Shown: piece after piece, positions 1 through 64,000 of the stretch
Numbering within the stretch: position 1 is the stretch's first letter
Layout of the letters: each line of letters starts with the position of its first letter
NCBI GenBank assembly: GCA_944329425.1
Contig: CALVIG010000003.1
Location: 51,460-115,459 of the forward strand
Direction: 5' to 3'
Length of the DNA stretch: 64,000 bases
DNA from: an uncultured Bacilli bacterium
Lineage (GTDB): Bacteria > Bacillota_I > Bacilli_A > RF39 > UBA660
Translations under genes and position numbers: made by a program
The notes under the pieces: model-generated
Seen by the model: the letters and a program-made list of their open reading frames with translations, nothing else
Told to the model about the DNA's origin: nothing
Databases searched by the model: none

Positions 1-186
1 AGTAAAATAGGTACCGGGGACAGATCAGAAAAAATAAGAACCTATAATTATCCTCAAAACAGAGTTACTGATCACCGTATAGGTTATACTACTAACTCAC
101 TAGATAGAGTAATGAATGGTAAGCTAGACGATATAATAGAAGCCTTAATAACTGAGGATCAAAGAAGAAAGTTAGCCGGAGAATAA
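1..186 (+). CDS. prfA: Peptide chain release factor 1, C-terminal fragment (5' end lies outside the window)
   Basis: In-frame translation [61 protein letters not shown] matches the conserved RF1 C-terminus. It is followed by prmC, as in the canonical operon. Confidence 0.8.
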
Positions 187-226
187 AACTCTGGTTTTTT
201 AAATAAACTTAATTTATGAGGTAAAT

Positions 227-943
227 ATGGAAAAAGAAACGGAATATTTAAAAAAGTATTATAAAGGCAATATTACGGATGCGATAAAAAGGTTAGAAGA
301 AGGTGAACCCGTTCAATATATAGTGGGTAACGTTGATTTTTACGGTTATGAATTGAACGTTAATAAAAACGTTCTTATACCAAGAAGAGAAACGGAAGAA
401 TTGGTAGAAGAAGTAATTAAAAGAAGTAGAAGTTTTATAAACCCAATAATAATAGATGTTGGGACGGGTAGCGGTGCAATAGCTATTGCACTTTCTAAAG
501 AACTTAATTGCCATGTTTATGCTTCTGATATTAGTAATGATGCTTTGGAGGTCGCGAAGGAAAATGCGGAAAAAACTAATTCTAACATTACTTTGTATCA
601 AGGAAACATGTTAGAGCCTTATATAAAAAATGATATAAAAGTAGATATAATAGTAAGTAATCCACCATATATTAAAGAAAATGAAGAAATAGAAGACGTT
701 GTTAGAAATAACGAACCTTCTATTGCTCTTTATGCAAAAAATAATGGGTTGGAATACTATGAAAGTATTTTTAAAAACGCCAGTAAAATATTAAAAGATA
801 AATATTTAATAGCTTTAGAAATAGGCCAAACGCAAGGAGAAAATGTAAAAAAAATAGCTTTAACTTATTTAAATAACGTAAAAGTCGAAATAAAAAAGGA
901 TTTGTCTTTAAAGAATAGAATGGTTTTTGTATACAATTATTAA
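227..943 (+). CDS. prmC: Release factor glutamine N5-methyltransferase (HemK/PrmC)
   Basis: SAM-binding motif DVGTGSGAIAIA and the NPPY methyltransferase motif are present. It lies immediately downstream of prfA. Confidence 0.85.
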   Translation: MEKETEYLKKYYKGNITDAIKRLEEGEPVQYIVGNVDFYGYELNVNKNVLIPRRETEELVEEVIKRSRSFINPIIIDVGTGSGAIAIALSKELNCHVYASDISNDALEVAKENAEKTNSNITLYQGNMLEPYIKNDIKVDIIVSNPPYIKENEEIEDVVRNNEPSIALYAKNNGLEYYESIFKNASKILKDKYLIALEIGQTQGENVKKIALTYLNNVKVEIKKDLSLKNRMVFVYNY

Positions 944-978
944 AAATCACCCAATAGAAAATAGAGGGTGATTTTTAT

Positions 979-1509
979 ATGAAAAAATTAATTATAATAT
1001 TAATAGCGTTATTTAGTATTTATTTAGTTTATAATACCAACGAGAAACAAGAAACCGTTAAAATACCCGATTCTGCAATAAGGTTTAGGGTATTAGCAAA
1101 CAGTAACTCTCCTAGGGATCAGAAAATAAAAGAAGATGTTAGGGATAAAATGCAAAATGAATTATACACTCTTCTTAAAAATGCTAAGGATATAAATGAA
1201 GCTAGGGTTTTAATAAATGATAAAATGGATTATTTTGATGAAGTTGTTAAAAGTAGTTTAGAAGAGGTAGGTTACTCATATACCATAGATTATGGAATGC
1301 ACGAATTTCCAGAAAAAACTTATAAAGGAATAACCTATGATGCTGGAGAGTATGAATCATTATTAGTAACTTTAGGAGAAGGAAAAGGAGATAATTGGTG
1401 GTGTGTATTGTTTCCACCATTATGTTTGTTAGAAGCTGAAGAAACTACTGATACAACCGAAATTGAATATAAATCTTTTATAAAAGAAATAATTGAAAAA
1501 TATTTTTAG
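979..1509 (+). CDS. spoIIR: Stage II sporulation protein R (SpoIIR)-like secreted protein
   Basis: N-terminal signal peptide. It also carries IRFRVLANSNSPRDQ and GDNWWCVLFPPLC motifs that are characteristic of SpoIIR. Confidence 0.65.
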   Translation: MKKLIIILIALFSIYLVYNTNEKQETVKIPDSAIRFRVLANSNSPRDQKIKEDVRDKMQNELYTLLKNAKDINEARVLINDKMDYFDEVVKSSLEEVGYSYTIDYGMHEFPEKTYKGITYDAGEYESLLVTLGEGKGDNWWCVLFPPLCLLEAEETTDTTEIEYKSFIKEIIEKYF

Positions 1510-1571
1510 ATAAATAGTAATAATATAATGTAGGAAGGTGATTAATCATCATAAACATTATATTAATTGCA

Positions 1572-2075
1572 GTGAGTTTAAGCATGGATACTTTTGCCCT
1601 TGCTTTATCTTACGGGATAAACAAAATTAATTTAAAAAGTGTTATTTTAACGGCAGCTATGGTTGGCTCATTTCATTTTTTTATGCCACTTATTGGTAAC
1701 GCGATTGGTGTTTCTTTGTTTGAATATACCATAATTAAGCCAAAATTTGTTATGTTTTTTGTTTTTCTTCTGCTTTCTATTGATATGTTTATACACTTTT
1801 TTGAAGAAAAGCCTAAATTAAGAGCATTAAACATCATAGGTATATTATTATTTGCTTTCTCGGTAAGCTTTGATAGTTTGTCTGTTGGTTTAGGAATAAG
1901 GTATATATATGATAATTTGTTAATAGCGTTAATGTCCTTTTGTTTTATCAGTGCTTTTTTTACTTTATTAGGTTTTTGGCTAGGAAAAAAACTATCACAA
2001 AAAATAGGGCAATATTCTTTTTTAGTAGGAAGCATCACGCTGTTTTTATATTCAATATGGATATTGACAAAATAA
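1572..2075 (+). CDS. MntP/YtaF-family (DUF204) integral membrane protein
   Basis: Polytopic membrane protein with an N-terminal DTFALALSYG motif and duplicated halves, as in manganese efflux pump MntP and sporulation protein YtaF. Confidence 0.5.
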   Translation: MSLSMDTFALALSYGINKINLKSVILTAAMVGSFHFFMPLIGNAIGVSLFEYTIIKPKFVMFFVFLLLSIDMFIHFFEEKPKLRALNIIGILLFAFSVSFDSLSVGLGIRYIYDNLLIALMSFCFISAFFTLLGFWLGKKLSQKIGQYSFLVGSITLFLYSIWILTK

Positions 2076-2124
2076 TCAATAAGTGTTAAGATATACCACA
2101 TTCAAACAAAAGGGGGAGATTTGA

Positions 2125-3510
2125 ATGACTGAACATAAAAATATTTATGAACAATCTCATAAGAAAGCAAAAAATGTTAGTGCGTTTACAGCGCTTTTGG
2201 TAACTGGCGCTTTATTAGTGGGTGGTACCCTTGCAGCTTCAAAGATAAAATTAAAAAAGCCGCAAGAACCAGTAACTACCACTACTGAAACTACCGCTTA
2301 TGTACCAGAAAATGAATTATTAGTGTTAACCGAAGACTTTGACATAAATGATGCTGCTCAGGTAAAGAAAAGGGCACAAGATATTTATGATTTGTCAGAA
2401 AAAGAAGTTAGTGTTTTTGATATTCAAAATTTAATATACATCCATGCTGAGAAAATTGATAAAATAACTTATCCAGAAAATCTTAATAATGATGATGAAA
2501 AATTTGAATATTTCCAAAATTTAGCGTTGTCATTAGGGAAAATATTAGATGATTATTTAAATGATTATCGTGTTGTAATGCAATTAGTCGTAAATGACAA
2601 GAAAGATGATATTACTTTTACTGGTAATACTGGTAGTGTTCCTTGTGCATATATGTTCATGCCAAAAATGAATTATGCTAAGAAACAAGCAATTGAAATT
2701 GCTAATTTATACTACGAACAACGTTCAAATATATTAAATGGTAATGTTGCTGCAATGACTATAACCGCTAATGATTATTATAATTTATATTGTGAGTTAA
2801 AAAAAGCCGATTTATCTACAGGTGATAAAACTCTTATATTTAGACAATTTAATTCAATAAATTCTATTTTCACACCATTCTTAAGTAAAGAACAGGCACA
2901 AGAGCTAGAAGGTGCGTTAGGTTTTATAACTACATCAACGAATAAGTTATATAGTAGTGCAGCAGAAAATTTAGATTTGTCACCTAGATTAAGAGAGGAT
3001 CTTGAAAAAGGCACGTTTGCCAAAAACATTACGAAGTTAGAAGAAAAATACATTAGTGAACAAAAACAAGAAGCAGAATCAATGTTTGGAGCAATTATTG
3101 ATGATGAAACTTTGGTTGTTGATCAAGGCGGAAAACCTGCTGGTGACTCATCAGATAAACATGAAGTAATAGATGATAAGGTTACTACGACGGTAAGTAC
3201 AAGTGATTTTGTGGTATCAATACCTAATGAAGGGATTTCTGAAGAGATTATTCCTGGTGGAGACGTTGTCGAAGAAAATACCACCTCAGCTTCAACGACA
3301 ACTACTAAAGCAGAAACTACAACTTCATACGTTGATGGTGATGAAGATATTCCGGTAATGGATGAAAAAGATTTCTTTGGTCAAGCTACTGATGAGGATA
3401 TAGAAGATTATAGAAACTCTGTTGGACAAAAAGCTGGATATGGTACAGGTTTTGGACTTATGGGAGTAGGATCTTTAGGTGCAGCATATACCAAAAAAAA
3501 GAAAAAATAA
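2125..3510 (+). CDS. Hypothetical membrane-anchored protein with a Thr/Asp/Glu-rich C-terminal region
   Basis: Long ORF with an RBS (AAGGGGGAG) and an N-terminal transmembrane anchor. No family recognised. Confidence 0.4.
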   Translation: MTEHKNIYEQSHKKAKNVSAFTALLVTGALLVGGTLAASKIKLKKPQEPVTTTTETTAYVPENELLVLTEDFDINDAAQVKKRAQDIYDLSEKEVSVFDIQNLIYIHAEKIDKITYPENLNNDDEKFEYFQNLALSLGKILDDYLNDYRVVMQLVVNDKKDDITFTGNTGSVPCAYMFMPKMNYAKKQAIEIANLYYEQRSNILNGNVAAMTITANDYYNLYCELKKADLSTGDKTLIFRQFNSINSIFTPFLSKEQAQELEGALGFITTSTNKLYSSAAENLDLSPRLREDLEKGTFAKNITKLEEKYISEQKQEAESMFGAIIDDETLVVDQGGKPAGDSSDKHEVIDDKVTTTVSTSDFVVSIPNEGISEEIIPGGDVVEENTTSASTTTTKAETTTSYVDGDEDIPVMDEKDFFGQATDEDIEDYRNSVGQKAGYGTGFGLMGVGSLGAAYTKKKKK

Positions 3511-3609
3511 AAAATAATAAGTAAAAAATATATACACTAGAATGTAAATTCTAGTGTTTTTCTTTGACTAACATAGATAAATATAATAAAATTATATTAG
3601 GTGAATGGT

Positions 3610-4461
3610 ATGTTAGTAAATAGTAATGAATTATTTAATGCGGCTTTAAAAGGGGGATATGCTATACCAGCATATAACGTTAATAACTTAGAATGGATTA
3701 AGTTTGTACTAGAAGCGTGTCAAGAAGATAATAGCCCGGTTATTTTGGCCGTGACACCAAAATCAATTCAATATTTTGGTGGATATAAAGTTGTTTATAA
3801 CGTAGTTAATTCTTTAATAAGTGAATTAAATATAAATATTCCCGTTGTATTACATTTAGATCATGCAAAGGATTTTGATAGTTGTAAAAAGGCCATAGAT
3901 GCCGGATTTACTTCGGTTATGATTGATGCATCTTTAAAAACGTTTGAGCAAAACGTAGACATAACAAATAAAGTTATGGATTATGCAAAAAAACGTGGTG
4001 TGAATGTAGAAGCAGAGCTTGGAGTAATAAAAACCGATGGTTATGGGATTAATGATAGAGCCTATTATTCTGATTTAGAAGATAGTAAAAACTTTGTTAT
4101 TCAAACCGGGATTGACTCATTCGCACCGTCAATTGGTAACGTGCATGGCTTTTATAAGGAAAACGATAATCTTGATTTTGACCTTTTAGGTGCAATTTGT
4201 AAGGAAGTAAAGATCCCACTAGTTCTTCATGGTGGTTCTAACTTAGATGAGAACAAGTTAAAAGCAGCTGTTTTTTGTGGCGTTGTAAAAGTTAATTTTA
4301 ATACTGATCTTATGCATGCATGGTCACTTGCGGTAAGAGAATACTTAAAGAAAAATGTTGATGTATATGATCCTAGAAAAATAATATTATCTGGGGAAGA
4401 TGCTTTAAAGGAAGTTATTCATAAAAAAAATTGTATGATTGGAAGTAAAAATAGAAAATAA
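3610..4461 (+). CDS. fba: Class II fructose-1,6-bisphosphate aldolase
   Basis: AIPAYNVNNLEW, LHLDHAKDF and VMIDAS motifs are present. The length matches Firmicute FbaA. The ATG at 3610 with RBS AGGTGA is preferred over the GTG at 3601. Confidence 0.85.
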   Translation: MLVNSNELFNAALKGGYAIPAYNVNNLEWIKFVLEACQEDNSPVILAVTPKSIQYFGGYKVVYNVVNSLISELNINIPVVLHLDHAKDFDSCKKAIDAGFTSVMIDASLKTFEQNVDITNKVMDYAKKRGVNVEAELGVIKTDGYGINDRAYYSDLEDSKNFVIQTGIDSFAPSIGNVHGFYKENDNLDFDLLGAICKEVKIPLVLHGGSNLDENKLKAAVFCGVVKVNFNTDLMHAWSLAVREYLKKNVDVYDPRKIILSGEDALKEVIHKKNCMIGSKNRK

Positions 4462-4528
4462 ATTAGGGCTAATTAATCACTTTTTTTACATAATTAAATA
4501 CAATACAATGTAGATATGGAGGAGTAGT

Positions 4529-5791
4529 ATGCACAAAATAATAATTGAAGGTGGAAAAGAATTAAGTGGGGAAATAAAGATAAGTGGTTCGAAAAACAGT
4601 GCTGTTGCGCTTGTGCCGGCCGCAGTTTTATGTGATGAGGAAGTAACCATTGCTAACGTTCCAAACATTTCTGATATAGATGCTTTAGATGAGATTTTAA
4701 ATCATTTAGGGGCTACTGTGACAAGAAACGATGATATGATAAAAATAGATTCATCAAAAATAGAAAACAAAGTTATACCTGAAGTTATTTCTAAAAAATT
4801 AAGAGCGTCTTATTATTTTATGGGAGCTTTATTAAGTAAGTTTAAGAAAGTTGAAATGTATTTTCCTGGAGGTTGCTCTATTGGGGCAAGACCAATAAAC
4901 CTTCATCTTAAAGGATTTGAGGCACTGGGGGCAAAAGTACAAGAGAAAGATAACATGTTTGTTATAACCGCTGATAATTTAAGGGGGGCTAAAATAAACT
5001 TGGATTTTGCATCCGTAGGCGCAACAATTAATTTAATGCTTGCAGCTGTAAAAGCTGAGGGCACAACCGTTATTTCTAATGCTGCTAAAGAACCACACAT
5101 TGTTAATGTTGCAACGTTTTTAAATAATATGGGAGCTAAAATAAGTGGTGCTGGAACCAGTGAAATTAAGATTGTTGGTGTTAACCACTTACATTCTTGT
5201 TTTCATGAGGTTGTACCTGATTATATTGAGGCCGGAACATATATGATATTAGCAAGTATAATCGGAAAAAAAGTAACTATTTCAAACATAATTCCTGATC
5301 ATTTAGAATCTTTAATATCAAAATTAGAAGATATAGGAGTGCCAATGGAAATAGGAATAGATTTTATTAGAATAAGTGCTCCTGATAAATTAATGGCAAC
5401 GAATATAAAAACGCAAGTATACCCAGGATTTCCAACTGATTTGCAGCAACCGATGGCAACCCTTTTGACTCAAGCGGTGGGTAAATCAATAATAAATGAA
5501 ACAATTTGGGAGAATAGGTTTTTGAATTTAAACGAATTAAATAAAATGGGTGCAACAACTGAATTATTATCAAATAGTAAAGCGGTTATAGTAGGTCCTA
5601 CTAAATTGCACGGAAAAAAAGTAAAAGCAACTGATTTAAGGGCTGGGGCCTCCCTTGTGATTGCTGGTTTAGTAGCTGATGGAAAAACAACGATCGAAAA
5701 TGCGGATTATATTTTAAGGGGATATGAAGGAATCGTTGATAAGTTAACTAACGTTGGGGCCAAAATAAAATTAGAGCAAAGCAACGAATAA
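4529..5791 (+). CDS. murA: UDP-N-acetylglucosamine 1-carboxyvinyltransferase
   Basis: N-terminus IIEGGKELSGEIKISGSKNSAVALVPAAVL with the catalytic Cys region GGCSIGARPIN. 420 aa. Confidence 0.9.
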   Translation: MHKIIIEGGKELSGEIKISGSKNSAVALVPAAVLCDEEVTIANVPNISDIDALDEILNHLGATVTRNDDMIKIDSSKIENKVIPEVISKKLRASYYFMGALLSKFKKVEMYFPGGCSIGARPINLHLKGFEALGAKVQEKDNMFVITADNLRGAKINLDFASVGATINLMLAAVKAEGTTVISNAAKEPHIVNVATFLNNMGAKISGAGTSEIKIVGVNHLHSCFHEVVPDYIEAGTYMILASIIGKKVTISNIIPDHLESLISKLEDIGVPMEIGIDFIRISAPDKLMATNIKTQVYPGFPTDLQQPMATLLTQAVGKSIINETIWENRFLNLNELNKMGATTELLSNSKAVIVGPTKLHGKKVKATDLRAGASLVIAGLVADGKTTIENADYILRGYEGIVDKLTNVGAKIKLEQSNE

Positions 5792-5855
5792 TAAGTACTA
5801 AAACTTTTACCTCTTAAATAAGATAGTATTGTAATAAATACTATTTTATTTTGGG

Positions 5856-6629
5856 GTGAAAAATTTGAAAAGAAGATATAAGGTTTTAATAGGTTTTTTA
5901 ATTACTAGCGTAATATTACTTTTTATTTTTTTAATTACTAGGGATAAAAAAATATATTATTTATCACTTGGAGATTCCTTGGCTGCGGGGCAAACTCCTT
6001 ATAACACTATTTCTAATAGTTATGGGGATTATGTTGCAGAATATTTTAAAGATAAAGAGGTTTTGGAATTTTATACAAAAAAGTTTGCTAAAAGTGGATA
6101 TAGAAGTATTGATTTGTTAAATGACATAAAATCTAATAAAGAAATAAAAGTTGATGGTAAAAAAATAACAATTAAAAATGCCCTTATAAAAGCGGATTTG
6201 GTTACCGTAAGTATTGGAGCGAATGACCTTTTTTACAAGCTTAACATTGGTAATGAATTTGATATGAATGAATTTGATGACGTTTATTCATACGTTGACG
6301 AAACGATTTTGGATGTTGATAAACTATTATATGAACTTAGAAAATGTTGTAAGGAGCAGATAATGGTATTTGGCTTTTATAATCCTTTTACTAATTTTTC
6401 ATCATCCCTTGCAAACATGGTAGAACCCATAATCGTTTATGCAAATGGAAAAATGGAAAACATTGTTAAAAAGTATGATATGACGTATGTTGATATTCAT
6501 GATATGTTTTTAGCAAATGATAATTATCTTCCTGATACTCTCGAAATACATCCGACAAAAGATGGGTATAAAGCTATGTCTAAAGCCATAATTAAACTTA
6601 TAGATGAAAAATACTTGCAAAATAATTAA
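5856..6629 (+). CDS. SGNH/GDSL-family hydrolase with signal/anchor
   Basis: LSLGDSLAAG (GDSL block I) and GANDL block. N-terminal transmembrane/signal segment. GTG start. Confidence 0.6.
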   Translation: MKNLKRRYKVLIGFLITSVILLFIFLITRDKKIYYLSLGDSLAAGQTPYNTISNSYGDYVAEYFKDKEVLEFYTKKFAKSGYRSIDLLNDIKSNKEIKVDGKKITIKNALIKADLVTVSIGANDLFYKLNIGNEFDMNEFDDVYSYVDETILDVDKLLYELRKCCKEQIMVFGFYNPFTNFSSSLANMVEPIIVYANGKMENIVKKYDMTYVDIHDMFLANDNYLPDTLEIHPTKDGYKAMSKAIIKLIDEKYLQNN

Positions 6630-6701
6630 ACAGTTGTTATAATATAAAAGATTTTATATCTATGACTTTGTAAAAGTCATGGCGAAAGGAGCTATGAGAG
6701 T

Positions 6702-6917
6702 ATGCCAAAGAAAGAAAGTATTTATAAAACTTCAACGGTTACTTGTACTTGTGGAGCTACGTTTGAAACAAAATCTATTGATGATAAAATTCATGTAGAA
6801 GTATGTTCTAAATGTCATCCGTTTTATACTGGTCAAGCAACAATGCAGTCAAAGACTGGTAGGGCAGAGAAGTTTAATAAGAAATATGGTTTAAAAAATA
6901 ATACTGATGCACAATAA
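6702..6917 (+). CDS. rpmE: 50S ribosomal protein L31 (zinc-binding type)
   Basis: CTCG...[10 protein letters not shown] motif. 71 aa. Confidence 0.85.
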
Positions 6918-6953
6918 GGTGCATGGTATTTTTACTTTAAAATAAAAAATATA

Positions 6954-6983
6954 TTGACATATAACGAAAAAAAGTGTTATATT
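6954..6983 (+). promoter_or_regulatory. Candidate sigma-A promoter of the str operon (TTGACA, 18-nt spacer with TG extension, TATATT)
   Basis: TTGACA at 6954-6959 and TGnTATATT around 6975-6983, about 95 nt upstream of rpsL. Confidence 0.4.
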
Positions 6984-7078
6984 AATATAGCTGATTAATT
7001 AAGTCTTGCTTTTAGTAAGGCTTAAAAATATATCAAAAAAGAAACACCAGGTAGTGTGTTAAGAAAGGAGTAGAAAAT

Positions 7079-7492
7079 ATGCCTACAATAAACCAAATTC
7101 TTCGTCATGGAAGAAAAAACAAGAAGCGTAAACCAAAAGCACCAGTTTTACTTGTTAGAACAAATACTCTAAAGAAGAAAAACTTGGCTGCTAACTCACC
7201 ACAAAAGCGTGGTGTTTGTACACGTGTTGGAACAATGACTCCAAAGAAACCAAACTCAGCATTGCGTAAGTATGCTCGTGTACGTTTAAGTAATGGTTAT
7301 GAAGTAACTGCTTACATTCCAGGACAAGGACATAATTTACAGGAACACAGCGTTGTTTTGATTCGTGGTGGCCGTGTAAAAGACTTAATCGGTGTGCGTT
7401 ATCACATCATTAGGGGTACTTTAGATACTGCAGGAGTTGCTGATAGAAAGCAAGGTAGATCTAAGTATGGTGCAAAAAAGCCAAAAAAATAA
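7079..7492 (+). CDS. rpsL: 30S ribosomal protein S12
   Basis: MPTINQ...[10 protein letters not shown] sequence is highly conserved. Confidence 0.95.
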
Positions 7493-7523
7493 AATAATTT
7501 AAAAACATAAAAGGAGGACAAAT

Positions 7524-7991
7524 ATGCGTAAAAGATGTGCTGTTAAAAGAGACGTATTAGCGGATCCAGTATATAATTCAAAGGTAATTACAAAGTTAAT
7601 TAACCAAATAATGTTAGATGGTAAACGTGGTAAAGCTGAAACTATCGTTTATGATGCGTTTGACATGATTCATGAAAGAACTGGAGAAAACGCTAATGAC
7701 GTATTTAAAAAGGCCATGGAAAACGTTACTCCGGCATTAGAAGTTAAAGCACGCCGTGTTGGTGGAGCCAATTACCAAGTTCCAGTTGAAGTTAAACCTG
7801 ATAGGGCTCAAGCTTTAGCACTTCGTTGGATAGTTAACGCATCACGTAGTCGTGGTGGAAAAACAATGGCTGAAAAACTAGCAAATGAACTAATAGATGC
7901 TTCTAACGGAACTGGAGCAGCTGTTAAGAAAAAAGATGATACTCACAGAATGGCAGAAGCTAATAAAGCGTTTGCTCATTATCGTTGGTAG
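7524..7991 (+). CDS. rpsG: 30S ribosomal protein S7
   Basis: [14 protein letters not shown]...[15 protein letters not shown]. Confidence 0.95.
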
Positions 7992-8006
7992 GAAAGGATT
8001 TAGTAT

Positions 8007-10079
8007 ATGGGTCGTGAATATTCATTAGAAAATACTCGTAACATTGGTATTATGGCACACGTTGATGCCGGTAAAACCACATGTACTGAGCGTGTTTTGT
8101 TCCATACTCATAAAATTCATAAAATAGGTGAAACACATGATGGTGAATCACAAATGGACTGGATGGAACAAGAAAAAGAACGTGGTATAACCATTACTTC
8201 TGCAGCAACAACGGCTTTCTGGAAAGGACACCGTCTAAATATTATTGATACTCCAGGACACGTAGACTTCACTATTGAAGTTACTAGATCTTTAAGGGTA
8301 TTGGACGGTGCGGTAACCGTTTTGGATGCACAAAATGGTGTAGAACCACAAACTGAAAACGTTTGGCGTCAAGCTACTGATATGCATGTTCCAAGACTTG
8401 TTTTTGCAAACAAGATGGATAAAATGGGTGCTGACTTCGCCGCAAGCGTTGAATCAATTAAAACAAGGTTAGGTGTTAAAGCTACTGCAATTCAATGGCC
8501 AATTGGTGCAGAATCTGATTTTGATGGAATTATTGATTTAGTAACCATGAAAGCATATCATTATGATGGTAAGCCAGAAGAAAATGCAACGGAAATAGAA
8601 ATTCCAGCAGATTTAAAGGATATTGCTGAACAAAAAAGAACAGAAATGATAGAAGATGCTGCTGAATTTGATGAAGAATTAATGGAAAAATATTTGGAAG
8701 GGGCTGAAATTTCAGTTGACCTTATAAAAAGAGCAATAAGGAAGGGTACTATAGCTGTTAAGATGTTCCCAGTTATGTGTGGTACTGCACTTGGAAACAA
8801 AGGTGTTAAGTTAATGCTTGACGCAGTAGTAGATTACTTACCAGCTCCAACTGATATTCCATCAATTAAGGGACATGATGAAAATGATAAAGAAGTTGAA
8901 AGACATGCTTCTGATTCTGAACCTTTCGCAGCTTTGGCATTTAAAATCATGACTGATCCGTTTGTTGGTAGATTATCATTTTTCCGTGTATATTCTGGTA
9001 CGCTAAAAAGTGGATCATACGTTTTAAACGCAAATAAAAACGTAAAAGAAAGAGTTGGCCGTATATTACAAATGCATGCTAATAACCGTACTGAAATAAC
9101 TGAAGTATATGCTGGTGATATAGCTGCAGCTGTAGGTCTTAAAAACACAACTACTGGAGATACTTTGTGTGATGAAAAACATCCAGTAATCTTAGAAAAA
9201 ATGGTTATTCCTGAACCAGTTATCTCAATAGCAATTGAGCCAAAAAGTAAGGGAGACCAAGAAAAAATGTCTACTGCATTACAAAAACTTGCTGAAGAGG
9301 ATCCTACTTTCAGGGCAGAAACTGATCAAGAATCTGGACAAACTGTTATATCTGGTATGGGTGAACTTCACCTAGACGTATTAGTAGACAGAATGAGAAG
9401 AGAGTTTGGAGTAGAAGCAAATATCGGTAAACCTCAGGTTGCTTATCGTGAAACCTTAACGGCTGCTGGTGATTGTGAAGGTAAATACATTAAGCAATCA
9501 GGTGGTCGTGGACAATATGGACACGTATGGGTTAAGTTTGAACCAAACAAAGATAAAGGTTATGAATTCGTTGATGCTATCGTTGGTGGTGTAGTTCCTC
9601 GTGAATACATCCCAGTAGTAGACAAGGGATTGCAAGAAGCAATGAAAACAGGTGTTTTAGCAGGATATCCTATGATAGATGTTAAAGCAACGTTATTTGA
9701 TGGTTCTTACCATGACGTTGACTCAAACGAAATGGCATTTAAAGTTGCAGCTTCATTAGCACTTAAGGAAGCTAAGAAAAACTGTAAACCAGTTCTTCTT
9801 GAACCAATAATGAAAGTAGATATTACCGTTCCAGATGAATACATGGGTAACGTTATGGGTGATATTACTTCAAGAAGAGGACGTCCAATGGGACAAGAAT
9901 CTGTTGGTAACGCATTAAAGATAAGTGCATACGTACCATTATCTGAAATGTTTGGTTACGCTACTGCATTAAGATCTAATACTCAAGGTCGTGGAACGTT
10001 TATAATGTTCTTTGATCACTATGAAGAAGTACCAAAGAGTATTTCTGAAGACATCATTAAGAAAAATGGTGCTCAATAA
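8007..10079 (+). CDS. fusA: Elongation factor G
   Basis: [24 protein letters not shown] GTPase motifs. 690 aa. Confidence 0.95.
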
Positions 10080-10163
10080 TAAATAATCCTGAGGGAAAAT
10101 GCTTGATATTTTTCCTTAGATTAGATAAAATAGATATGTAATTTATATAGGGAGGAAATTTAT

Positions 10164-11348
10164 ATGGCAAAAGAAAAATTTGATCGTTCTAAACCACACG
10201 TTAACATTGGTACAATTGGACACGTTGACCATGGTAAAACAACGTTAACTGCAGCGATCACAAAAAGATTATCTGAAAAAGGTCAAGCTAAATTCGAAGA
10301 CTATGCTGATATCGATAAGGCGCCTGAAGAAAGAGAACGTGGTATAACAATTAATACTGCTCACGTTGAGTATGAAACAGACAAACGTCACTATGCTCAC
10401 GTTGACTGCCCAGGACATGCTGACTACGTAAAGAACATGATTACTGGTGCTGCTCAAATGGATGGTGCAATTCTAGTTTTAGCTGCTACTGATGGACCAA
10501 TGGCACAAACTCGTGAACACATCTTACTTGCTCGTCAAGTTGGAGTACCAAGAATGGTAGTATTCATGAATAAATGTGACATGGTTGATGATCCAGAAAT
10601 GCTAGATTTAGTTGAAATGGACGTTCGTGAATTATTAAATAAATACGGATTTGAAGGAGACGATACTCCAGTTATTCGTGGTTCAGCTTTAAAAGCTCTT
10701 GAAGGTGATCCTGAATATGAAAAGAAGATTGATGAATTAATGGATGCTGTTGATGAATGGATCCCAACTCCAGAAAGAGATAATTCAAAACCATTCTTAA
10801 TGTCAATCGAAGACGTATTTACAATTACAGGTCGTGGTACTGTTGTTACTGGACGTGTAGAACGTGGACAATTAAAACTTAACGATGAAGTTGAAATCGT
10901 TGGTTTAAAACCTACTAAGAAAACTGTTGTTACTGGTATAGAAATGTTCCGTAAACAACTTGATTACGCTGAAGCAGGAGATAACGCTGGTGTATTATTA
11001 CGTGGTATTGCACGTGAAGAAGTACAACGTGGACAAGTTTTAGCTAAACCTGGAACTGTTACTCCTCATACTAAGTTTGAAGGTCAAGTTTACGTATTAA
11101 GTAAGGAAGAAGGCGGACGTCATACTCCATTCTTCTCAAATTACAGACCACAATTCTATTTCAGAACTACTGACGTAACTGGTGTTGTTACATTACCTGA
11201 AGGTACTGAAATGGTTATGCCTGGTGATAACGTTAACATGTCAGTTGAGTTAATAGCTCCAATCGCACTTGAAAATGGTACTAAATTCTCTATCCGTGAA
11301 GGTGGACGTACTGTTGGTGCTGGTGTTGTTACTAAAATTGATGCATAA
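10164..11348 (+). CDS. tuf: Elongation factor Tu
   Basis: [21 protein letters not shown] motifs. 394 aa. Confidence 0.95.
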
Positions 11349-11355
11349 TAAAAAA

Positions 11356-11388
11356 GAAAAGACATTCAATTGAATGTCTTTTTTTTTA
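11356..11388. terminator. Bidirectional rho-independent terminator between tuf (+) and the femAB-like gene (-)
   Basis: Perfect hairpin AGACATTCAATTGAATGTCT followed by a T-run, and preceded by an A-run on the other strand. Confidence 0.6.
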
Positions 11389-11397
11389 ATTCTTTTA

Positions 11398-12654
11398 CTA
11401 AATAGGGGTATTAAGCCAGTTTAGTATAGGATTTAGTTTACTTCCCGTATAATATGATTTTTTATTTATAACTAAATCAAATTCTCCGACGTATTCTACA
11501 ATATGATTTGATAATTCTCTTTTTATTAAACTATTATATTCATCCTTAAACTCACCAGTTATTCCGTTAAAATCTATTATTTGGTAACCTTGTTTTGCAA
11601 ATTCTTGCATTAATTGCCACCTAAGTAAATATTCTGGGTATTGATCTTTAAATTTTTCGTTTATACCACTTGCGAAAAAGGTAACTGTTTTCCCATACTT
11701 AATAACTGCAACTCCCGCGGTTATTAATCCACTAGGGTACTGTTGAAATAAGTTAATTGCCTCTAACATATTCTTTTTATATTTAGATACTAACTCATCT
11801 GATTTTAATTTTTCGTTCATAATCATTTCTTTGTTTGGGTTATTCCAGTCCTGCATCTGATTATTTAATTCATTGTTTCTTTGCTCTTCTTTTTCATATA
11901 AAGTTTTACTAGAATTAACGTAAGAAACTGGTTCTAATTTAGTGAAATAAACCTCAAAACCATTATTTTGACCAAAAAATTGATAATAATCTAAATAATA
12001 CTCTAATGGTGGATTTTGTTTGTTTATTACGCTATAAAGTAAACTTATATCATTCATTCCACCTTTATATACTTTATTTCCTAATTTTGATGATTCCATT
12101 ATTTTTTCTCTAGCTTCTTTAGAGATGGAATTATATAAATTTATTATGTTGTTATCTAAAACGGTAATGGCGTTCCATCTGGGTTTACTTGCTTCCATTC
12201 CTTTATTATATCCCATGTGAATGTACCCTAAGCTTTGTAATTTCTGTACGAAACTACCATTATTATATCCATCTATTTTTTCACTACCATCAATGTTATG
12301 TTCCTTATAAACAACTTGAGGATCAACTTTAAGGTAAGTAAAACTTCTTTTTGAGAGGAAATCTTTAAGGGCATTCGTAAATTCACTTACCAACGCATCA
12401 TTGTTCCAATCAATTAAAAAACCACGAGGAGCATACCCCATTTTTCGCTTATTATTCTTCTCGTTTTTTACTATCATTAAGGTTGCAGCTTTTATGTTTC
12501 CCATGTCATCAACTAGTCCTAAATAATATGCATTATAACCATGCTTTGTCATAAACCTGCCATAGTTGCTAGATTGATAAAAGTTATAGTTAGGATGATT
12601 CATAGCAAAACTATCAAATCTAAATTCATCAAGTAGCACGATTTGCATCTTCAT
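11398..12654 (-). CDS. FemA/FemB/FemX-family aminoacyltransferase (peptidoglycan interpeptide bridge formation)
   Basis: 418 aa. The N-terminal region (NHPNYNFYQSSNYGRF...MGYAPRGFLIDW) is typical of FemABX/MurM lipid II aminoacyltransferases. Confidence 0.7.
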   Translation of the reverse strand: MKMQIVLLDEFRFDSFAMNHPNYNFYQSSNYGRFMTKHGYNAYYLGLVDDMGNIKAATLMIVKNEKNNKRKMGYAPRGFLIDWNNDALVSEFTNALKDFLSKRSFTYLKVDPQVVYKEHNIDGSEKIDGYNNGSFVQKLQSLGYIHMGYNKGMEASKPRWNAITVLDNNIINLYNSISKEAREKIMESSKLGNKVYKGGMNDISLLYSVINKQNPPLEYYLDYYQFFGQNNGFEVYFTKLEPVSYVNSSKTLYEKEEQRNNELNNQMQDWNNPNKEMIMNEKLKSDELVSKYKKNMLEAINLFQQYPSGLITAGVAVIKYGKTVTFFASGINEKFKDQYPEYLLRWQLMQEFAKQGYQIIDFNGITGEFKDEYNSLIKRELSNHIVEYVGEFDLVINKKSYYTGSKLNPILNWLNTPI

Positions 12655-12913
12655 CCCTCCTATTTATTCTTATACTTTATTATACTCCATATAAGCTTAT
12701 AAAGTCAATTTACATAAGAAAAATTAGAACTACAATTTTATTTAAAATAATAATATTTCAAACTATTATATGGTATAATTAAAGCAAGGAGTGATATTAT
12801 GAAAAAGATAGATAGATAATTTATCTGCACTCTTATGAAAGATAATTAAAAAAAGTTAATTATCTTTCTTTTTTTATGCTAAAATATACTTGTAAGATTG
12901 GAGGATAGCATAA

Positions 12914-14143
12914 ATGAAGATTACTAACATAAAAGCAAGAGAAATATTGGATTCAAGGGGTAACCCAACCGTTGAAGTAGACGTTACGTTAGAAAATAAC
13001 ATAATGGCTAGAGCAGCGGTTCCTTCAGGAGCTTCAACTGGAGAAAGAGAAGCGCTTGAAATGAGGGATAATGATAAAAATAGGTTTGGTGGTAAAGGAG
13101 TTTTAAACGCGGTTAAAAACGTAAATGAACGGATTAAGCCAGTTATTGTTGGCATGGATGTATTTGATCAATATAGTATTGATACCGCAATGTTGGAGCT
13201 TGATGGTACAAAGACAAAGAGTAATTTAGGTGCTAACGCAATATTAGGTGTATCTATGGCATGTTTAAAGGCTGCTGCTAAGGCAAAGAATATGCCTTTA
13301 TATAAGTATGTTGGTGAAGGTACTACTTTACCTGTTCCTATGATGAACATTTTAAATGGTGGAGCTCATGCCGATAATAAGCTTGATTTTCAAGAGTTTA
13401 TGATAATTCCACAGAGAGATACCATTCATGAAAGGGTACGCGTAGGATCAGAAGTATTTCATGCTCTAAAAAAGGTATTAAACGAAAGAAAACTTTCAAC
13501 AGGAGTAGGTGATGAAGGTGGTTTTGCGCCTGATTTAAACTCAAACACAGAAGGTTTTGAACTTATTATGGAAGCCATTAAAAAGGCAGGTTATGAGCCT
13601 GGTAAAGACGTTAAATTAGCAATAGATGTTGCGGCATCAGAATTTTATAAAGATGGTAAATATAACTTAGTTGGTGAAGGAAGAAGTCTTACAACTGATG
13701 AGCTTATTTATTTTTATAAAGAATTAGTTAGTAAGTATCCAATAATTTCAATAGAGGATCCAGTTGATGAAAATGATTGGGAAGGTTTTGCAAAAATAAC
13801 TAGGGAACTGGGCGATAAGATTCAGTTGGTTGGAGATGATTTATTCGTAACGAATAAGGAGTGTTTACAAAAGGGTATAGACATGAAAGCTGGTAACGCA
13901 ATTCTTTTAAAAGTTAACCAAATTGGAAGCATTACCGAAACTTTAGAAACAATAAAACTTGCTAAGGAAAATGGTTATAAAACAATTATCTCACATAGAT
14001 CAGGTGAAACGGAAGACACAACCATCGCTGATTTGGCGGTAGGGCTTGATTTAGGACAAATAAAAACTGGGTCAATGTCTAGAACCGATAGAATTTGTAA
14101 GTATAATCAATTAATGAGAATAGAAGAAGAACTAGAGAGCTAG
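12914..14143 (+). CDS. eno: Enolase (phosphopyruvate hydratase)
   Basis: [14 protein letters not shown] and [17 protein letters not shown] motifs. Confidence 0.95.
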
Positions 14144-14289
14144 TTCTTTTTATATTATGGGAAACTAAAAGATATCATTAAATACTTCTGGATAATTATG
14201 CAACTAATTTTTTTTATAAATAATTCATTTTATTTGATATTTATATTATAATATGATAGAATAATTAATAGCTACAAGGAGGAATTATT

Positions 14290-14499
14290 ATGCTTACCTT
14301 ATTAATGGTTATATCTGTTTTGCTTATTATTATAGTGTTACTTCAAAGTGGAAAAGCTGAAAGTGGTAATATAATAACTGGTGGTAATGCTGATTTATTT
14401 ATGAATAGAAAAGAACGCGGTGGAGAATTATTCATAACTCGTTTAACATATGTTTTAGGAATCGTTTTTTTCGTACTATGTATAGTAATAGACATGTAA
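14290..14499 (+). CDS. secG: Preprotein translocase subunit SecG
   Basis: 69-aa two-transmembrane protein with LLQSGK and GGNADLF motifs. Conserved position upstream of rnr-smpB-ssrA. Confidence 0.7.
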   Translation: MLTLLMVISVLLIIIVLLQSGKAESGNIITGGNADLFMNRKERGGELFITRLTYVLGIVFFVLCIVIDM

Positions 14500-14505
14500 T
14501 ATAAA

Positions 14506-14533
14506 AAAAGCTTGGTTAGAAGCTTTTTTTTGT
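14506..14533 (+). terminator. Rho-independent terminator after secG
   Basis: AAGCTTGGTTAGAAGCTT hairpin plus a T-run. Confidence 0.5.
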
Positions 14534-14563
14534 TTTATAATATTATTAGATAGGAGAATACTT

Positions 14564-16705
14564 ATGAAAGATAGAGTTTTAAACATACTTAAAGAAAAAG
14601 ATAAATCTTATACTATTTATGAATTAAAAGATATATTAGGAATTGATACTACTGAGGAGTTAGAAACGTTATTAAAGACGTTAAATGAGCTTGAAAGTAA
14701 TTTAGATATATATCATACAAATAAGGATAAATACATGGCTTTTGAGTATAGTCATTTAAAAAAGGGTAATATTTCCGTTTCTGAAAAAGGTTTTGGTTTT
14801 GTTTTAATGGATACTGAAGAAGACATACACGTTGATAAAGAGCATTTAAATGGTGCCATGGATGGTGATACGGTAATAGTAGAAATCGTAAATAAAAACA
14901 CTGGCGCTAAAAAAGAAGGAAGAGTATTAAGAATTAAGGCTAGGTATTATGGCCCTATTGTTGGAGAGTACGTTTTTAATGATGGGAATCCAACCATTAT
15001 ACCAAATGATAGAAAAATCAAACAAAAGATTGTTTTAACTAAAGAAAGTACCAAAGATGCCGTGGATGGACACATTGTTGTTGGTAACGTTATAAAGGAA
15101 CTGGATAGAAACACTATTTTAGTAGAAATAAAAACCATAATTGGTCATAAAAACGACGTTGGTGTTGACGTGGAAGCCATTGTTTATAAACATATGTTTT
15201 CTCCAAAATTTCCTGATGAAGTTTTAGAAGAACTTGATGAAATACCTAATGAAGTAAGACCAGAAGATAAAATAGGAAGGCGCGATTTAACTAATGTTAC
15301 CATATTTACCATAGATGGTGATGATACTAAAGACATAGATGATGCTATATCCATTAAAAAACTTGATAATGGTAATTATGAATTAGGTGTACATATAGCA
15401 GATGTTTCTTTTTATGTTAAACCTGGTACCAAACTTTATGACGAAGCGTACGAAAGGGGAACAAGTGTCTATTTAGTAGATAGGGTAATACCTATGCTTC
15501 CTCATAAACTATCAAATGGTATATGTTCCTTAAATCCTAACGTTGAACGTTTAGCAATAAGTTGTGTTATGGAAATAAATTCTAAAGGCAACGTTGTTTC
15601 ACATGACATATTTGAAAGTATTATAAAATCAAGAATCCAAATGACGTATAAAAAAGTTAATAAGTGGTTAGAAGAAGGTGTAATAGAACAAGGTTATGAA
15701 CCATTTACAAAAGATTTAAGTCAGATGAAGGAACTTGCTGACATATTAAGAAATGCAAGGCAAAGAAGGGGTGCAATTGATTTTGACACTGATGAAGCAA
15801 AGATAATCGCTGATGAAAATGGCAAACCAATAGATATTGTTTTAAGAGAACGTGGCGTTGGAGAAAAACTGATAGAAGACTTCATGATTGCTGCAAACGA
15901 AACGGTAGCAGAACATGTCTTTTATATGGAACTTCCGTTTGTATACCGTGTACATGGAACTCCAAAAGAAGAAAAAATAAATGATTTTTTAAATTTTGTT
16001 AGCTCTTTAGGTTACAAAATAAGTGGTAAAATAAACGTAAAATATCCATCAAGTATTCAGCATGTATTAGATCAGTTAAAGGATAAGAAAGAGTATAAAA
16101 TACTTTCAAGCTTAATGTTAAGAGCAATGCAAAAAGCGGTTTATCAGCCTGATAATATAGGCCATTTTGGTCTTGCAAGTAAAATATATACACATTTTAC
16201 TTCACCAATAAGAAGATTTCCGGACACAACGGTCCATAGGTTATTAAGAACTTATTTATTTAATAAGGATGAGTCTAAAAAAACAATTGATTACTTTAAA
16301 GAATACTTACCTGTTTTAACGGAACATGCTTCTTTAAAAGAGCGTGATGCAATAGAATGTGAAAGAGAAGTAGAAGATATGAAGATGGCTGAATACATGA
16401 TGAATCACGTTGGTGAAGAGTTTAAGGGTATGATAAGCGGTGTTACATCATTTGGTTTATTTGTTGAACTACCTAACATGATAGAAGGTCTTGTTCATAT
16501 AAGCGATATAAAAGGAGATTATTATAATTACGATGAAAACACGATGAGTTTGGTTGGGCAAAGACATAAAAAAAGATACAGAATAGGCGATGAAGTAACG
16601 GTAATCTGTGTTTCTGCATCAAAGGAAGAGTCGTTTATTGATTTTGAAATCGTGACCGAAGGTAGTGATGAAAGTGAAGGAGAACAAGAAAAAAAGACAT
16701 CTTAA
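14564..16705 (+). CDS. rnr: Ribonuclease R
   Basis: RNB catalytic motif HFGLASKIYTHFTSPIRRFPDTTVHRLL. Cold-shock and S1 domains flank it. 713 aa. Confidence 0.9.
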   Translation: MKDRVLNILKEKDKSYTIYELKDILGIDTTEELETLLKTLNELESNLDIYHTNKDKYMAFEYSHLKKGNISVSEKGFGFVLMDTEEDIHVDKEHLNGAMDGDTVIVEIVNKNTGAKKEGRVLRIKARYYGPIVGEYVFNDGNPTIIPNDRKIKQKIVLTKESTKDAVDGHIVVGNVIKELDRNTILVEIKTIIGHKNDVGVDVEAIVYKHMFSPKFPDEVLEELDEIPNEVRPEDKIGRRDLTNVTIFTIDGDDTKDIDDAISIKKLDNGNYELGVHIADVSFYVKPGTKLYDEAYERGTSVYLVDRVIPMLPHKLSNGICSLNPNVERLAISCVMEINSKGNVVSHDIFESIIKSRIQMTYKKVNKWLEEGVIEQGYEPFTKDLSQMKELADILRNARQRRGAIDFDTDEAKIIADENGKPIDIVLRERGVGEKLIEDFMIAANETVAEHVFYMELPFVYRVHGTPKEEKINDFLNFVSSLGYKISGKINVKYPSSIQHVLDQLKDKKEYKILSSLMLRAMQKAVYQPDNIGHFGLASKIYTHFTSPIRRFPDTTVHRLLRTYLFNKDESKKTIDYFKEYLPVLTEHASLKERDAIECEREVEDMKMAEYMMNHVGEEFKGMISGVTSFGLFVELPNMIEGLVHISDIKGDYYNYDENTMSLVGQRHKKRYRIGDEVTVICVSASKEESFIDFEIVTEGSDESEGEQEKKTS

Positions 16706-17834
16706 AAAATGGGTTAAAGTAACCTTATTTTTGTTATTAATTTTCATATTGGTATTTATTGTTTATTGTTTTAGAAATGAAACCAGGTCCGTTTCTGTTA
16801 AAGAAAAACAAATTAAGGATAAAGAAATAACAACGAAACAAGAAGACACTAATAAACTTTCTATGGTTATGGTTGGTGATTGTCTTATCCATAGATTTGT
16901 TTATACGGATGCAAAAAATAATGATGGTTCGTATTCTTTTTCAAAGATGTTTACGGAAGTAGAGCCATTAATAAAAAATCATGATTTGGCATTTTATAAT
17001 CAAGAAAGTAATATAGGTGGTAAATCGCTTGGTTTATCTGCTTATCCTAGGTTTAATTCTCCTGAAGAAATAGGTGATGATATGGTAGATTTAGGCTTTA
17101 ATCTTGTTAGTTTGGCAAATAATCATACTATGGATAGAGGAGAACAAGGAGTAATTAATTCAGTTAACTACTGGAAAACCAAGCCAGGTGTTTATTATAC
17201 TGGCCAAGCCTTATCAGAAGAAGATAGGGAAAGCAATATTAAAATAGAAGAAAAAAACGGAATAAAATATGCTTTTTTTGCATATACAACCGTTACTAAT
17301 GGTTTGTTACCTCCAAGTGGCAAAGAATATTTAACTAATATTTACTCTAAAGAAAAAGCCAAGGCTGATATTAATAAAGTAAAAGATAAAGTAGATTTAA
17401 TAATCGTGTCTATGCATTGGGGTGAAGAGTACACTACGAATCCTAATGGCAACCAAAAGCAAATCGCAAAGGAATTATCAGACATGGGAGTAAATTTAAT
17501 AATTGGAAATCATGCTCATTCCATTCAACCTGTTGAAATGGTTAATGACACTTTAGTGTTTTATGCCCTTGGAAATTTCATTGCGGCTCAAGATACTCCA
17601 GATAGGCAAACTGGAGTAGTAGTATCATTAGACATTAACAAAGGTGAAGATAGTAAAGTTACTTTTGATAATATTAAGGCTAATTTAATATACACGTACT
17701 TTAAAAATGGTCGTAATTTTAAAATATACCCATATACAAAGTTAGATAATAATCTTTTAAATAATTACCAAACGTATTATAATAAATATAAATCTGTTTT
17801 AACCAGATACACTGATATAATAGAGGTGGAATAA
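16665..17834 (+). CDS. CapA/PgsA-family metallophosphatase-like protein (poly-gamma-glutamate capsule biosynthesis family), membrane-anchored
   Basis: [13 protein letters not shown]...[12 protein letters not shown] motifs of the CapA family. N-terminal transmembrane anchor. The start overlaps the rnr 3' end; an ATG at 16668 is also possible. Confidence 0.6.
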
Positions 17835-18274
17835 TGATTGAAATAAAAAATAAAAAAGCAAATTTTGATTATTTTATTGAGGATACATATGAAGCCGGTA
17901 TTGTCTTAAAGGGAACCGAAATAAAGGCAATAAGAAAAGGAAGCTGTAATTTAAAAGATACTTATGCTAGAGTAAAGAATAACGAGATATACGTAATTAA
18001 TATGTTTATAGCACCTTATGAACAAGGTAATAGGTTTAATCATGACGAAAGACGTGAAAGAAAACTTCTTTTACATAAGAAAGAAATAATTAAAATAAAA
18101 CAAAAAATAGAAAAAGAAGGTTATTCGTTGGTTCCGATAAAACTATATTTGAAAAATGGTAGAGCAAAGGTTCTGATAGGAGTTGCTAAAGGTAAAAAGG
18201 CTTATGATAAAAGACAGTCCTTAAAAGAAAAAGATATTAAAAGGGATTTAGAAAAAACGGTTAGTAAATATTAA
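17834..18274 (+). CDS. smpB: SsrA-binding protein SmpB
   Basis: [28 protein letters not shown] is highly conserved. It sits upstream of the tmRNA gene. Confidence 0.9.
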
Positions 18275-18333
18275 CCGTTTTTTTGTCAAAAAAATGTCAT
18301 TCAATGATATAATGATTATGAAAGGATGGTAAG

Positions 18334-18804
18334 ATGAGGAGAATACTAAAGATTTTTGCTGTTTTCATTTGTATGTTTGTTTTAGCTGGGTGCGGTAATG
18401 AAGAAGAAAAAGTTGTTAAATGTACATTAACACAAAATAACGTAGCTCAAGGTTATAAAGTATCATCGGAGTATAAAATTTATACTGATGGTAAAATCGT
18501 AAATAAAGTAGAAACAACCGAAATTGCTACTAGTGATAATAGTGAGGTGTTAGATTCTTTAGAAAATTATGAAAACACTCTTTACACTAACATGAATAAC
18601 GAGTATGGTGGATATGATTTTAAGATTACTAATGAGAACGGAACGTTAACAGCTATAACAAAAATTGATTATACTAAGCTTGATATGGAAAAATTAGCAA
18701 AAGACCAATCATCAATGAAGAATTACATGAATGATAAAAACGAAATTACTTTAGAGGGTATTAAAGCTTTATATAAAGCAATGGGAGCAACTTGTGAAGA
18801 ATAA
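18334..18804 (+). CDS. Hypothetical lipoprotein
   Basis: Signal peptide with lipobox LAGCGN. No recognised domain. Confidence 0.45.
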   Translation: MRRILKIFAVFICMFVLAGCGNEEEKVVKCTLTQNNVAQGYKVSSEYKIYTDGKIVNKVETTEIATSDNSEVLDSLENYENTLYTNMNNEYGGYDFKITNENGTLTAITKIDYTKLDMEKLAKDQSSMKNYMNDKNEITLEGIKALYKAMGATCEE

Positions 18805-18846
18805 AAGAAGATTCTAAAAAAGAAAAGATTCTAAAAAAGAATCTTT

Positions 18847-20172
18847 TTATTTTGTAACTATAACCGTAGAAGCAATACCCCTTGTTTTATGCTTTAATGA
18901 TGAGTCAACGGGATCATTAATGTAACAATAATCCTTATCACATGAATTTATGTATTTTAAGGCTTCTTTTTTGGGAAGAACCATCACGCTTGATGTTCCA
19001 CCATCTAGGTTTGCGGCATTAACAGCACCATAGTTACCCATTATTTCCGTTAAATCAGTCATTGAAGCGCCCTTAGTTCTGGTAGAATTACTATCCACTA
19101 CCAATAAAAGTATTATTCCGTCTTGTCTTTGCCCGATGGCGGTTCTAGCAGCGTACCCCCATCCTCCATTACCTTTTATAAATGATTTTTTTCCATTTAC
19201 GATTAAGAAAGGCCCCCAAGAAACACCATCACGAACGTTCATTTTTTTTGCTTTACTTGCGGTAGCGTTTTTAATTAACACTAATTTGTTATCAGTTGTC
19301 ATTCCGATTAACCCTCCAGACTGAGCGTCTGAACTGTACGTGTTATCGGTTATTACCTTTCCGTTTGAGATGGTAACGCCAGTAGGTCTTCCTCCAGTTG
19401 TATCACCCGGAGCATTAGCAAAACCCCCACCATTTACCGCTAATATTGCTTTGTTATCACTAGCCATTTTAGTTGCATATTGTCCAGTTCTTCCAACGTT
19501 TGATGATACTGCTACTTTTACTTTAGATGGATCATATATAGCGGCTAGATAAGCTCTTTGACCATTTACTTCTAGTTTAATAATCTTATAATCTTGATCT
19601 TTTTTTCTATTTAATATTTGCTTTTCATATTTGTTTTTATATTCTTCTTTTTCCATGTCAATTAAACTGGTATCCGTTTCTTCATTAATTTCAATTATGT
19701 AATTTTTACTTAAAACGTTAGCAATTTCCTCATCACTATAAAACCATTTACATATGTATTGGTGGCTCATCGTACTCATGGAAGTAGATATAAACCATGA
19801 CCTAAAATTATCGTAAGGTCCGTACAATAAGAATAATCCAGTAGAACAACAAATCACATAAATTGATACAAATATTATACATAAAATTTTTCTAAGCTTT
19901 TTCTTTTTGGCTAATTTGTTTTTTTTCTTTTTTATCGTAAATAGTCCTAAAATAAACAGATAAATAAATAGTGATAATAAAACGTATATAACGTAATTTA
20001 TAGGAATTATTACTAATCTTAATGAATGGGTAGAAATAATGGTTAAAACAAATAAAATTGGTATTAATAATATTGGTAATACTCTTAATAAAAATACTTT
20101 TTTATCCTTTTTATTAGGTCTCATAATTACATCATCAAAATTTAGTACTTCGGTTTTGTCGTTATAATTCAT
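18847..20172 (-). CDS. Membrane-anchored phosphodiester glycosidase-family protein (DUF2233/NAGPA-like)
   Basis: N-terminal transmembrane segments plus a C-terminal domain with NGGGFANAPGD...DGGTSSVMV motifs of the phosphodiester glycosidase family. The ATG at 20172 with RBS AGGTGA is preferred over the upstream TTG. Confidence 0.55.
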   Translation of the reverse strand: MNYNDKTEVLNFDDVIMRPNKKDKKVFLLRVLPILLIPILFVLTIISTHSLRLVIIPINYVIYVLLSLFIYLFILGLFTIKKKKNKLAKKKKLRKILCIIFVSIYVICCSTGLFLLYGPYDNFRSWFISTSMSTMSHQYICKWFYSDEEIANVLSKNYIIEINEETDTSLIDMEKEEYKNKYEKQILNRKKDQDYKIIKLEVNGQRAYLAAIYDPSKVKVAVSSNVGRTGQYATKMASDNKAILAVNGGGFANAPGDTTGGRPTGVTISNGKVITDNTYSSDAQSGGLIGMTTDNKLVLIKNATASKAKKMNVRDGVSWGPFLIVNGKKSFIKGNGGWGYAARTAIGQRQDGIILLLVVDSNSTRTKGASMTDLTEIMGNYGAVNAANLDGGTSSVMVLPKKEALKYINSCDKDYCYINDPVDSSLKHKTRGIASTVIVTK

Positions 20173-20261
20173 ATTATCACCTATGGTAATTATACATAAT
20201 ATGACAAAAATTAACAATTAAATTTTATAAAATTGTGATATAATAACTATGTTATTTATTT

Positions 20262-20625
20262 GGGGCTGTTATTGGTTTCGACGGAAAGCATGAATCTATG
20301 GTTGCAAGTGGAAGGTACTCCTTAAGTACAAACAAAAATAAATAACAAAACAAATAATTATGCTTTCGCAGCTTGTGCTGCCTAGTCTCTAATAGAGGAA
20401 GCGCTTCTTTTTAAGTTTTACTCACGGATTTTTAAAGAGGCTCATTTTAGTGAGTTATACTATTCTTTTTGTTTAGGAAAGAATAATGAACGTTACTAAA
20501 CTCGTTATTTGGTGGGTATGTTAGTTACCTTTATCATATAATTAAATTTTAATTACTAACTAAACTTGTAGACGTCATAGTGGAAAGTTTTTCGGACACG
20601 AGTTCAAATCTCGTCAGCTCCACCA
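20262..20625 (+). ncRNA. ssrA: Transfer-messenger RNA (tmRNA, SsrA)
   Basis: Begins GGGGCUGUUAUUGGUUUCGACGG and ends GGACACGAGUUCAAAUCUCGUCAGCUCCACCA (tRNA-Ala-like T-arm/acceptor plus CCA). An internal tag ORF ends ...NNYAFAACAA followed by a TAG stop. smpB is adjacent. Confidence 0.85.
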
Positions 20626-20894
20626 TAGGGAAATTAGTCGAACTATTCGAACTTTAAATACAAAAAGTATCAATTTCAAAAGAAGTTGATATTTTTTTGT
20701 GATTTAAGAAAGGGCAGCTGAAAATGGTAAATATCGTAAGTAAAGAATTACACTTTGATGAATAAATAAAAAAGGAAATGATAAAAATCATCATGATTTT
20801 GAACGATAATAAAGGTTAGAATATATTATTTAAGGGTAAAATATGATAAAATATTTTTTATTAAAATCAAAAATAAAAAATTAGGAGGAACTAT

Positions 20895-21482
20895 ATGAGC
20901 AAACTAATTATAATTACAGGCATAAGCGGTAGTGGCAAATCTACAATATCAAAAGTAATATATAACCATTATAAAAAATCCATATTAATTTCTATGGATA
21001 TCTTAAAAGAAAATATTTATGAATTAGTAGAATTTTATAATTATAATCAAAAGCAAAATTTAAAAAAAATTGTATATAATACATTTCTAAAATTATTAGA
21101 AGAATGTATGAATAGAAATGATGAAAATATTATAATAGAATATCCATTTAATAAAACTTGGGAAAATGATTTTAAGAGTTTATTAAAAAAATATGACTAT
21201 AATGCAATAACAATAAGAGTTAAAAGTATAAGCTATGACACTATTTATGAAAGATTAAATATAAGAAATAATGGTTCAAATAGGCATCCAAGCCATTCTT
21301 TAATTAATTACAATCCTAAAATGAAAGATATATATAAATCTACAAATGAACTTAAATATGATGAATTAAAAGAAGATTATGAATCTAATAAATATACATC
21401 ATTAAATATTGGAAAGACCATAGATTTTATAAATGATAATTTTAATTTTGATAATCTTATAAGTTTAATAGATGGTGATTAA
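20895..21482 (+). CDS. P-loop NTPase, small-molecule kinase-like (AAA_33/zeta-toxin-like fold)
   Basis: Walker A GISGSGKST at the N-terminus. 195 aa. Extremely AT-rich codon usage. Confidence 0.45.
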   Translation: MSKLIIITGISGSGKSTISKVIYNHYKKSILISMDILKENIYELVEFYNYNQKQNLKKIVYNTFLKLLEECMNRNDENIIIEYPFNKTWENDFKSLLKKYDYNAITIRVKSISYDTIYERLNIRNNGSNRHPSHSLINYNPKMKDIYKSTNELKYDELKEDYESNKYTSLNIGKTIDFINDNFNFDNLISLIDGD

Positions 21483-23199
21483 AATGATTAAAGAAAATTT
21501 TATAGTTATAAGAAATTATTTTAGGATAGTTAAAGGAAATAAGACTGGTATTGTTAAATTATTTTTGTCATCAATTATATCACATAGCATATCATTAATA
21601 ATTCCTATTATAATAGCTAATATAATAAAATATATTACACTTGGAAATTATAATTATGCATATATATATTCTTTTGTATTATTTTTATCTTATTTATTTT
21701 ACAACATATTTTTGAAATGGAATTATGATATTTATACACAAAACACAAAATTTTGCTGTGCTGAAATTCAAAAGGAAATTATAAGAAAAATTTCAATTTA
21801 TGATGATAATTTTCAAAATCAAGTTTCAAAAGGTGAACTAATTAGTACAATAAATCAAGATGTTATTGATTTAACGAAGTGTATTGATAGAATTGCTGAA
21901 TATATAATAAATTTTTTGAGTTTTATTTTTTTAATCATAATTGTGTCAACTATAAACTATATTGCTACTTTAATTATATTTATGGTAAGTTTTATTTATT
22001 TGATTTTATATAATAAATGCAATAAAAAAATAGTAACATTTACAAGTTTATATAGAAAAGATATGGATAATATTAGTAATACTTTTTCCCAAATGATGAC
22101 AGGAATTAATGAGGTAAAAGTATTTAATTTAACTGATAAAATGTTAGAAAAATATAATGAATTAAAGAAACAATTTGATTACAATTATACTAGAAGAAGA
22201 ACACCTTTAAATGTGAGAGATAATGGAATAACATATTTAGTTTATTTTGCAAAAGTATTAATTTATATTTTATGCATATATCTTATATCTAAAAATAATT
22301 TAACATTAGATTTATTAGTTTTATTAATTTCATATTATGATAATTCATTATCTATATGTAAAGGTATAATGAAAAATTCTAGTGATATAAGATTAATGTC
22401 TATTTCTATCGAACGTATTGGTAATATTTTAAACTATAGTCCATTGGAAAAAATTAATTTTGGTATAAAAAATATTCCTGTCAAAATTAACAATATAAAG
22501 TTTGAAAATGTATGTTATAAATATTATGATAAAGAAGATAATGCTTTAACTAATATTTCATTTGAAATAGAGCCAAAAAAAATAACTGCTTTGGTAGGAC
22601 ATACTGGAAGCGGTAAATCAACAATAGGAAAATTGTTATTAAGATTATATAAAAATAATAGTGGTAATATATTAGTAAATGGTGAAGATATATTTGAATT
22701 TGATAGAAATGAATATAAGAATTTAATATCTGTGGTAAATCAAAAAACTTTTATTTTTAATATGTCAATTATGGATAATTTTAAATTAGTACAAAATAAT
22801 GAAGAAAAAATCCTAGCAGTTTGTAAACAATTGAAGATTGATCAGTTAATAAGAAGTTTAAAAGATGGATATGATACAATTTTAAAAGAAGATGCGACAG
22901 ATTTATCTGGTGGTCAAAAGCAATTGATATCTATTGCTAGAACTATTATGTGTGAATCTAAAATAATTATTTTTGATGAAGTAACTAGTGCTTTAGATCC
23001 TAAAACTACACAACATGTTATAGAAATATTAAATGAAATAAAAAAGGAAAAAACTATAATTTTAATAACTCATAAAATAGATTTAATGAAAATAGCTGAT
23101 AAACTAATTTTATTAGATAATGGTAAAATTGTAGGAATGGGCAAACATAATGAATTATTAAAAAATAATAAATATTATCAAATATTATTAAAAAAATAG
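21472..23199 (+). CDS. ABC exporter, fused permease/ATP-binding protein
   Basis: Six-transmembrane N-terminal half followed by an NBD with GHTGSGKST (Walker A), LSGGQKQ (signature) and IIIFDE (Walker B). The start overlaps the upstream gene (ATGA). Confidence 0.8.
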   Translation: MVIKMIKENFIVIRNYFRIVKGNKTGIVKLFLSSIISHSISLIIPIIIANIIKYITLGNYNYAYIYSFVLFLSYLFYNIFLKWNYDIYTQNTKFCCAEIQKEIIRKISIYDDNFQNQVSKGELISTINQDVIDLTKCIDRIAEYIINFLSFIFLIIIVSTINYIATLIIFMVSFIYLILYNKCNKKIVTFTSLYRKDMDNISNTFSQMMTGINEVKVFNLTDKMLEKYNELKKQFDYNYTRRRTPLNVRDNGITYLVYFAKVLIYILCIYLISKNNLTLDLLVLLISYYDNSLSICKGIMKNSSDIRLMSISIERIGNILNYSPLEKINFGIKNIPVKINNIKFENVCYKYYDKEDNALTNISFEIEPKKITALVGHTGSGKSTIGKLLLRLYKNNSGNILVNGEDIFEFDRNEYKNLISVVNQKTFIFNMSIMDNFKLVQNNEEKILAVCKQLKIDQLIRSLKDGYDTILKEDATDLSGGQKQLISIARTIMCESKIIIFDEVTSALDPKTTQHVIEILNEIKKEKTIILITHKIDLMKIADKLILLDNGKIVGMGKHNELLKNNKYYQILLKK

Positions 23200-23393
23200 A
23201 TAATTCATTATATATTGAATTTAATAAGTTGATACAAACATTGTATTGATTACCTAATTTAGTGAAAAGTTGTAGATAACATCCACTATGGCCCCAGATT
23301 GATAAGAAACTCGAACTTTTATAAATTCGAGAGTAATAAATTACTAACAGAAATGTTAGTTTTTTGTAATTAAGAAATTGATTATGTTTATAT

Positions 23394-23630
23394 ATGATAA
23401 CAATAAAAACTAAAAATTTAAATAGTAAAACTGATGAATTACAAAATAAATCTAATGAGATTAATGATATTATTGGTAATTTAAAACTAACTATTATGAA
23501 TAAAAATAACTACTCTATTCTAAGTGATGATGTAAATAAAATCAAAAAGTATATTGAACAAGCTAACGATACTACTTCTAATTTAAGAGATGCTAATGAC
23601 ATAAATATAGTTTTAAAAAGATATGAATAG
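23394..23630 (+). CDS. Hypothetical small coiled-coil protein
   Basis: ORF only. N/K/D-rich. Confidence 0.3.
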   Translation: MITIKTKNLNSKTDELQNKSNEINDIIGNLKLTIMNKNNYSILSDDVNKIKKYIEQANDTTSNLRDANDINIVLKRYE

Positions 23631-23663
23631 GATTTAAGAGAACACTCTAACGAAGTTAGAAAC

Positions 23664-23897
23664 TTGAAAAAGAAAATTAAAACTCGTGATGATAGAATTG
23701 AAGAATTAGAATATGATTTAGATAATGCAAATGATACTATTGATGAGTTAGAAGATAAAGTATCAACACTTCAAGAAACATTAAATTACTTTAAAGGGTT
23801 ATGTCAAAAGTTTATAGAATTTTTAAAAGATAAGTTCTTCTCTAATAATAAATATGATGATTTTATAAATGATTTATATGATGGAAGATATACTTGA
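23664..23897 (+). CDS. Hypothetical small coiled-coil protein
   Basis: ORF only. Heptad-like acidic repeats. Confidence 0.3.
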   Translation: MKKKIKTRDDRIEELEYDLDNANDTIDELEDKVSTLQETLNYFKGLCQKFIEFLKDKFFSNNKYDDFINDLYDGRYT

Positions 23898-24018
23898 AGA
23901 AAATGACATTGATGCTATACAAAATAACAAAGATAATTTTGAAAGGTAGTAAAAAATACTGATTTATAGTATAATTTAATCAATGAAAATTCTAAAAATA
24001 GATAGGAAATAATTAGGT

Positions 24019-24507
24019 ATGAACTACAAAATAGAAAAAGCAAAAATAGAAGATCTAGATGCTATTCATAAATTGATATATGATAGATGTTTATGGTTTT
24101 CAGAAAAAGGCGTTAAAGGATGGAATGTAGATTTCTATCCTAATAAATATGACAAGAATTATTTTATAGAGCAAATGAAAATAAATAAATTGTTTGTTGC
24201 AAAATTTAATAATAAAATATGTGGAGTTATGCTTTTAAAAGATGAAGATAAGGATTATTGGAATAATGATGATTCTTCTTATTATATTCATCATTTAGCA
24301 ACTGATATTAATTTAAAAGGTGTTGGCAAGACATTGATTAATTATGCAATTGAGCAATGTAAAATAAATAATAAAAAGTATTTAAGACTTGATTGTTATC
24401 AAGAAAGTAAATTTCTTAATGAACATTATGAGAAATTGGGCTTCAATAAAGTTGGAAGTGGAACAGATGAAAATTATAATTTTAATTTATGGGAGATGAA
24501 AATATAA
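24019..24507 (+). CDS. GNAT-family N-acetyltransferase
   Basis: Acetyl-CoA binding motif region HHLATDINLKGVGKTL (Q/RxxGxG/A). Confidence 0.6.
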   Translation: MNYKIEKAKIEDLDAIHKLIYDRCLWFSEKGVKGWNVDFYPNKYDKNYFIEQMKINKLFVAKFNNKICGVMLLKDEDKDYWNNDDSSYYIHHLATDINLKGVGKTLINYAIEQCKINNKKYLRLDCYQESKFLNEHYEKLGFNKVGSGTDENYNFNLWEMKI

Positions 24508-24508
24508 C

Positions 24509-25072
24509 ATGAATACAATAGAATCAATAGAAAATAGAAGAAGTATCAGGGCTTTTAAAAATGATGATATTTCAAAAGAAATAGTTGAAGATATATTAAA
24601 TTGTGGAAGACTGGCTCCATCTGCAAAAAATAGGCAACCATGGTATTTTGTGGTAACAAAAGGTAAAGCAAAAGATAAAATAGCAGATATGATGATTGAG
24701 TATACTATAAATAATGATGATACCATTGAGAGAAAAAATTTAGGTTGTGCAAGTAGTGTTAATCCAACTGCAAATGTAATAAAACAAGCACCAATATTAG
24801 TTTTAATATTTAGAGAAAAAAACGATAATTGGATTATAGGAGATAATTTATCAATAGGTGCTTGTGTAGAAAATATGTGTTTAAGAGCAACAGAATTGGA
24901 AATAGGTACTTTATGGATTAGAGATACTGTATATGTTGCAGAAGAAGTAGCTAAAATGTTAAATCACGAAAATATGGAATTAAATTGCGCTTTAGCGATT
25001 GGATATGCAAATCAAAGTCCTAAACAAAGACCTAGAAAAGAGTTAAAAGATATTGTGGAGTGGTACAAATGA
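24509..25072 (+). CDS. Nitroreductase-family protein
   Basis: RRSIRAF, APSAKNRQPW motifs. Translationally coupled to the GNAT gene. Confidence 0.7.
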   Translation: MNTIESIENRRSIRAFKNDDISKEIVEDILNCGRLAPSAKNRQPWYFVVTKGKAKDKIADMMIEYTINNDDTIERKNLGCASSVNPTANVIKQAPILVLIFREKNDNWIIGDNLSIGACVENMCLRATELEIGTLWIRDTVYVAEEVAKMLNHENMELNCALAIGYANQSPKQRPRKELKDIVEWYK

Positions 25073-25216
25073 TATTAAAATATGAAAAAATAAGCAAAGA
25101 TAAATATGATTTTGTTTTAGAAATTTAATAAACTTTTAAAGTTAATGAAAAATATATAAAATTAATAATAAAATAAAGAAAAATCATGATATAATAATTA
25201 GCAAAAAGGAGGACTT

Positions 25217-26176
25217 ATGGTAAATTTAGAGCACAAATTAACCGTAGATGATTTAATAGTAGAATATATGATGTATAAAACTAATAATGGATATGAACCT
25301 AGTTTTTCTACTTCTGAATTTATTAATTTTTTATACTTTTTTGAATCAAAAATGAAAGTGGAAGATGCACTATACGAAAATGAAAAACTATTTAAACGTT
25401 TTTTTGAAAGAAAAAATGAAAGTGATTGGTCTAATGAATCACATATGAATATGATAGAAGATGAAATTAGTAATGATTATATTATTCAAGCAAATTATAG
25501 GTTAGGCGATTATGATAGAAGCGTTATTAACACATATTTTATGGATGGTGGTATGGGTGAGTATACTGATTTTAAAGGACAAGTATTTGAAATTAGAAAA
25601 ATTATTGAAGAATATTTAGCGGATGTATCTAAGAGAAAAATAGATAATATTATTGATATAGATGAAAATGATTTATTAATGGGAAAATATGTAGCAGCAC
25701 AAATAATTCAAAATATATGGGAAAGTCATATAGATAAATTAATTGAAAACCAAGAATGGCCTAGACAATGTAAAGATATAAATAAATACTTACTTGAAAC
25801 AGACTTATCAACAATCATTAATCTTAAATCAATAAAAAAAGAATTGCTAGAACTATATAACGCTATTTCTAAAAGAATTGCTATTATGTATCATCAAGAT
25901 AGAAATTTACAAATTAGTTCATTTGGAGGCTCTTATCTAGCAATGGCAAATTATAAACTATTAATTGAAGGTTATGAAAATTTATTTAGTATTGCTTTTG
26001 GTAAATACAATAAATCATTAAACATTAATTTATCAACATTAACATTTAGAGAAAGTCATGAATTAGGTGGTGTATATTACTGGGATGATGATCCAGATAT
26101 AAAAACTACTACCACTTCAATTGATGATAAAAATGTAAAAAATTTGGTAAGAAGTTTGGATAAACATTATTTGTAG
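25217..26176 (+). CDS. Hypothetical protein
   Basis: ORF with RBS AAAGGAGG. No family recognised. Confidence 0.35.
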   Translation: MVNLEHKLTVDDLIVEYMMYKTNNGYEPSFSTSEFINFLYFFESKMKVEDALYENEKLFKRFFERKNESDWSNESHMNMIEDEISNDYIIQANYRLGDYDRSVINTYFMDGGMGEYTDFKGQVFEIRKIIEEYLADVSKRKIDNIIDIDENDLLMGKYVAAQIIQNIWESHIDKLIENQEWPRQCKDINKYLLETDLSTIINLKSIKKELLELYNAISKRIAIMYHQDRNLQISSFGGSYLAMANYKLLIEGYENLFSIAFGKYNKSLNINLSTLTFRESHELGGVYYWDDDPDIKTTTTSIDDKNVKNLVRSLDKHYL

Positions 26177-26386
26177 TTTTAATTATAAAATGTATGGTAT
26201 AATAAAAATAAAGAAAGGAACTTTTTTTATGGACATAGTTCATTAATAAAATAGTTTTTTATTACTAGTTGCTATTATAATAGCTATAAAGTTATATAAT
26301 ACTAAAATCTTGAAAGATTAAATTGATTAATCTTTTTTTTAAAATAATTACTTAAAAAAATGGTATTATAATTATAGGAGGATTTT

Positions 26387-27763
26387 ATGAAAGATAAAAT
26401 ATTAAATAAAAAAGTTAGTGGTTGGTTAAATATTAATACTGTGGATAAAGATAAAATATATGATTTTTGTGGTGGTTACATTGATTTTTTGAACAATGGC
26501 AAAACCGAAAGAGAAGTTTCTGATGTAATAGTTAAGTTATTAGATTCTAACGGATTTAAACGTATTAATGATATCGATAATTTAAAACCAAATGATAAGG
26601 TATACATGGTTAATAGAAATAAGAGTATATATGCGGCAGTAATTGGTAGTGATAACATAACAAGCGGAATAAACATAGTTGGTGCTCATATTGATTCACC
26701 AAGGTTAGATTTGAAGCCAAATCCATTATATGAAGATGCAAAACTTGCACTTTTTAAAACTCATTACTATGGGGGTATAAAAAAATATCAGTGGACTACT
26801 ATCCCACTAGCTATTCACGGTGTTGTTGTTAAACCTAACGGAGAAAAAATTAACATAGTTATAGGCGAAGATGATAATGATCCAGTATTTACCATAACGG
26901 ACATATTGCCTCATTTAGCAGAAGAACAATACCAAAAAAAGATTGGTCAAGCAATTGGTGGAGAGGATTTAAACGTTTTAGTAGGAAGCATTCCATCGAA
27001 AGATGATTCAATTAAAGAAAACATCATGACGTTAATTAACGAAAAATATAAGATAGATGAAATTGATTTTTATAGTTCAGAGCTTGAGGTTGTTCCGGCG
27101 TTTAAAGCAAGGAATTTAGGTTTTGATAAAAGCATGGTTGCTGCTTATGGGCAAGATGATAGAGTATGTGCTTATGCAACTTTAATGGCACTTTTAGATG
27201 CTAAGGAATCAAGTAAAACCAAAGTAGCTATATTCGCTGATAAAGAAGAAATAGGAAGTGTTGGTAACACCGGGATGTGTTCTCAAATGTTTGACCTTTT
27301 TGTTAACGAATTATTAAATAAAACAAAAGAAAATAATGCTGGCGCTTTAAATAAAACGTATTGTAATTCAATAATGCTTTCTGCTGATGTTGGAGCGGGT
27401 GTAGATCCTAATTATCAAAGTGCGTCGGAAAAAAATAACGCATCATACATTGGTTACGGAGTAGAACTAAACAAGTATACTGGTTCTCGCGGTAAGTCAG
27501 GTGCGTCTGATGCTAACGCGGAATTCGTTGCTAAGGTTAGAAATATTTTTGAAAAAAACGATGTTAAGTATCAGGTTTCAGAATTAGGAAAAGTAGACCT
27601 TGGTGGTGGCGGAACCATAGCATACATATTAGCTAATAAAGGAATGGACGTAATAGATTGCGGCGTTCCCGTTATATCAATGCACTCACCTTATGAAGTA
27701 ACTAGTAAGTTTGATATATACGCAGCATATAAAGGTTATAAAGCATTTTTTGAAGAAGAATAA
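26387..27763 (+). CDS. M18-family aminopeptidase
   Basis: GAHIDSPRLDLKP, GQDDRVCAY and SMHSPYE motifs typical of aspartyl/M18 aminopeptidases. 458 aa. Confidence 0.75.
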   Translation: MKDKILNKKVSGWLNINTVDKDKIYDFCGGYIDFLNNGKTEREVSDVIVKLLDSNGFKRINDIDNLKPNDKVYMVNRNKSIYAAVIGSDNITSGINIVGAHIDSPRLDLKPNPLYEDAKLALFKTHYYGGIKKYQWTTIPLAIHGVVVKPNGEKINIVIGEDDNDPVFTITDILPHLAEEQYQKKIGQAIGGEDLNVLVGSIPSKDDSIKENIMTLINEKYKIDEIDFYSSELEVVPAFKARNLGFDKSMVAAYGQDDRVCAYATLMALLDAKESSKTKVAIFADKEEIGSVGNTGMCSQMFDLFVNELLNKTKENNAGALNKTYCNSIMLSADVGAGVDPNYQSASEKNNASYIGYGVELNKYTGSRGKSGASDANAEFVAKVRNIFEKNDVKYQVSELGKVDLGGGGTIAYILANKGMDVIDCGVPVISMHSPYEVTSKFDIYAAYKGYKAFFEEE

Positions 27764-27832
27764 TTAAAACTCCAATGATTTGGAGTTTTTTATATAATAA
27801 CAATTATTGTACATAATAATATTGGTGATAAT

Positions 27833-28777
27833 ATGATTGTAAGATTAGGATACGTAGCGTTATCAAAAACTCTTGATAACTTAACTACATCTAGCACGGT
27901 AACCTATACTAATTATGTTTCTAAAAATTATACTGTGGATAAGTTAATAGATATTACTAAAGGTAACCTTGAATCCTTAAAACAAATAATGATTTACAAC
28001 GTTAAAAATAACGTACATTTTTATAGGTTAACTTCTAAACTAGTTCCCCTTGCGACCCATAACAAGGTAAAGTTTGATTATGTTACACCATTAAAAAAAG
28101 AATACGAAGAAATTTCTGACATAATAAATAAAAATAACATTAGGGTTGATACTCATCCAGACCAATTTGCGGTATTAAACAGCATGGATAATAAAATAGT
28201 TAAAAACACTTTTGAAATACTAGAATATCATTATAAAATTTTGCAAGCGTTAAACATAAAAAATCAGATAATAATACTTCATGTTGGAAGTAGTGCATGT
28301 GGTAAAAAAGCATCGATTACTAGGTTTATTAATAATTTTTATAAATTACCTTCTTATATACAAAAATGTATAGCAATAGAAAATGATGATAAAACGTATA
28401 ATATTAAGGATGTATTGTTTTTATGTAACAAATTAAACGTTCCTGTGGTACTGGACTATCATCACTACGTGTGTAATAACGAAAAAGAAAAATTAAATGA
28501 TTATTTAAATGATATTTTATCTACGTGGAAATGTTTGACCCCAAAGATACATTTTTCATCCCCTAAAAGTAATTTGAAAAAAAAGTTTAGGAGTCACCAT
28601 GATTTTGTTAACGTGGATGATTTTATAAAATTGTTAGAAGATTTAAAAAATTATACTAATAACGTTGATATAATGTTAGAGGCTAAGGCAAAGGATGAGG
28701 CTTTATTTAGACTTGTAAGGGAATTAAAGTATAAAACAAACTATAAATTCATTGATGAAACAACTTTTATTATTTAA
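27833..28777 (+). CDS. uvsE: UV damage endonuclease UvdE
   Basis: N-terminus RLGYVALSKTL...LTSKLVPLATH and TIM-barrel UvdE-family features. 314 aa. Confidence 0.7.
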   Translation: MIVRLGYVALSKTLDNLTTSSTVTYTNYVSKNYTVDKLIDITKGNLESLKQIMIYNVKNNVHFYRLTSKLVPLATHNKVKFDYVTPLKKEYEEISDIINKNNIRVDTHPDQFAVLNSMDNKIVKNTFEILEYHYKILQALNIKNQIIILHVGSSACGKKASITRFINNFYKLPSYIQKCIAIENDDKTYNIKDVLFLCNKLNVPVVLDYHHYVCNNEKEKLNDYLNDILSTWKCLTPKIHFSSPKSNLKKKFRSHHDFVNVDDFIKLLEDLKNYTNNVDIMLEAKAKDEALFRLVRELKYKTNYKFIDETTFII

Positions 28778-28825
28778 TTTATTAATGTTTAATATGTCCA
28801 AATTCATACAAAAAAATATAATATT

Positions 28826-29008
28826 ATGAAAGGAAGTGTTTTTATGTACGAATATGGATATCCATGTTACTCTTATTATCCTGCATATAACAATAATGGT
28901 TACGGTTTTAGCTGGCTATGGGTAATAGTAATCGTTTTCATTGCTTTTTGCTTATTTAGAGGCTTTGGAAATAATGATTGTAATCACAATGGGTGTAATA
29001 GAAACTAA
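28826..29008 (+). CDS. Hypothetical small Tyr/Cys-rich membrane peptide
   Basis: 60 aa. Tyr-rich N-terminus, one transmembrane helix, Cys/His-rich C-terminus (CNHNGCNRN). RBS GAAAGGAAG. Confidence 0.3.
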   Translation: MKGSVFMYEYGYPCYSYYPAYNNNGYGFSWLWVIVIVFIAFCLFRGFGNNDCNHNGCNRN

Positions 29009-29095
29009 AAAAGGGCTTTTAAAGCCCTTTTAATAATTAATAAAATATGGTGTGTATTTGGAAGGAACTACAACTGCTTTTGTTAATGGAATATT

Positions 29096-29911
29096 TTATT
29101 TTAATTTTTTAATTTCAGAATAGCTATTCAACACCTCATATAAATTTATATTCAAACATTTTATATATATCTCATTATCAGTCTGTATTAAGTTATTGTC
29201 CATTAAGTAAGTTGAAAGAATGTTTGCAAGAGGATATCTTAATAAATAATTAACTACGCTACCATCAGTATCATATTTCATTACAGTTTTAACTTTATCA
29301 ATTGATAGTGAACTTTCAGTTATTTGTCCTTCTTCTTTATATATTTTTTCACAGTATAATTCATACTCTATTGCCTCTAGCATTTGTGATTCATAATACA
29401 TTCTATTATTTCTTCTTATATTAATTAAATTTTTATACTCATCATTATCAAGCCAAATTTCTAACTGTTTTTCTATATAAAATGAAAAAACCTCACCAAG
29501 AAAATCGTATTTACTAGGTATAATCATTGGAGTACTATTTCTATCAATGTAGTGAGCTAATTCATGAACCAAAATAAATATATCACTATCATCTCCAATT
29601 AATTTAATATAAGTAACGTTAGTATCCAAATCAGTAAATGATTTTTTTAACTTTTGACTAATAATGATGTTTGAATTCTGCAATCCTTCTATAATCATAC
29701 TATAATAATCATTATTATAGTGTTTGTAAAATTTCAAGGCAATTTCTAAAGGGTCTTTAATTTTTTTAGTATACGTTAACTTTTCATAATCTTTATTAAA
29801 CATACTAATTAATTGATAAATTATATCCTTTTTTAAAAATTTATTATAAGTTGATTCTAATTTTACTTTTTCTATAAATTTTTTAATTAAAATATCAGTC
29901 ATATTATCCAT
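29096..29911 (-). CDS. Putative zinc metallopeptidase (HExxH)
   Basis: ILVHELAHYIDRN motif. No further classification possible. Confidence 0.4.
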   Translation of the reverse strand: MDNMTDILIKKFIEKVKLESTYNKFLKKDIIYQLISMFNKDYEKLTYTKKIKDPLEIALKFYKHYNNDYYSMIIEGLQNSNIIISQKLKKSFTDLDTNVTYIKLIGDDSDIFILVHELAHYIDRNSTPMIIPSKYDFLGEVFSFYIEKQLEIWLDNDEYKNLINIRRNNRMYYESQMLEAIEYELYCEKIYKEEGQITESSLSIDKVKTVMKYDTDGSVVNYLLRYPLANILSTYLMDNNLIQTDNEIYIKCLNINLYEVLNSYSEIKKLK

Positions 29912-30057
29912 ACCTCTAATTATTTTTTAGTAATTGATAATGTTATTATACAAATGTGTTTCTAGATTAGAATAATCAATTTTGTTTTTGTAAGTATTTT
30001 ATCATAAATTTTTGTATATTAAAACTCTAACCATTAAAGTTAGAGTTCCCTACAATC

Positions 30058-30131
30058 TGGTGCCGCTTGTAGGAATCGGACCTACAGCTAATCATTACGA
30101 GTGACTTGTTTTACCATTAAACTAAAGCGGC
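30058..30131 (-). tRNA. tRNA-Thr (anticodon CGT) with encoded CCA
   Basis: The reverse complement folds as a cloverleaf: acceptor GCCGCTT/AAGCGGC, D-stem GTTT/AAAC, anticodon stem AGTCA/TGATT with loop CTCGTAA, T-stem GTAGG/CCTAC, 3' ACCA. Confidence 0.6.
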
Positions 30132-30141
30132 ATACATGGGT

Positions 30142-30654
30142 TTATTTGAAAAACCCGTTTTCAACGTACTTTGTTTCGTTTACAACCACAAAAGCATTTT
30201 CATCTATTGATGTTATAGCTTTTTTTAAATCTTTTAGGTGCTTTTTTTCAGCCTCGATAAAAAGCATAGATTTTTTAACATTATCTTTGCCAGTACACTC
30301 AACTTGTGATACTGCAAATCCAGCGTCTCTTATTTTTTCTATTTCGTCACTAGCTAGATAATTTAATACTACTTGAACAGATATTTTTCCGTTTATTAAC
30401 ACGTTTGATAAAGTAGCACCAATAAACGTTCCAGCGGCATACCCGCCTGCGTATGAAAGTGCTATCCAAATACTGTTTATTTTAGCATTTAATGCTTCTC
30501 TAACTACCATAAACCATATTATAACATCTATAAACCCTATTAACGTTGCTATTAAACGTTTGTTTTTAACCGTTAATACCGTTACAAATGTTCCAAGTGA
30601 TACATCTACTATTCTTGTTATGAATATTTTAATGCATAACAGAGATAATGACAT
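30142..30654 (-). CDS. UPF0316 (DUF2179) family membrane protein
   Basis: 170 aa. Three N-terminal transmembrane helices plus a C-terminal cytoplasmic domain. The layout resembles B. subtilis YebE-type proteins. Confidence 0.55.
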   Translation of the reverse strand: MSLSLLCIKIFITRIVDVSLGTFVTVLTVKNKRLIATLIGFIDVIIWFMVVREALNAKINSIWIALSYAGGYAAGTFIGATLSNVLINGKISVQVVLNYLASDEIEKIRDAGFAVSQVECTGKDNVKKSMLFIEAEKKHLKDLKKAITSIDENAFVVVNETKYVENGFFK

Positions 30655-30758
30655 TTATCCTCCCTCTGACGCTAGAAATATAATAACATAATTATTTTAA
30701 TTCTTCAATAGATAAGTTTGTAATAAAATGTTATAATGTTTTATGTGGAGGAATTTAT

Positions 30759-31496
30759 ATGGATAAAAAAATTGATTTAAAGAAGAACTGTGTATTATTA
30801 TTCGTGTTAAACATCTTAGTTTTTTTATCACTTATTTTATTTAAAGTGTATTTTACTAAAATGGGATATTCAAGCGTCTTGGTTAACTCGGCGTTAATTA
30901 TAAACGTAATATTGCTTGTAATTGGCGTTATTTTTAACGTATTAATGTTTAAAAATCCAAGCTTCTGTTGTGATAAAAAACATTCGGTTATATTCGTGGT
31001 AATTTTTATAATATACTTATTTATAAATACCTTTGGAGTTGTTTTAATAAATAAACCATTAAATAGTGGGTATACAAAAATTGCGGAAGAGTTATCTGGT
31101 TATTGTGAATCTTTTATGTGCCAAAAGTATGAAACGGTTAATGATGGCACTTTAAGAGATTTTGTTATTAATAATTCTTACTTAGATTATAATGGAGTAA
31201 CAAACGAAGTACAAATACATACAAAGTATGATTCTAAAGAAGTTTTATTGGTAGAAGCTACTATTTTTTCACAGAACGAAATGTTTTCTGAAGATCTTAT
31301 AAAAAATCAAGTTGAAGCTTATTATAATAACTTTGGTGTAAAAGTTGATGCAAATGTAATAAAGCAAGCTTTTGATAACAGGTTTAATGGAAGCATAAAA
31401 AAGGAGAAGTTAACTTATAAGGTGTCTGAAGTTTATGATGAAGATACTTTAGTTGGTTTAAAAACTACCATAACTTTAGATTTAAAACAAGGTTAA
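30759..31496 (+). CDS. Hypothetical membrane protein
   Basis: ORF with RBS GGAGG. Four predicted transmembrane segments in the N-terminal half. Confidence 0.35.
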   Translation: MDKKIDLKKNCVLLFVLNILVFLSLILFKVYFTKMGYSSVLVNSALIINVILLVIGVIFNVLMFKNPSFCCDKKHSVIFVVIFIIYLFINTFGVVLINKPLNSGYTKIAEELSGYCESFMCQKYETVNDGTLRDFVINNSYLDYNGVTNEVQIHTKYDSKEVLLVEATIFSQNEMFSEDLIKNQVEAYYNNFGVKVDANVIKQAFDNRFNGSIKKEKLTYKVSEVYDEDTLVGLKTTITLDLKQG

Positions 31497-31562
31497 CTAT
31501 CTAACCTTGTTTTTTTTTATTTTTTTTGGTAATATTATTAAAGAATAAGAGGTGGATGGTAA

Positions 31563-31952
31563 ATGTCTATTTTTAACGTTTTTTTGGATAGCCCTATGTT
31601 AACCGTTTCTGTAATTTTATTTGCTACATGCGTAGTAATTGGTTTTTTTGGAGACAGGTACTTTAAAAAACACGGTACAACTATTATAAAACCATCACCT
31701 AAACAAACGGATGAAACTAAAGTTAGTCAAGATCAGGATAAACAAGACCAAGAACATATTAATACGGATGATAATGTTCGGGAAAATGAAAGTGATGAAA
31801 ATAAAAAAGAGGTAGAAGATGTTGCTAGTAATGAGGAAGTAAGCGTAAGTAACGAAGTAACAACTCCATCTAATACTAATAATATAACTAACCCAAGTGA
31901 AAATATTTCTTCTTATATCGTGGATGATGATAATTTTAATAACATGTTTTAA
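31563..31952 (+). CDS. Hypothetical membrane-anchored acidic protein
   Basis: ORF with RBS GAGGTGG. One transmembrane helix, then a D/E/N-rich tail. Confidence 0.35.
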   Translation: MSIFNVFLDSPMLTVSVILFATCVVIGFFGDRYFKKHGTTIIKPSPKQTDETKVSQDQDKQDQEHINTDDNVRENESDENKKEVEDVASNEEVSVSNEVTTPSNTNNITNPSENISSYIVDDDNFNNMF

Positions 31953-32079
31953 GTTCCTTATTTAATAAGGAATTTTAATTTCTAAAAATAATTAATTTAA
32001 AAAAAGTGGTTAAATATGATATAATTTTGATATAATAAATTAGTAAAATATAGGTGATTAATATTATTTAGGAGGATGT

Positions 32080-32901
32080 ATGACAGTAGATAATGTTTTA
32101 ACAATAATAAAAGATATAATAGATATATGTATTGTATGGGCAGGAATGTATTTTATATTAAAAAGCATTAAAAACAACGTAAAATTTACGATGCTTTTTA
32201 AAGGAATAATAATCATAATAGTAATTAAATTGTTAAGTGATTTATTTGATTTGACCGCGATAGGTTTATTATTAGAATATGTTGTTATGTGGGGACCACT
32301 TGCGCTTGTTATCATATTCCAACCGGAAATAAGGTCAGTTTTAGAACAATTAGGAAGGTCGCAGCTACTTGGAAGACATAAGGTATTAACCATTTCTGAA
32401 AGAGAAAGAATTGTATATGAAATAGGACTAGCATTAGAATATTTAAAAAAGCATAGAATTGGTGCTTTAATCGTTATTGAAAGAGACAATTCCCTTGCGG
32501 AATACATAGAAAGATCTAAAAAATTATATGCTGAAATATCAAACGAACTTTTGGTGGCAATATTCTTCCCAGATAACCCACTTCATGATGGTGGTGTAAT
32601 AATCCAAGGTGATAAAATAACTTCTGCGGGAGCCGTATTTCCTACTACCGTAGAAATGAAGTTTAGTAAAAGGTTAGGAACAAGGCATCGTGCTGCAATT
32701 GGTATAAGTGAAGAAACTGATGCAATAGCAATTATCGTATCAGAAGAAACCGGAAGAATATCGATTGCCATAAATGGCAACTTGAATTATAATTTATCAT
32801 TAGAAGAAGCTAAAATGATGATTTTAGATGAATTAAAACCAAAGAAAACCGCTGAATTTGATTATGAGGTAGAAGAAGTGGAAGGTGAAGATAATGAATA
32901 A
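32080..32901 (+). CDS. cdaA: Diadenylate cyclase CdaA (c-di-AMP synthase)
   Basis: Three N-terminal transmembrane helices and a DAC domain with HDGGVIIQGDKITSAGAVFP and RHRAAIGISEETDA motifs. Confidence 0.85.
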   Translation: MTVDNVLTIIKDIIDICIVWAGMYFILKSIKNNVKFTMLFKGIIIIIVIKLLSDLFDLTAIGLLLEYVVMWGPLALVIIFQPEIRSVLEQLGRSQLLGRHKVLTISERERIVYEIGLALEYLKKHRIGALIVIERDNSLAEYIERSKKLYAEISNELLVAIFFPDNPLHDGGVIIQGDKITSAGAVFPTTVEMKFSKRLGTRHRAAIGISEETDAIAIIVSEETGRISIAINGNLNYNLSLEEAKMMILDELKPKKTAEFDYEVEEVEGEDNE

Positions 32902-34258
32902 GGTATTTAAATCGATTTCCAAGTTTTTTAAAAAAATCGGAAAATTCATTGATAAAAAAATAATCCTTCCCATAGCAAAATTCTTTGTTGGAATTTCTAA
33001 TAAGTTTAAGGGTAACGGTAGAAGTTTTGAAAAAATATTAACTAGGAAACCAGGGCTTATAATCGTATCTTTGGTGATTGCTTTGGGCGTGTTTTTTATC
33101 GCAGATACAAAATCAACGTCATTAATTGAAACGTCAGCCGAAGTGTTGTATGACCAACCTATTTCAGCGACTTATAATGAAGAAGCATACGTTGTTGAAG
33201 GCTTGCCAGAAACGGTTGATATAACGTTAATAGGTAGAAAATCAGATGTTTACTTAGCTAAACAATTACCAACCAATGATATAACCGTAGACTTAACAGG
33301 GTTAAAACCTGGGGTTCATAAGGTTAATTTAAAATATAAAAAGGCATTAAGTTCGGTTGAATATAAGCTAGATCCTTCAGTGGCAACAATAGTTATATAC
33401 GAGAAGGTATCAGAAGAAAAAGAAATAAATTATGAAGTTATAAACAAAGATAAGATAGATTCAAAATTAATGATTGAAGACGTAACTTTAAGTACTGAAA
33501 AAGTTTATGTTAAGGGTAAAGAAGCTACGTTAAATGAAGTAGCTTCCGTAAAAGCTTTAATTGATTTAAAAAACTTAGTTGATCCTAGTGTTGGGGAACA
33601 AGAGTTAAAAGATGTAAGCTTAGTTGCATATGATAGTAATGGTAAAAAGGTGGATGTAGAAATAGTTCCTTCTAAAATTACTGCAACGGTTAAGATAACA
33701 TCCCCACAAAAAGAAGTTCCAATAAAAGTAATACCTAAAAATTATGATAAGATTGTATTTGGTAAAGCAATAAGTAAAATAACTACTGATGTAACTAAAG
33801 TCACTATATATGGCGAATCATCTAAATTAGATAAAATATCTTATATACCGGTTTACGTAGATGTTGGGGATTTAAAAGAAGATAAAAAATATTCTATTAC
33901 GATTACGAAACCAAACGGTGTAAGGGCAATCAGTGAAAATTCCGTTAACGTTAACGTTGAACTTGGTGATGAAACATCTAAGGAAATTAATGATGTATAT
34001 TTGGAATACGAAAACCTTGGTGATGGATTGACAGTTCAAGCGGTTGACGCTGATAGTACTAAGGTAACCGTTAGCGTAAAAGGTGTTGAAAGTGTTCTAG
34101 CGGATCTTGATCCTACGACCATTAAGGCTTATGTGGACTTAAAAGGATTGGGCGTTGGAGTACACGAAATTCCGGTTCAAGTAACAGGATCTGATGAAAA
34201 AGTTAAGTATTCTTCTAAAACAACTAAGATAACGCTAAGAATAACGCAAAAAAATTAA
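32885..34258 (+). CDS. cdaR: CdaA regulatory protein CdaR (YbbR-like domain repeats)
   Basis: Follows and overlaps cdaA. N-terminal transmembrane anchor, then repeated YbbR-like beta-rich modules. Confidence 0.7.
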   Translation: MKIMNKVFKSISKFFKKIGKFIDKKIILPIAKFFVGISNKFKGNGRSFEKILTRKPGLIIVSLVIALGVFFIADTKSTSLIETSAEVLYDQPISATYNEEAYVVEGLPETVDITLIGRKSDVYLAKQLPTNDITVDLTGLKPGVHKVNLKYKKALSSVEYKLDPSVATIVIYEKVSEEKEINYEVINKDKIDSKLMIEDVTLSTEKVYVKGKEATLNEVASVKALIDLKNLVDPSVGEQELKDVSLVAYDSNGKKVDVEIVPSKITATVKITSPQKEVPIKVIPKNYDKIVFGKAISKITTDVTKVTIYGESSKLDKISYIPVYVDVGDLKEDKKYSITITKPNGVRAISENSVNVNVELGDETSKEINDVYLEYENLGDGLTVQAVDADSTKVTVSVKGVESVLADLDPTTIKAYVDLKGLGVGVHEIPVQVTGSDEKVKYSSKTTKITLRITQKN

Positions 34259-34370
34259 AAATGGTTGACAAATGTACCGGTTTAAAGTAAAATTTAAATT
34301 GGTACATTTTATAACCCCACGTAAGTTTGTCCTGGGAAAACAAACTTATTAAGGAAAGGAAGAATTTATT

Positions 34371-34799
34371 ATGACAACATTTATGGCTAATGCCGCAAAC
34401 ATTGAGCGTAAATGGTATGTTATCGATGCTAAGGGAAAACCATTAGGTAGGGTAGCATCTAAAGCTGCTGTAATGTTAAGAGGAAAACATAAAGCAACTT
34501 ATACACCACACGTTGATTGTGGAGATAACATTATCATTATTAACGCTAAAGAAGTAGCTTTAACTGGTAACAAGTTAGCGCAAAAAATTTATTATAATCA
34601 TAGTGGTTATACAGGTGGTTTAAGAGAAAGAACCGCTAAGGAAATGAAAGAAAATTATCCAGTAGAAATGGTTGAAAGAGCAGTAAAAGGAATGCTTCCA
34701 AAAGGAAGATTAGGAAGACAAATGTATAAAAAATTATTTGTATATGAAGGTGCTGATCATAAGCATCAAGCTCAAAAACCAGAGATTGTGGAAATTTAA
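34371..34799 (+). CDS. rplM: 50S ribosomal protein L13
   Basis: [19 protein letters not shown]...[11 protein letters not shown]. Confidence 0.95.
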
Positions 34800-34810
34800 G
34801 GAGGAGAAAA

Positions 34811-35224
34811 ATGGCAAAAACATTCATTGGTACAGGTCGTCGCAAACGTTCAATCGCTCGTGTTAGAATGACGTCTGGTAAAGGTAAAATTACCATTAAT
34901 GGTAGAGATGTTAACGAATATCTTCCTTTTAAAACTTTGGTTATGGACTTAACTCAACCATTAGATGTAACAAAAACACGTGATAAATTTGATATTGAAG
35001 TAACTGTTAATGGTGGTGGATTTTCAGGTCAAACGGGAGCTATTCGTTTAGGAATAACAAGAGCTTTATTACAATACGATAAAAATACTGACCCTACTTC
35101 AGAATCTTCTTTTAGAAAAATTTTGAAAGCTGAAGGGTTCATTACTAGGGATGCAAGAATTAAAGAACGTAAAAAGTATGGTTTAAAGAAAGCTCGTCGT
35201 GCACCACAATTTAGTAAACGTTAA
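34811..35224 (+). CDS. rpsI: 30S ribosomal protein S9
   Basis: [13 protein letters not shown]...[15 protein letters not shown]...[12 protein letters not shown]. Confidence 0.95.
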
Positions 35225-35284
35225 GATAAAAAGATTTGGTATTTTGAACTGAACCCCAAAAGTTGGACAGTTTATAATTAGTTT

Positions 35285-36097
35285 CTAATTAGAGGATTGT
35301 AACCTGTAATTTACAGGGGACAGTCCTTTTAATTTTACTTTAATTCTATCATAATTGTAATAATAAATATAGTCATCTATTGCTTTTATCAAGTCATCTA
35401 ATGTTTTATAATTATCTTCTTGATCATAAAACATTTCTGTTTTGAGTATGCCAAAAAAGTTTTCCATCATTCCATTATCCATACTATTTCCTTTTCTAGA
35501 CATGCTTTGTTTTATACCATTATTTTTTAATCTTTGTTGATATGATTCATGTTGGTATTGCCAGCCTTGATCCGAATGAAATATCAATCCATTAAGATTA
35601 TTATTCTTATCAAACGCTTTATTAAGCATATCGTTTATTTGTTCTAAGTTAGGTGATTTAGAAGTGTTATAAGATATTACTTCTCCATTAAATCCATCTA
35701 ATATTGGTGATAAATAACATTTCTCTCCACGAAGATTAAATTCTGTAACATCTGTATACCATTTTTTATTAGGTTTATCTGCATTAAAATCTCTTTCGAT
35801 TAAATTATCAGCAATTTTACCAATTGTTCCTTTATAAGAAGAGTATTTTCTTTTGTTTCTTTTTAATGGTTTTAATCCTAATTTAACCATTAATCTATAA
35901 ACTTTTTTATGATTAACATTATAACCTTGATTTCTTAATTCTAATGTAATTCTACGATACCCATATCTTTCTTTATTATTAATAAATATTTCTTTTATTT
36001 TTTCTATTATTTCTTTATTTTTATCATCTTTGTCTATTTTAGATAAAGTATAATAATATACTGATTTAGCTAAACCAGATACTTGTAGAAGAATCAT
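35285..36097 (-). CDS. IS3-family transposase OrfB (DDE integrase core)
   Basis: rve-type motifs KKWYTDVTEF, LIFHSDQGWQYQ and ENFFGILKTE (DDE triad). Confidence 0.85.
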   Translation of the reverse strand: MILLQVSGLAKSVYYYTLSKIDKDDKNKEIIEKIKEIFINNKERYGYRRITLELRNQGYNVNHKKVYRLMVKLGLKPLKRNKRKYSSYKGTIGKIADNLIERDFNADKPNKKWYTDVTEFNLRGEKCYLSPILDGFNGEVISYNTSKSPNLEQINDMLNKAFDKNNNLNGLIFHSDQGWQYQHESYQQRLKNNGIKQSMSRKGNSMDNGMMENFFGILKTEMFYDQEDNYKTLDDLIKAIDDYIYYYNYDRIKVKLKGLSPVNYRLQSSN

Positions 36098-36132
36098 TAA
36101 TGGATATGTTAGCCGAAGTTCACTTACAACAT

Positions 36133-36642
36133 TTACTTTTTCTTCTGTTGTTGATTCTTCCTTGCTTGAACAACGGCTCTCAATTTTTTTGAGTAATCTA
36201 GTTCTGCTTTCAAATATAAATTTTCTTCTTCTAATCTTTTAACTTTTTCTTCTATGGTTTCATTTTTTGGGGGCTTTGTAGATTTCTTTGGCATAGTCGA
36301 TCGACCTCGCTTTCGTTCAACTATATTATAACCCATTTCTTTATATTTTTTTATCCAAGTATGTAACATTCCTTCACTTGGAAGTCCTTCATCAACAGAA
36401 ACAGATTGTATTGATTCATTATTTAATAATACTCGATTTATAATTTGTTCTTTTTGGTAAGGTGTATAATATTTATTTTTAGTATGTTTTAATATATCAA
36501 ATCCATGCCTATCTATAAGCCAAACCAAATATTGAATATTATGCTTAGTTATACCATATTTAGAATGTAGAGTATTTAATGTTACTCCTGCTTTTCTTTT
36601 ATTATATATTTCTATTTTTTCTTCATAACTTAATTTGCTCAT
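36133..36642 (-). CDS. IS3-family transposase OrfA (HTH)
   Basis: HTH and leucine-zipper-like region (LKAELDYSKKLRAV). It lies upstream of and overlaps orfB in the -1 frame. Confidence 0.8.
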   Translation of the reverse strand: MSKLSYEEKIEIYNKRKAGVTLNTLHSKYGITKHNIQYLVWLIDRHGFDILKHTKNKYYTPYQKEQIINRVLLNNESIQSVSVDEGLPSEGMLHTWIKKYKEMGYNIVERKRGRSTMPKKSTKPPKNETIEEKVKRLEEENLYLKAELDYSKKLRAVVQARKNQQQKKK

Positions 36643-36849
36643 ATAAAAACCTCGTTTCTATGTCCAAGAAACGGGGTTCATATCATTTTCCAAATCTTTT
36701 TATTTTTGTTTTACAAACATTTTATTTTGACATATTTTATACAATGGCTTGTCTTATTATTATTTTAGTCATTAATAAATGACAATATTTAACATTATTA
36801 CGTACTATTTTGCTGTTTGTGTGTTATAATTTATGATAGGTGATGCTAG

Positions 36850-37779
36850 GTGAAGACAAAGGAGTTTAAAACCCTAGATGAGCAAATAGAAATTTTAAAA
36901 AACCGTGGGTTGGTTATTAATGACATTGATGGTGCGAAAAGATTGCTATTAAGAGAAAATTATTTCTTTATTAACGGATATCGTCATATATTTCTTAAGA
37001 ATCGTAATGGAAATGACTTCATAAAGGGTACTACCTTTGAAGAGTTGTATGCGGTATTTCAGTTTGATAGGAATTTTAGAAACATCTTGTTTAAGAATTT
37101 GCTTATCGTTGAAAACAACTTAAAATCAATACTATCATATTGTTTATCAAAAAAATATGGTATTAAAGAAAAAGATTATTTAAAACCTTCTAATTTTTCT
37201 CAAGACATAAAAAAAATTAGACAAGTAAACGATGTTTTAAGCAAGATTAAAAGGCAAATAAAATTAAATGGTAGGCAGCATAGTGCTACGCTTCACTATT
37301 TAAGTAATTATGGTTATGTTCCTTTATGGATCTTAGTAAAGTTACTATCTTTTGGTATGATTAATGAATTATATTCTATACTAAAACCGGAGGATAAATT
37401 ACTAATTGCAGAATATTATAATTTAGATGTTGAAACGTTAGGAATATACATAGGACTTTTATCTAATTATCGTAATTTGTGCGCCCATGAAGACATTGTA
37501 TATGATCATAAAACGCAAAAAGAAATTCCTGATACTAGATACCATAGAATACTTGATATACCTACCATGAATGATGAATATGAGTATGGTAAAAATGATA
37601 TTTATGCCGTTGTAATAATGTTAAAACAAGTTTTAGACGAAAGGGATTTTAGCTCTTTTATAGGTGAAGTAAGTTACGAACTAAGTTTGTTAGATGGAAG
37701 GGTAGAAGTTATTCCTCAAAGAAAGATTTTAGATAAGATGGGATTTCCCGAAAATTGGGAGGATATCACTAATATTTAA
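36850..37779 (+). CDS. Abi_2 family abortive-infection protein (AbiD/AbiF-like)
   Basis: N-terminal motif FKTLDEQIEILKNRGLVI...ENYFFINGYRHIF is typical of Pfam Abi_2. GTG start. Confidence 0.65.
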   Translation: MKTKEFKTLDEQIEILKNRGLVINDIDGAKRLLLRENYFFINGYRHIFLKNRNGNDFIKGTTFEELYAVFQFDRNFRNILFKNLLIVENNLKSILSYCLSKKYGIKEKDYLKPSNFSQDIKKIRQVNDVLSKIKRQIKLNGRQHSATLHYLSNYGYVPLWILVKLLSFGMINELYSILKPEDKLLIAEYYNLDVETLGIYIGLLSNYRNLCAHEDIVYDHKTQKEIPDTRYHRILDIPTMNDEYEYGKNDIYAVVIMLKQVLDERDFSSFIGEVSYELSLLDGRVEVIPQRKILDKMGFPENWEDITNI

Positions 37780-37798
37780 TAAAGAAAGGTGAGGTTTT

Positions 37799-38950
37799 GT
37801 GGAAAAAATAGAAGTTTCTAACAGTGAAAAAAATAATATTGGTAAGAAAAATAATAAAAAAAGTAAGTTAAAGTATTTTATTTTTCTGTTAATAGCGTTT
37901 ATTCTTGGCGGAGTAATTATGTACGTTTATAGTATCAATAATCCGACTGTTGTTACAAAAAATAGAACTATCTCCCAAACTAAGGTTACCGAAGAAGCAA
38001 TGGAAGATGCAATAGATAAAGTGTATGATTCGGTGTTATGTATAGAAGTATTAAATGATAACGGGGATACGCTTAGTACGGGAACGGGATTTGTTTACGC
38101 AAAAGATGACAAGTATGGTTACGTATTAACTAACGCACACGTGGTTTCTGGTGGTAGTAACATACAAGCCACTTTATCAAATAACGAAGTTGTTAAACTA
38201 ACCATATTAGGAACGGATTCTTATACTGATTTGGCGGTTTTAAGAATGGATGCAAAAGATGTTCTTCAAGTTGCTAGTATTGGTACGAGTGAAAATATGG
38301 AAGTGGGTAATACTGTGTTTACCGTAGGCTCACCAATGGGTGCTACTTATGCGGGAACCGTTACTAAGGGTATTTTATCTGGTAAGGATAGGCTTGTTGA
38401 GACAAGTACTTCTAATAATCTTTTAAATTCAGAATCTTACATAGTAAAGGTGTTACAAACTGATGCTGCAATAAGTCCTGGAAATAGTGGTGGACCTTTA
38501 GTAAATTTAGCAGGAGATGTTATTGGGATCACGTCACTTAAATTAGTTGACGAGGAAGTAGAAGGTATGGGCTTTGCCATTCCGATAGAAGATGCTATGA
38601 ATTACGTGGATACACTTGAAAAAGGTGAAACAATACAAAGACCTATGATGGGTGTACAAATAATTGATTTAACCAATAAATACGTTTTATACAGATATGG
38701 TATAAACGTTGATGATAGCATAGAATCAGGTGTTATGCTAATGGAGGTTAGTAATGGTTATCCAGCAGCGGATGCTGGTTTAAAAGATGGGGATGTTATA
38801 ACCGAAATAAATGGTGAAAAAGTAAGTACAACTTCTGAATTTAAATATGAATTATATAAACATTCCGTTGGAGATACAATAGAAGTAACTTATATTAGAG
38901 ATGGAAAAGAAAAGAAAACTAACGTAACTTTAAATAAAAATAGTGAATAA
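37799..38950 (+). CDS. HtrA/DegP-family serine protease (trypsin-like domain plus PDZ)
   Basis: N-terminal transmembrane anchor, GSGFVY-like region TGTGFVYAKD, catalytic GNSGGPLVN, and a C-terminal PDZ domain. Confidence 0.8.
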   Translation: MEKIEVSNSEKNNIGKKNNKKSKLKYFIFLLIAFILGGVIMYVYSINNPTVVTKNRTISQTKVTEEAMEDAIDKVYDSVLCIEVLNDNGDTLSTGTGFVYAKDDKYGYVLTNAHVVSGGSNIQATLSNNEVVKLTILGTDSYTDLAVLRMDAKDVLQVASIGTSENMEVGNTVFTVGSPMGATYAGTVTKGILSGKDRLVETSTSNNLLNSESYIVKVLQTDAAISPGNSGGPLVNLAGDVIGITSLKLVDEEVEGMGFAIPIEDAMNYVDTLEKGETIQRPMMGVQIIDLTNKYVLYRYGINVDDSIESGVMLMEVSNGYPAADAGLKDGDVITEINGEKVSTTSEFKYELYKHSVGDTIEVTYIRDGKEKKTNVTLNKNSE

Positions 38951-39066
38951 ATAAATATTAAGTAGAATATTCTTTAATGAATGTTCTACTTTTTGTTTAC
39001 ATGTTATATCATAGATATTATGTTTATTAATTAATAAATGCTATAATTGAATGGGGAAGTGATAAC

Positions 39067-39729
39067 GTGAGTATATATACTTATTTTTTACTGTTCATAA
39101 TTTATTCGTTTGTAGGATGGGTAATAGAAATAATTACTGAATATTATCATCATAAAAGATTTGTTAACAGGGGTTTTTTAATAGGACCTTATTGTCCCAT
39201 TTATGGAGCGGCATCGGTAGTTATGATATTATTTTTAAATAAATACATAGATGATCCAATAGCATTATTTGTTATGGCACTTGTAATATGCTCAATTATT
39301 GAATATTTGGCTAGCTATGTTATGGAAAAATTATTTAATGCTAGATGGTGGGATTACAGTAATAATAAATTTAATATAAATGGTAGAATATGTTTAGAAA
39401 CCATGATACCATTTGGTTTTGGAGGTTTATTATTAATGTATTTTATCAATCCTTTTGTTGTAAAAGTTTTATCCTATGTACCAACTGGTTTGTTAAAGAT
39501 TATAGCGATTATTCTGTTTTTATTATTTTTAATGGATTGCTTCATTTCGTTTAAAATAATATTAGGGTTTAAGAAGGTTACTTTTAAACAAGAAAGAGAT
39601 AATACTGCAGAAATAACGAATAAGGTAAAAGAAACTTTAATTAAAAAATCAAAGCTTAACAAAAGATTAATAAATTCATTTCCTAATTTAAGGGTAAGAA
39701 AACGAAAAACAAAAAAAAGAAACAAGTAG
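39067..39729 (+). CDS. Putative ABC-transporter type IV (CmpB-like) family membrane protein
   Basis: Polytopic protein with a YSFVGWVIE...LIGPYCPIYG motif reminiscent of PF06541. Basic C-terminus. Confidence 0.4.
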   Translation: MSIYTYFLLFIIYSFVGWVIEIITEYYHHKRFVNRGFLIGPYCPIYGAASVVMILFLNKYIDDPIALFVMALVICSIIEYLASYVMEKLFNARWWDYSNNKFNINGRICLETMIPFGFGGLLLMYFINPFVVKVLSYVPTGLLKIIAIILFLLFLMDCFISFKIILGFKKVTFKQERDNTAEITNKVKETLIKKSKLNKRLINSFPNLRVRKRKTKKRNK

Positions 39730-39827
39730 TTTCTTTTTTTAAATTATTAAAAATATAGAATGTTTCTTATTATCAACCTATTTTTAAATCCATATAATAT
39801 AAAAGAGAAATGATGGAGGTTATTTTT

Positions 39828-40724
39828 ATGTATTGTGATAAGTTAGATTCTTGTAATAAAAGTTGTTGTGGACCTTTTAAACGTGTGTATCCTATTCCTG
39901 GGCCTACTGGCCCGACAGGACCCACGGGACCAATGGGAGCAACAGGCCCAACAGGTCCAACAGGTCCAACCGGCCCTACTGGACCAGTAGGTGCTACCGG
40001 ACCAACTGGAAGTGTTGAGGTAAACCCATATGATTTATATGTTCAATCTACGGCAGTACCCGGAGGAGATGGTAGTCAATCTGCACCTTTTCAAACAATA
40101 CAAGAGGCACTAGCAGTATCAAAACCTAATGGCACGATAAACGTTTTAAGTGGCACTTATCCTATCACGCAGCAGATTACTTTAAATATTCCAGGATTAA
40201 CGTTAAAAGGTAAGGCTGGAACAATGATTTTGCTTAAGGCACCGATTGTACCATTTCTATGTACTGGGGGTAATATCACGATTGATGGATTTACCATGAC
40301 AAGTGATGCACCATATCCGGTTGAATTTATACAAATTGCAGGAGATGGGAACCAAATTTTAAATTGTCAGATTTATGGCCCAGACCAGCAGGGAGATTCT
40401 TCAACATGGGTAGTAAACAGGGGATTTGTAACCCAAAATAATGCTACTAATTTATTAGTACGAAATAATGTTTTTCATACGCTAAGGCAACCCGCGTATT
40501 TAAATCCTAACTCTACTGGAACAATTATGGATAACGTTGTTTATAATACTCGTGGGTACGTGGTTGATCAGGCGATATTTTTGTTTTCGGGTAATTCTTG
40601 GGGAATTCCAGAAAATACGGTAGATATTGCGTTACTTGCGGGGACTAAAACTGGTGCGCCTTATGATCCACTATCAGCTTTAGAAGCTAATAATAGTAAT
40701 GTTACAATCAGTGATCAGCGGTAA
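39828..40724 (+). CDS. Collagen-like triple-helix repeat protein with C-terminal right-handed beta-helix domain
   Basis: Cys-rich N-terminus ([16 protein letters not shown]) and about 20 GPT/GAT triplets ([37 protein letters not shown]). It is followed by repetitive N/G/T-rich beta-helix-like rungs. Local GC is elevated. The ATG at 39828 is the preferred start. Confidence 0.7.
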
Positions 40725-40867
40725 AATAAGAGTATTTAAGTGTAATAATATAAATAAAAATAATAATTTTAAATTTAAAAGTAGCAGATGTAACTAAGAC
40801 TTCAATAATTTCATAGTAAGTAGAAGTTCTTTATAACTAAAAAAATATGAATTAATATTTTCTGTAT

Positions 40868-41917
40868 GTGAATATGAAGGAATTTATTAAAACTAATAGT
40901 ATAACAAATCTTTTAGGTTTCTTTTTTTATGAAGGCTATAATTATTGTATAATTAAATCGATAACATCAAAAAAGATAGGATTTTATTTGATTATGAAAC
41001 TAAAAGATTTAAAATGTGAAAATTATGATATTAATCTAGATGAATATATTGAATTTAGAGAAAATGTTAAAAAAAATATGATACACCCAGAATGGCTTGG
41101 TGATTTTTCAAAAGAAGATTTATTAAACCTATTAAATAATAACTCTAAAATATGGATTTACTATTTAGATAAAGAACCTGTTTGTTCTATGATGTTAATT
41201 CCAGCAGATAAAAATGCTTTATTAAAATTTAAATTAGGTTTAGATTACAAAGTCGTAGCTGACTATGGTCCTATGTTTGTTAATCCAAAATACGTGGGTA
41301 ATGGTTTACAGTATCAGATGCTGCTTGAATTGGACAATTATTGTATTAATATGGGATATGAATATGCAGTAACAACTATTCATCCAGATAATATTTATTC
41401 AATCAATAATATAATAAAAGATGATTTTAAGCTAATTAACTATAAGGGTTTCAAAAGAGGCGTAAGAAATATTTATTTGAATTGTTTGGGTAAAAATCAT
41501 ATTCAAAAAATATTAACATTTATTATTTGTGATAATAAATTATTATTATTAAAAGGAAGTAACAAAGATCCTCAATTTCATAAATCATTTTGGTATGTTG
41601 TAACAGGAGCCGTAGAAAAAGAAGATAAAAGTTTAATGGATGCTGTTATACGTGAAATAAAAGAAGAAACGAATTTGAATGCATTAGAGATAAAAAGAAT
41701 TCCATTTTTATTTAAATATGAGTCATTGGGCAAAAAATGCTTAGAACATTGCTTTATAACATATTCTAATAATGATAATATAATTTTAAATGAAGAAAGT
41801 ATTGATTATAAATGGTGTGATCTAGAAGAATTTATAGATTTAATTAATTGGTATGATTCAAAGGCTAAATTAAAAGAAATATTAACTAAATATTTTAATA
41901 ATAAACTTAAAAAATAA
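40868..41917 (+). CDS. GNAT acetyltransferase-like N-terminal domain fused to a NUDIX hydrolase domain
   Basis: Nudix box GAVEKEDKSLMDAVIREIKEETNL in the C-terminal half. The N-terminal half shows a GNAT-like fold signature (YVGNGLQYQML). A terminator hairpin follows at 41921-41945. Confidence 0.55.
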   Translation: MNMKEFIKTNSITNLLGFFFYEGYNYCIIKSITSKKIGFYLIMKLKDLKCENYDINLDEYIEFRENVKKNMIHPEWLGDFSKEDLLNLLNNNSKIWIYYLDKEPVCSMMLIPADKNALLKFKLGLDYKVVADYGPMFVNPKYVGNGLQYQMLLELDNYCINMGYEYAVTTIHPDNIYSINNIIKDDFKLINYKGFKRGVRNIYLNCLGKNHIQKILTFIICDNKLLLLKGSNKDPQFHKSFWYVVTGAVEKEDKSLMDAVIREIKEETNLNALEIKRIPFLFKYESLGKKCLEHCFITYSNNDNIILNEESIDYKWCDLEEFIDLINWYDSKAKLKEILTKYFNNKLKK

Positions 41918-41998
41918 GTTAAGAAACCTTTTGGGTTTCTTTTTTTGTTATCACCCAAATAGGTATTAATCATAAAATACTTTGAAGGAAGTGATAAT

Positions 41999-42055
41999 AT
42001 GGTTATAGTAGATGCTGGACATCAAAGGTGCTTTTTAACAAGGTATATAAAATAA
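41999..42055 (+). pseudogene. 5' fragment of a cwlC-type N-acetylmuramoyl-L-alanine amidase (Amidase_3) gene, interrupted after MVIVDAGH
   Basis: RBS GAAGGAAG followed by ATG. The encoded MVIVDAGH is the start of the IDAGHGGxDPGA catalytic motif. The frame runs into element DNA and stops after 18 codons. The 3' remainder is at 58005-58270. Confidence 0.6.
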
Positions 42056-42191
42056 AGAACCCGCTAGCTATAAGTCATTATACATAAAAGATAAATTAGT
42101 TGAAAAAATAGAGAAAATAGCAATTGAAAACAATACTTCATTCAATAATGTTATTATATCAATGATAGAAACATGCCTAAAACAAAAGTAA
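42051..42191 (+). pseudogene. Start-less remnant ORF with ribbon-helix-helix-like C-terminus at the left edge of the element
   Basis: Frame NKEPASYKSLYIKDKLVEKIEKIAIENNTSFNNVIISMIETCLKQK* has no usable start codon. A terminator hairpin follows at 42187-42220. Confidence 0.3.
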
Positions 42192-42428
42192 GACTCTTTA
42201 TAATTGATGTCTTACTTTTTAAATTTTAGAAATATTTATTAGTTTATCTACTAGTTTTTATAAACAGCATAAGATATTTTAAAATATATATTTTTTAAAG
42301 ATTGTTTTGTGATATTTTTATTATTTTTCTAATATAAAAATAACATTTACTTTTATATTAGAAAGATATATAATAACACCCAAAAAGGAGCAATGCGTTT
42401 AATTATAATTATATTGGTATAAAGTCTT

Positions 42429-42660
42429 AGATATTGAGTAGTACATCTAAACACTTTTACTTTTGCAGTAAATGTTTGTGGCATTGTAGTGGGTGTGCTA
42501 CTATGATTATAGAGTTTTATTTTTTTGATTTATTTTTTTATATAAATCTCGGATGCGTTTTTGTTAATAAAATCCCATCAGGGATTTTTTTTGTGCAATT
42601 TTATTTAGCACGAGCACCGCCTTTCTGTAAAAAAAAATTATTTTTACGGAAAGGAGTTTA
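42429..42660 (+). promoter_or_regulatory. Conserved leader upstream of sigma-like regulator copy A (paralogous to 54777-55011)
   Basis: About 85 nt are roughly 80% identical to copy B (AGATATTGAGTAGTACATCTAAACACTTTTACT ... GGGTGTGCTACTATG). This is followed by a terminator-like hairpin plus T-run (42570-42593), the shared CACCGCCTTTCT box and a second hairpin abutting the RBS. Confidence 0.4.
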
Positions 42661-42661
42661 A

Positions 42662-43147
42662 ATGAATATACCTAGGAGACGAAAAAGTAAGGATAATCCT
42701 TATACCTTAGGCGTTAATAATGAAGGTAAGTACTTAGTTTCATTTAAAAATGCTAATAATTATAAAGTGTGTATTGAAGTTAGTTATTTAATTTATAAAA
42801 CATTAAACGAATTTGAATTAAAAGATTTATCTCAGTTAAATGAATTTGATAGACATATAGAACATCTAGATTTAATGGAAAATGATGAAATTCTATATAA
42901 AAGAATTATAAAAAAAGAGTTATCTATTGAAGAAATAGTTAATATTAAAATTTCTAAAGAAAATTTAATTTATGCTATAAATAAACTTTCTATAAATCAA
43001 AAAACAAGAATAATGAAATACTATTTTGATGGTAAAACAGAAAGTGATATTGCTTTGGAAGAAAATGTGACACAGCAATCTGTTCATATAGGTTTAAAAC
43101 GAGCAATAAAAAAATTAAGAGAAATTTTAAAAAGTTTAGAAAAATAG
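42662..43147 (+). CDS. Sigma-70 region-4-like HTH regulator (small alternative-sigma/late-activator-like protein), copy A
   Basis: 161 aa. C-terminal MKYYFDGKTESDIALEENVTQQSVHIGLKRAIKKLREILK fits the sigma-70 region 4 HTH pattern. About 50% identical to the ORF at 55012-55491. Confidence 0.55.
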   Translation: MNIPRRRKSKDNPYTLGVNNEGKYLVSFKNANNYKVCIEVSYLIYKTLNEFELKDLSQLNEFDRHIEHLDLMENDEILYKRIIKKELSIEEIVNIKISKENLIYAINKLSINQKTRIMKYYFDGKTESDIALEENVTQQSVHIGLKRAIKKLREILKSLEK

Positions 43148-43180
43148 TCTGTTATTTTTCATTTTAGTGAGGAAATAGGT

Positions 43181-43245
43181 GAAGGGATATATATCCCTTT
43201 TGCCTATCTTTATTAATTAGGTATGATCTTTGACAACTTAATATT
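43181..43245 (+). promoter_or_regulatory. Conserved terminator hairpin plus TTGACA-containing 21-nt box downstream of sigma-like copy A
   Basis: Hairpin GAAGGGATATATATCCCTTT, then GATCTTTGACAACTTAATATT. The same arrangement, nearly identical, occurs at 55531-55611 after copy B. It lies about 80 nt upstream of the tail-collar gene. Confidence 0.4.
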
Positions 43246-43323
43246 ATTAATTTAAAAATGTCTAGTGAAATTCCAGTAGAAAAAATTTTATGATGAAGCT
43301 GTTAAAGAAAGGAGAATGATATT

Positions 43324-44466
43324 ATGAATTTAACAGAACAAACTGTAAGTGGAACCAATGAAGTTAGCTTACAAGATTCACTTAATGCTTCTTTATTGAA
43401 GTTAAAAGTGACAATGGGTGCAAATACAGTAGCACCAGAAGATACAGATTGTTTTATCTATGTAGATAAAGCGTCTAGTGCAAATCCTACGGAAGAAAAG
43501 AAAAGTTATCTTTTTGAACTTTCAGAACCATTAAGATATTGTAATGGAGTAGGAGATGAGTTATTACAAGAAATAAAAATTGTAAATAACGATGTTGTAA
43601 TGAAAACAACGGTAACAAGAAAGGTAGGAGTATCTGAAGATGGTACTTTAAGTGTTTTAGAAACACCTACAACAGAGGAGATTGATGCATATCCAGTTAC
43701 TTTATTTGAAGGAATTAATTATATTTATACTAATTATTCAAATGCGGATATTGAATTAATATATCCAAAAGATACTGATGAAAACAAAATGTTTTTAAAC
43801 AATGCCATTTATTGTAATCACAAGTTAAAAAATGATGGTGAATTTTCGCTTGATGATATTTACTTTAAAGACGCATTTACTAAAACAGAAGATAAATTAA
43901 ACCTAGAAGTAAATAATGCTTCAGTTGATTGTATTACTTCGAATAATAATAAATTTAGCTTAGATAGTGAAGGTAATTTAATTGTTAATTCAATTACTAC
44001 TGCGCAAGGGTCACAAGGCTCTTCATCTGATAATGAAACAATATGTAATTTGATATATCCAGTTGGTAGTATTTATATGTCTGTTAATAGTACTGATCCA
44101 ACAACTTTATTCGGCGGTACATGGGAACAGTTAAAAGATAGATTCCTACTTGGAGCTGGTGATTCCTATGGAAACGGAGCAACCGGTGGAGAAGCAAACC
44201 ATACATTAACTATTAATGAGATGCCAAGCCACACTCACACTCAAAATCCACATACACACAGTGTTAGAGCAAAAGGGTTTAATGGTACTTCGAACTTGAA
44301 TGGATATTATATGCTACGTAGAAATAGAAATGATGATAGCTATGATGATGTCGATCCAAATGCAGCTATGAGTGCAACAGCAACTAACCAAAATACTGGT
44401 GGAGGAGCAAGTCATAATAATATGCCACCATACTTAGTAGTATACATGTGGAAAAGGGTATCTTAA
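43324..44466 (+). CDS. Phage tail-collar (receptor-binding fibre tip) domain protein
   Basis: C-terminal PVGSIYMS...LFGGTWEQL...RFLLGAG...GGEANHTLTINEMPSHTHT...HNNMPPYLVVYMWKR is the tail-collar/MdpB-type domain. The N-terminal part is fibre-like. Confidence 0.6.
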   Translation: MNLTEQTVSGTNEVSLQDSLNASLLKLKVTMGANTVAPEDTDCFIYVDKASSANPTEEKKSYLFELSEPLRYCNGVGDELLQEIKIVNNDVVMKTTVTRKVGVSEDGTLSVLETPTTEEIDAYPVTLFEGINYIYTNYSNADIELIYPKDTDENKMFLNNAIYCNHKLKNDGEFSLDDIYFKDAFTKTEDKLNLEVNNASVDCITSNNNKFSLDSEGNLIVNSITTAQGSQGSSSDNETICNLIYPVGSIYMSVNSTDPTTLFGGTWEQLKDRFLLGAGDSYGNGATGGEANHTLTINEMPSHTHTQNPHTHSVRAKGFNGTSNLNGYYMLRRNRNDDSYDDVDPNAAMSATATNQNTGGGASHNNMPPYLVVYMWKRVS

Positions 44467-44855
44467 TGATAACCCTTCCCATTAAGGATCATTTAATTAT
44501 GCGAGCACTTAATAATTATTCTAATACTGTTTATGAACTTAATATTTTAAAAAGAAGATTAAATTTACTTGTAAATTATGAATCCGAAATTGCTTTGGAA
44601 AAAAATAGGTTAATAAATTTAATAGATAACGAACAACAGGTGATAAAGCAAATGGAAAATGATTTACAAAATTTATCTGGTATTGAAAATAAACTGTATT
44701 ATGAAATTGTTATTAATGGTACTAACGTAACAAAGGCAATAGATAAAGTAGCAACAAATGAATTTATTGATACTTCAACTTTATGGAAAAATTATTATCC
44801 TAAAGTAAAAAAAGAAATAGATAAATTATATCTACTATTATCTAAAGAAAATTAA
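44448..44855 (+). CDS. Hypothetical protein (possible fibre chaperone/accessory), translationally coupled
   Basis: Overlaps the 3' end of the previous gene. 135 aa. No recognisable family. Confidence 0.35.
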   Translation: MEKGILMITLPIKDHLIMRALNNYSNTVYELNILKRRLNLLVNYESEIALEKNRLINLIDNEQQVIKQMENDLQNLSGIENKLYYEIVINGTNVTKAIDKVATNEFIDTSTLWKNYYPKVKKEIDKLYLLLSKEN

Positions 44856-44875
44856 ATATAGAAAGGAGATTAGCA

Positions 44876-47800
44876 ATGAAAGAAATAGAGTTAATTGGAA
44901 AACGAAAAGCAAGAGAAAAACATTTCTTAAAAGAAAATGGAATAATAACAGCTAATGTCTATGATGAAGATATTCATTTTTTAAAAGATGGAAAATATGA
45001 AGAGATTGATAATACACTTATTGAGGAAAATGGCTATTTAGTAAATAAAAATAATGCGTATAAAGTTTCTTTTGCAAAGAAAAGTAAAGATGAACTAATG
45101 GAAATGAGTATAGGTAATAATTATATTAAAACAATGTTGGTTTATCAAAAAGAAGTGGATTTAAAAGAAAATATTACTCAGTCCAAACTTCACAAAAACG
45201 TATGTTATCCTAATATAATAGAAAATGTTGATTTAGAATATAATATTATGCCTGGAAAGGTAAAAGAAGCAATTATATTAAAAAATAAAAATGTTGATTT
45301 AGAAAAATTAGTTTTCATAATTGAAACAAACACAAAATTAGAATTAAAGGAAAATAAAAAAATTATTTCAACGGTAGACAATAATAATTGTTTCGAATTT
45401 GACGCACTTTATATGATAGATGCTAACTTTAAAACAAATAATAATATTAATTATAAATTAACTAAAAGAGATGATGATATATATCAACTTGAATTAATTG
45501 TTGACAAAGAATGGTTAAATAATGAAGAAACAAAATATCCAGTAATAATTGATCCAACAATAACAAATTCCGGTCAGAACAATAGTGTCTATGATACTTA
45601 TATTTATCCTGGTGATACTGGAGTTGATAGAAATAGTCAAGATATTTTAAAAGCAGGGGTTGAAAGAATTGATGGCGTTGATAGGGAAAATAGAACGTTA
45701 ATAAAATTTGATTTGCCTGTAATAGGTACCGGTAGTCAAGTAATAGGTGCCAATTTACAGTTATATGGTTATCCAAAAATACCTTCAGATAGTGAAACAG
45801 ATTTGTTGTTGGCTCATAGAATCACCACAAATTGGGATGAAAGTACTGCTACATGGGATAATATGAATGACAAATTTGATCCGTTGGTTGAAGGTTTAAT
45901 ATTTGTTGGAAGAGGATACTATGATTTTGAAAACGAAACTATTCATCCATTTAATTGTGGTGGTGATATTACTAGATTAGTGAGAAAATGGTACACAGGA
46001 ACGCCTAATTATGGTATTATGTTGAAACAAAATCTATTGAAGTATAATGCAAATATATTACCAGCATTTTATTCAAACAATAATAATTCTACTGGTATAA
46101 ATCCTAAGCCTGTATTATCTATATCATATAGAAATCAAAATGGAATAGAAAATTATATGAATTATCAGACAAAAGGTTTTTATGATGGCGAAGCATATGT
46201 CAATAACTATAATGGAAATTTGACCACAATATTTGATATTGGTTCAACAATAAGTGGAAAAATGCCAATTGGTTTAAATCTTATATATAATACAAATGAT
46301 GTTGTGTTAGAAAAAAATTATGGTTATGGATTAGGGTATAAATTAAATTTACACCAAACTATAAAAGAACAACTTATTGATTCTAAAACATATTTAGAGT
46401 ATTGTGATGAAGATGGTACTTTACATTATTTTTTAAATGAAAAAGCTATGTTTGATGAAAATGGTTATAATATCATTAATACACAAAACATTTATTATGA
46501 TGAAGATGGGTTGGATATGACTATAACAAAAAATAGTAATAGTTATGTGCTTAAAGATAAAAATGGAAATACTATGACATTTATTAAAAATGGTGATAAA
46601 GCATATTTAACTAAGATAGAAGATGTTAATGGTAATAAAAATACTATTGAATATAGTCCTGAGAATGCAATAGTAAAAATAATAGATGCTAATGATAATG
46701 AAATAAATTTAGAATATGGTGCAACTACAATAACTATAATAAGTCCAGAACAAACAGTTACTTTAAGTTATTTAAATAACCAAGTAGTCAGTATAAATAG
46801 TTTAACAGGAATAACTCAATTCGAATATAATGCAAATAATATTATATCTAAAATTATTGATATTGATGGTATGAAAACTACTTATGATTACTATGATCAA
46901 AAACCATACAAAGTAAAAAAAGTATCTGAATATGGTGCTGAAAATACTTTGGGAGAATATTTTGAGATGTTGTATGATTTTGATTCTACAACTATAGTAG
47001 ATTCAAAAGAAAACGCAAAAAATATTATATTTAATTCTCAAGGTAGTGTAGTATCAATTAGTGGTTTGAAGGATAAGGATGATATAAAAAATTCGTATGG
47101 GCTTAGCCAAATAAATGGCACATCTGGAATTACCATTAATAATGGAAACAATAATAAATTATTAAGAACAGAGATACCACTTAAATATGTTAAAAATTTA
47201 TTATCTAATACAAGTTTTGAAAAAAATGTAATTAATTTTACTAGTACAGAAGATGTTAATATGATTATAACTAATGAAACCTCGGAAACAGGTGCTAATA
47301 GTTTAAAAGCTACTAGTACAATTAATAATCAAGCATTAACACAAAGTATAGATGTAGAAAAAGGTGATTATTATACATTTAGTAGTTATATTAAAAATAC
47401 TGGTGATGTTAAATTAATTCTTAGTTACTTTGACAAGAATGGGATTATTATTCAATCTCAAAGTGAATTAATAAAGCCGAGTGATGTTTTTGAAAGATAT
47501 GATGTAACAATAAAGTATCCTGAAGATGCAACAAGTAATTTAACTTTAAAAATAATTTTAGAAGATGCTGGAACAGTATATGTTGATGATGTACAGTTGG
47601 AAACCGGTGAAGTTGCAAATAATTATAATTTATTAGAAAATTCAGATTTTTCTAATGGTTTCTCTGATTGGGAGGTTTCAGCTAGTGATAATTTAACAGG
47701 TGATTTATTATCTATAAATGATGTATTTGAAATTGTTTCTTTGCCAGACAATTTAAACGCACTTAAAATAAAAATGAATCCTGCTTATAATTATATTATG

Positions 47801-50800
47801 GAAAAAACATATAATATAAGTGGAAAAGGCGGAGATGTATTTAATCTTTCATTTTGGTATAAAAATGAAGGTGTAGATTCAGATTTATCAGAGTATTATG
47901 GAAGCAGACCATATATTATTTTTCATTATACAAATCAAGAAGATGGACATTGCATTATTCCTACACCGTTACTTAATATAAATGATCAATCATGGCAATA
48001 TGTTTCGAATGATTTTACTGCTGAAAAAGATTATAGTTCTATTACGATTAGTATTCAACATCAATATACTGCAAATGATTTTTATATTACAAATATGAGT
48101 TTATTTAAAGATATAAGAAATGTTTATTATGAGTATGATGAATTTGGAAATGTAATATTAGAAAAAAATTTAGATGATAATAGTAATAAATATAATTATG
48201 ATAAAGATAATAAATTGATTCAGATGACTAATCCAAAAGGCAAAAATTTTACTATTGAATATGATAATATTTTTAAAAATAGGACTATCAATGGTATGAC
48301 TGATATGGGGGTATCTAATCAATTAAAATATGACAATAATAATAATCCAATTATATCTAGGGTTCAAAAAAATAATATTATAGGTGATATAACAGATGGT
48401 TTATATAAAATAAGATTAAAGGGAAGCGATATATATTTAAGAAATATATCAAATGATATTAAATGTAAATTAGAAAACTGTAACCATGATATATGGAAAT
48501 TAGAAAAGATAGATGAATATGTTAAAATCCATCACTCTATTCTTACTGATAAATATTTTACTGTTCAGAATAATAATATTATTTTATCAAATGAAAATGG
48601 AGATAATTCACTATTTAAGTTGAAGAAAAATAAAAACGGAAGTTATTCTATAAAATTAAAACTAGAGGATAAATACTTAAAATATAATAATTCAGGAATA
48701 GAAATATCAACTTTGATAGATGAAGATTACAGTTTTGAATTTTATTTTGAAACTGTAGATTGTGATTTATTTATTGAAAATAAAGCGGAGTATACAGAAA
48801 ATGGTGCGTTTATAAGTCGAATAATTGATTCATTAAATCATTCTTATAATTATGAAATTGATCAGGAAAAAGGTTTGACTAAATCAGAAACAAACGAAAA
48901 AGGTATTAAAACTAATTATAATTATAATTCTAAAAAGAAACTTATTTCATCTATATGCAACGATAAAAGTGTATTTTATGAATATAATGATAAAAATTTG
49001 TTAAGTAAAGTTAAGCATGGTAAGAAAGAATATAATTTTATTTATGATGAATTTTCTAATGTTAAGACAATAAAAATGGGTAATAATATTAGGCTTATTA
49101 CATATAATTATGATACAAATGGAGATTTGATTTTATTAGATTATGGGAATGAAGGCTCTCTAAATTATGAGTATGACGAATTTTCTAGATTAAGTAAAAA
49201 AACTAAAGAAAATGATACCTATGAATATAAGTATAATGGAAGTGGAGATTTGGTAAAAATTTTATCAAATAATTACATAACTAAATATACTTATGATTTA
49301 GCTAAAAGATTGAGTAAATATAATTTTGATGATTTTATAATTAAATATAAATATGACTCAAATGAAAATATAACGAATATTAAGTATAGTTTGGGTAGCA
49401 TAAATAATGAAATAATAAATACTTTTAATGATGATGATTTGATAATTAATACGTCATTTTCAAATAAAAAAATAAATTATACCTATGATTTACTAGGTAG
49501 ATTAAAAAGTGAAAAAATAAACAATATATATGAAACAAGTTATGAATATATAGAGAATGGAAAAAATACTTCTACTCTATTGAAAAAGCTTAAAACAGGT
49601 AATAATATATATTCATACAAATATGATAAATTAAATAATTTAACGCATGTTTATTATAATGACGACTTATTAACTAAATATTATTATGATGACTATAATC
49701 AGCTTATAAAGGAAATCGATTTTGAAGATAAAAAAATTATAAAATATAAATATGATAATGTAGGTAATATGTTATACAAAAAAGTATATGCTTTGGATAC
49801 CTATGACTTTATTACCCAAGATATATATTATTACAATAATGATGATTGGCAAGATCAATTAACTTCGTTTAATAACACCGCTATTACTTATGATGAAATA
49901 GGGAATCCATTAACTATAGGTAATAATATTAATCTAAACTGGATTAATGGTAGAGAACTAGAAACTTATAATGATGGTACTAACCTAATTTCGTATAAAT
50001 ATAATTCTGAAGGTATAAGAATAAGTAAAAAGGTGAATAACACGGAAACGAAATATTATTTAGAGGATAATGATATAATATTTGAAAAGAGAGGAAATAA
50101 TGTGCTATACTATTTACGTAATGATATAGATGATTTGTTTGGATTTATGTATAATAACGATTTATATTATTATGTAAAAAATAATAAGAATGATATTGTA
50201 GGTATATTAGATAACAGTTATAATATAGTAGCTAAGTATAAATATGATTCTTGGGGAAAAGTAATTTCTATAACTGATAGTCAAGATAACGATATATCAA
50301 ATAATGTTAATAATATAGGAAATATAAATCCGTTTAGATATAGATCTTATTATTATGATTCAGAAACTAAATTATATTATTTAAATAGTAGATATTATAA
50401 TCCGGAATGGAAAAGATTTATTAATCCTGATTCTTATGCTGGACAAATTGGTGGAAATATATTACTTCACAATATATATATATATTCTTTAAATAATCCT
50501 ATTTTATATAGCGATGAAAGTGGTAATATAGTAGGATTAACATCAGTAGCTGCGGGTGTGTTATACGCTTTTGGAATTGCTGTATTTAAAGCTTCTGTGT
50601 ATGTAGCTGTTAGTGGTTTAGTTGTTGGGGGCTCTATTTATGTGGGAAAAGCCATATCCAATAATAAAAGTAAATCAAAATCAAAGACGAAAGCACAAAG
50701 TAAATCTAAAATAAAAACTGCTGTGGCTGCAAAAGCAAAAACTAGTACAAAAAAATATTCGAACAACAATAAGCCATGTACAGAAGCCTATTTTACAAAA

Positions 50801-51079
50801 GATATGAGAGATGTTGTACGTGGTGAAAGATTAACAATTGAAGAAACAATTGCAAAAGTTAATGCTAAGGGAAATGTTATGTGTGATAATTATTGGCCCG
50901 CTAAAGAAGTTGCTACTGCCATTTCTCCAAATCCAATATGTGAAATAAATAGCATTCAGCATAAAGGATATAAATATTACTATCACTTTCATCCAAATAG
51001 AGATACTTATAAGGATGTACATATATTCTTTGAAGGATTACCATTAGAATTTTTTGAAGGGAAGGGAAATTGTAGATGA
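44876..51079 (+). CDS. Rhs/YD-repeat polymorphic toxin (2067 aa): DNRLRE-like domain, CBM-like and ricin-B-like lectin modules, YD repeats, RHS core, variable C-terminal toxin domain
   Basis: RBS GAAAGGAGA. Dozens of YD-type repeats (e.g. YKYDSNENITNIKY, YTYDLLGRL). RHS core end motif FRYRSYYYDSETKLYYLNSRYYNPEWKRFINPD...NIYIYSLNNPILYSDESGN. N-terminal region with DNRLRE-like segment (DRENRTLIKFDL). No signal peptide. Confidence 0.85.
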   Translation: MKEIELIGKRKAREKHFLKENGIITANVYDEDIHFLKDGKYEEIDNTLIEENGYLVNKNNAYKVSFAKKSKDELMEMSIGNNYIKTMLVYQKEVDLKENITQSKLHKNVCYPNIIENVDLEYNIMPGKVKEAIILKNKNVDLEKLVFIIETNTKLELKENKKIISTVDNNNCFEFDALYMIDANFKTNNNINYKLTKRDDDIYQLELIVDKEWLNNEETKYPVIIDPTITNSGQNNSVYDTYIYPGDTGVDRNSQDILKAGVERIDGVDRENRTLIKFDLPVIGTGSQVIGANLQLYGYPKIPSDSETDLLLAHRITTNWDESTATWDNMNDKFDPLVEGLIFVGRGYYDFENETIHPFNCGGDITRLVRKWYTGTPNYGIMLKQNLLKYNANILPAFYSNNNNSTGINPKPVLSISYRNQNGIENYMNYQTKGFYDGEAYVNNYNGNLTTIFDIGSTISGKMPIGLNLIYNTNDVVLEKNYGYGLGYKLNLHQTIKEQLIDSKTYLEYCDEDGTLHYFLNEKAMFDENGYNIINTQNIYYDEDGLDMTITKNSNSYVLKDKNGNTMTFIKNGDKAYLTKIEDVNGNKNTIEYSPENAIVKIIDANDNEINLEYGATTITIISPEQTVTLSYLNNQVVSINSLTGITQFEYNANNIISKIIDIDGMKTTYDYYDQKPYKVKKVSEYGAENTLGEYFEMLYDFDSTTIVDSKENAKNIIFNSQGSVVSISGLKDKDDIKNSYGLSQINGTSGITINNGNNNKLLRTEIPLKYVKNLLSNTSFEKNVINFTSTEDVNMIITNETSETGANSLKATSTINNQALTQSIDVEKGDYYTFSSYIKNTGDVKLILSYFDKNGIIIQSQSELIKPSDVFERYDVTIKYPEDATSNLTLKIILEDAGTVYVDDVQLETGEVANNYNLLENSDFSNGFSDWEVSASDNLTGDLLSINDVFEIVSLPDNLNALKIKMNPAYNYIMEKTYNISGKGGDVFNLSFWYKNEGVDSDLSEYYGSRPYIIFHYTNQEDGHCIIPTPLLNINDQSWQYVSNDFTAEKDYSSITISIQHQYTANDFYITNMSLFKDIRNVYYEYDEFGNVILEKNLDDNSNKYNYDKDNKLIQMTNPKGKNFTIEYDNIFKNRTINGMTDMGVSNQLKYDNNNNPIISRVQKNNIIGDITDGLYKIRLKGSDIYLRNISNDIKCKLENCNHDIWKLEKIDEYVKIHHSILTDKYFTVQNNNIILSNENGDNSLFKLKKNKNGSYSIKLKLEDKYLKYNNSGIEISTLIDEDYSFEFYFETVDCDLFIENKAEYTENGAFISRIIDSLNHSYNYEIDQEKGLTKSETNEKGIKTNYNYNSKKKLISSICNDKSVFYEYNDKNLLSKVKHGKKEYNFIYDEFSNVKTIKMGNNIRLITYNYDTNGDLILLDYGNEGSLNYEYDEFSRLSKKTKENDTYEYKYNGSGDLVKILSNNYITKYTYDLAKRLSKYNFDDFIIKYKYDSNENITNIKYSLGSINNEIINTFNDDDLIINTSFSNKKINYTYDLLGRLKSEKINNIYETSYEYIENGKNTSTLLKKLKTGNNIYSYKYDKLNNLTHVYYNDDLLTKYYYDDYNQLIKEIDFEDKKIIKYKYDNVGNMLYKKVYALDTYDFITQDIYYYNNDDWQDQLTSFNNTAITYDEIGNPLTIGNNINLNWINGRELETYNDGTNLISYKYNSEGIRISKKVNNTETKYYLEDNDIIFEKRGNNVLYYLRNDIDDLFGFMYNNDLYYYVKNNKNDIVGILDNSYNIVAKYKYDSWGKVISITDSQDNDISNNVNNIGNINPFRYRSYYYDSETKLYYLNSRYYNPEWKRFINPDSYAGQIGGNILLHNIYIYSLNNPILYSDESGNIVGLTSVAAGVLYAFGIAVFKASVYVAVSGLVVGGSIYVGKAISNNKSKSKSKTKAQSKSKIKTAVAAKAKTSTKKYSNNNKPCTEAYFTKDMRDVVRGERLTIEETIAKVNAKGNVMCDNYWPAKEVATAISPNPICEINSIQHKGYKYYYHFHPNRDTYKDVHIFFEGLPLEFFEGKGNCR

Positions 51080-51804
51080 TAATAAGAGATAAAGTGACTG
51101 GTGATTTATATAAAAATTTAATGAATTATATTATTTCAAAAAGTGACGTTTTATCAGTATCAGTAAATCTTATTTATAATAAGAAAGTTACGGATAAATT
51201 TATGAAAATTATTACATATAATAATGAGTATGATATTAATAATATTCTAAATGATGTTCCTAAAAAACTAATAGAGGAAATTTCTGAGGAAAACAAGAAT
51301 AATACTTTAATTTTTGATGAAGAATATATAAATAATGAAAAAAGATATTTAATAAAATATATTCAAAATTTTTCAGAAGATGATAGGGTATCTCTCATAT
51401 ATAAAAGAAGAAAAACTTATATAAAAAATATGATTTATTGGCTAGTTTATGAATATAAAACAACTAATTGGTTACGTAAATTTAAAACTAGTATTATTTA
51501 TAAAAAGCGTAAAAATTCATCGTATACTACTTATTATCTCAATCTGACGAAGGATTTAATAGATGATATCCTTAGCAGAAATTCATTTGATGATTGGAAT
51601 TTTCCATTATCTGTTGAAGATATTGCATTTTTTAAGGATAAACAATGTTTATTATGTTCAGAAACTCATGAAAATATGTGGGATTTATATTGTAAAGATC
51701 AAAATGAATATAAGTATTTTAAATCTATTGGTATTAAATTTAATGATTTTAAATATAAATCAGAAGGAAAAAAAGGATTACCTTACAATAATTATTATAT
51801 TTAA
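51076..51804 (+). CDS. Putative cognate immunity protein of the Rhs C-terminal toxin
   Basis: Start overlaps the Rhs stop (ATGA). Cytoplasmic 242-aa protein with no homology recognised. The position is typical for Rhs immunity genes. Confidence 0.45.
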   Translation: MIIRDKVTGDLYKNLMNYIISKSDVLSVSVNLIYNKKVTDKFMKIITYNNEYDINNILNDVPKKLIEEISEENKNNTLIFDEEYINNEKRYLIKYIQNFSEDDRVSLIYKRRKTYIKNMIYWLVYEYKTTNWLRKFKTSIIYKKRKNSSYTTYYLNLTKDLIDDILSRNSFDDWNFPLSVEDIAFFKDKQCLLCSETHENMWDLYCKDQNEYKYFKSIGIKFNDFKYKSEGKKGLPYNNYYI

Positions 51805-51908
51805 TTAGATTTAGGTATTATTAATTTGAACTTTAACTCTAAAATTTGCAAAAGGCATTTTGATCGAGTTATCATTATGTCTTTTAATATTTTTCAAAAG
51901 GAAAAATT

Positions 51909-52208
51909 ATGATAAATTTTATAATAAATTATTGGATTGAGATATTATTGACGTCTATTACATCAGGAATTATATATATTTTTAAACAATATATGGGTTT
52001 AAAAAACGGAATGAAATCTCTTTTAAGAAATGAAATAATAAGAATATATGATAATCAAGAAAAATTAGGATATTGTCCTAGTTATATGAAAGAGAACATT
52101 AAAGAAATGTATGAAAACTACCATAAATTAGGTGGTAATGGAATGGTTACAAAAATGACTAATAAATTATATGAATTACCAAATGTAAAGGAGGATGATA
52201 AAGTATGA
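51909..52208 (+). CDS. BhlA/UviB-like holin-family protein (N-terminal transmembrane helix plus coiled region)
   Basis: 99 aa. Single N-terminal transmembrane segment. First gene of a three-gene overlapping cassette that ends in a lysin. Confidence 0.35.
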   Translation: MINFIINYWIEILLTSITSGIIYIFKQYMGLKNGMKSLLRNEIIRIYDNQEKLGYCPSYMKENIKEMYENYHKLGGNGMVTKMTNKLYELPNVKEDDKV

Positions 52209-52432
52209 AAGAAAAATTGATTTTATCTATTATTAATTTACTTAAAGTAAAATCAATAATAACGCTACTTACATTTGTAGCGTTCTTTTATTTATCTATT
52301 TCAGAAAAAATAGGTAGCGATAATTTTATGCTGATTATAGGAATGATTGCGACTTATTTCTTTAATAAAGATAATTCTGAAAAATTAAAAAATAAATCTA
52401 TGGAAGTGGTAAAAGATGAGCAAGATAACTAA
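52205..52432 (+). CDS. Small two-transmembrane holin-like protein
   Basis: 75 aa. Two hydrophobic helices and a charged C-terminus (KDEQDN). It overlaps both neighbours (ATGA-type coupling). Confidence 0.45.
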   Translation: MKEKLILSIINLLKVKSIITLLTFVAFFYLSISEKIGSDNFMLIIGMIATYFFNKDNSEKLKNKSMEVVKDEQDN

Positions 52433-53153
52433 CTTAATATTTAAAAATGCTAATCATTATGTAACATCTGGCTTTGGTAATAGAAAAGTAATGAATACCA
52501 AAGGAGGCTATACAAGTTCTTTTCATAATGGAACAGATTATGGGACAAATAATGTTAAATTACCACAATATGCTATTGAAAATGGAACTGTATTAAGTTG
52601 TGGTACGGATTCTTTAGGAGGAAAATTTGTTTGGGTTAAATATCCTAGAATAAATGTTAAAATGCTTCATTATCATTTATCTAGTGTTAATTGTAAAACT
52701 AATCAAATAGTATCTAAGGGAACACTTTTAGGATATACTGGTATGAGTGGTAAGGCAACAGGTATTCATTTGCATTTGTCTATTGTTGATCTATCTAATG
52801 GAGAGTTTTTGAATCCTGAGACGTATTCTTATACTGAACAAAGTGAAACATCTGTGCCTGTAATTAATAATTCATTTTTTGGTAATAAATCATATTTTAA
52901 GCGTGGTGATTCATGTGACAATATAGGTAAAGTATGTTATTTTTTTGCAGACTATTTTTATGGATATTTTTGTAAAACTAAAGAGGAGGCTCATAAGTTA
53001 TTAGATGGTAATCTATTTGGACCATATCTTGAGAAATGGGTAAAAGAGTTTCAAGAAAGAGCTAAAGCAGAGGGAAGGTATTATGATAACATTGATGGCT
53101 ACATTGGACCTAAAACTTTAAAAACTTTAGAAAGCTATGGGTTTATTTATTGA
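52416..53153 (+). CDS. M23-family peptidoglycan endopeptidase with C-terminal PG_binding_1 domain (endolysin-like)
   Basis: HNGTDYG ... GMSGKATGIHLHLSI (HxxxD/HxH zinc motifs of LytM/M23). C-terminal ...YYDNIDGYIGPKTLKTLESYGF is the peptidoglycan-binding repeat. No signal peptide. Confidence 0.75.
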   Translation: MSKITNLIFKNANHYVTSGFGNRKVMNTKGGYTSSFHNGTDYGTNNVKLPQYAIENGTVLSCGTDSLGGKFVWVKYPRINVKMLHYHLSSVNCKTNQIVSKGTLLGYTGMSGKATGIHLHLSIVDLSNGEFLNPETYSYTEQSETSVPVINNSFFGNKSYFKRGDSCDNIGKVCYFFADYFYGYFCKTKEEAHKLLDGNLFGPYLEKWVKEFQERAKAEGRYYDNIDGYIGPKTLKTLESYGFIY

Positions 53154-53284
53154 TTAATAAAGGGGTACAAATTATTATTTTGTATCCTTTTAAAATATTC
53201 ATATTTACTAAAATAATTAAATATGATAATATAAACTTATAAAATGTGTTGATTAGCAGTAAATAATATTTATTAGGAGAAATC

Positions 53285-54058
53285 ATGACAAAGAGATTAA
53301 AACTATTTATAATAATTACTGTATTATTAATTATAATAATATTTATTTTCAGATTATTTCCTTTTGGATATAATCAATATAAAATTAGCTTGGATTTAAG
53401 TAAAATTACTTTGCCTAAATTTTCATATGATATTAAACAGGAACAAAAAGGTATAATAACTTTTAAATCACATAGAAGTAAATTTATAATTCAAGATGAA
53501 ATAAATGATATGTTTGAATCTTATGATAAATATATTTGTAATAACAAAGTGTATTATTATGATAAAAATCATAATATAACATTTATGGATTATGAAATCT
53601 CAAATAGATTTTTTACTAATAATATTAAATTAATATATCATAGTGGTAAATTTAGTGATAATGAATGTGCAAAAGTATTTGATTATAAACAAATGGATTA
53701 CAGAATTATCCCGGTTAATAGCACAGGTCATTGTTATATTAAAGAAGATAAGTTTGAATATAGAGATGAAAATAATGAATTACATAATGTGTATTATGAA
53801 TGTTTTGGTAATTTAGCATTTAAAAATGGAATGAATAAAATGGAATATATTGATAGAGTTTTATTTTTTAGATGGATTTCTATGAAGGACATAATTAATT
53901 ATTTAAATTATAAAACAAAAGATAAAACTTTTATGAAAAAAATAATAGATAAAAAACATACGTTATATTATAATAATGATTTTTATTTGTTGAAGTGTAA
54001 TAATAAAAATATATATATAGGTGAAAAGTATGATGAATTTAAAAGTTATTGTAATTAA
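53285..54058 (+). CDS. Hypothetical protein with N-terminal transmembrane anchor
   Basis: ORF with RBS AGGAGA. Extremely AT-rich. No family recognised. Confidence 0.35.
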   Translation: MTKRLKLFIIITVLLIIIIFIFRLFPFGYNQYKISLDLSKITLPKFSYDIKQEQKGIITFKSHRSKFIIQDEINDMFESYDKYICNNKVYYYDKNHNITFMDYEISNRFFTNNIKLIYHSGKFSDNECAKVFDYKQMDYRIIPVNSTGHCYIKEDKFEYRDENNELHNVYYECFGNLAFKNGMNKMEYIDRVLFFRWISMKDIINYLNYKTKDKTFMKKIIDKKHTLYYNNDFYLLKCNNKNIYIGEKYDEFKSYCN

Positions 54059-54412
54059 AAATAAATTTGATATAAAATAATCAAATTTATTTTTCTATGC
54101 ACCTATAACAAATTTCAGAAATAGAAAAGTTATATCTTTTTGAAAGTAAGTAAAGTCTTTCTAATTAAATAATGACTTTACCATACTCTATTCCACTTAA
54201 CATACTTTTTTGAATATTTAGTATTATTGCTAATTTTTTTAACTTAGATTTTAAGTTTTTCTTATTCTTAAAATATTTTTAGGAATGATTTTTAAATTCA
54301 ACTCTGTAATATTATAAATTCTTTTAGAATCATTTTTAATAAATTAACAACAGAAGAGAGAAAAATTATATATTGGATTTATTTGGACAATAAATGAAAG
54401 AAGGAAAACAAA

Positions 54413-54613
54413 ATGAGAAAAGACTCTTTAAATAGTGTGGCATCAGCAGTAAAAGAGTTCAAAAAATATATAAAAGAGAATGAAAATAATATTGATAAAT
54501 CGAAAAAAATTATATTAAGGCAGGCTCTAAAAGCAGCGCGCTCTATTATAAGCTCTAATAGAACATATTTTAATAGCCAAGAGTTAAGAGAATTATTTAA
54601 TGATAATGATTAA
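54413..54613 (+). CDS. Hypothetical small protein
   Basis: 66-aa ORF with RBS GAAGGAAAA. Confidence 0.3.
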   Translation: MRKDSLNSVASAVKEFKKYIKENENNIDKSKKIILRQALKAARSIISSNRTYFNSQELRELFNDND

Positions 54614-54776
54614 AAGTAAAATTATATTTCATTTTTTAAAAACATTAAAATAGTAAAGTTTTAAATCATGTTTTTATTAGTTTTATATTATAAAAATCTC
54701 ATTTACTTTTCTGATGTAAAAGTATATAATAGCACTTAAAAAAAAGCAGTGCTTATTATAAAGTATAAGCGATTTT

Positions 54777-55011
54777 AGATATTTGAGTAGTACATCTATA
54801 AACTTTTACTAGTGCAGTAGTTTAGTAGCATTGCTATTAGGGTGTGCTACTATGTATGAAAAGATATTTAATAGTCAATATTTTATTTTTAATGCCGTAT
54901 GGGGCTTGTTCGTTCAAGTCCCGTGCGGCATTTTTTTTATACCTGTTTTTATTATGTTTAAAATTCGTTCACCGCCTTTTCTATTGAATAACTCAATAGA
55001 AAGGAAGGTAA
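54777..55011 (+). promoter_or_regulatory. Conserved leader upstream of sigma-like regulator copy B (paralogous to 42429-42660)
   Basis: Same conserved 5' block, internal hairpin plus T-run (54894-54938), CACCGCCTTTCT box and RBS-proximal hairpin CTTTCTATTGAATAACTCAATAGAAAG. Confidence 0.4.
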
Positions 55012-55491
55012 ATGAATAATCCAAAAAGACGCAAAAGTAAAGATAATCCATATACTTTAATTTATAATTCACAAGATGATAAATATATTATTTCTTTTAA
55101 TGATTCTAGTAACCATAAAATTATTTTTGAAATAGATCGTTCTTTATATATGTTATTTAATGAATTTGAATTAGAAGACTTATCAGAGTTAAATGAATTT
55201 GATAGACATATAGAGCATCTTAATATAATGGAGAGTGATGAGATTCTATATAAAAGAACCCTGAAAAAGAGTTTATTAGTAGATGACATTGTTGATAAAA
55301 AATTAGAAATGGAAACATTGAGAGAAGCTATAAATGAACTTCCAATGACGCAGAAAAGGAGATTAAAAAAGTACTATTTTGAAAATAAAACGCTGGAAGA
55401 TATAGCAAAAGATGAACATTGCTCAAAAGTGGCTGTTAAATATAGCATTGATTGTGCAATTAGTAATTTAAGAAAAAAATTAAAAAGTTAA
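55012..55491 (+). CDS. Sigma-70 region-4-like HTH regulator, copy B
   Basis: 159 aa. Paralogue of 42662-43147 (shared KSKDNPYTL, LNEFDRHIEHL, KYYF...K..S blocks). Confidence 0.55.
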   Translation: MNNPKRRKSKDNPYTLIYNSQDDKYIISFNDSSNHKIIFEIDRSLYMLFNEFELEDLSELNEFDRHIEHLNIMESDEILYKRTLKKSLLVDDIVDKKLEMETLREAINELPMTQKRRLKKYYFENKTLEDIAKDEHCSKVAVKYSIDCAISNLRKKLKS

Positions 55492-55530
55492 ATTTTTAGG
55501 CTTAACTTTTAGGCTAGAAGTGAGGAAATA

Positions 55531-55611
55531 GATGGAAGGGTAAAATATCCTTTCCATCTGTTTTTGATTTTAATAACAAAACACAGAAGTTGATCTTTGA
55601 CAACTTAATAT
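55531..55611 (+). promoter_or_regulatory. Conserved terminator hairpin plus TTGACA box downstream of sigma-like copy B
   Basis: GATGGAAGGGTAAAATATCCTTTCCATC hairpin, then GATCTTTGACAACTTAATATT (identical 21-mer to copy A). Confidence 0.4.
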
Positions 55612-55880
55612 TTATTCATCAGATACGTTCTTATTGTTCTGGAGCACGTTAACAAGTACGCTTGTCGGTAAATACTTGGTTATAAAACTAGATGGCAACT
55701 AGTATTGCGAAGATAAATAATAAGGTTAAAGATACTTCTGTTCAGCCATAGACTCAATCATTGGGAGCAGTCCGGAGTGATCCTCGGGAGAGTGAAAATC
55801 TCATGGAATTAGTTAGCCACTAATCGTCTGGTGAATGTTAAAAGTACTTGTTTATATTAAAATGGAAGGGAATTTATTAA

Positions 55881-56081
55881 ATGAAAAAGTATAAAGTAAA
55901 AATAAAATTAATATTTGAGACTACTATGTATCATTCACAGACGAGTTTGAAAAAGACTAAAGAAGACATTAATAGGGTTATAACACATTATTTAAAGGGT
56001 AAAAAACTTAATATTTTAAATTTATTTAATACTACACCGCGAATTATTTGTAAGGTGGAAAAAGATGATAGAAAACAATGA
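55881..56081 (+). CDS. Hypothetical small basic protein
   Basis: 66-aa ORF with RBS GGAAGGGAA. Upstream of the recombinase. Confidence 0.25.
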   Translation: MKKYKVKIKLIFETTMYHSQTSLKKTKEDINRVITHYLKGKKLNILNLFNTTPRIICKVEKDDRKQ

Positions 56082-56373
56082 TATTAATTAGTAAAAAAAT
56101 ATTATGATTAAAAAGTTTTGCATACATATAAATAGGAGGAAGATAATGTGAATGAAGTTGAATATAATGTTAATGTTTTTGTAAATAAAAATGGTTATAA
56201 TTCAAAAGATAAGAAAATAATTGAAAAAAAATTTAATCAAAAATTATTAAAGATAATTATTTCTATAGAAAAAAATAAAGTTTGTCAAGTTTAAAAAAAT
56301 AAAAAAAGTATAATTTATATTTTTAAAAATTTATTTTAGTATTAATTTGCAAGAAAGGAGGGTGCTTTCTATA

Positions 56374-57984
56374 ATGAAGAATAGAGTTGATATATATACA
56401 AGACTTTCCGATGAAGACAGATATAAAAAAAATAAAAGTGATGATAGTGAATCTATAGCTAACCAGAAAAGCATGTTATTAAAATATGCGTTAGAGCAGG
56501 GCTGGGAAGTAATAAATGTTTATAGTGATGATGATTATTCCGGTGCTGATAGTAATAGACCACAATTTCAAAAACTTTTAAAGGATTGTGAAAATGGCGT
56601 TGTTGATATAGTGCTTTGCAAAACCCAGAGTAGGTTTTCTCGTGATATGGAAGTCGTTGAAAGGTATATACATAATAAATTTATTGAATGGGGAGTACGC
56701 TTCGTTAGTATTGTTGATAATGCAGATACTGCAAATAAAGGCAATAAAAAATCTAGGCAAATTAATGGCCTTGTAAACGAATGGTATTTAGAAGATTTAT
56801 CAGATAATATTAGAAATTCATTGCAAAACAGAAGAGAAGATGGTTTATTTTTAGGATCTTTCGCTCCATATGGTTACATTAAGGATCCGGATAACAAAAA
56901 CAAGTTATTAATTGATCCCATTGCTGCTGAAATAGTAAGAGAAATATTTAACTTGTATAAATCCGGAGTTGGTTATTATAATATTGCCACAACTTTAAAT
57001 AAAAGAGGCGTTTTAACACCTTCTAATTATAAAAAAGAAAATGGTAGTAAATATGTATGCGGGAAAGCACGATTTAAAGAGAAAACAAAATGGTCTCAAG
57101 ATACGATTGCTAAAATATTAAGAAATGAAGTTTATATAGGTAATTTAGTGCAAGGAGTAAAAACTTATGTAAGTTATAAAAATCATAAATCTTATATTAA
57201 GCCTAAAAATGAATGGACTTATTCTTATGGTACACACGAACCTATAATAGATATGGAAACGTGGAATATGGTTCAATCTAAATTTAGATCTAGGACAAGA
57301 GTTAGTAGAACAACAGGTGAAGTATATTTGTTAAGTAAGAAGATTTATTGTAAAGAATGTGGTGGTGTATTTAATAGACAAATTTATCACACAAAAGACG
57401 GAAAAGTTCCATATATGAAATGTAAGGGAGTAAAGCTAGCTAATCGTGATTGTTCTAATAGGGAATCAATAAGATGTGAAAAAGTTGAAAAAATAATATT
57501 AGATGAATTGAATAAACAATTAGACTTATATTATAATGTTGATGAATTAGAAAGGTTATATGTTTTGCAAAAAAAATCTTTGAATAGTAGTACTTTATTA
57601 AAGAAAGAAACTTTAAATAATGAAAAACAAATATTACAGGAAAAAGTCGATAAAAAAAATGAACATTATAAAGCTTTATATGAAGATAAATTGGAGGGAA
57701 TAATTACGCAAGAAGACTTTATAATGTTTAGAGAAAAATTTTTAAATGAAATTGAAGAATATAAAAATAGAATCAAAATTATTGACGAGGAATTGAAATC
57801 GTTAAAATCGGAAGAAGAAAATGTTGAATCGAGCAGAGAAGTTTTTGAAAAATATAGACATATTAATAAACTTACAAAAGAAATTGTTGATGAATTTGTT
57901 GATGTTGTTAAAATAGGTAAAATAAATAAAGAAGATAATAGTAGAGATATAGATATTCATTTGAATATCATTAATTTAGATTAA
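56374..57984 (+). CDS. Large serine recombinase (resolvase/invertase N-terminal catalytic domain, recombinase domain, zinc ribbon, coiled-coil)
   Basis: N-terminal VDIYTRLSDEDR...IANQKSML (catalytic Ser region), YSGADSNRPQFQKLL, a C-terminal Cys cluster (CKECGG...CKG...C) and a long coiled-coil. The ATG at 56374 with RBS AGGAGGG is the preferred start. The stop lies 20 bp from the att core. Confidence 0.85.
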   Translation: MKNRVDIYTRLSDEDRYKKNKSDDSESIANQKSMLLKYALEQGWEVINVYSDDDYSGADSNRPQFQKLLKDCENGVVDIVLCKTQSRFSRDMEVVERYIHNKFIEWGVRFVSIVDNADTANKGNKKSRQINGLVNEWYLEDLSDNIRNSLQNRREDGLFLGSFAPYGYIKDPDNKNKLLIDPIAAEIVREIFNLYKSGVGYYNIATTLNKRGVLTPSNYKKENGSKYVCGKARFKEKTKWSQDTIAKILRNEVYIGNLVQGVKTYVSYKNHKSYIKPKNEWTYSYGTHEPIIDMETWNMVQSKFRSRTRVSRTTGEVYLLSKKIYCKECGGVFNRQIYHTKDGKVPYMKCKGVKLANRDCSNRESIRCEKVEKIILDELNKQLDLYYNVDELERLYVLQKKSLNSSTLLKKETLNNEKQILQEKVDKKNEHYKALYEDKLEGIITQEDFIMFREKFLNEIEEYKNRIKIIDEELKSLKSEEENVESSREVFEKYRHINKLTKEIVDEFVDVVKIGKINKEDNSRDIDIHLNIINLD

Positions 57985-58004
57985 TTACCTTGCTAACACG
58001 TATC

Positions 58005-58270
58005 CTGGACATGGAGGATCTGATCCAGGCGCATCAAATGGTGATATTATTGAAAAAGATTATACTTTAAAAATATCTAATTACATGTATGATAGGTTTA
58101 AAGATTTGGGTATACCGGTGGTTATAACTAGAACAACGGATAAAACTCTTAATCCAACAGACAGGGTAAATGTTATTAAACCCAACATAACTAGTAAAGA
58201 TGATATAGTTATTTCTAATCACTTAAATGCCGGAGGTGGCGAAGGTCAAAGTGTAACAATAAATGTATAA
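58005..58270 (+). pseudogene. 3' fragment of the cwlC-type Amidase_3 gene (start-less), resuming at ...PGHGGSDPGASNGD
   Basis: The frame is open from the element junction with no start codon. It contains GHGGSDPGA, VITRTTD, and HLNAGGG (the H.NAGGG zinc-ligand region), then stops prematurely shortly after. Confidence 0.6.
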
Positions 58271-58309
58271 CAATTAAAGCCTAAATATAGAAAGAAATGA
58301 GGAAATGTT

Positions 58310-58660
58310 ATGAATATTAGTTACACTAGAAAAGGTGATTATTTATTACCTAATTTGATATTAGAAAATAAAGAACAATATAATATAAGAAAATATGGAT
58401 TATTAAGATTAGATTATATTAAAAATAATAAGAAAAGTTTATACATTAAATTACTTATGAATGATGAATTAAATAAATATTTACATGATATAGATGAATT
58501 AGTAGAAGATAAAGTAAATGAATTAATAAAGATACTTGCTGAAAAAGAAAATATAAATGAAGAAATGAAATGTAATCAACAATTACTATGGATAAAAAAT
58601 ATGAATAATATAAAAAATAGAGCTGAAGAAATTATATTAAAGGAGTATATCTATGTGTGA
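58310..58660 (+). CDS. TnpV-like transposon-encoded protein (Tn4451 TnpV family)
   Basis: N-terminus MNISYTRKGDYLLPNLIL and C-terminal LWIKNMNNIKNRAEEII resemble TnpV proteins, which pair with large serine recombinases. Confidence 0.45.
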   Translation: MNISYTRKGDYLLPNLILENKEQYNIRKYGLLRLDYIKNNKKSLYIKLLMNDELNKYLHDIDELVEDKVNELIKILAEKENINEEMKCNQQLLWIKNMNNIKNRAEEIILKEYIYV

Positions 58661-58952
58661 TATAACAGAAAAAGAATGGAATCAAAAATATTTACCTTTT
58701 TATCATAATTTCAGTAAGTATATGATTAATTACATTATTCCTGATGTAGTAGCTTTTTATATAGCTAATAGTTATAGTAGAAAATGTTTATGTGATTCAT
58801 CGCTTTATAATCATATTAATTCTGCAAAAGATGTATTTAATGTAAGCTGCGATACAAAAAAATTAATACCTAAAATCGAAGAAATATTAAGAATAAAATA
58901 TAATCTAAAAATAGTAAATAATAATCCATTAAGATTAAAAAGATGTTATTAA
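58653..58952 (+). CDS. Hypothetical protein
   Basis: ORF overlapping the tnpV-like stop. No family recognised. Confidence 0.3.
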   Translation: MCDITEKEWNQKYLPFYHNFSKYMINYIIPDVVAFYIANSYSRKCLCDSSLYNHINSAKDVFNVSCDTKKLIPKIEEILRIKYNLKIVNNNPLRLKRCY

Positions 58953-59368
58953 AGAAATTAACGCTATCTGAAATATGATAGTGTTTTTTGTTTATGTGAG
59001 TATATTTATTGTCTAGCCAGCACTGAATTTCTACTCCCGTACGAAATTCTTTTGTGGGAAATGTCCCAAGCCCTATTTTTAAAATTAAAAATTTGTAAGT
59101 ATTTCAATGCCAAAATTAAAATTTTGTCAAATTATATGGTATAATAATATCATATTGGTTTTGATACTACGAAAAACAATAGGATCAACTAGGATATTAA
59201 TTAATTTGTAATTTTTATAGTTTGTTAAGCTTTATTTATTAATAGTGTGGTATTAAAAAAAATTAAAATTATACTTATTGCTAAAAAAGATTATTTAAAT
59301 TCTTTTTTGTTGAAATAGCTTATTTTAATAAATAATAAATTGAAAAATAGTTATTAGGAAGTGATATA

Positions 59369-61474
59369 ATGGCTAATAAAAATACTAACTTGCAAAACGC
59401 AAAAAAAGCAAAAGATGATGAATTTTATACGAGATATGAAGATATTTATAACGAAGTAATTCAATATAAAAAACATTTTAATAATAAAATAGTTTTGTGT
59501 AATTGTGATGACCCGTTTGAATCAAATTTCTGCAAATTTTTTTTGAAAAATTTTAACGTATTGAAGTTAAAAAGATTGATTTGTACAACTTATTATTGTT
59601 CAAAAATTGTTTCTAAAGAATTTGAATTTTTAAAAAAGGAAAAGAAGAAAAACAAAAAGTATGGATATGTTTTAGACGTCACCAAGTTTTCAAATATTAA
59701 TGGAGAAATTCCTGATGAAATAATTTATGATTTCCTTAAAAAAGCAGATTGTATAAAAAGATTAAATGGTGATGGAGATTTTCAAAGTGATGAGTGTATT
59801 GAGTATGTAAAATTATCAGATATAATTGTAACAAATCCACCTTTTTCCTTGTTTAGAGAATTTGTATCTATTATTACAAAATATCAAAAAAAATTTTTAA
59901 TAGTAGGTAATCAAAATGCATTGACTTATAAAGAAATTTTCCCACTAATAAAAAATGATAAGATATGGACTGGTTTTCAATTTGGTGAGATGAAATTTAG
60001 AGTTCCAAAAACATCAAAACCAAGAACAACTAGATATTGGGTTGATGAGTCTGGTCAAAAGTGGAGAAGTCTTGGTAATGCCATGTGGTTAACAAATATT
60101 GATAACGAAAGAAGACATAGACAAATAAATTTAACGAAAAAATATGATCCCAATGAATATCCTAAATATGATAATTATGATGCTATTAATGTAAAAACTA
60201 TAAATGATATACCTTATGATTTTTATGGAATAATGGGGGTACCTATAACGATTATAAATAGATATAATAGTGAACAATTTGAGATAGTTGGTGAGGCTAA
60301 TCATGGCTCTGATAACGAATATGATTTATTTAAACCAATATTAAATGGTAGGGAACTATATAAAAAAATTTTGATTAGAAGAAGAATCAAAGATGTAAAA
60401 ATAAAAGAGTTTTTGATTTTAGATTTATTTAGTGGGGCAGGTGGATTTTCGTACGGAATGGAAAAAAATCCTCATTTTAAAACAGTAGTAGCTCTAGATT
60501 TTAATAAATATGCATTAGATACTTTTAAAAGTAATATGCCAGATTCAGAAATCATATGTGGTGATATTACTAATGACGAAATAAAAGAGCAGGTTATTAA
60601 AATAAGTAGAGAAAAAAAAGTAAATATGATTATTGGTGGGCCCCCATGTCAGGGGTTCTCGTTGAAAGGAAAGAAATTAGGTTTGGATGATCCTAGAAAT
60701 TATTTATTTAGTGAGTATTTAAAAATAGTTGAAGCATTAAAACCGGAAGTTTTTATTATTGAAAATGTCAAGGCTTTATTGTCAACATCGGCTGGATGGT
60801 TTAAGAATCAAATAATTGAAAAAGTCTCTAAAATGGGATATTTTATTGAATGTGGAATATTGACAGCATCAGATTTTGGCGTTCCACAATCCAGGCAAAG
60901 AGCAATATTTATATGTTCAAAAAATAAAAAAATATCGCTTCCTAGTGCAACTGTTAAAAATAAAGTGACAGTTAAAGATGCAATTTATGATTTGGCGTTC
61001 CTTAATTCTGGAGAAGGAGATTTCGAACAAAATTATCAATTATCAGTGACTAGTAAATATCAAAAAGATATGAGAAAAGGTTGTAAAAAATTATATAATC
61101 ATCAAGCTTCTAATCATGCAAAGATTGCAATACAAAAATTAGAAATGATTCCACCAGAAGGTGGGAAAGAATTTTTACCAAAAGAAATGTTAGGAAAACA
61201 AAAATATAGTGGAACATGGGGGAGATTAAAATGGGATGATGTTTCTCCAACTATTGATACTAGATTTGATGCAGCATCAAATGGAACAAATAATCATCCG
61301 TTTTTAAATAGGGCAATAACTCCTAGGGAAGCAGCAAGATTACAATCTTTTGATGATAAATTTATTTTTTTAGGATCAAAAGTGCATGTTAGAGAACAAA
61401 TAGGGAATGCTGTTCCCCCTCTATTGGCAAAGGCAATAGCAGATAAAATATATATGGAATTAGGTGATGAATAA
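59369..61474 (+). CDS. Fused DNA methyltransferase: N-terminal EcoRI-methylase-type N6-adenine MTase domain plus C-terminal C5-cytosine MTase domain
   Basis: N-terminus NAKKAKDDEFYTRYEDI...IVLCNCDDPFESNF...IIVTNPPF (EcoRI methylase family blocks plus the NPPF motif). C-terminal half has FSGAGGF (motif I), GGPPCQGFS (PCQ, motif IV), ENV (VI) and QIGNAVPPLLA (X). Confidence 0.85.
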   Translation: MANKNTNLQNAKKAKDDEFYTRYEDIYNEVIQYKKHFNNKIVLCNCDDPFESNFCKFFLKNFNVLKLKRLICTTYYCSKIVSKEFEFLKKEKKKNKKYGYVLDVTKFSNINGEIPDEIIYDFLKKADCIKRLNGDGDFQSDECIEYVKLSDIIVTNPPFSLFREFVSIITKYQKKFLIVGNQNALTYKEIFPLIKNDKIWTGFQFGEMKFRVPKTSKPRTTRYWVDESGQKWRSLGNAMWLTNIDNERRHRQINLTKKYDPNEYPKYDNYDAINVKTINDIPYDFYGIMGVPITIINRYNSEQFEIVGEANHGSDNEYDLFKPILNGRELYKKILIRRRIKDVKIKEFLILDLFSGAGGFSYGMEKNPHFKTVVALDFNKYALDTFKSNMPDSEIICGDITNDEIKEQVIKISREKKVNMIIGGPPCQGFSLKGKKLGLDDPRNYLFSEYLKIVEALKPEVFIIENVKALLSTSAGWFKNQIIEKVSKMGYFIECGILTASDFGVPQSRQRAIFICSKNKKISLPSATVKNKVTVKDAIYDLAFLNSGEGDFEQNYQLSVTSKYQKDMRKGCKKLYNHQASNHAKIAIQKLEMIPPEGGKEFLPKEMLGKQKYSGTWGRLKWDDVSPTIDTRFDAASNGTNNHPFLNRAITPREAARLQSFDDKFIFLGSKVHVREQIGNAVPPLLAKAIADKIYMELGDE

Positions 61475-62349
61475 TGAATACAGAAATGGCATATTTGTTA
61501 GGAATGATTTTGGGAAATGGTGAAATACAACAAGGAATTAATGAAACGGTTGTTACAATAGATATTCCTCATAAAAATTTATACACAGATGATGAGAAAG
61601 ATGTTAGAGTATATGTTAAGGCTAGTTTAATGGATATAAGACAAATAGTAGAACCATTGATAGGGACTGATATTAGCTATACACAAAGTAGAAAATCTAC
61701 TTCTATTTCATTCAAAAAGTCAAACGCCGAATATGTAATGCGGCAAATCTTACATTATGTAGGTAATGGAAGCAAGCATGCATATATGGAAATGAATGAT
61801 GATTTATTTAATATAAAAAAAGATGAGAAGAAAGCACTTTTAAGAGGAATGGCTGATGTTACTGGGTACATTCGTAGGAGTAATTTGGCTTATGGAGTAG
61901 CAGGAGCACATCGTGTGTATATTGAAATACCTTGTAATTGGAAGATGGTAATTGATGTTGCAAATCTTTTAAAAGATATTGATGTTCCTATTCAAAATAT
62001 AGATTTTGGACATCCAAACTTTCGAGATAGTAATTTAAAAAAGTATAATTCAGGCCAAAAATTATATTGGAAAAAAGAACATCAAATTAAAATATACGCA
62101 AATGAATTTTTACCAATTGGATTTAGTATTAGTCATAAACAAGAAGCTTTGATAAAATATAGTAAAGAATTGCTTAATCACATGAGTCCAGAAACAACAC
62201 ATAAATTTTATTGGCAAAAAAATAATAAAGTAAACAAAATTAAGCCAATACATCCTGGTGAAAATGATAGCTCTTTGCCTACGTCAATACGTGGTAAACA
62301 TTATAATTCATGGACTGAGTTAGCAAAGGATTTGGGATATCATGAGTAA
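61474..62349 (+). CDS. Hypothetical protein with two LAGLIDADG-like motifs (candidate endonuclease)
   Basis: AYLLGMILGNGEI and LLRGMADVTGYI resemble the duplicated LAGLIDADG helices. The start overlaps the MTase stop. Confidence 0.3.
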   Translation: MNTEMAYLLGMILGNGEIQQGINETVVTIDIPHKNLYTDDEKDVRVYVKASLMDIRQIVEPLIGTDISYTQSRKSTSISFKKSNAEYVMRQILHYVGNGSKHAYMEMNDDLFNIKKDEKKALLRGMADVTGYIRRSNLAYGVAGAHRVYIEIPCNWKMVIDVANLLKDIDVPIQNIDFGHPNFRDSNLKKYNSGQKLYWKKEHQIKIYANEFLPIGFSISHKQEALIKYSKELLNHMSPETTHKFYWQKNNKVNKIKPIHPGENDSSLPTSIRGKHYNSWTELAKDLGYHE

Positions 62350-62836
62350 TGTTGCATTAGAAATAGAATTGTATGAGCCAATGAGAATTTGGTTTCAACA
62401 ATATTTAGAAGATAAATATAAAAATGCTGAAATAATTACAGTAGATGCTCATGCAAGAACCTTAGATAGTTACTTGCAAAAATATGGCGTTTTAAAATAT
62501 TATCCTTTAACAATCGGATTGAATATTCAAATAGATGTTTTAGGTATTATAAAACAGAAAAACAAAGTGTCATTAGCTTTTATTGAGGCCAAAAAGACCC
62601 AATTAAATTTACATGATTTGGGGCAGCTATGGGCATATTGCAAGTTATGCGACCCACAAGAAGCATTTTTGCTATCTTCACAAGGGTTAGGTAGTTTAAA
62701 TAAAATATTCAATCATTTATTGAGAGAAGATTTACTTGATTTTGGAGATGGAAAATTAATTAAAAAGATGAAAGTAGGTAAATGGGACATTCTGACAAAC
62801 AGTATAGATTATAACTCATTAATACCAAAAATATAA
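62342..62836 (+). CDS. Hypothetical protein with PD-(D/E)xK-like nuclease motif
   Basis: IQIDVLGII...(13 aa)...FIEAKKT fits a D...EAK nuclease core pattern. Overlaps the upstream gene. Confidence 0.3.
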   Translation: MSNVALEIELYEPMRIWFQQYLEDKYKNAEIITVDAHARTLDSYLQKYGVLKYYPLTIGLNIQIDVLGIIKQKNKVSLAFIEAKKTQLNLHDLGQLWAYCKLCDPQEAFLLSSQGLGSLNKIFNHLLREDLLDFGDGKLIKKMKVGKWDILTNSIDYNSLIPKI

Positions 62837-62929
62837 TTTAATATTCAAATAGAAAAATATATAAAAGCGCTAGTACAGGCTTAATCTATTTAGGTTTTGT
62901 ATTGCGCTTTTTTAGTAGTAGGAGGAATT

Positions 62930-64000
62930 ATGCAGTATAATATTTTTAGAGTAAAAGATGAAAAAGGGCTTTTAGAGGAAATGAAAATAAAAAATTACAT
63001 TAAAAGTAATAATGAAAAAAAGGTAGATAATTATAAACTGTCATTATATTATTGTAAAAATGACAGTTCAAAAATATCATGGCAAAACATATTAAATGAG
63101 TTTAATGTTGATATAACAATAGATAAAGATAATTTGAAAGGGATATTATTAATATCTTCTGATATAGATTTTTATGCAGTTACATATGGTATGAGTAGTT
63201 CATTAGTGCAAAAGTATTGCGATACAGATTTTGCGATGAATATCGCTAAACGTGTAGAAGTTTCAAAAATAAAAAGAAAAGCAGCAAAGTTTTTAAATGG
63301 AAGTACTAGCAGTTTAGTAAAAACTATGTCTAATGCAAACATAATTGTTTTGGATAGAGGAGAATCTGTTGTTAATTTAGAAATTATACCTGATGAGTCT
63401 GAAAATTTAGGGAAGTGTATTATTATTGGAAAATCCTTAAAATTAAATCTAGATAAAAATATTGATAATATATCTGAAATTATATCAATAATAAAAAATA
63501 TTGAGAATAGAGAAGATAAAAGACCGATACCATTATTCGTAAAAGTGACTGATGATGACTTAAAATCTAGAATATGGGATTCATTAAATTCTGAGTTTAT
63601 GAAAAATATAAAAAACATTAATTTTTCACTTGATGAAATGAATGTTTTGGGGAGTTCAATATATTTTGATGATAATTTTAGATTAGAGTTAGCATATTTA
63701 AATAAAAAAGAAGAAATATCAATTTTAAGTACTGATATAGTGAGAAATTTTATTGAAAAAAATGATATAAAAATCGATAAAGTTTTAGATTATATAAAGA
63801 TAAAATATATTTCTGATAGTGGTAATTTTGTACGTTCTTTAAAAGAAGTTGTAACTTTTGATTTTAGTTATGAGAATACAAATTACGTTGTTTATGATGG
63901 TGATATTTACTACTATAATGATGATTTTTATCAAAATATTAAAGATGGATTAAGATTGATAGAATTTAAACCATATGATAAAGTGGATGATAAAAGTATT
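62930..64000 (+). CDS. TIGR04141-family (sporadically distributed) protein, N-terminal about 357 aa (3' end lies outside the window)
   Basis: Open frame from ATG 62930 (RBS AGGAGG) to the window end. Sequence features (FYAVTYG, ...IVLDRGE...) resemble the TIGR04141 family that is common in defence islands. Confidence 0.4.
   Translation, partial: MQYNIFRVKDEKGLLEEMKIKNYIKSNNEKKVDNYKLSLYYCKNDSSKISWQNILNEFNVDITIDKDNLKGILLISSDIDFYAVTYGMSSSLVQKYCDTDFAMNIAKRVEVSKIKRKAAKFLNGSTSSLVKTMSNANIIVLDRGESVVNLEIIPDESENLGKCIIIGKSLKLNLDKNIDNISEIISIIKNIENREDKRPIPLFVKVTDDDLKSRIWDSLNSEFMKNIKNINFSLDEMNVLGSSIYFDDNFRLELAYLNKKEEISILSTDIVRNFIEKNDIKIDKVLDYIKIKYISDSGNFVRSLKEVVTFDFSYENTNYVVYDGDIYYYNDDFYQNIKDGLRLIEFKPYDKVDDKSI

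Follow-up and report, generated by a model that had tools for sequence, protein, structure and literature searches.

Large serine recombinase (LSR) elements lie within the coding sequences of several mother-cell genes, as with skin in sigK, SPbeta in spsM, vfbin in spoVFB, gin in gerE and yin in yabG, and in every well-studied case a serine-recombinase element in such a gene is excised during sporulation (PMC4191935, PMC5595907, PMC10747680). In the 64,000-nucleotide stretch of DNA that we analysed (the window), an element of this kind splits an Amidase_3 gene, and like the sporulation-gene intervening elements it has a short att core, restores the reading frame precisely on removal and carries phage-like cargo. 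Unlike them, it has as its target a wall hydrolase of the Amidase_3 plus LysM type, which we did not find as an intervening-element target in the literature on sporulation-gene insertions, and insertions recur at two distinct places in the gene, served by two recombinase lineages and both occupied here.

The cargo recalls a second group of loci. The C. difficile PaLoc and related clostridial loci (TcdR, the TcdE holin and the TcdL endolysin remnant) likewise set a large toxin lacking a signal peptide beside a regulator, a holin-type and an endolysin-type gene, and they too are of phage origin. The toxin here, unlike those of the PaLoc, is of the polymorphic Rhs type and is paired with an immunity gene, so that it likely targets bacteria and not host cells; the regulator has sigma region 4 only, the M23 lysin is intact where the PaLoc keeps a remnant, and a tail-collar fibre gene belongs to the unit. 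In Shiga-toxin prophages the toxin genes belong to the late operon: a late regulator whose leader contains a terminator precedes them, the holin and endolysin genes follow, and the toxin is released by lysis. The present toxin gene similarly lies between a leader-controlled regulator and holin/endolysin genes, and release would accompany lysis, although no complete prophage surrounds the cassette and its regulator is a sigma-region-4 protein, not a Q-type antiterminator. WapA and other Gram-positive Rhs toxins share with this one a YD-repeat shell, a DNRLRE-type N-terminal domain, a variable C-terminal toxin domain and an adjacent immunity gene; however, WapA proteins carry a Sec signal peptide and are anchored to the wall (PMC12704120), whereas the family described here has neither feature and is found linked to genes for a lysin and for proteins in holin position. 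Another Rhs-type toxin beside a phage lysis cassette is the Yersinia entomophaga Tc toxin, whose Type 10 secretion is reported to work through lysis of a specialised subpopulation by holin, endolysin and spanin (PMC10847048). That system differs from ours in being Gram-negative, in including a spanin and in exporting an ABC-type Tc complex against insects, and it is not known to have a fibre gene or an immunity gene. Our literature search returned no description of the amidase-splitting element or of the probable Rhs-release cassette.

An integrative element inside the amidase gene

The original prediction placed an element of about 16 kb inside the amidase gene, cut after a His codon and bounded by two copies of one 8-bp core, and these points held. 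All features below are on the + strand. From the amidase ATG at 41999, eight codons (MVIVDAGH, 41999-42022) are followed by unrelated sequence and a stop at 42053-42055; the frame resumes across the right boundary, reading ...YPGHGGSDPGASNGD... from 58003, with codons 9-86 (GGSDPGAS...NAGGGEG) at 58013-58246. The core, CTGGACAT, ends the first piece at 42015-42022 (attL) and recurs at 58005-58012 (attR), its only two copies on either strand of the window, the bare 8-mer not being rare (at least two copies in 13 of 100 shuffles). What proves the placement of element 1 (15,990 bp, 42023-58012) is an empty site. A metagenome contig (L003), syntenic with the window and 97-98% identical to it, lacks the element and is joined exactly at the shared core: in BLAST its positions 1442-6841 correspond to 36685-42022 of the window and 6831-7479 to 58002-58649, with an overlap of 11 bp. 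The homologue search agreed, in that the rejoined amidase frame has contiguous homologues spanning the junction at up to 99% identity (P0001). The attP of element 1 has dyad symmetry, TACCTTGCTAA-N12-ACAT-N12-TTAACAAGGTA, and by its empty site and dyad-symmetric att sites the element is an LSR integrative mobile element inside the amidase gene. Its GC content of 24.7%, against 29.3% in the chromosomal flank, is a modest difference, and the insert had been overdrawn as much more AT-rich than its surroundings.

The recombinase gene (56374-57984; 536 aa from its ATG) does end 20 bp from the right core, as had been stated. Its product has Resolvase, Recombinase, Zn_ribbon_recom and DUF4368 domains, with TnpX, SprA and the TP901-1 integrase as remote relatives. 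In three other Amidase_3 genes, recombinases 72-74% identical to it lie about 25 bp away from the GHGG codons, with conserved element-side arms, and these sites suggest that what recombinase 1 recognises is the DNA encoding this catalytic motif in Amidase_3 genes. Together with the recombinase, the backbone of element 1 consists of a sigma-region-4 regulator with an attenuator leader and a pemK-RNA/antitoxin remnant. The promoter and leader (54702-55011, terminator at 54891-54940) are a second copy of those of the cargo cassette and precede regulator 2 (159 aa, 55012-55491, Pfam match), a homologue of which precedes PemK and recombinase genes in another locus (L100). A pemK RNA motif follows (Rfam RF02913, 55726-55806; 57.1 bits, gathering score 34.8), then a 66-aa ORF in the antitoxin position (55881-56081), with no PemK toxin gene after it in the window.

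The Rhs cassette

The cassette opens with a TTTACT-17-TATAAT promoter and a structured leader (42346-42661), in which a terminator hairpin with its U-run (42569-42596) and a hairpin sequestering the ribosome-binding site are supported by compensatory changes. Regulator 1 follows (161 aa, 42662-43147; Pfam Sigma70_r4_2, phrog_11138), and homologues of it occupy the corresponding place in L189 and L191. Profile searches confirmed that the two regulators are paralogues of the sigma-region-4 type (both Sigma70_r4, 53% identical to each other). The suggested likeness to TcdR was not upheld: only the region-4 helix-turn-helix was found and sigma region 2 was not detected in either protein, so we rejected them as TcdR/UviA-family sigma factors. 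The N-terminal domain is poorly modelled (pLDDT 56), and the regulator may be a sigma factor or an activator. Next comes the anticipated tail-collar fibre-like protein (43324-44466, Gp10_C at residues 241-379), whose gene is also conserved ahead of the Rhs gene in L187, L189 and L191, and then a small conserved helper protein (44466-44855; about 129 aa from its ATG, or 135 aa from a GTG at 44448) that matched no family profile; L189 has a homologue of the helper in the corresponding place and L191 has none.

The Rhs polymorphic toxin (44876-51079) is, as predicted, 2067 aa long and devoid of a signal peptide, as are the N-termini of all members inspected. It comprises DNRLRE, YD repeats, CBM_4_9, the Rhs core, a hydrophobic and Lys-rich linker and a 109-aa C-terminal toxin domain, and belongs to a family of more than 100 clusters with variable C-terminal domains, including Ntox44, AHH and Tox-REase-7. 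The 242-aa ORF behind it (51076-51804) is a candidate immunity protein that tracks the C-terminal domain: homologous ORFs stand behind Rhs genes with the same domain, once in L191 and as five tandem copies in L187, while in L189 a different C-terminal domain is followed by a different downstream protein, so that toxin and immunity families change together. Two small membrane proteins come next. The first (99 aa, 51909-52208, phrog_4105) occupies the holin position, has one N-terminal transmembrane segment and is 60-87% identical to the same-position proteins of L189 and L191; the second (75 aa, 52205-52432, phrog_13256) is a holin candidate with a long hydrophobic stretch at residues ~5-34 and possibly a second segment in its hydropathy profile. 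Searches of the pair against Pfam gave no BhlA and no curated holin family, and their PHROG families are of unknown function; the supposed BhlA/BhlB homology thus fell away, and the M23 lysin announced with it was confirmed by profile (52416-53153, endolysin-type, no signal peptide). A 257-aa protein of unknown function with an N-terminal hydrophobic segment lies at 53285-54058.

Three contexts of the Rhs family were inspected. The order regulator, fibre, Rhs, immunity, two small ORFs and hydrolase recurs in L189/L190 and in L191-L193, flanked by housekeeping genes and without a recombinase, the hydrolase being M23 in L189 and CW_7 plus LysM in L191; the L187 locus has the fibre gene and no called regulator, holin or lysin. 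A phage contig (L194) has the same order without Rhs, running from tail genes and Gp10_C proteins through a homologue of the 99-aa protein (69% identical) to a 75-aa ORF and an endolysin. Together with the sigma-region-4 regulator, the genes for the Rhs toxin, its immunity protein, the two proteins in holin position and the lysin are conserved as a unit, as would suit a locus for toxin release, and the gene order of this unit points to the end of a phage late operon as its source.

The amidase and its second break

Intact orthologues of the amidase are Amidase_3 plus LysM proteins of 400-510 aa without a signal peptide. Upstream of the gene lies a sigmaK-type promoter motif (ACCCAAATAGGTATTAATCATAAAATA, 41953-41979), which the original prediction had not noted. 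Of 62 distinct upstream regions of orthologues, 47 have the same AC-N16/17-CATAnnnTA pattern, placed at -41 to -48 relative to the ATG, against none of 952 control ORFs of the same loci; the pattern agrees with the published sigmaK consensus of AC at -35 and CATA at -10 (PMC3789822). So strongly conserved a promoter makes the amidase a late mother-cell gene. The hydrolases of mother-cell lysis in B. subtilis are CwlC and CwlH (PMC517825), and by domains and promoter the target is taken to be a late-acting wall hydrolase of the mother cell, similar to CwlC, in a spore-forming Firmicute of the gut; the earlier label "cwlC-type" is thus apt in function.

The rejoined frame encodes only 93 aa, which align with positions 1-80 of the 174 in the Amidase_3 profile, and is broken again at codon 86, after NAGGGEG (~58246), by a second LSR element that the original prediction had missed. 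Element 2 (58247-64000, running off the window) is unrelated to element 1 and carries a restriction-modification system. It encodes TnpV (58310-58660), a fused N6A and C5 methyltransferase (59369-61474) and ORFs of 291 and 164 aa; its continuation, taken from L084-L087, adds DUF6119, HTH_36 and a second recombinase (527 aa), and the contigs end 175-347 bp past the latter, without the amidase 3' part of the source organism. The recombinase lineages at the two sites are ~31-34% identical. A break at GG(E/T/D)G|AEV, with an intact 3' ORF and a recombinase upstream, was seen in about 22 of 80 loci, and insertions recur at both break points in many gut Firmicutes, another point absent from the original prediction. 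Since element 2 splits the same gene, excising element 1 alone would leave the amidase unrepaired; of the excisable interruption first proposed, the insertion stands, and repair by loss of this one element does not.

Proposed toxin release and excision, and competing readings

Both the skin-like and the PaLoc-like readings of the locus are plausible. We put at roughly 60% the overall reading that element 1 is a mobile element in a sporulation amidase with a captured Rhs cassette whose toxin is released by holin and lysin. The cassette probably releases the large toxin by controlled cell lysis: the leader would hold the regulator off until it is relieved, upon which the regulator would activate the fibre-Rhs-immunity-holin-lysin operon, and holin and lysin would lyse or permeabilise the producer, letting out the cytoplasmic toxin. 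Neighbouring bacteria would be targeted through the toxin's lectin-like domains and perhaps also by the fibre protein. The recombinase, with a putative directionality factor, would cut element 1 out precisely, and that this happens specifically in the mother cell we infer from the nature of the target gene.

It is possible, if somewhat doubtful, that the amidase is instead a tolerated landing site, dispensable or redundant, from which the elements excise for their own transfer without rebuilding a developmental gene. Two recombinase lineages, and probably further elements, do accumulate in this one gene, intact and split alleles occur within one species, the cargo consists mostly of defence systems as in genomic islands, and cwlC and cwlH are redundant in B. 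subtilis mother-cell lysis (PMC517825). Nor, unlike in skin-type elements, did we find a sporulation-controlled recombinase: the 260 nt examined upstream of the recombinase genes of both families held no sigmaE- or sigmaK-type motif, and no directionality factor was identified. Against this reading, open frames and catalytic residues are kept in all split pieces seen, and a sigmaK-type promoter still precedes the split alleles. Among the best 120 N-terminal homologues none is full length and none is unsplit at site 2, despite divergence to 64% identity, and the excision during sporulation of all well-studied elements in mother-cell genes argues in the same direction.

For the cargo, we think it unlikely that the cassette is the decaying end of a prophage with a moron toxin, the fibre, holin and lysin playing no part in Rhs export and the toxin leaving by another route or upon lysis from other causes. 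The order of a siphophage late operon end, Rhs family members inside phage genomes and the L187 locus, which has Rhs and fibre genes and no called holin or lysin, would suit such a remnant, but every ORF is intact, the hydrolase has been swapped for another type in the same position, the same minimal set stands without other phage genes at two other chromosomal sites with Rhs proteins of 48-58% identity, and no inspected Rhs member has a signal peptide. Less probable still is a phage satellite or particle-associated system, in which fibre and Rhs protein would be attached to the tail or head of a helper phage and reach their target with its particles, not as free toxin. The tail-collar domain of the fibre, its tail-protein homologues, a weak match of Rhs to a phage head-spike-fibre domain and the terminase gene adjoining the L195 Rhs homologues hint at this; against it, element 1 and the chromosomal cassettes lack capsid, terminase, tube, sheath and baseplate genes, and the immunity gene and polymorphic C-terminal domains are marks of interbacterial toxins. 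As for the Rhs cassette itself, the original prediction regarded its union with an amidase-targeting recombinase as one locus joining the skin and PaLoc ideas; it looks rather like incidental cargo capture, since the cassette occurs elsewhere without a recombinase and the relatives of recombinase 1 carry quite different cargo in their elements.

Element 1 and its recombinase

The amidase gene of the window opens with an ATG at 41999 and encodes MVIVDAGH before it passes into non-amidase sequence and a stop codon at 42053, and a right-hand frame without a start codon, from 58003, reads …YPGHGGSDPGASNGDIIEKDY…. The original prediction placed an excisable element between these two pieces, bounded by an 8-bp core, CTGGACAT, which in the whole window is found, on both strands, at 42015 and 58005 only. 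As a bare 8-mer, two copies of this core are not rare, since 13 of 100 shuffles contained at least two, yet the boundary is fixed by an empty site in L003, a metagenome contig that is 97–98% identical to the window and syntenic with it (rplM-rpsI, Abi_2, HtrA-like, CmpB, collagen-like, NUDIX, amidase and TnpV genes). L003 aligns with the window from 36685 to 42022 and then directly onward with 58002–58649, with an 11-bp overlap. This empty site proves the placement of the insert, which we call element 1, and because the alignment joins there, the element measures 15,990 bp (42023–58012). The joined amidase protein matches contiguous homologues at identities of up to 99%. The insertion in the amidase gene, the shared core and the adjacent recombinase all stand as predicted. 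The AT contrast between element and flanks was overstated as "much more AT-rich": the element is indeed lower in GC, but the difference from the chromosomal flank is modest (24.7% vs 29.3%). The window also has, at 35246–36684, an IS3-family insertion sequence that L003 lacks; its rve and HTH_Tnp_1 ORFs lie on the minus strand.

The large serine recombinase of the element, recombinase 1 (56374–57984), consists of Resolvase (PF00239), Recombinase (PF07508), Zn_ribbon_recom (PF13408) and DUF4368 domains; its true start is the ATG at 56374, inside a longer ORF of 545 aa, and its stop codon falls 20 bp short of the right core. TnpX, SprA and the TP901-1 integrase are its closest solved relatives in the PDB. 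The reconstructed attP, containing …GTATCCTGGACATCAAAGGTGC…, and attB, containing …GTAGATGCTGGACATGGAGGATCT…, have the dyad symmetry expected for serine-integrase sites, with TACCTTGCTAA-N12-ACAT-N12-TTAACAAGGTA in attP, where each arm lies 12 nt from the central ACAT, and AGATGCTGG-ACAT-GGAGGATCT in attB. With its recombinase domains, short shared core, dyad att sites and empty site, element 1 is an integrative element of the large serine recombinase type. When viral contigs were scanned with single proteins, the regulator gave no match and recombinase 1 gave one distant match, and no directionality factor was identified for the element. Just inside attL, at about 42085–42195, there is a start-less ORF fragment (…IKDKLVEKIEKIAIENNTSFNNVIISMIETCLKQK) similar to the last part of a ribbon-helix-helix protein. 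A check of the attP junction of the circular form for a spanning gene returned only this fragment, which joining the ends does not extend.

A twice-split amidase gene and its promoter

The intact amidase orthologues are 400–510 aa long, with Amidase_3 followed by four to six LysM repeats and without a signal peptide. Excision of element 1 restores the junction in frame, but yields a protein of just 93 aa that spans positions 1–80 of the 174-position Amidase_3 profile, the gene still being broken at codon 86, after NAGGGEG at about 58246, by a second insert. Removal of element 1 thus does not leave an intact gene in the manner of a skin-type element. This second insert, element 2, occupies 58247–64000 and runs off the window, where it encodes TnpV, a 99-aa ORF, a fused N6-adenine and C5-cytosine methyltransferase and ORFs of 291 and 164 aa, which may be a restriction component; PADLOC returned the methyltransferase of element 2 and nothing else. 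In overlapping contigs (L084, 5930–14825) the element continues with DUF6119, HTH_36 and a large serine recombinase of 527 aa, recombinase 2. The 3' part of the amidase is absent from the 175–347 bp that follow recombinase 2 in those contigs, and in other genomes 1–4 kb of extra cargo lie between the recombinase-2-type gene and the amidase 3' part.

Both break points recur as insertion sites. When the C-terminal half of the amidase catalytic domain was used as the query, 80 loci were returned, and in about 22 of these the gene starts exactly at the boundary between GG(E/T/D)G and AEVIYALRN, with an intact 3' ORF of 303–363 aa and an upstream recombinase on the same strand that is 48–62% identical to recombinase 2. 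Small complete elements, with both gene halves present, occupy this second site in L140, L135 and L109, and split and intact alleles of the amidase coexist within one species. Among the 120 closest N-terminal homologues (64–99% identity) none is full-length; all but one end at site 2 with a few recurrent element-derived tails, the exception being a partial sequence of 127 aa that continues as amidase. In a scan of the genome collection with the amidase alignment, relatives among the matches listed reached at most 60% identity. Defence genes make up most of the cargo at site 2, which includes type III restriction-modification, radical SAM, Fic, MazG-like, Schlafen-like helicase, nSTAND/Mrr and one large unidentified ORF. 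The site between NAGGG and AEV is a defence-island hub in many gut Firmicutes (loci L088-L095, L104, L109, L117, L122, L135, L140), additional genes sometimes lying between recombinase and attR.

For the first site, three other Amidase_3 genes have, about 25 bp from their GHGG codons, a recombinase with 72–74% identity to recombinase 1, and the element-side att arms are conserved there. The gene is otherwise intact in L102, also split at site 2 in L104, and a different paralogue in L100. The cargo differs among these three loci; L100 and the window have in common a backbone that runs from a sigma-region-4 regulator and a small ORF through a PemK gene, which the window has lost, to the recombinase, and L104 retains the PemK gene and recombinase, with no regulator called.

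A pattern AC-N16/17-CATAnnnTA precedes the start codon by 41–48 nt in 47 of 62 distinct upstream regions of amidase orthologues; these span at least 19 lineages with diverged spacers. At that distance it is present in none of the 952 other ORFs (150 aa or longer) at the same loci. The window copy, at 41953–41979, is the sole one of ten window matches that stands directly upstream of a gene start. The pattern is that of the published sigmaK consensus, in which the -35 is AC and the -10 CATA…; the -10 is common to sigmaE, while the -35 is different (PMC3789822). In B. subtilis, cwlC and cwlH encode mother-cell lysis hydrolases of the late sigmaK/GerE class (PMC517825). The window amidase, which the original prediction had called cwlC-type, looks like a late mother-cell gene, an assignment made on the promoter motif and strong at the motif level; on this motif it counts as a sporulation gene of the mother cell, the kind of gene that skin-type elements interrupt. 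Two related loci lend further weight to sporulation, L191 with spoIIGA-sigE-sigG and L092 with a cwlD-like gene that lies downstream of rplM-rpsI; no sporulation gene was found among the window's housekeeping genes. No sigmaE- or sigmaK-type motif was found within 260 nt upstream of four site-1 and 12 site-2 recombinase genes. A sigmaK-like motif at 42250–42276, upstream of regulator 1, was considered as a sign of mother-cell control of the cargo and rejected; it is taken as chance because it is absent at the homologous positions in L189, L191, L100 and regulator 2.

The literature consulted gives sigK, spsM, spoVFB, gerE and yabG as split sporulation genes and mentions no amidase. Judged from sequence, the amidase is a new case of a split sporulation gene, with docking sites at two positions, and it would add to this short list of recombinase-split genes a target with two recurrent sites, together with two new serine recombinase families whose att sites are defined and lie in a conserved protein-coding motif. 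There is one coincidence of note: element 1 disables a mother-cell lysis amidase while bringing holin-position genes, a lysin and a toxin of its own. Upstream of the amidase, in a synteny kept in L001 and L003, lies a gene at 39810–40724 for a protein with collagen-like repeats and a beta-helix, which may belong to the spore surface; the stretch before this gene showed no sigmaK-type motif.

An Rhs toxin linked to lysis genes

The cargo of element 1 includes a cassette of regulator 1, a tail-collar fibre protein (Gp10_C), the Rhs toxin, a 242-aa immunity protein, membrane proteins of 99 and 75 aa and an M23 lysin, and profile searches confirmed the RHS, M23 and Sigma70_r4 assignments. The Rhs protein (2067 aa) has an N-terminus without a signal peptide and is composed of DNRLRE, YD repeats, CBM_4_9, a weak ricin-type match, the Rhs core, a hydrophobic and Lys-rich linker and a C-terminal domain of 109 aa, with profile matches to RHS_repeat, TIGR03696 and TIGR01643. 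More than 100 clusters of homologues (2030–2110 aa, 44–82% identity) are alike except in the last ~9%, where toxin domains (Ntox44, AHH, Tox-REase-7) alternate, and homologues with a different C-terminal domain still cover 91% of the protein. The toxin domain of the window is homologous to those of L187 and L191, as are the ORFs that follow, and in L189 the toxin domain and the ORF behind it both differ. Because the following ORF changes along with the toxin domain, the two bear the signature of a toxin-immunity pair, and the YD repeats, Rhs-associated core, variable C-terminus and cognate immunity gene downstream are those of an Rhs/YD polymorphic toxin. The 109-aa domain was modelled with confidence (pLDDT 85), and no solved fold relative of the model was found. 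Rhs proteins of this family are also present inside phage genomes, in L195 (an IMG/VR contig, 897–11272) and L098 (phage PV036447); one of these phage-borne genes has a large terminase gene as its neighbour, and another, from an Anaeroplasmataceae phage, has a small ORF after it. Two phage records with Rhs matches, the unannotated scaffolds MT835902 and MT836326, appear more GC-rich and were not taken as the same element.

The comparison of the cassette draws on three readable genomic contexts of the Rhs family. In L189/L190 (Rhs identity 58%) the order is regulator (162 aa), Gp10_C (396 aa), a 128-aa ORF, Rhs, DUF5412, ORFs of 99 and 78 aa and M23, located between cysS/CmpB and clpP/gap/pgk. 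In L191-L193 (Rhs 48%) it is regulator (161 aa), Gp10_C (199 aa), Rhs, ORFs of 251, 101 and 76 aa and a CW_7 and LysM protein, among other housekeeping genes, and both contexts are without a recombinase. L187 (Rhs 64%) has Gp10_C, Rhs and ORFs that include five tandem immunity-like paralogues, with no regulator, holin or lysin called. In the phage contig L194, Dit and Tal tail genes and three Gp10_C proteins are followed by a 99-aa protein with 69% identity to its window counterpart, a 75-aa ORF and a GH25, CW_7 and LysM endolysin. Its gene order suggests that the cassette is the end of a siphophage late operon into which Rhs and immunity genes were inserted between fibre and holin, and L194 is the likely ancestor type. 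As in phage lysis cassettes, small membrane protein genes, recognized by hydropathy, lie directly upstream of a signal-less M23 hydrolase at the late-operon end. Of the predicted BhlA/BhlB-like holin pair with its lysin, the position, hydropathy and M23 domain thus hold, but not the BhlA/BhlB homology: at E ≤ 0.01 Pfam gave no family for either membrane protein, hence none from BhlA/UviB, and both match only PHROGs of unknown function (4105 and 13256).

The original prediction went on to unite a skin-like excisable element with a PaLoc-like toxin export locus. Both analogies are reasonable, and an Rhs protein without a signal peptide in conserved linkage to holin-position and hydrolase genes would be a PaLoc-like, or type 10-like, trait; but the link between the two looks like cargo capture, because other cargo is found with this recombinase family and the cassette occurs at further sites that have no recombinase. 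We tentatively propose, with a probability of roughly 0.3, that the cassette is a distinct and widespread lysis route, programmed and possibly acting at mother-cell lysis when the producer dies anyway, for Rhs toxins without a signal peptide in spore-forming gut Firmicutes, the fibre serving as a targeting adaptor, and that, separately, the sigmaK-driven Amidase_3 and LysM gene is a developmental split gene that has so far gone unrecognised, offers recombinases two independent docking sites and acts as a hub for defence and toxin islands. An Rhs toxin linked to a lysis cassette in Gram-positive bacteria was not found described in the literature searched. To our knowledge, the described export of Gram-positive Rhs toxins is by Sec or type VII secretion. 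The linkage to lysis genes offers a testable answer to the question of how an Rhs toxin of 240 kDa exits a Gram-positive cell when it has no export signal and, if true, it would extend lysis-dependent secretion, beyond the host-directed toxins of clostridia and the Tc toxins of Gram-negative bacteria, to the interbacterial toxins that common gut bacteria make.

Regulators, leader RNAs and a pemK remnant

Regulators 1 and 2 are 53% identical to each other. The prediction of two sigma-region-4-like regulators holds for region 4, as the only match is to Sigma70_r4 / r4_2 (residues ~100–155), but the likeness to the TcdR family does not: neither Pfam nor NCBIfam gave a sigma region 2, and the group-5 factors TcdR, UviA and BotR have both regions. 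From these profiles, the regulators should not be called TcdR-family sigma factors. Their closest phage family is PHROG 11138, of unknown function, and the regulator model has beta strands in its N-terminal part at low confidence (pLDDT 56).

A leader precedes each regulator gene (42346–42661 and 54702–55011 in the window, ~7420–7693 in L189), with a TTTACT-17-TATAAT promoter and about 280 nt that form a 12-bp stem, a long terminator hairpin with a U-run and a hairpin sequestering the ribosome-binding site. Compensatory changes are seen across five sequences and, because Rfam at a relaxed threshold gave no known family, the leader is a candidate new cis-regulatory RNA. On the 3' side of each regulator gene come a terminator and the block GATCTTTGACAACTTAATA. 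This block is shared with L189 and may be the target promoter. If so, regulator 1 would drive the fibre-Rhs-lysis genes and regulator 2 the antitoxin-recombinase genes.

A pemK RNA motif and a 66-aa ORF lie at 55726–56300. No PemK toxin gene was found in the window, which falls short of a PemIK module of RNA leader, antitoxin and PemK toxin; since the relatives L100 and L104 keep PemK, the module looks degraded here. Elsewhere in the window, about 9 kb of genes that look accessory (AAA protein, ABC exporter, GNAT, nitroreductase, UvdE) lie between a tmRNA gene (20262–20625) and a tRNA gene (30061–30131), and the stretch 20262–30131 may be another island, at the tmRNA site.

What the first reader, a model, noticed from the sequence alone, without database searches (positions are those of the whole stretch)
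41999..42055. Left junction (attL): amidase start codon region followed by core CTGGACAT, with predicted perfect repair of the catalytic IDAGHGG motif
Joining host-left ATGGTTATAGTAGATG plus core CTGGACAT to host-right GGAGGATCTGATCCAGGCGCA gives MVIVDAGHGGSDPGA. This is the textbook N-terminal zinc-ligand motif of CwlC/CwlD-type amidases. The disruption sits exactly inside the codon pair Gly-His, so the intact gene can only be regenerated by precise site-specific excision. That is diagnostic for a recombinase-controlled intervening element rather than random insertion decay.
Basis: seen in the sequence. Interest (0 to 1): 0.8.

Follow-up and report, generated by a model that had tools for sequence, protein, structure and literature searches.

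The report
Spore amidase gene split by mobile elements
The flagged 57 bases are the left junction of a 16-kb prophage-like island that its own serine recombinase inserted into the catalytic histidine codon of a probable sporulation cell-wall amidase gene, but a second mobile element splits the same gene 230 bases downstream, so removing the first alone cannot restore it.

Summary
ATG 41999 opens MVIVDAGH, the 8-bp core CTGGACAT sits at 42015-42022 and again at 58005-58012, and joining the flanks gives MVIVDAGHGGSDPGA.

A near-identical strain (L005, 98-99.5% flank identity) carries exactly the predicted empty site. The intervening 15,990 bp is a prophage-like island. Its large serine recombinase (LSR) gene ends 20 bp before the right-hand copy of the core. 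Dyad symmetry and nine other occupied loci place the crossover at CA, the first two bases of the His8 codon.

Relatives of this LSR (at least 49% identity) almost always sit directly upstream of 'HGG..' of Amidase_3 genes. These are either this Amidase_3-LysM gene or CwlD-like spore amidases.

The target has a conserved sigma-K-type promoter (31 of 35 orthologous loci against 0.6% background), and the window encodes SpoIIR.

The 'perfect repair' claim overstates. The rejoined ORF covers only Pfam Amidase_3 positions 1-80 of 174, because a second, unrelated LSR element (TnpV onward) interrupts it at 58246/58247 and runs off the window.

Best reading: a new member of the skin/SPbeta class of sporulation gene-intervening elements, here doubled in one gene. 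Excision during sporulation is inferred, not shown.

The parts
41953..41979 (+). Sigma-K-type promoter of the amidase gene (AC-N16-CATAAAATA), about 20 nt upstream of the RBS/ATG
   Evidence: The motif AC-N15-18-CATAnnnTA lies within 90 nt upstream of the start in 31 of 35 orthologous loci, against 0.6% of random 90-nt windows. A single match in the window is not significant on its own: 10 were seen and 11 expected.
41999..42022 (+). Amidase 'exon 1': codons 1-8 (MVIVDAGH), ending in the left copy of the core
   Evidence: It is contiguous with exon 2 in L005.
41980..42061 (+). attL of element 1. Core CTGGACAT is at 42015-42022; the inferred crossover dinucleotide CA is at 42020-42021.
   Evidence: Dyad symmetry is maximal at CA: 13 of 25 for reconstructed attB and 17 of 25 for attP, against at most 9 and 11 at other centres. 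attR junctions in nine other loci share only CA(T/C)GG with attB.
42023..58012 (+). Element 1: a 15,990-bp prophage-like island, 24.7% GC against 29.3% for the upstream host DNA
   Evidence: It is absent from the near-identical strain L005. The same element is found in L057, L026 and L100-L105.
42312..43147 (+). Leader region plus a 161-aa protein with sigma-70 region 4 (copy 1 of a duplicated module)
   Evidence: Pfam Sigma70_r4_2, 5e-7. Paralogous to 54668-55491.
43324..44466 (+). Phage tail-fibre/baseplate-like protein
   Evidence: Pfam Gp10_C, 1e-24. PHROG tail protein families.
44876..51079 (+). 2067-aa RHS/YD-repeat protein with a variable C-terminus
   Evidence: NCBIfam DNRLRE, Rhs_assc_core and YD_repeat. 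Only 52% identical over residues 1226-1903 in the otherwise 98%-identical element of L057.
51076..51804 (+). ORF overlapping the RHS stop codon; putative immunity protein
   Evidence: Assigned by position only. No family hit and no counterpart in L057.
51909..53153 (+). Phage-type lysis cassette: two small membrane proteins and an M23 peptidase
   Evidence: phrog_4105, phrog_13256 and endolysin PHROGs. Pfam Peptidase_M23.
54668..55491 (+). Leader plus sigma-70 region 4 protein, copy 2 (conserved next to the LSR in related elements)
56148..56293 (+). 48-aa ORF directly upstream of the LSR gene; candidate recombination directionality factor or cofactor
   Evidence: It is conserved (YNV...FN(E/Q)KLL(K/R)(I/V)I) upstream of the LSR across the clade, including the 53%-identity group. 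It hits no known family. The function is inferred.
56374..57984 (+). Large serine recombinase of element 1 (536 aa from the ATG; an upstream TTG at 56347 is also possible)
   Evidence: Pfam Resolvase, Recombinase, Zn_ribbon_recom and DUF4368. The YTRLSDED serine motif is present. The exact sequence occurs on 18 contigs, always in this context.
57970..58051 (+). attR of element 1. Core is at 58005-58012; CA is at 58010-58011.
58013..58246 (+). Amidase 'exon 2': codons 9-86 (GGSDPG...NHLNAGGGEG). It has no start codon of its own.
   Evidence: Pfam Amidase_3 profile positions 1-80 of 174 for the joined sequence.
58232..58270 (+). Left junction of element 2 (site 2). The host sequence ends at GGT 58244-58246. 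The element-encoded tail QSVTINV* follows.
   Evidence: Compared with uninterrupted orthologues, which read GGNGGNGA(T/C)GGNGCNGAA. The same tail family (xSVTN..) occurs in many homologues.
58247..64000 (+). Element 2 (partial): TnpV, a 99-aa ORF, a fused EcoRI-type and C5 DNA methyltransferase, and further ORFs. It runs off the window.
   Evidence: Pfam TnpV, EcoRI_methylase and DNA_methylase. L100 is 100% identical over 46374-64000 and continues through DUF6119 and HTH_36 to a second 527-aa LSR.

Best explanation
41999-42055 is attL of a 15,990-bp prophage-like island (element 1).

SHOWN:
- The island's own large serine recombinase (LSR) gene (56374-57984) ends 20 bp before the right-hand copy of the core.
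- The island is absent from a near-identical strain, which carries the exact rejoined sequence.
- LSRs of this clade are found, in many species, directly upstream of the 'HGG' codons of Amidase_3 genes.

INFERRED FROM SEQUENCE:
- The LSR recombined a roughly 50-bp attP with an imperfectly palindromic attB that encodes VDAGHGG. The crossover was at the CA of the His8 codon (the first zinc ligand, by homology).
- The reverse attL x attR reaction would restore codons 1-86 exactly.
- The target gene is a signal-peptide-less Amidase_3 plus 5 LysM wall hydrolase driven by a conserved sigma-K-type promoter, in a host that retains spoIIR. It is therefore a late mother-cell gene, functionally analogous to CwlC.

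INFERRED BY ANALOGY, NOT SHOWN:
- As with skin, SPbeta, vfbin, gin and yin, the element is probably carried silently in the germ line and excised in the terminally differentiated mother cell.
- The LSR gene is preceded by a conserved TATAAT box. Directionality would probably come from the conserved 48-aa protein encoded just upstream (56148-56293).
- A second, unrelated LSR element sits at codon 86. The functional gene therefore needs two independent precise excisions.
For: - Junction, ORF repair and Amidase_3 match.
- Natural empty site in L005 with 98-99.5% identical flanks.
- LSR domains. The LSR is intact, and the identical protein occurs on 18 contigs, always in this context.
- Crossover at CA.
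- Clade-level site specificity. In genome contigs, relatives at 51-97% identity (L020, L026, L027, L043, L044) sit immediately upstream of the amidase remainder. Of the 43 metagenome loci, relatives at 49% identity or more with readable downstream sequence are followed within about 60 nt by HGG.. of Amidase_3 genes, with one exception (L070).
- Some of those targets are CwlD-like. TIGR02883 is the best hit at 161-185 bits.
- Sigma-K-type promoter conserved in 31 of 35 loci against 0.6% background.
- SpoIIR in the window, E=4e-40.
- Full-length orthologues are Amidase_3 plus 5 LysM with no signal peptide.
- Interrupted copies show no decay. Start codon, promoter and reading frame are intact, and median dN/dS is 0.10 against 0.09 for uninterrupted copies.
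- About two thirds of species-representative loci are interrupted at site 1, site 2 or both.
- A fully contained doubly interrupted copy (L074) rejoins in silico to canonical VDAGHGGDD and NAGGGEGAEV.
- The small ORF is conserved next to the LSR.
- The architecture matches skin, where spoIVCA usually lies immediately upstream of the 3' sigK fragment: bioRxiv 10.1101/2022.02.25.481979.
- Every tested LSR element in a mother-cell gene excises during sporulation: PMC4191935, PMC5595907, PMC10747680.
Against: - No excision product was seen. The attP junction has zero hits in viral and metagenome contigs. The exact rejoined 93-aa product is not in the protein collection. The empty site comes from another strain, so it shows absence, not excision.
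- Sporulation of this uncultured lineage is not demonstrated. Related orders (RFN20, RF39) mix predicted sporulators and non-sporulators (PMC10868615).
- The promoter assignment rests on a consensus match plus conservation only.
- CwlC-type amidases are dispensable for spore formation in B. subtilis (my knowledge), so a permanently broken gene could be tolerated.
- The C-terminal third of the gene and attR of element 2 are not in the window. Contigs identical to the window break about 175 nt after the second LSR.
- The sigma-E/K-like -10 (CATAcATA) upstream of the 48-aa ORF is weak in 25% GC DNA.
Confidence: 0.5

Rival explanations
1. This is an ordinary site-specific mobile element with no developmental role. 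The LSR clade uses the DxGHGG-coding DNA only because it is a highly conserved, near-palindromic landing pad. Insertion knocks out a dispensable hydrolase gene. Excision, if it happens, serves only the element's own transfer.
For: - Both conserved motifs of the gene (DAGHGG and NAGGGxG) are hot spots. Site 2 is used by at least five unrelated element classes at slightly different positions. This looks like opportunistic use of conserved sequence.
- Integrative elements with serine integrases show a higher rate of domain disruption, which may reflect off-target promiscuity or unrecognised regulated cases (PMC7192596).
- No excision product was found.
- The equal dN/dS is also expected if insertions are recent relative to species divergence, where dS is about 1.
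Against: - The targets found are restricted to two kinds of sporulation-type amidase, CwlD-like and the sigma-K-promoter LysM amidase.
- About two thirds of species representatives carry an interruption, yet none shows a frameshift, a stop, or a lost promoter or start in the fragments.
- No transfer functions (relaxase, conjugation or packaging genes) were found in element 1 among the ORFs scanned.
- The element class matches the six experimentally proven cases.
Confidence: 0.37
2. This is a fixed, immobile prophage remnant. The element can no longer excise, the amidase is a permanently dead gene in this strain, and the tidy junction is just the scar of a past integration.
For: - Element 1 lacks head, packaging and replication genes among the ORFs scanned.
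- The gene is broken twice.
- No attP or attB product was found for this strain.
Against: - The LSR ORF is full length with all domains and the serine motif.
- The att arms keep their dyad symmetry.
- A presence/absence polymorphism exists between strains with 98-99.5% identical flanks.
- Copies in other samples at 91-100% identity have identical junctions.
- The exon fragments show no decay.
Confidence: 0.1
3. The 8-bp repeat is a chance match, or the contig is a chimeric misassembly.
For: CTGGACAT twice in 64 kb is not statistically unusual. The expectation is 0.62 copies, and 13 of 100 shuffles have at least 2.
Against: - The same attR junction was assembled independently in six places shown (18 contigs read) from different samples, and in L057 and L026. 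The window's own attL was not seen in another assembly; comparable attL stubs occur in related elements.
- There is an exact empty site in L005.
- The ORF is restored exactly and matches 120 homologues.
- The LSR lies adjacent to the junction.
Confidence: 0.02

Closest known systems
skin element in sigK (B. subtilis SpoIVCA; C. difficile CD1231/CD1234)
   Same: - A defective prophage-like island with an LSR, inserted inside the coding sequence of a mother-cell sporulation gene.
- The LSR gene lies at the end of the element, immediately upstream of the 3' gene fragment.
- A short direct repeat sits at the junctions.
- Elements in different species share little beyond the recombinase.
   Different: - The target is a wall hydrolase gene, not the sigma factor, so it is not expected to gate the developmental programme.
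- The LSR has no close characterised relative: it is about 30% identical to annotated TndX and below 38% to any phage record over at least 70% of its length. It was not compared with SpoIVCA directly.
- Excision has not been shown.
- The gene carries two elements.
SPbeta in spsM (SprA integrase plus SprB RDF)
   Same: - The LSR uses an imperfectly symmetric attB inside a sigma-K-controlled gene.
- The proposed logic is the same: a constitutively expressed integrase plus a small partner protein that supplies directionality under mother-cell control (PMC4191935, PMC5499854).
- Here there is a conserved TATAAT before the LSR gene and a conserved 48-aa ORF before it.
   Different: - SPbeta is an active 134-kb phage. 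Element 1 is a 16-kb remnant.
- The 48-aa ORF has no detectable similarity to any known family. Its role is a guess.
gin in gerE, vfbin in spoVFB, vrin in spoVR, yin in yabG
   Same: These are LSR-borne intervening elements of 10-30 kb in late mother-cell genes. Their cargo includes restriction-modification or phage genes (PMC5595907, PMC10747680). Element 2 here carries methyltransferases, and its relatives carry type III R-M genes.
   Different: - The target gene is new. No amidase case was found in seven literature searches.
- The host is an uncultured gut Bacilli lineage.
- Two hot spots lie in one gene.
Tn4451/Tn5397-type elements (TnpX/TndX)
   Same: - An LSR with a C-terminal DUF4368 (28.6 bits).
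- Element 2 begins with a TnpV gene, as in Tn4451.
- About 30% identity to annotated TndX over 94% of its length.
   Different: - The crossover is CA, not the GA dinucleotide of TnpX/TndX (my knowledge of those systems).
- Target specificity is strict.
- No mobilisation or resistance genes were seen.
Heterocyst-specific excision elements of cyanobacteria (nifD, fdxN/XisF, hupL)
   Same: - Genes needed only in a terminally differentiated cell are interrupted and rejoined by element-encoded recombinases.
- XisF is among the two best NCBIfam matches of the LSR (121 bits, far below its cut-off).
   Different: The phylum, the cell type and the mix of recombinase families all differ.
B. subtilis CwlC (mother-cell lysis amidase)
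   Same: - An N-terminal Amidase_3 domain that begins at residue 2 with no signal peptide (MV.I.D.GHGGSDPGA).
- A sigma-K-type promoter. cwlC is a late GerE/sigma-K gene responsible for mother-cell lysis (PMC517825).
   Different: - The C-terminal wall-binding module is 5 LysM repeats, not the SPOR-type repeats of CwlC (my knowledge).
- Orthology was not tested, and the function is inferred.

Membership tests
Sporulation gene-intervening element (skin / SPbeta / vfbin / gin / yin class) | The element lies inside the coding sequence and inactivates the gene | tested here: met
   The stub stops after 18 codons. Exon 2 has no start codon. The Pfam domain is split.
Sporulation gene-intervening element (skin / SPbeta / vfbin / gin / yin class) | The element encodes the site-specific recombinase, next to an att site | tested here: met
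   The LSR gene at 56374-57984 ends 20 bp before the right-hand copy of the core.
Sporulation gene-intervening element (skin / SPbeta / vfbin / gin / yin class) | Precise attL x attR recombination restores the intact reading frame | tested here: inconclusive
   Junction 1 is restored exactly in silico and matches a natural empty site. The gene as a whole is not restored, because site 2 is also occupied and exon 3 is outside the window. A fully contained double case, L074, rejoins correctly at both sites.
Sporulation gene-intervening element (skin / SPbeta / vfbin / gin / yin class) | The target is a sporulation gene expressed in the mother cell | tested here: inconclusive
   A conserved sigma-K-type promoter in 31 of 35 loci. 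SpoIIR is in the window. Sister targets are CwlD-like. There are no expression data, and the organism is uncultured.
Sporulation gene-intervening element (skin / SPbeta / vfbin / gin / yin class) | Excision occurs during sporulation, in the mother cell | not testable with these tools
   Searches of assembled contigs for attP found nothing. Reads or cultures are needed.
Large serine recombinase (serine integrase) | An N-terminal resolvase catalytic domain with the nucleophilic Ser, plus a recombinase domain and a zinc ribbon | tested here: met
   PF00239 1e-24, PF07508 1e-25 and PF13408 4e-10, all above their cut-offs. The YTRLSDED motif is present.
Large serine recombinase (serine integrase) | Roughly 40-50 bp att sites with imperfect dyad symmetry around a 2-bp crossover | tested here: met
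   The symmetry maximum is at CA for both reconstructed attB (13 of 25) and attP (17 of 25). The same CA is shared by nine other attR junctions. Cleavage itself was not assayed.
Amidase_3 N-acetylmuramoyl-L-alanine amidase | A full Amidase_3 domain, including the C-terminal catalytic part | tested here: not met
   The window's rejoined ORF covers profile positions 1-80 of 174 only. The remainder is not in the window. Uninterrupted orthologues cover 1-173.
CwlD (TIGR02883 equivalog) | A score above the curated equivalog cut-off | tested here: not met
   The full-length orthologue from L006 scores 70 bits against a cut-off of 221.55. It also lacks the N-terminal membrane anchor.
Tn4451/Tn5397 family (TnpX/TndX) | GA crossover dinucleotide and a close TnpX/TndX-type recombinase | tested here: not met
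   The crossover is inferred to be CA. Identity to annotated TndX is about 30%.

The most novel reading that the evidence does not exclude
A late mother-cell wall-hydrolase gene exists in the germ line as three pieces and is reassembled during sporulation by two unrelated serine recombinases acting at two catalytic-motif codons, a two-key lock.

This would be one instance of a wider, undescribed habit. A whole LSR clade in gut Firmicutes would be specialised on the first zinc-ligand His codon of sporulation amidase genes, both cwlD-type and cwlC-like. That would make spore-wall amidases a major class of developmentally rearranged genes alongside sigK.

A bolder variant, at about 10%: the island's own holin-like and M23 lysis cassette substitutes for the amidase it interrupts.
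Probability: 0.35. Interest if true: 0.75.

Novelty: new member of a known kind. Interest (0 to 1): 0.58.

Why it matters
Developmentally excised elements in sporulation genes are known for six genes: sigK, spsM, spoVFB, spoVR, gerE and yabG. These are mostly in cultured Bacillus and Clostridium.

This finding would add a wall amidase as a target. It would show the phenomenon in an uncultured, genome-reduced gut Bacilli lineage whose ability to sporulate is itself debated.

The sites are used very often. About two thirds of species-representative genomes are interrupted, some twice.

It also defines a serine-integrase clade with a predictable, conserved attB (the DxGHGG codons) and a conserved 48-aa partner. 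That makes a ready-made candidate integrase/RDF pair for testing.

Practically, routine annotation will call this amidase a pseudogene or a 92-aa fragment in most of these genomes. This biases gene-content-based predictions of sporulation and wall metabolism.

Tried and rejected
- **Exact attB in genome contigs:** 0 hits. It was found later in metagenome contig L005, reached through the protein route.
- **attP junction (26 and 23 nt) in viral and metagenome contigs:** 0 hits. So there is no assembled circular form.
- **Exact rejoined 93-aa product in the 15-billion-protein collection:** absent.
- **GA as the crossover, as for TnpX/TndX:** considered because the core reads CTG-GA-CAT. Rejected: symmetry about GA is 7 of 25 (attB) and 11 of 25 (attP), against 13 and 17 for CA. 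Other elements in the clade do not share GA with attB.
- **Sigma-K motif as a single-sequence argument:** rejected. The motif is not enriched in the window, with 10 seen and about 11 expected. Only its conservation across orthologues counts.
- **The amidase as a prophage endolysin:** rejected. Chromosomal synteny is conserved (rplM-rpsI-...-htrA-amidase) across species, and so is the promoter.
- **Rfam on the duplicated leader upstream of the sigma-like genes:** no family at gathering threshold. Only a pemK motif elsewhere in the element.
- **Pfam, NCBIfam or PHROG hits:** none for the 48-aa ORF (Pfam only), the RHS C-terminal 259 aa (Pfam only) or the putative immunity ORF (Pfam and PHROGs).
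- **Search for the amidase C-terminus in the window (tblastn):** absent. Contigs identical to the window (L100, L102) end about 150-175 nt after the second LSR without reaching it.
- **dN/dS comparison of interrupted against uninterrupted copies:** no difference, 0.10 against 0.09. The test is weak, because dS is about 1 between species.
Full report
**1. The observation**

The bases are as described. An RBS (gaaggaagtg) precedes ATG 41999. The reading frame gives MVIVDAGH, whose last eight bases are CTGGACAT (42015-42022). The sequence then becomes unrelated and stops after 18 codons. The same octamer occurs once more, at 58005-58012, and is followed by the unique GGAGGATCTGATCCAGGCGCA.

Two copies of an octamer in 64 kb is not remarkable by itself. 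The expectation is 0.62, and 13 of 100 shuffles reach two. The joined sequence, however, is an open frame, MVIVDAGHGGSDPGASNGD.... It matches Pfam Amidase_3 (E=3e-19). All 120 best database homologues listed are Amidase_3, and all 16 that I read carry this N-terminus uninterrupted.

The clinching result is contig L005, from a near-identical strain. It aligns to window 33800-42022 at 98.4-99.5% identity and then continues directly at 58002.

**2. What lies between the two copies**

The intervening 15,990 bp has 24.7% GC, against 29.3% upstream. It encodes, all on the + strand:
- a leader plus a 161-aa sigma-70 region-4 protein
- a phage tail-fibre-like protein
- a 2067-aa RHS/YD-repeat protein, followed by an overlapping ORF
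- two small phage-family membrane proteins and an M23 peptidase
- a second, 53%-identical copy of the leader plus sigma-like module
- a pemK RNA motif
- a 48-aa ORF
- a large serine recombinase (LSR) whose stop codon lies 20 bp before the right-hand copy of the core

The LSR has the resolvase, recombinase, zinc-ribbon and DUF4368 domains and the YxRxS serine motif. The identical protein is found on 18 public contigs, always in this same context. One of them, L100, is 100% identical to window 46374-64000.

**3. Where the strands cross**

I reconstructed attB (host-left plus host-right) and attP (element-right plus element-left). Both show their best dyad symmetry about the CA at 42020-42021 / 58010-58011. 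The scores are 13 of 25 for attB and 17 of 25 for attP, against at most 9 and 11 for any neighbouring centre.

Independently, nine other genomes have an element at this site. Their element-derived arms (..cctgca..ccaaga..gcttcc..gttgca) share nothing with attB except the CA(T/C)GG that begins the His-Gly codons.

The crossover is therefore most likely the first two bases of the His8 codon. By homology to solved Amidase_3 structures (alignment to Cwp6), His8 is the first zinc ligand. I had considered GA, the dinucleotide used by TnpX/TndX. These data do not support it.

**4. The repair is only partial**

The rejoined ORF stops after 93 residues and covers Amidase_3 profile positions 1-80 of 174. 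Uninterrupted orthologues are about 465 aa, with a full Amidase_3 domain plus five LysM repeats and no signal peptide.

In the window the host sequence ends at GGT 58244-58246 (..NHLNAGGGEG). It is followed by an element-encoded tail, QSVTINV*, and then a TnpV gene, a fused EcoRI-type/C5 methyltransferase and more. In the identical contig L100 this second element continues for about 9 kb to its own 527-aa LSR. The amidase C-terminus is not in the window. It is also not reached by the identical contigs, which break about 175 nt after the second LSR.

So the gene is in at least three pieces. Removing element 1 alone cannot make an enzyme.

**5. Both sites are hot spots**

I examined 51 species-representative loci, from uncultured gut 'Bacilli', 'Tenericutes' and 'Clostridium sp. 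CAG:594'-type MAGs. By approximate hand count:
- 15 have an intact gene
- 17 are interrupted only at site 2
- 6 are interrupted only at site 1
- 3 are interrupted at both

Most of the 120 best protein homologues are 85-110-aa fragments. The sixteen that I read are cut at site 2 with recurring tails (xCVTNV, SCGKLTFF, and others) or lie at a contig end. Site 2 is used by at least five unrelated element classes, at slightly different positions within GCN-GGN-GGN-GGN-GAN.

L074 is a fully contained double case. It runs: stub, 8.9-kb element with LSR, 240-bp middle exon, 9-kb element with a different LSR, then the C-terminal exon. Both joins give canonical sequence in silico.

**6. The recombinase clade is dedicated to this codon**

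In genome contigs, LSRs 51-97% identical to the window's sit immediately upstream of the amidase remainder. Among the 43 related metagenome loci, those at least 49% identical with readable downstream sequence are, with one exception (L070), followed within about 60 nt by CA(T/C)GGNGG, that is 'HGG'. Relatives at 46% identity or below mostly are not, though L088 at 46% is.

The targets fall into two groups:
- this Amidase_3-LysM gene
- 180-aa amidases whose best NCBIfam match by far is the spore-cortex enzyme CwlD (TIGR02883, 161-185 bits; below the 221-bit cut-off, but the queries lack the N-terminus)

This meets the operational criterion of Mageeney et al. for 'regulated gene integrity': a tight integrase clade repeatedly disrupting the same domain at the same position (PMC7192596).

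A 48-aa ORF (YNV...FN(E/Q)KLL(K/R)(I/V)I) is conserved directly upstream of the LSR throughout the clade. The LSR gene itself is preceded by a conserved TATAAT. The small ORF is preceded by a CATA-type -10-like box. That is only weak evidence in such AT-rich DNA.

**7. Is the target a sporulation gene?**

Three lines say probably.

(a) The 90 nt upstream of the start contain AC-N15-18-CATAnnnTA, the sigma-K consensus (my knowledge of the B. subtilis consensus; compare PMC517825). This holds in 31 of 35 orthologous loci, including distant ones whose upstream regions are otherwise unalignable. The background rate is 0.6% of random windows. A single match would be meaningless, since the motif is not enriched in the window.

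(b) The window encodes an intact SpoIIR (E=4e-40). The related uncultured orders contain both predicted sporulators and non-sporulators (PMC10868615).

(c) A cytoplasmic Amidase_3 under a late mother-cell promoter is what CwlC is in B. subtilis, where it lyses the mother cell (PMC517825).

In addition, interrupted copies show no decay. Promoter, start and frame are intact, and median dN/dS is 0.10 against 0.09 for uninterrupted copies. That test is weak, because dS between species is about 1.

**8. Mechanism proposed**

*Shown:* a precise, LSR-associated insertion that is polymorphic between near-identical strains.

*Inferred from sequence:* attP x attB recombination at CA, with reversibility that restores codons 1-86.

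*Inferred by analogy* with skin, SPbeta, vfbin, gin and yin (PMC4191935, PMC5499854, PMC5595907, PMC10747680, PMC5025042): the element is kept in the forespore/germ line and excised in the mother cell. Directionality would be supplied by the small conserved partner protein. Element 2 would be excised independently by its own LSR, so that the amidase is made only late in the mother cell.

I put this at about 0.5. The main rival, at about 0.37, is that these are ordinary site-specific elements exploiting two conserved near-palindromic motifs in a dispensable gene. A fixed remnant is at about 0.1, and an artefact at about 0.02.

**9. Comparison with what is known, and novelty**

The kind of element, an LSR-borne intervening element in a mother-cell gene, is well established. 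The architecture matches skin, where the recombinase gene lies immediately upstream of the 3' fragment.

Three things appear to be new:
- the target, since no amidase case turned up in seven literature searches
- the host lineage
- the very high occupancy, with two independent hot spots and doubly split genes

The LSR is only about 30% identical to TndX and has no close characterised relative. I file it as a new member of a known kind.

**10.

The junction, the motif and the predicted attB are right. 'Perfect repair' and 'diagnostic' overstate, because of the second interruption and because precise insertion alone does not show regulation.

Noticed in passing
window 58232-58270 and 58247-64000: A second, unrelated LSR element (TnpV, a 99-aa ORF, a fused EcoRI-type N6-adenine and C5-cytosine DNA methyltransferase, and more) interrupts the same amidase gene at codon 86. 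This site is a hot spot used by at least five element classes in other genomes.
   Followed up: yes
window 35246-36684 (- strand ORFs 35285-36097 and 36133-36642): An IS3-family insertion sequence (rve/HTH_21 and HTH_Tnp_1) lies between rpsI and the Abi_2 gene. It is absent from the otherwise 98-99.5% identical contig L005.
   Followed up: partly
window 42312-43200 and 54668-55553: A duplicated roughly 0.9-kb module, 70-89% identical at the nucleotide level. It comprises about 350 nt of conserved non-coding leader, with a terminator-like hairpin at 42569-42588, followed by a 160-aa protein carrying only sigma-70 region 4 (53% aa identity). There is no Rfam family for the leader. The module is conserved next to the LSR in related elements.
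   Followed up: partly
window 55726-55806 (+): An Rfam pemK RNA motif (57 bits against a gathering score of 34.8) inside element 1, upstream of a 66-aa ORF (55881-56081) of unknown function.
   Followed up: no
window 44876-53153: An RHS/YD-repeat protein of 2067 aa with no signal peptide and a variable C-terminus (52% identity in the otherwise 98%-identical element of L057). It is followed by an overlapping putative immunity ORF, two holin-like proteins and an M23 peptidase, and preceded by a sigma-like regulator. The arrangement recalls toxin loci released through holin and endolysin (PaLoc-like).
   Followed up: partly
window 56148-56293: A 48-aa ORF with a strong RBS, conserved immediately upstream of the LSR in the whole recombinase clade. 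No known family. Candidate recombination directionality factor.
   Followed up: partly
window 979-1509: An intact SpoIIR gene (Pfam Spore_II_R, 4e-40) in a 28% GC genome of a lineage often labelled Tenericutes or Mollicutes. This is evidence that the host retains sporulation genes.
   Followed up: partly
L058, L066-L069, L071, L088, L095 (just downstream of the recombinase gene): Relatives of the element-1 recombinase in other gut Firmicutes sit in the same His codon of CwlD-like spore-cortex amidase genes.
   Followed up: partly
window 42068-42192 (+): A start-less reading frame, ..KDKLVEKIEKIAIENNTSFNNVIISMIETCLKQK*, just inside the left end of element 1, followed by a terminator-like hairpin. 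It may be a gene remnant or use a non-canonical start.
   Followed up: no
L100 20618-20793 and L102 12537-12689: Two independent assemblies identical to the window both end 150-175 nt after the second recombinase gene without reaching the amidase 3' part. This suggests a repeat or structural heterogeneity there.
   Followed up: no

Follow-up and report, generated by a model that had tools for sequence, protein, structure and literature searches.

Short leader peptides that control the expression of downstream genes are known from several systems. In the leader attenuation of ermC, ermB and cat, the hairpin that sequesters the Shine-Dalgarno (SD) sequence of the next gene is opened when a ribosome stalls within a short leader ORF. 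Leader-peptide attenuation also occurs at tetQ-rteA-rteB of CTnDOT, where the output is a regulator cascade for excision of the mobile element. As for small sigma-related regulators, the group-5 sigma factors TcdR, UviA, BotR and TetR contain both regions 2 and 4, while SigO-RsoA of B. subtilis is a two-subunit sigma factor. Tetrapeptides of the R[ASGD]PP type are among those most avoided in Bacillota, with RAPP and RGPP stalling the ribosomes of both B. subtilis and E. coli, and RSPP and RDPP being partially permissive for arrest (PMC12992588, PMC10951233). Upstream ORFs (uORFs) encoding RGPP or RAPP were reported in a 2025 survey to be absent from many Gram-positive groups, Bacillota included (PMC7897499, PMC10951233, PMC12992588).

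The window considered here, namely, the whole 64-kb stretch of DNA that was analyzed, contains two copies (A and B) of a putative regulatory module. Each is probably a regulatory cassette complete in itself, belonging to a family of mobile elements that comprises ICEs, IMEs and transposons with large serine recombinases. In our favored reading of the sequence, a pause at an Arg-x-Pro-Pro (R-x-P-P) motif in a leader peptide would unlock translation of a regulator, which would then fire the box promoter of a toxin or recombinase operon.

Two copies of a regulatory module and their relatives

It had been predicted that copies A and B share a leader with an internal terminator-like hairpin, a short box, a hairpin abutting the ribosome-binding site, a gene encoding a sigma-region-4-like protein, a terminator and one 21-mer. 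All of these were found where predicted or close by (Table 1). The module itself begins further 5′ than originally described, with a common promoter-like site lying upstream.

Table 1. Features of copies A and B, by position in the window; roles are those predicted from the sequence.
Feature	Copy	Position	Strand	Details
Promoter-like site TTTACT-17-TATAAT, sigma-A-type	A	42346..42374	+	For leader transcript; putative function
Promoter-like site TTTACT-17-TATAAT	B	54702..54730	+	Same place as in A
Structured 5′ leader	A	42427..42502	+	P1, P2, loop-to-start pairing, conserved GGCATTG
Hairpin P1	A	42427-42432/42445-42450	+	Leader fold
Hairpin P2	A	42456-42461/42467-42472	+	Leader fold
Loop-to-start pairing	A	42437-42444 with 42495-42502		P1 loop strand AGTAGTAC with GTGCTACT, directly 5′ of uORF start
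Structured 5′ leader	B	54775..54851	+	P1, P2, loop-to-start pairing; homologous to A
5′ block	A, B	42429-42505 vs. 54777-54854	+	64/80 identical (80%), with GAGTAGTACATCTA and GGGTGTGCTACTATG within
Intrinsic-terminator-like hairpin	A	42569-42588	+	T-run to 42596; inside uORF
Intrinsic-terminator-like hairpin plus T-run	B	54891-54932	+	Inside uORF
uORF MIIEFYFFDLFFYINLGCVFVNKIPSGIFFVQFYLARAPPFCKKKLFLRKGV	A	42503..42661	+	52 codons; stop TAA abuts regulator ATG
uORF MYEKIFNSQYFIFNAVWGLFVQVPCGIFFIPVFIMFKIRSPPFLLNNSIERKVNE	B	54852..55019	+	55 codons; overlaps regulator start by 8 nt
Codons CGA GCA CCG CCT (Arg-Ala-Pro-Pro)	A	42611..42622	+	Originally the CACCGCC box
RSPP codons	B	54966-54977	+	Within uORF B
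SD-sequestering hairpin	A	42620..42654	+	-15.8 kcal/mol; 5′ arm from second Pro codon, 3′ arm with regulator SD GGAAAGGAG
SD-sequestering hairpin	B	54971..55009	+	-16.7 kcal/mol
Regulator gene	A	42662..43147	+	161 aa; basic tail PRRRKSKDNPYTL, beta3-alpha N-terminus, sigma region 4 ~89-160
Regulator gene	B	55012..55491	+	159 aa; protein 53% identical to A
AGTGAGGAAA (invariant), then regulator-gene terminator-like hairpin	A	43166..43211	+	Hairpin ~43171-43211
AATTAGGTA	A	~43214-43222	+	Third copy of hairpin arm
AGTGAGGAAA and terminator hairpin	B	55519..55565	+	Hairpin 55524-55565
21-mer box GATCTTTGACAACTTAATATT	A	43225..43245	+	Core GnTCTTTGAmAAyT; proposed recognition element (-35 region) of downstream promoter
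21-mer box, identical	B	55592..55612	+	
Output: short leader, then first cassette gene	A	43246..44466	+	Direct repeat GTCTAGT-GAAA-TTCCAGT (43257-43276) in leader
Gp10_C-like/RHS toxin/lysis cassette	A	to ~54058	+	
Output leader, conserved structured RNA	B	55613..55806	+	3′ domain is pemK RNA motif
Output genes	B	55881..57984	+	66-aa ORF, then TnpX-like large serine recombinase
orf66, conserved 66-aa ORF	B	55881-56081	+	
TnpX-like large serine recombinase	B	56347-57984	+	Resolvase, Recombinase, Zn_ribbon and DUF4368

Comparison of the two copies beyond the 5′ block revealed 50% identity in the middle of the leader, 66% in the regulator coding DNA, 46% in the 3′ hairpin region and 23% in the sequence 3′ of the 21-mer. 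The 21-mer itself was the same at 21/21 positions, with its flanks being only 46% and 23% identical. The conservation between A and B is far above chance, with the same ordered features adjoining homologs of the regulator gene across dozens of further genomes. The layout of A and B recurs at most of the loci fetched, in agreement with the prediction that the two represent a real and functionally constrained regulatory module.

The regulator family yielded 125 matches in a protein search and 178 clusters at 50% identity (E ≤ 1e-30), and was seen at 114 genome loci. Members are present in more than 100 gut Bacilli and Clostridia genomes, in ICEs, where contexts with a T4SS coupling protein were noted, and on Enterococcus plasmids, which account for 35 of the 36 plasmid records. 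The plasmid that was inspected, pEGM183, contains the same cassette, with the start codon of its uORF not being identified. When module DNA was compared with 50,697 phage records by blastn, no match was obtained, and a set of 2.9 million viral contigs yielded only two relatives of the regulator.

Leader RNA, upstream ORF and Shine-Dalgarno hairpin

The promoter-like site upstream of the leader is similarly placed in L001, L002 and L051. Pairing between the P1 loop and the uORF start was scored by duplex energy relative to shuffled sequences, giving values of -16.7 kcal/mol (z = -5.6) for copy A and -16.8 kcal/mol (z = -5.8) for copy B. When 24 distinct leaders were scored, the loop motif RGYAGTAY paired significantly (p ≤ 0.05) with the uORF start in 20, with the pairings being equivalent and the sequences differing. 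In the close leader set, 96% of cells were paired. An exact-pattern scan of metagenome contigs for the leader core yielded mostly chance matches and some eight true leaders, all close relatives, such that covariation is thin for the leader type found in the window; MAFFT alignment of distant leaders was unreliable. Comparison of both leaders with Rfam, first at its gathering threshold and then relaxed to E ≤ 10, returned only noise, other than the pemK RNA downstream of copy B.

A terminator is found at the equivalent leader position in most related loci, although the stem sequences are unrelated. In both copies, a GC-rich hairpin and U-tract lie between the promoter-like site and the gene, as expected of an attenuator. 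The leader had been predicted to be an attenuator- or riboswitch-type element. Of these, the first is supported by the terminator hairpins, while the second is not the best reading, given the absence of an Rfam match and given how the most conserved, 3′ part of the leader appears to be a translated leader peptide with an arrest-type R-[A/S]-P-P overlapping the anti-SD strand. No antiterminator alternative was recognized in folds of the two leaders; a ribosome on the uORF could replace such a structure.

The "CACCGCCTTT box" is in fact coding, lies within the conserved uORF and corresponds to (A/S)-Pro-Pro-Phe. In A, B and most related loci, this uORF is found directly upstream of the regulator gene and in the same direction, and in many it opens with an SD sequence and ATG at canonical spacing. 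Frames were scanned using the anti-SD strand as anchor, which also captures uORFs ending within the hairpin loop. In 59 distinct loci, the Pro-Pro (CCN-CCN) frame presented a median of 69 open codons, with the two remaining frames reaching medians of 11 and 17, and was the longest open frame in 49. Arg was found at position -2 in 55/59 loci (AGA, 35; AGG, 4; CGT, 13; and CGA, 3), while position -1 was occupied in 57/59 by Ser (37; AGT, AGC, TCG, TCA or TCT), Gly (10), Ala (7) or Asp (3). The family motif is thus Arg-[Ser/Gly/Ala/Asp]-Pro-Pro, with Ser being commonest at the second residue. The switching of Arg and Ser between codon families in a fixed frame points to selection on the peptide and not on the RNA. 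When all six frames of the window were examined for open stretches of 30 aa or longer, R[ASGD]PP was encountered only twice, namely, in uORFs A and B. Judging from the residues conserved, the R-x-P-P of the uORF is a putative RAPP-like ribosome-arrest motif.

Outside the motif, the uORFs vary. Those of A and B are hydrophobic, as T-rich DNA predicts, and other members are basic, while some have only about nine codons up to the motif, as in MFYRIRSPP. In the near-identical L077 and L078, the uORF stop shifts by 52 nt, from the hairpin loop to past the regulator start codon, indicating that the ORF 3′ of the motif is not conserved. Counting against arrest, published mutants show RSPP, the commonest variant and that of copy B, to arrest ribosomes less strongly than do RAPP or RGPP.

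A stable anti-SD/SD hairpin starting at the second Pro codon was found in 58/58 distinct loci (mean -18.5 kcal/mol), and the hairpin pairs with GGAGG in 58/58 sequences. Covariation of the leaders and their homologs had been proposed as a check of the prediction; compensatory changes were seen in eight of the nine consensus pairs of this hairpin, as opposed to one pair among eight sequences in the close 5′ leaders. It may be noted that Pro-Pro is partly forced by the CCNCC of the anti-SD strand. Given the placement of the motif, a ribosome stalled at R-x-P-P would disrupt the structure hiding the regulator SD.

Regulator, 21-mer box and output operons

The original prediction spoke of a sigma-region-4-like protein, with TcdR/UviA as candidate relatives, and held that absence of both regions 2 and 4 by profile search, along with a failure to bind RNAP, would speak against it. 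Region 4 was recognized by PF08281 in regulator A (29.6 bits; cut-off, 25.7), with B falling just under the cut-off (25.0 bits), and by structure. By contrast, region 2 was absent in Pfam (where Sigma70_r2 matched neither regulator), NCBIfam and PDB profile searches, in the AlphaFold model and in Foldseek comparison. NCBIfam alignments were confined to the C-terminal half, PDB profile matches to residues 77-158 and Foldseek matches to region 4. TIGR02937 scored 36.8 and 31.2 bits relative to a cut-off of 42.9, with other NCBIfam models being far under theirs. In the AlphaFold model (mean pLDDT 79), three beta strands plus helices precede region 4, suggesting the N-terminus to be a novel beta/alpha domain. 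With such a domain and with no region 2, the regulator is not a TcdR-type sigma factor, and one half of what the prediction said would speak against it, namely, the lack of region 2, was observed. The best PHROG was phrog_11138 (unknown function), the rest being generic sigma or HTH families. A phage late activator of the ArpU/RinA/LtrC type is not supported, as no profile of these families matched, including that of ArpU, for which a search had been suggested, as viral contigs held only the two relatives and as no phage DNA match was obtained.

Downstream of the regulator gene, the hairpin of copy B was called by a terminator scan, while that of copy A is visible in the sequence but fails the rule applied in the scan; across loci, the stems of this terminator covary. 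A conserved mini-ORF corresponding to AGTGAGGAAA-N6-NTG was considered and rejected, because ORF length is not conserved. As to the 21-mer, only two matches exist in the window, even when three mismatches are allowed (expected, 0.01). In 56 distinct sequences, the core was nearly invariant, and the box is always found 3′ of the regulator's terminator, whichever operon, recombinase or RHS, comes next. The box contains TTGAmA, followed after approximately 17 nt by yAaATA; this -10 region is not sigma-A-like, and certain type-A loci show irregular spacing. Although the boxes of A and B are the same, that of L001, the ortholog of B, differs at two positions, and the recognition helix differs considerably between regulators A and B despite their identical boxes. 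Among the non-coding elements of the family, the 21-mer is the most conserved, and it always lies just downstream of the regulator gene. In this, it behaves as a cognate site of the regulator would, in line with the candidate cognate promoter originally proposed.

The order of regulator, box, Gp10 and RHS seen in copy A is also found in L002, L003, L040, L058, L060, L063 and L066. When the output leader of copy A was compared with Rfam, no pemK match was obtained. In copy B, pemK RNA (RF02913) was detected at 55726-55806 with 57.1 bits, relative to a gathering score of 34.8, and an equivalent arrangement, also with matches above the gathering score, was seen in eight of 12 scanned loci. The 5′ domain of the pemK-containing leader is also conserved; a single-sequence fold of this leader was uninformative (z = +0.6). 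In the majority arrangement, the regulator is followed by pemK RNA, orf66 and one to three serine recombinases, with homology to other elements ending some 170-260 nt past the recombinase stop codon, in keeping with a recombinase placed at one end of the element.

Proposed mechanism and comparison with described systems

In the mechanism proposed, the sigma-A-type promoter would generate a leader RNA, the 5′ structure of which is predicted to occlude the start of the leader-peptide ORF. The uORF, when translated, would cross the intrinsic terminator or, in some relatives, start beyond it, and reach Arg-[Ala/Ser/Gly/Asp]-Pro-Pro, where the second Pro codon would open the 5′ strand of the hairpin burying the regulator SD. 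A ribosome paused or arrested on RxPP, as on RAPP-type peptides, would hold this strand, freeing the SD and so allowing the regulator to be translated. Were the uORF not translated, the transcript would terminate or stay translationally silent. The regulator, predicted to join a sigma-region-4 helix-turn-helix to a novel N-terminal domain, would then read GnTCTTTGAmAAyT past its own terminator and activate the box promoter (TTGAmA, ~17 nt, yAaATA). In copy A, this promoter would drive the Gp10-like/RHS toxin/lysis operon and in copy B, the pemK-RNA leader, orf66 and serine recombinase. Conservation, reading frame, selection at the amino-acid level, hairpin covariation, domain content and linkage to the box were all observed in silico. 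What we infer is that ribosomes do arrest, that a signal activates the switch, that the regulator binds the box, and that it acts there as activator or as part of a sigma factor.

It could be argued that the uORF is translated with no programmed arrest, such that plain coupling or melting of the hairpin suffices, with at most a mild EF-P-dependent slowdown at Pro-Pro. Pro-Pro would then be a by-product of an anti-SD strand that has to be C-rich, but the hairpin does not need the Arg at -2 or the small residue at -1 that are kept through codon switches, and hardly any locus departs from the Pro-Pro frame. The uORF stops that abut or overlap the regulator ATG in A and B present classic coupling geometry; in many loci, however, the stop codon of the uORF lies within the hairpin loop, well away from that ATG, such that the motif, and not coupling, is the conserved feature. 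With the L081-L083 subfamily keeping the hairpin, box and pemK RNA in the absence of a Pro-Pro uORF, and with RSPP being only partially permissive for arrest (PMC12992588), this explanation retains some merit, yet we consider it unlikely. Less probable still is a purely RNA-based attenuator or riboswitch, in which a ligand, protein or RNA acting on the 5′ structure would set read-through versus SD exposure, with the ORF being incidental. The 5′ structure is conserved, including in sequence at loop RGYAGTAY and GGCATTG, a terminator lies downstream of it, part of P1 and an extended long-range helix are mutually exclusive, and subfamilies differ in the 5′ element found ahead of the same hairpin. 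Nonetheless, Rfam offered no match, no terminator/antiterminator alternative was identified, and the frame, the SD and ATG of the uORF and the amino-acid-level conservation of R-x-P-P would be left unexplained. The RNA-only and peptide models are compatible, as the 5′ element may be a sensor gating initiation at the uORF.

A different question is whether the regulator is a true alternative sigma factor, either of the TcdR/UviA kind or contributing region 4 to a two-subunit sigma factor like SigO-RsoA, such that it would direct RNA polymerase to the box as -35 element. Region 4 resembles those of FliA, SigW and ECF sigma factors, with an rmsd of ~1 Å to SigL, SigE and SigF (Foldseek), the box includes TTGACA/TTGAAA with the conserved non-sigma-A hexamer yAaATA some 17 nt on, and relatives, including distant ones on Enterococcus plasmids, are publicly annotated as 'sigma-70 family'. 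Still, we find this doubtful, with region 2 appearing in no profile or structure comparison, the N-terminal domain being beta-rich, NCBIfam scores lying under every cut-off and no conserved region-2-like partner gene having been identified. The product of orf66 was considered for that role and rejected, as it shows no family or helical signature; it is beta/alpha, without family, and missing from type-A cassettes. Finally, it is most improbable that the copies reflect a mere segmental duplication serving chiefly as direct repeats for recombination, leading to loss or amplification of the RHS cargo. Direct orientation, a spacing of ~12.3 kb and the cargo flanked by the copies would fit, but A and B are old paralogs (53% protein identity, DNA identity of at most 66% outside short runs and a longest exact run of 28 nt), leaving repeat-mediated deletion or duplication of the cargo, as once suggested, unsupported. 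Moreover, the two types have separate orthologs at other loci, with L001 corresponding to B and both L002 and L003 to A, and no recombinant or cargo-less hybrid module was seen among the fetched contigs.

Returning to the reading in which a ribosome paused at R-x-P-P unlocks the regulator, the cassettes might, more tentatively, represent a new and widespread RAPP-like class of arrest switch carried by mobile elements of Bacillota, namely, ICEs, IMEs and Enterococcus plasmids. Here, with a new structured 5′ RNA as gate, the host's translational state would be coupled to expression of a region-4-only regulator that would fire a dedicated box ahead of an orphan pemK RNA motif and an excision recombinase, with the cassette having been duplicated in the present case to drive an RHS toxin/lysis operon. 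As the anti-SD strand starts at the second Pro codon, a stalled ribosome would directly unmask the regulator. If true, this would place RAPP-type arrest peptides in Bacillota, where a recent proteome-wide survey found largely none, and assign such peptides a new role, namely, the timing of mobile-element excision and of the production of contact- or lysis-released toxin. The orphan pemK RNA would gain a context as a leader transcribed from the regulator's box, perhaps analogous to canT of Tn916, and a large set of 'sigma-70 family' annotations would correspond to region-4-only regulators with a novel N-terminal domain. A culturable test bed would also be at hand, as Enterococcus plasmids such as pEGM183 carry the cassette beside resistance genes, such that the control of plasmid mobility would be open to study and perhaps to manipulation.

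When compared to the RAPP-type arrest peptides ApdA, ApdP, ApcA, SecM (RAGP) and CruR, the uORFs described here are similar in being small, in containing R-[A/G/S/D]-P-P near their functional end, a motif avoided elsewhere in the proteome, and in placing the stall site where a ribosome would open a structure hiding a downstream SD. A transcription regulator as downstream gene also has precedent, in the RAPP/RGPP uORFs found upstream of ECF sigma genes in S. lividans (PMC7897499, PMC10951233, PMC12992588). The present uORFs differ in residing in Bacillota mobile elements, in the second residue of the motif being mostly Ser, in the second Pro codon starting the anti-SD strand and in the presence of an intrinsic terminator within or before the uORF, with arrest here being predicted from sequence. 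Many of the peptides have no convincing signal or transmembrane segment; together with the brevity of those reaching the motif after some nine codons, this may speak against force-sensing 'monitoring substrates'.

In ermC, ermB, cat and CTnDOT, a ribosome-targeting drug is needed, whereas the motif here is predicted to be of the intrinsically stalling RAPP class. The order of an attenuated input, a region-4-like protein, a promoter, a structured RNA and a recombinase resembles the recombination end of Tn916 (PMC11658703, PMC5812530), in which the corresponding parts are the orf12 leader-peptide attenuation, Orf7 (sigma-like) and Orf8, Porf7, the antiterminator RNA canT and xis-int. Tn916, however, relies on a tyrosine recombinase and has its leader peptide before tetM, whereas here a serine recombinase is found and the leader peptide directly precedes the regulator. 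As in Tn916, transcripts probably run on across the joint once the element has excised.

Like TcdR, UviA, BotR and TetR, the regulator of copy A is a small sigma-related protein encoded directly 5′ of a large toxin gene, with holin/endolysin-like genes nearby; unlike these group-5 sigma factors, it offers region 4 only, behind a beta-rich N-terminal domain. Lastly, pemK RNA (RF02913), modeled in Rfam over 61 positions, here forms the 3′ domain within a conserved RNA some 190 nt long that directly follows the box. The motif is found ahead of recombinase and RHS operons, and not only of PemK toxin genes. The structured RNA thus consists of the pemK motif plus a 5′ domain, and by analogy may serve as an antiterminator like canT.

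The two copies and their family

Both copies of the module are present as originally described, and each begins upstream of the coordinates first assigned to it, at a shared TTTACT-17-TATAAT site. Identity between copy A and copy B was 58% over the promoter and 5' UTR, 80% (64/80) over a 5' block of ~80 nt, 50% in the middle of the leader, including the terminator, and 57% in the segment containing the 'CACCGCC box' and the RBS hairpin. The regulator coding sequences are 66% identical as DNA (53% for the proteins), the post-gene hairpin regions 46%, the 21-mers 100% and the sequences 3' of the 21-mer 23%. Rather than substrates for recombination, as had been proposed, the repeats are old paralogs. 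Judged from sequence comparison, the duplicated module is a genuine and conserved regulatory cassette, the mechanistic steps of which are offered here as proposals. The original prediction of an attenuated leader, a region-4 protein and a cognate box was right in outline, the last of these resting on linkage.

When relatives of the regulator were sought, 125 were found in a 90%-clustered database, and the family comprised 178 representative clusters at E <= 1e-30, or 1072 when the cut-off was relaxed to E <= 1e-10. In species-representative genomes, 114 regulator loci were identified, mainly in uncultured gut Bacilli, 'Tenericutes' and Clostridia. Only two relatives were detected among 2.9 million viral contigs, and a search of phage DNA with the module returned no match. 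In annotated contexts, the elements concerned carry accessory genes as well as a T4SS coupling protein; the regulator gene lies near one of their ends, and after it come small ORFs (DUF3789, in some cases a PemK toxin) and then a large serine recombinase.

Output types were assigned by tblastn across all fetched loci. In the majority type, that of copy B, the regulator is followed by the pemK RNA, orf66 and one to three serine recombinases; in the minority type, that of copy A and of the numbered loci L002, L003, L040, L058, L060, L063 and L066 in other genomes, it is followed by a Gp10_C-like protein and an RHS toxin. Homology between the window and other recombinase-end loci ends at ~58150-58245, shortly 3' of the recombinase gene, and ordinary genes (NUDIX, HtrA-like, ribosomal proteins) lie to the left of copy A; the element of the window probably spans ~42.3 to 58.2 kb, its left end being approximate.

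Positions of the features considered (window coordinates, except for plasmid pEGM183)
Feature	Position	Remark
TTTACT-17-TATAAT site, copy A	42346-42374	common to both copies
TTTACT-17-TATAAT site, copy B	54702-54730	common to both copies
SD and ORF near leader 5' end, copy A	42390-42420	
uORF A	42503-42661	reads ...FYLARAPPFCKKKLFLRKGV; stop abuts regulator ATG
uORF B	54852-55019	reads ...FKIRSPPFLLNNSIERKVNE; 8-nt overlap with regulator start
AGTGAGGAAA and GTG, ATG or TTG	43166-43185; 55519-55538	
Third terminator-arm copy	43214-43222 (A); ~55575-55590 (B)	
GTCTAGT-GAAA-TTCCAGT repeat	43257-43276	
Cargo between copies A and B	43324-54058	
Conserved RNA 3' of box, copy B	55613-55806	pemK motif (Rfam), 55726-55806
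TnpV-family gene (as in Tn4451) and 701-aa methyltransferase fusion	58310-61474	right of recombinase
IS3-type transposase pair (HTH_Tnp_1 / rve)	35285-36642	minus
Abi_2 abortive-infection-like gene	36850-37779	
tRNA	30061-30131	minus
tmRNA gene	20262-20625	157 bits
L31 ribosomal-protein leader	6660-6691	
pEGM183 (L187) cassette	2700-4200	same layout in GC-richer sequence

The leader and its peptide

The upstream regions of all loci compared share a common plan, in which a P1 hairpin with an RGYAGTAY loop, GGCATTG, and an SD with ATG are followed by an intrinsic terminator, a GT-CCN-CC stretch and a hairpin ending in GGAGG directly 5' of the regulator start. The ATG begins a reading frame (uORF), which was considered by comparing the three frames, anchored on the anti-SD, in 59 distinct contexts. 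The frame in which the anti-SD is read as Pro-Pro had a median open length of 69 codons, as opposed to 11 and 17 in the other frames, and was the longest of the three in 49 contexts. Arg is found two positions before the prolines in 55/59 (AGA 35, AGG 4, CGT 13, CGA 3) and Cys directly before this Arg in 35/59, while the residue preceding the prolines is Ser in 37 (AGT, AGC, TCG, TCA or TCT), Gly in 10, Ala in seven and Asp in three. RNA pairing cannot account for such switches between the two codon families of Arg and between the two of Ser, which indicate that the peptide itself is under selection. Within the 64-kb window, no R[ASGD]PP was encountered outside uORFs A and B in open stretches of at least 30 codons in all six frames.

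RAPP and RGPP arrest E. coli and B. subtilis ribosomes, with peptide-bond formation with A-site Pro-tRNA being blocked (PMC10951233). RSPP and RDPP showed partial permissiveness in ApdA/ApdP mutants, and all four tetrapeptides are among those most avoided, especially in Bacillota; a survey found RGPP/RAPP uORFs to be absent from many Gram-positive groups, Bacillota included (PMC12992588). The arrest-peptide literature searched contained no mention of mobile genetic elements. By its sequence, the leader-peptide motif is a member of the RAPP-like class, and a leader-peptide switch with such an arrest motif fits the leader in place of the riboswitch first envisaged.

In 58/58 distinct sequences, the SD hairpin is the minimum-energy fold (mean -18.5 kcal/mol), with a 5' arm running from the second Pro codon onward and a 3' arm holding the regulator SD. 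RNAalifold recovered the stem from 33 diverse members, and 8 of its 9 pairs showed compensatory changes. During RAPP arrest, the P site is occupied by the first Pro codon and the A site by the second; a ribosome so held would mask most of the 5' arm along with the anti-SD, leaving the SD ~30 nt downstream free. Where the uORF stops is variable, from the hairpin loop or the 3' arm to sites past the regulator ATG; it is therefore the motif that is conserved and not termination-reinitiation. In the long-uORF class, to which A and B belong, an intrinsic terminator lies inside the uORF, such that a ribosome trailing the polymerase could suppress termination. In the short-uORF class, the terminator precedes the peptide, which is just MF(Y/C)R(I/N)RSPP... 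Many family members in the database are 200-230 aa long, with matches beginning at ~residue 57-75 (P0041, P0128, P0136, P0140, P0143 and others). These are probably gene calls joining the regulator in frame with its leader region, which would hide the uORF in public annotation.

For the leader type of the window, only ~8 distinct sequences were gathered, and their 96% paired cells with a single compensatory pair are weak evidence alone. Across the family, pairing of the loop motif with the uORF start region was much stronger than in shuffled controls, with p <= 0.05 in 20/24 leaders (median z = -3.9). The partner strands are locus-specific (AGTAGTACATCT / GGGTGTGCTACT in A and B, AAGCAGTATTTCT / AGAAATACTGCTT in L004, GCAGTATTC / GAATACTGC in L059) and, in A and B, extended pairing covers the weak SD (GGG) of the uORF. 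The 5' element therefore probably gates uORF initiation. Other subfamilies present 5' elements of a different kind. At L067, L074, L076 and L080, another conserved structured element, TAGTACGAGCCTACAGCCGGAAACGCTGA...TCAGTAGGAACGAGC, lies ~150-250 nt 5' of the regulator and stands in for the RGYAGTAY hairpin, before the terminator and a short RSPP uORF, a swap which suggests that input domains are interchangeable. In copy A, L002, L003, L051 and the second copy of L009, a strong SD near the leader 5' end precedes a short ORF, of three codons in the relatives (ATG CCT TTA TAG) and nine in copy A; the equivalent in copy B is without ATG or SD. The bases involved can alternatively fold into a small hairpin (AAAGG...CCTTT).

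The regulator, its terminator and the box

Pfam and NCBIfam assigned the regulator sigma region 4 only, with scores that fell short of curated whole-protein cut-offs, and a family profile matched FliA, SigW, SigF and YlxM-like HTHs in the PDB over residues 77-158 only. The AlphaFold model (mean pLDDT 79) comprises three beta strands (14-40), a long helix, a second helix and then a four-helix region 4. With Foldseek, region 4 alone aligned (~1 Å rmsd), in agreement with the sigma-region-4-like character originally predicted, and the N-terminal domain gave no convincing match. The invariant N-terminal motifs PKRRKSKDNPYTL and FELxDLSELNEFDRHIEH mark the regulators as a family of their own; the sole PHROG match is of unknown function. 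With region 4 only and a distinct N-terminal domain, the protein falls short of a complete sigma factor and is not of the TcdR/UviA type. Instead, the regulator may be an activator using the region-4 fold, or part of a split sigma.

The order 3' of the regulator gene is invariant, namely, AGTGAGGAAA, a terminator hairpin with stems that covary across loci, in many cases a third hairpin-arm copy, and the box. The third copy, 2-8 nt 5' of the box and oriented like the 5' arm, covaries with the hairpin arms (AACAGG, AACAAG, AATATA, AATAGG) and is a candidate for forming another hairpin with the same 3' arm, or for DNA sites; at L029, L054, L056 and L071 it is absent and the terminator adjoins the box. 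Six nt past AGTGAGGAAA stands GTG, ATG or TTG, resembling an SD and start codon within the terminator 5' arm. A conserved mini-ORF at this position was rejected, as its length (3-20 codons) is not conserved.

Alignment of 56 distinct box sequences gave tGtTCTTTGAaAATTt.aTat.cattcatcaaAtac, with the core GnTCTTTGAmAAyT and, at a modal 17 nt past TTGAmA, a further conserved hexamer, yAaATA. This geometry appears promoter-like, with a -10 that is not sigma-A-like. No third match to the 21-mer with <=3 mismatches was found in the window (0.01 expected), and the family core pattern with <=2 mismatches gave only background-level matches elsewhere in the window. The box is kept before either next operon, recombinase or RHS, and is identical in A and B although it differs at two positions in L001, the ortholog of B, which argues, from linkage, for the box as a candidate cognate site of the adjacent regulator.

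The Enterococcus faecalis plasmid pEGM183 encodes a 140-aa 'sigma-70 family' protein 29% identical to the regulator. Upstream of this gene are ...CRSPPPSF and then an anti-SD/SD hairpin; downstream are a terminator, the box GTTCCTTGACAACTGAATAT and a pemK-like ATAATGATACTTCG. On this mobilizable plasmid, the cassette adjoins the bacitracin-resistance genes bcrABD and a relaxase/MobC pair. A plasmid search with the regulator family yielded 36 matching records, 35 from Enterococcus. In the L081-L083 subfamily, hairpin, box and pemK are retained without the Pro-Pro uORF; the peptide switch is therefore common, not obligatory.

Output operons and neighbouring genes

To the right of the recombinase, the methyltransferase fusion joins an EcoRI-like N6-adenine to a C5-cytosine methyltransferase; given where homology ends, it and the TnpV-family gene may be part of an adjacent or nested element. 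The IS3-type pair and Abi_2-like gene sit between ribosomal protein genes and the module, and the tmRNA gene is a possible integration hotspot.

The type-A output leader contains the direct repeat GTCTAGT-GAAA-TTCCAGT, also found at L002, L003, L058 and L060, at 17 to ~75 nt from the box. Encoded in the cargo are a Gp10_C-like tail-fibre/baseplate protein, a coiled-coil protein of 135 aa and an RHS protein of 2067 aa, the C-terminus of which holds a hydrophobic, Lys/Ser-rich segment as well as a toxin tip. Next come a candidate immunity protein (242 aa), two small proteins with PHROGs of unknown function (99 aa and a holin-like 75 aa), an M23 peptidase and a membrane-anchored protein of 257 aa. 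This layout recalls toxin-plus-holin/endolysin release loci.

In copy B, the box is followed by a conserved RNA of ~190 nt, the 3' domain of which is the pemK motif. Such a long RNA lies directly 3' of the box in the window, L001, L004, L006, L021, L033, L045, L063, L071 (where the 5' domain is missing) and L187, and its closing stem covaries (CCTGTTA/TAACAGT, CCTATTA/TAATAGG, CTTATGTG/CACATAAG). Recombinase operons and PemK toxin genes are both found downstream of the pemK-containing leader, as are some Gp10/RHS operons. In its position, the copy B RNA would resemble canT of Tn916, an antiterminator RNA between orf8 and xis (PMC11658703).
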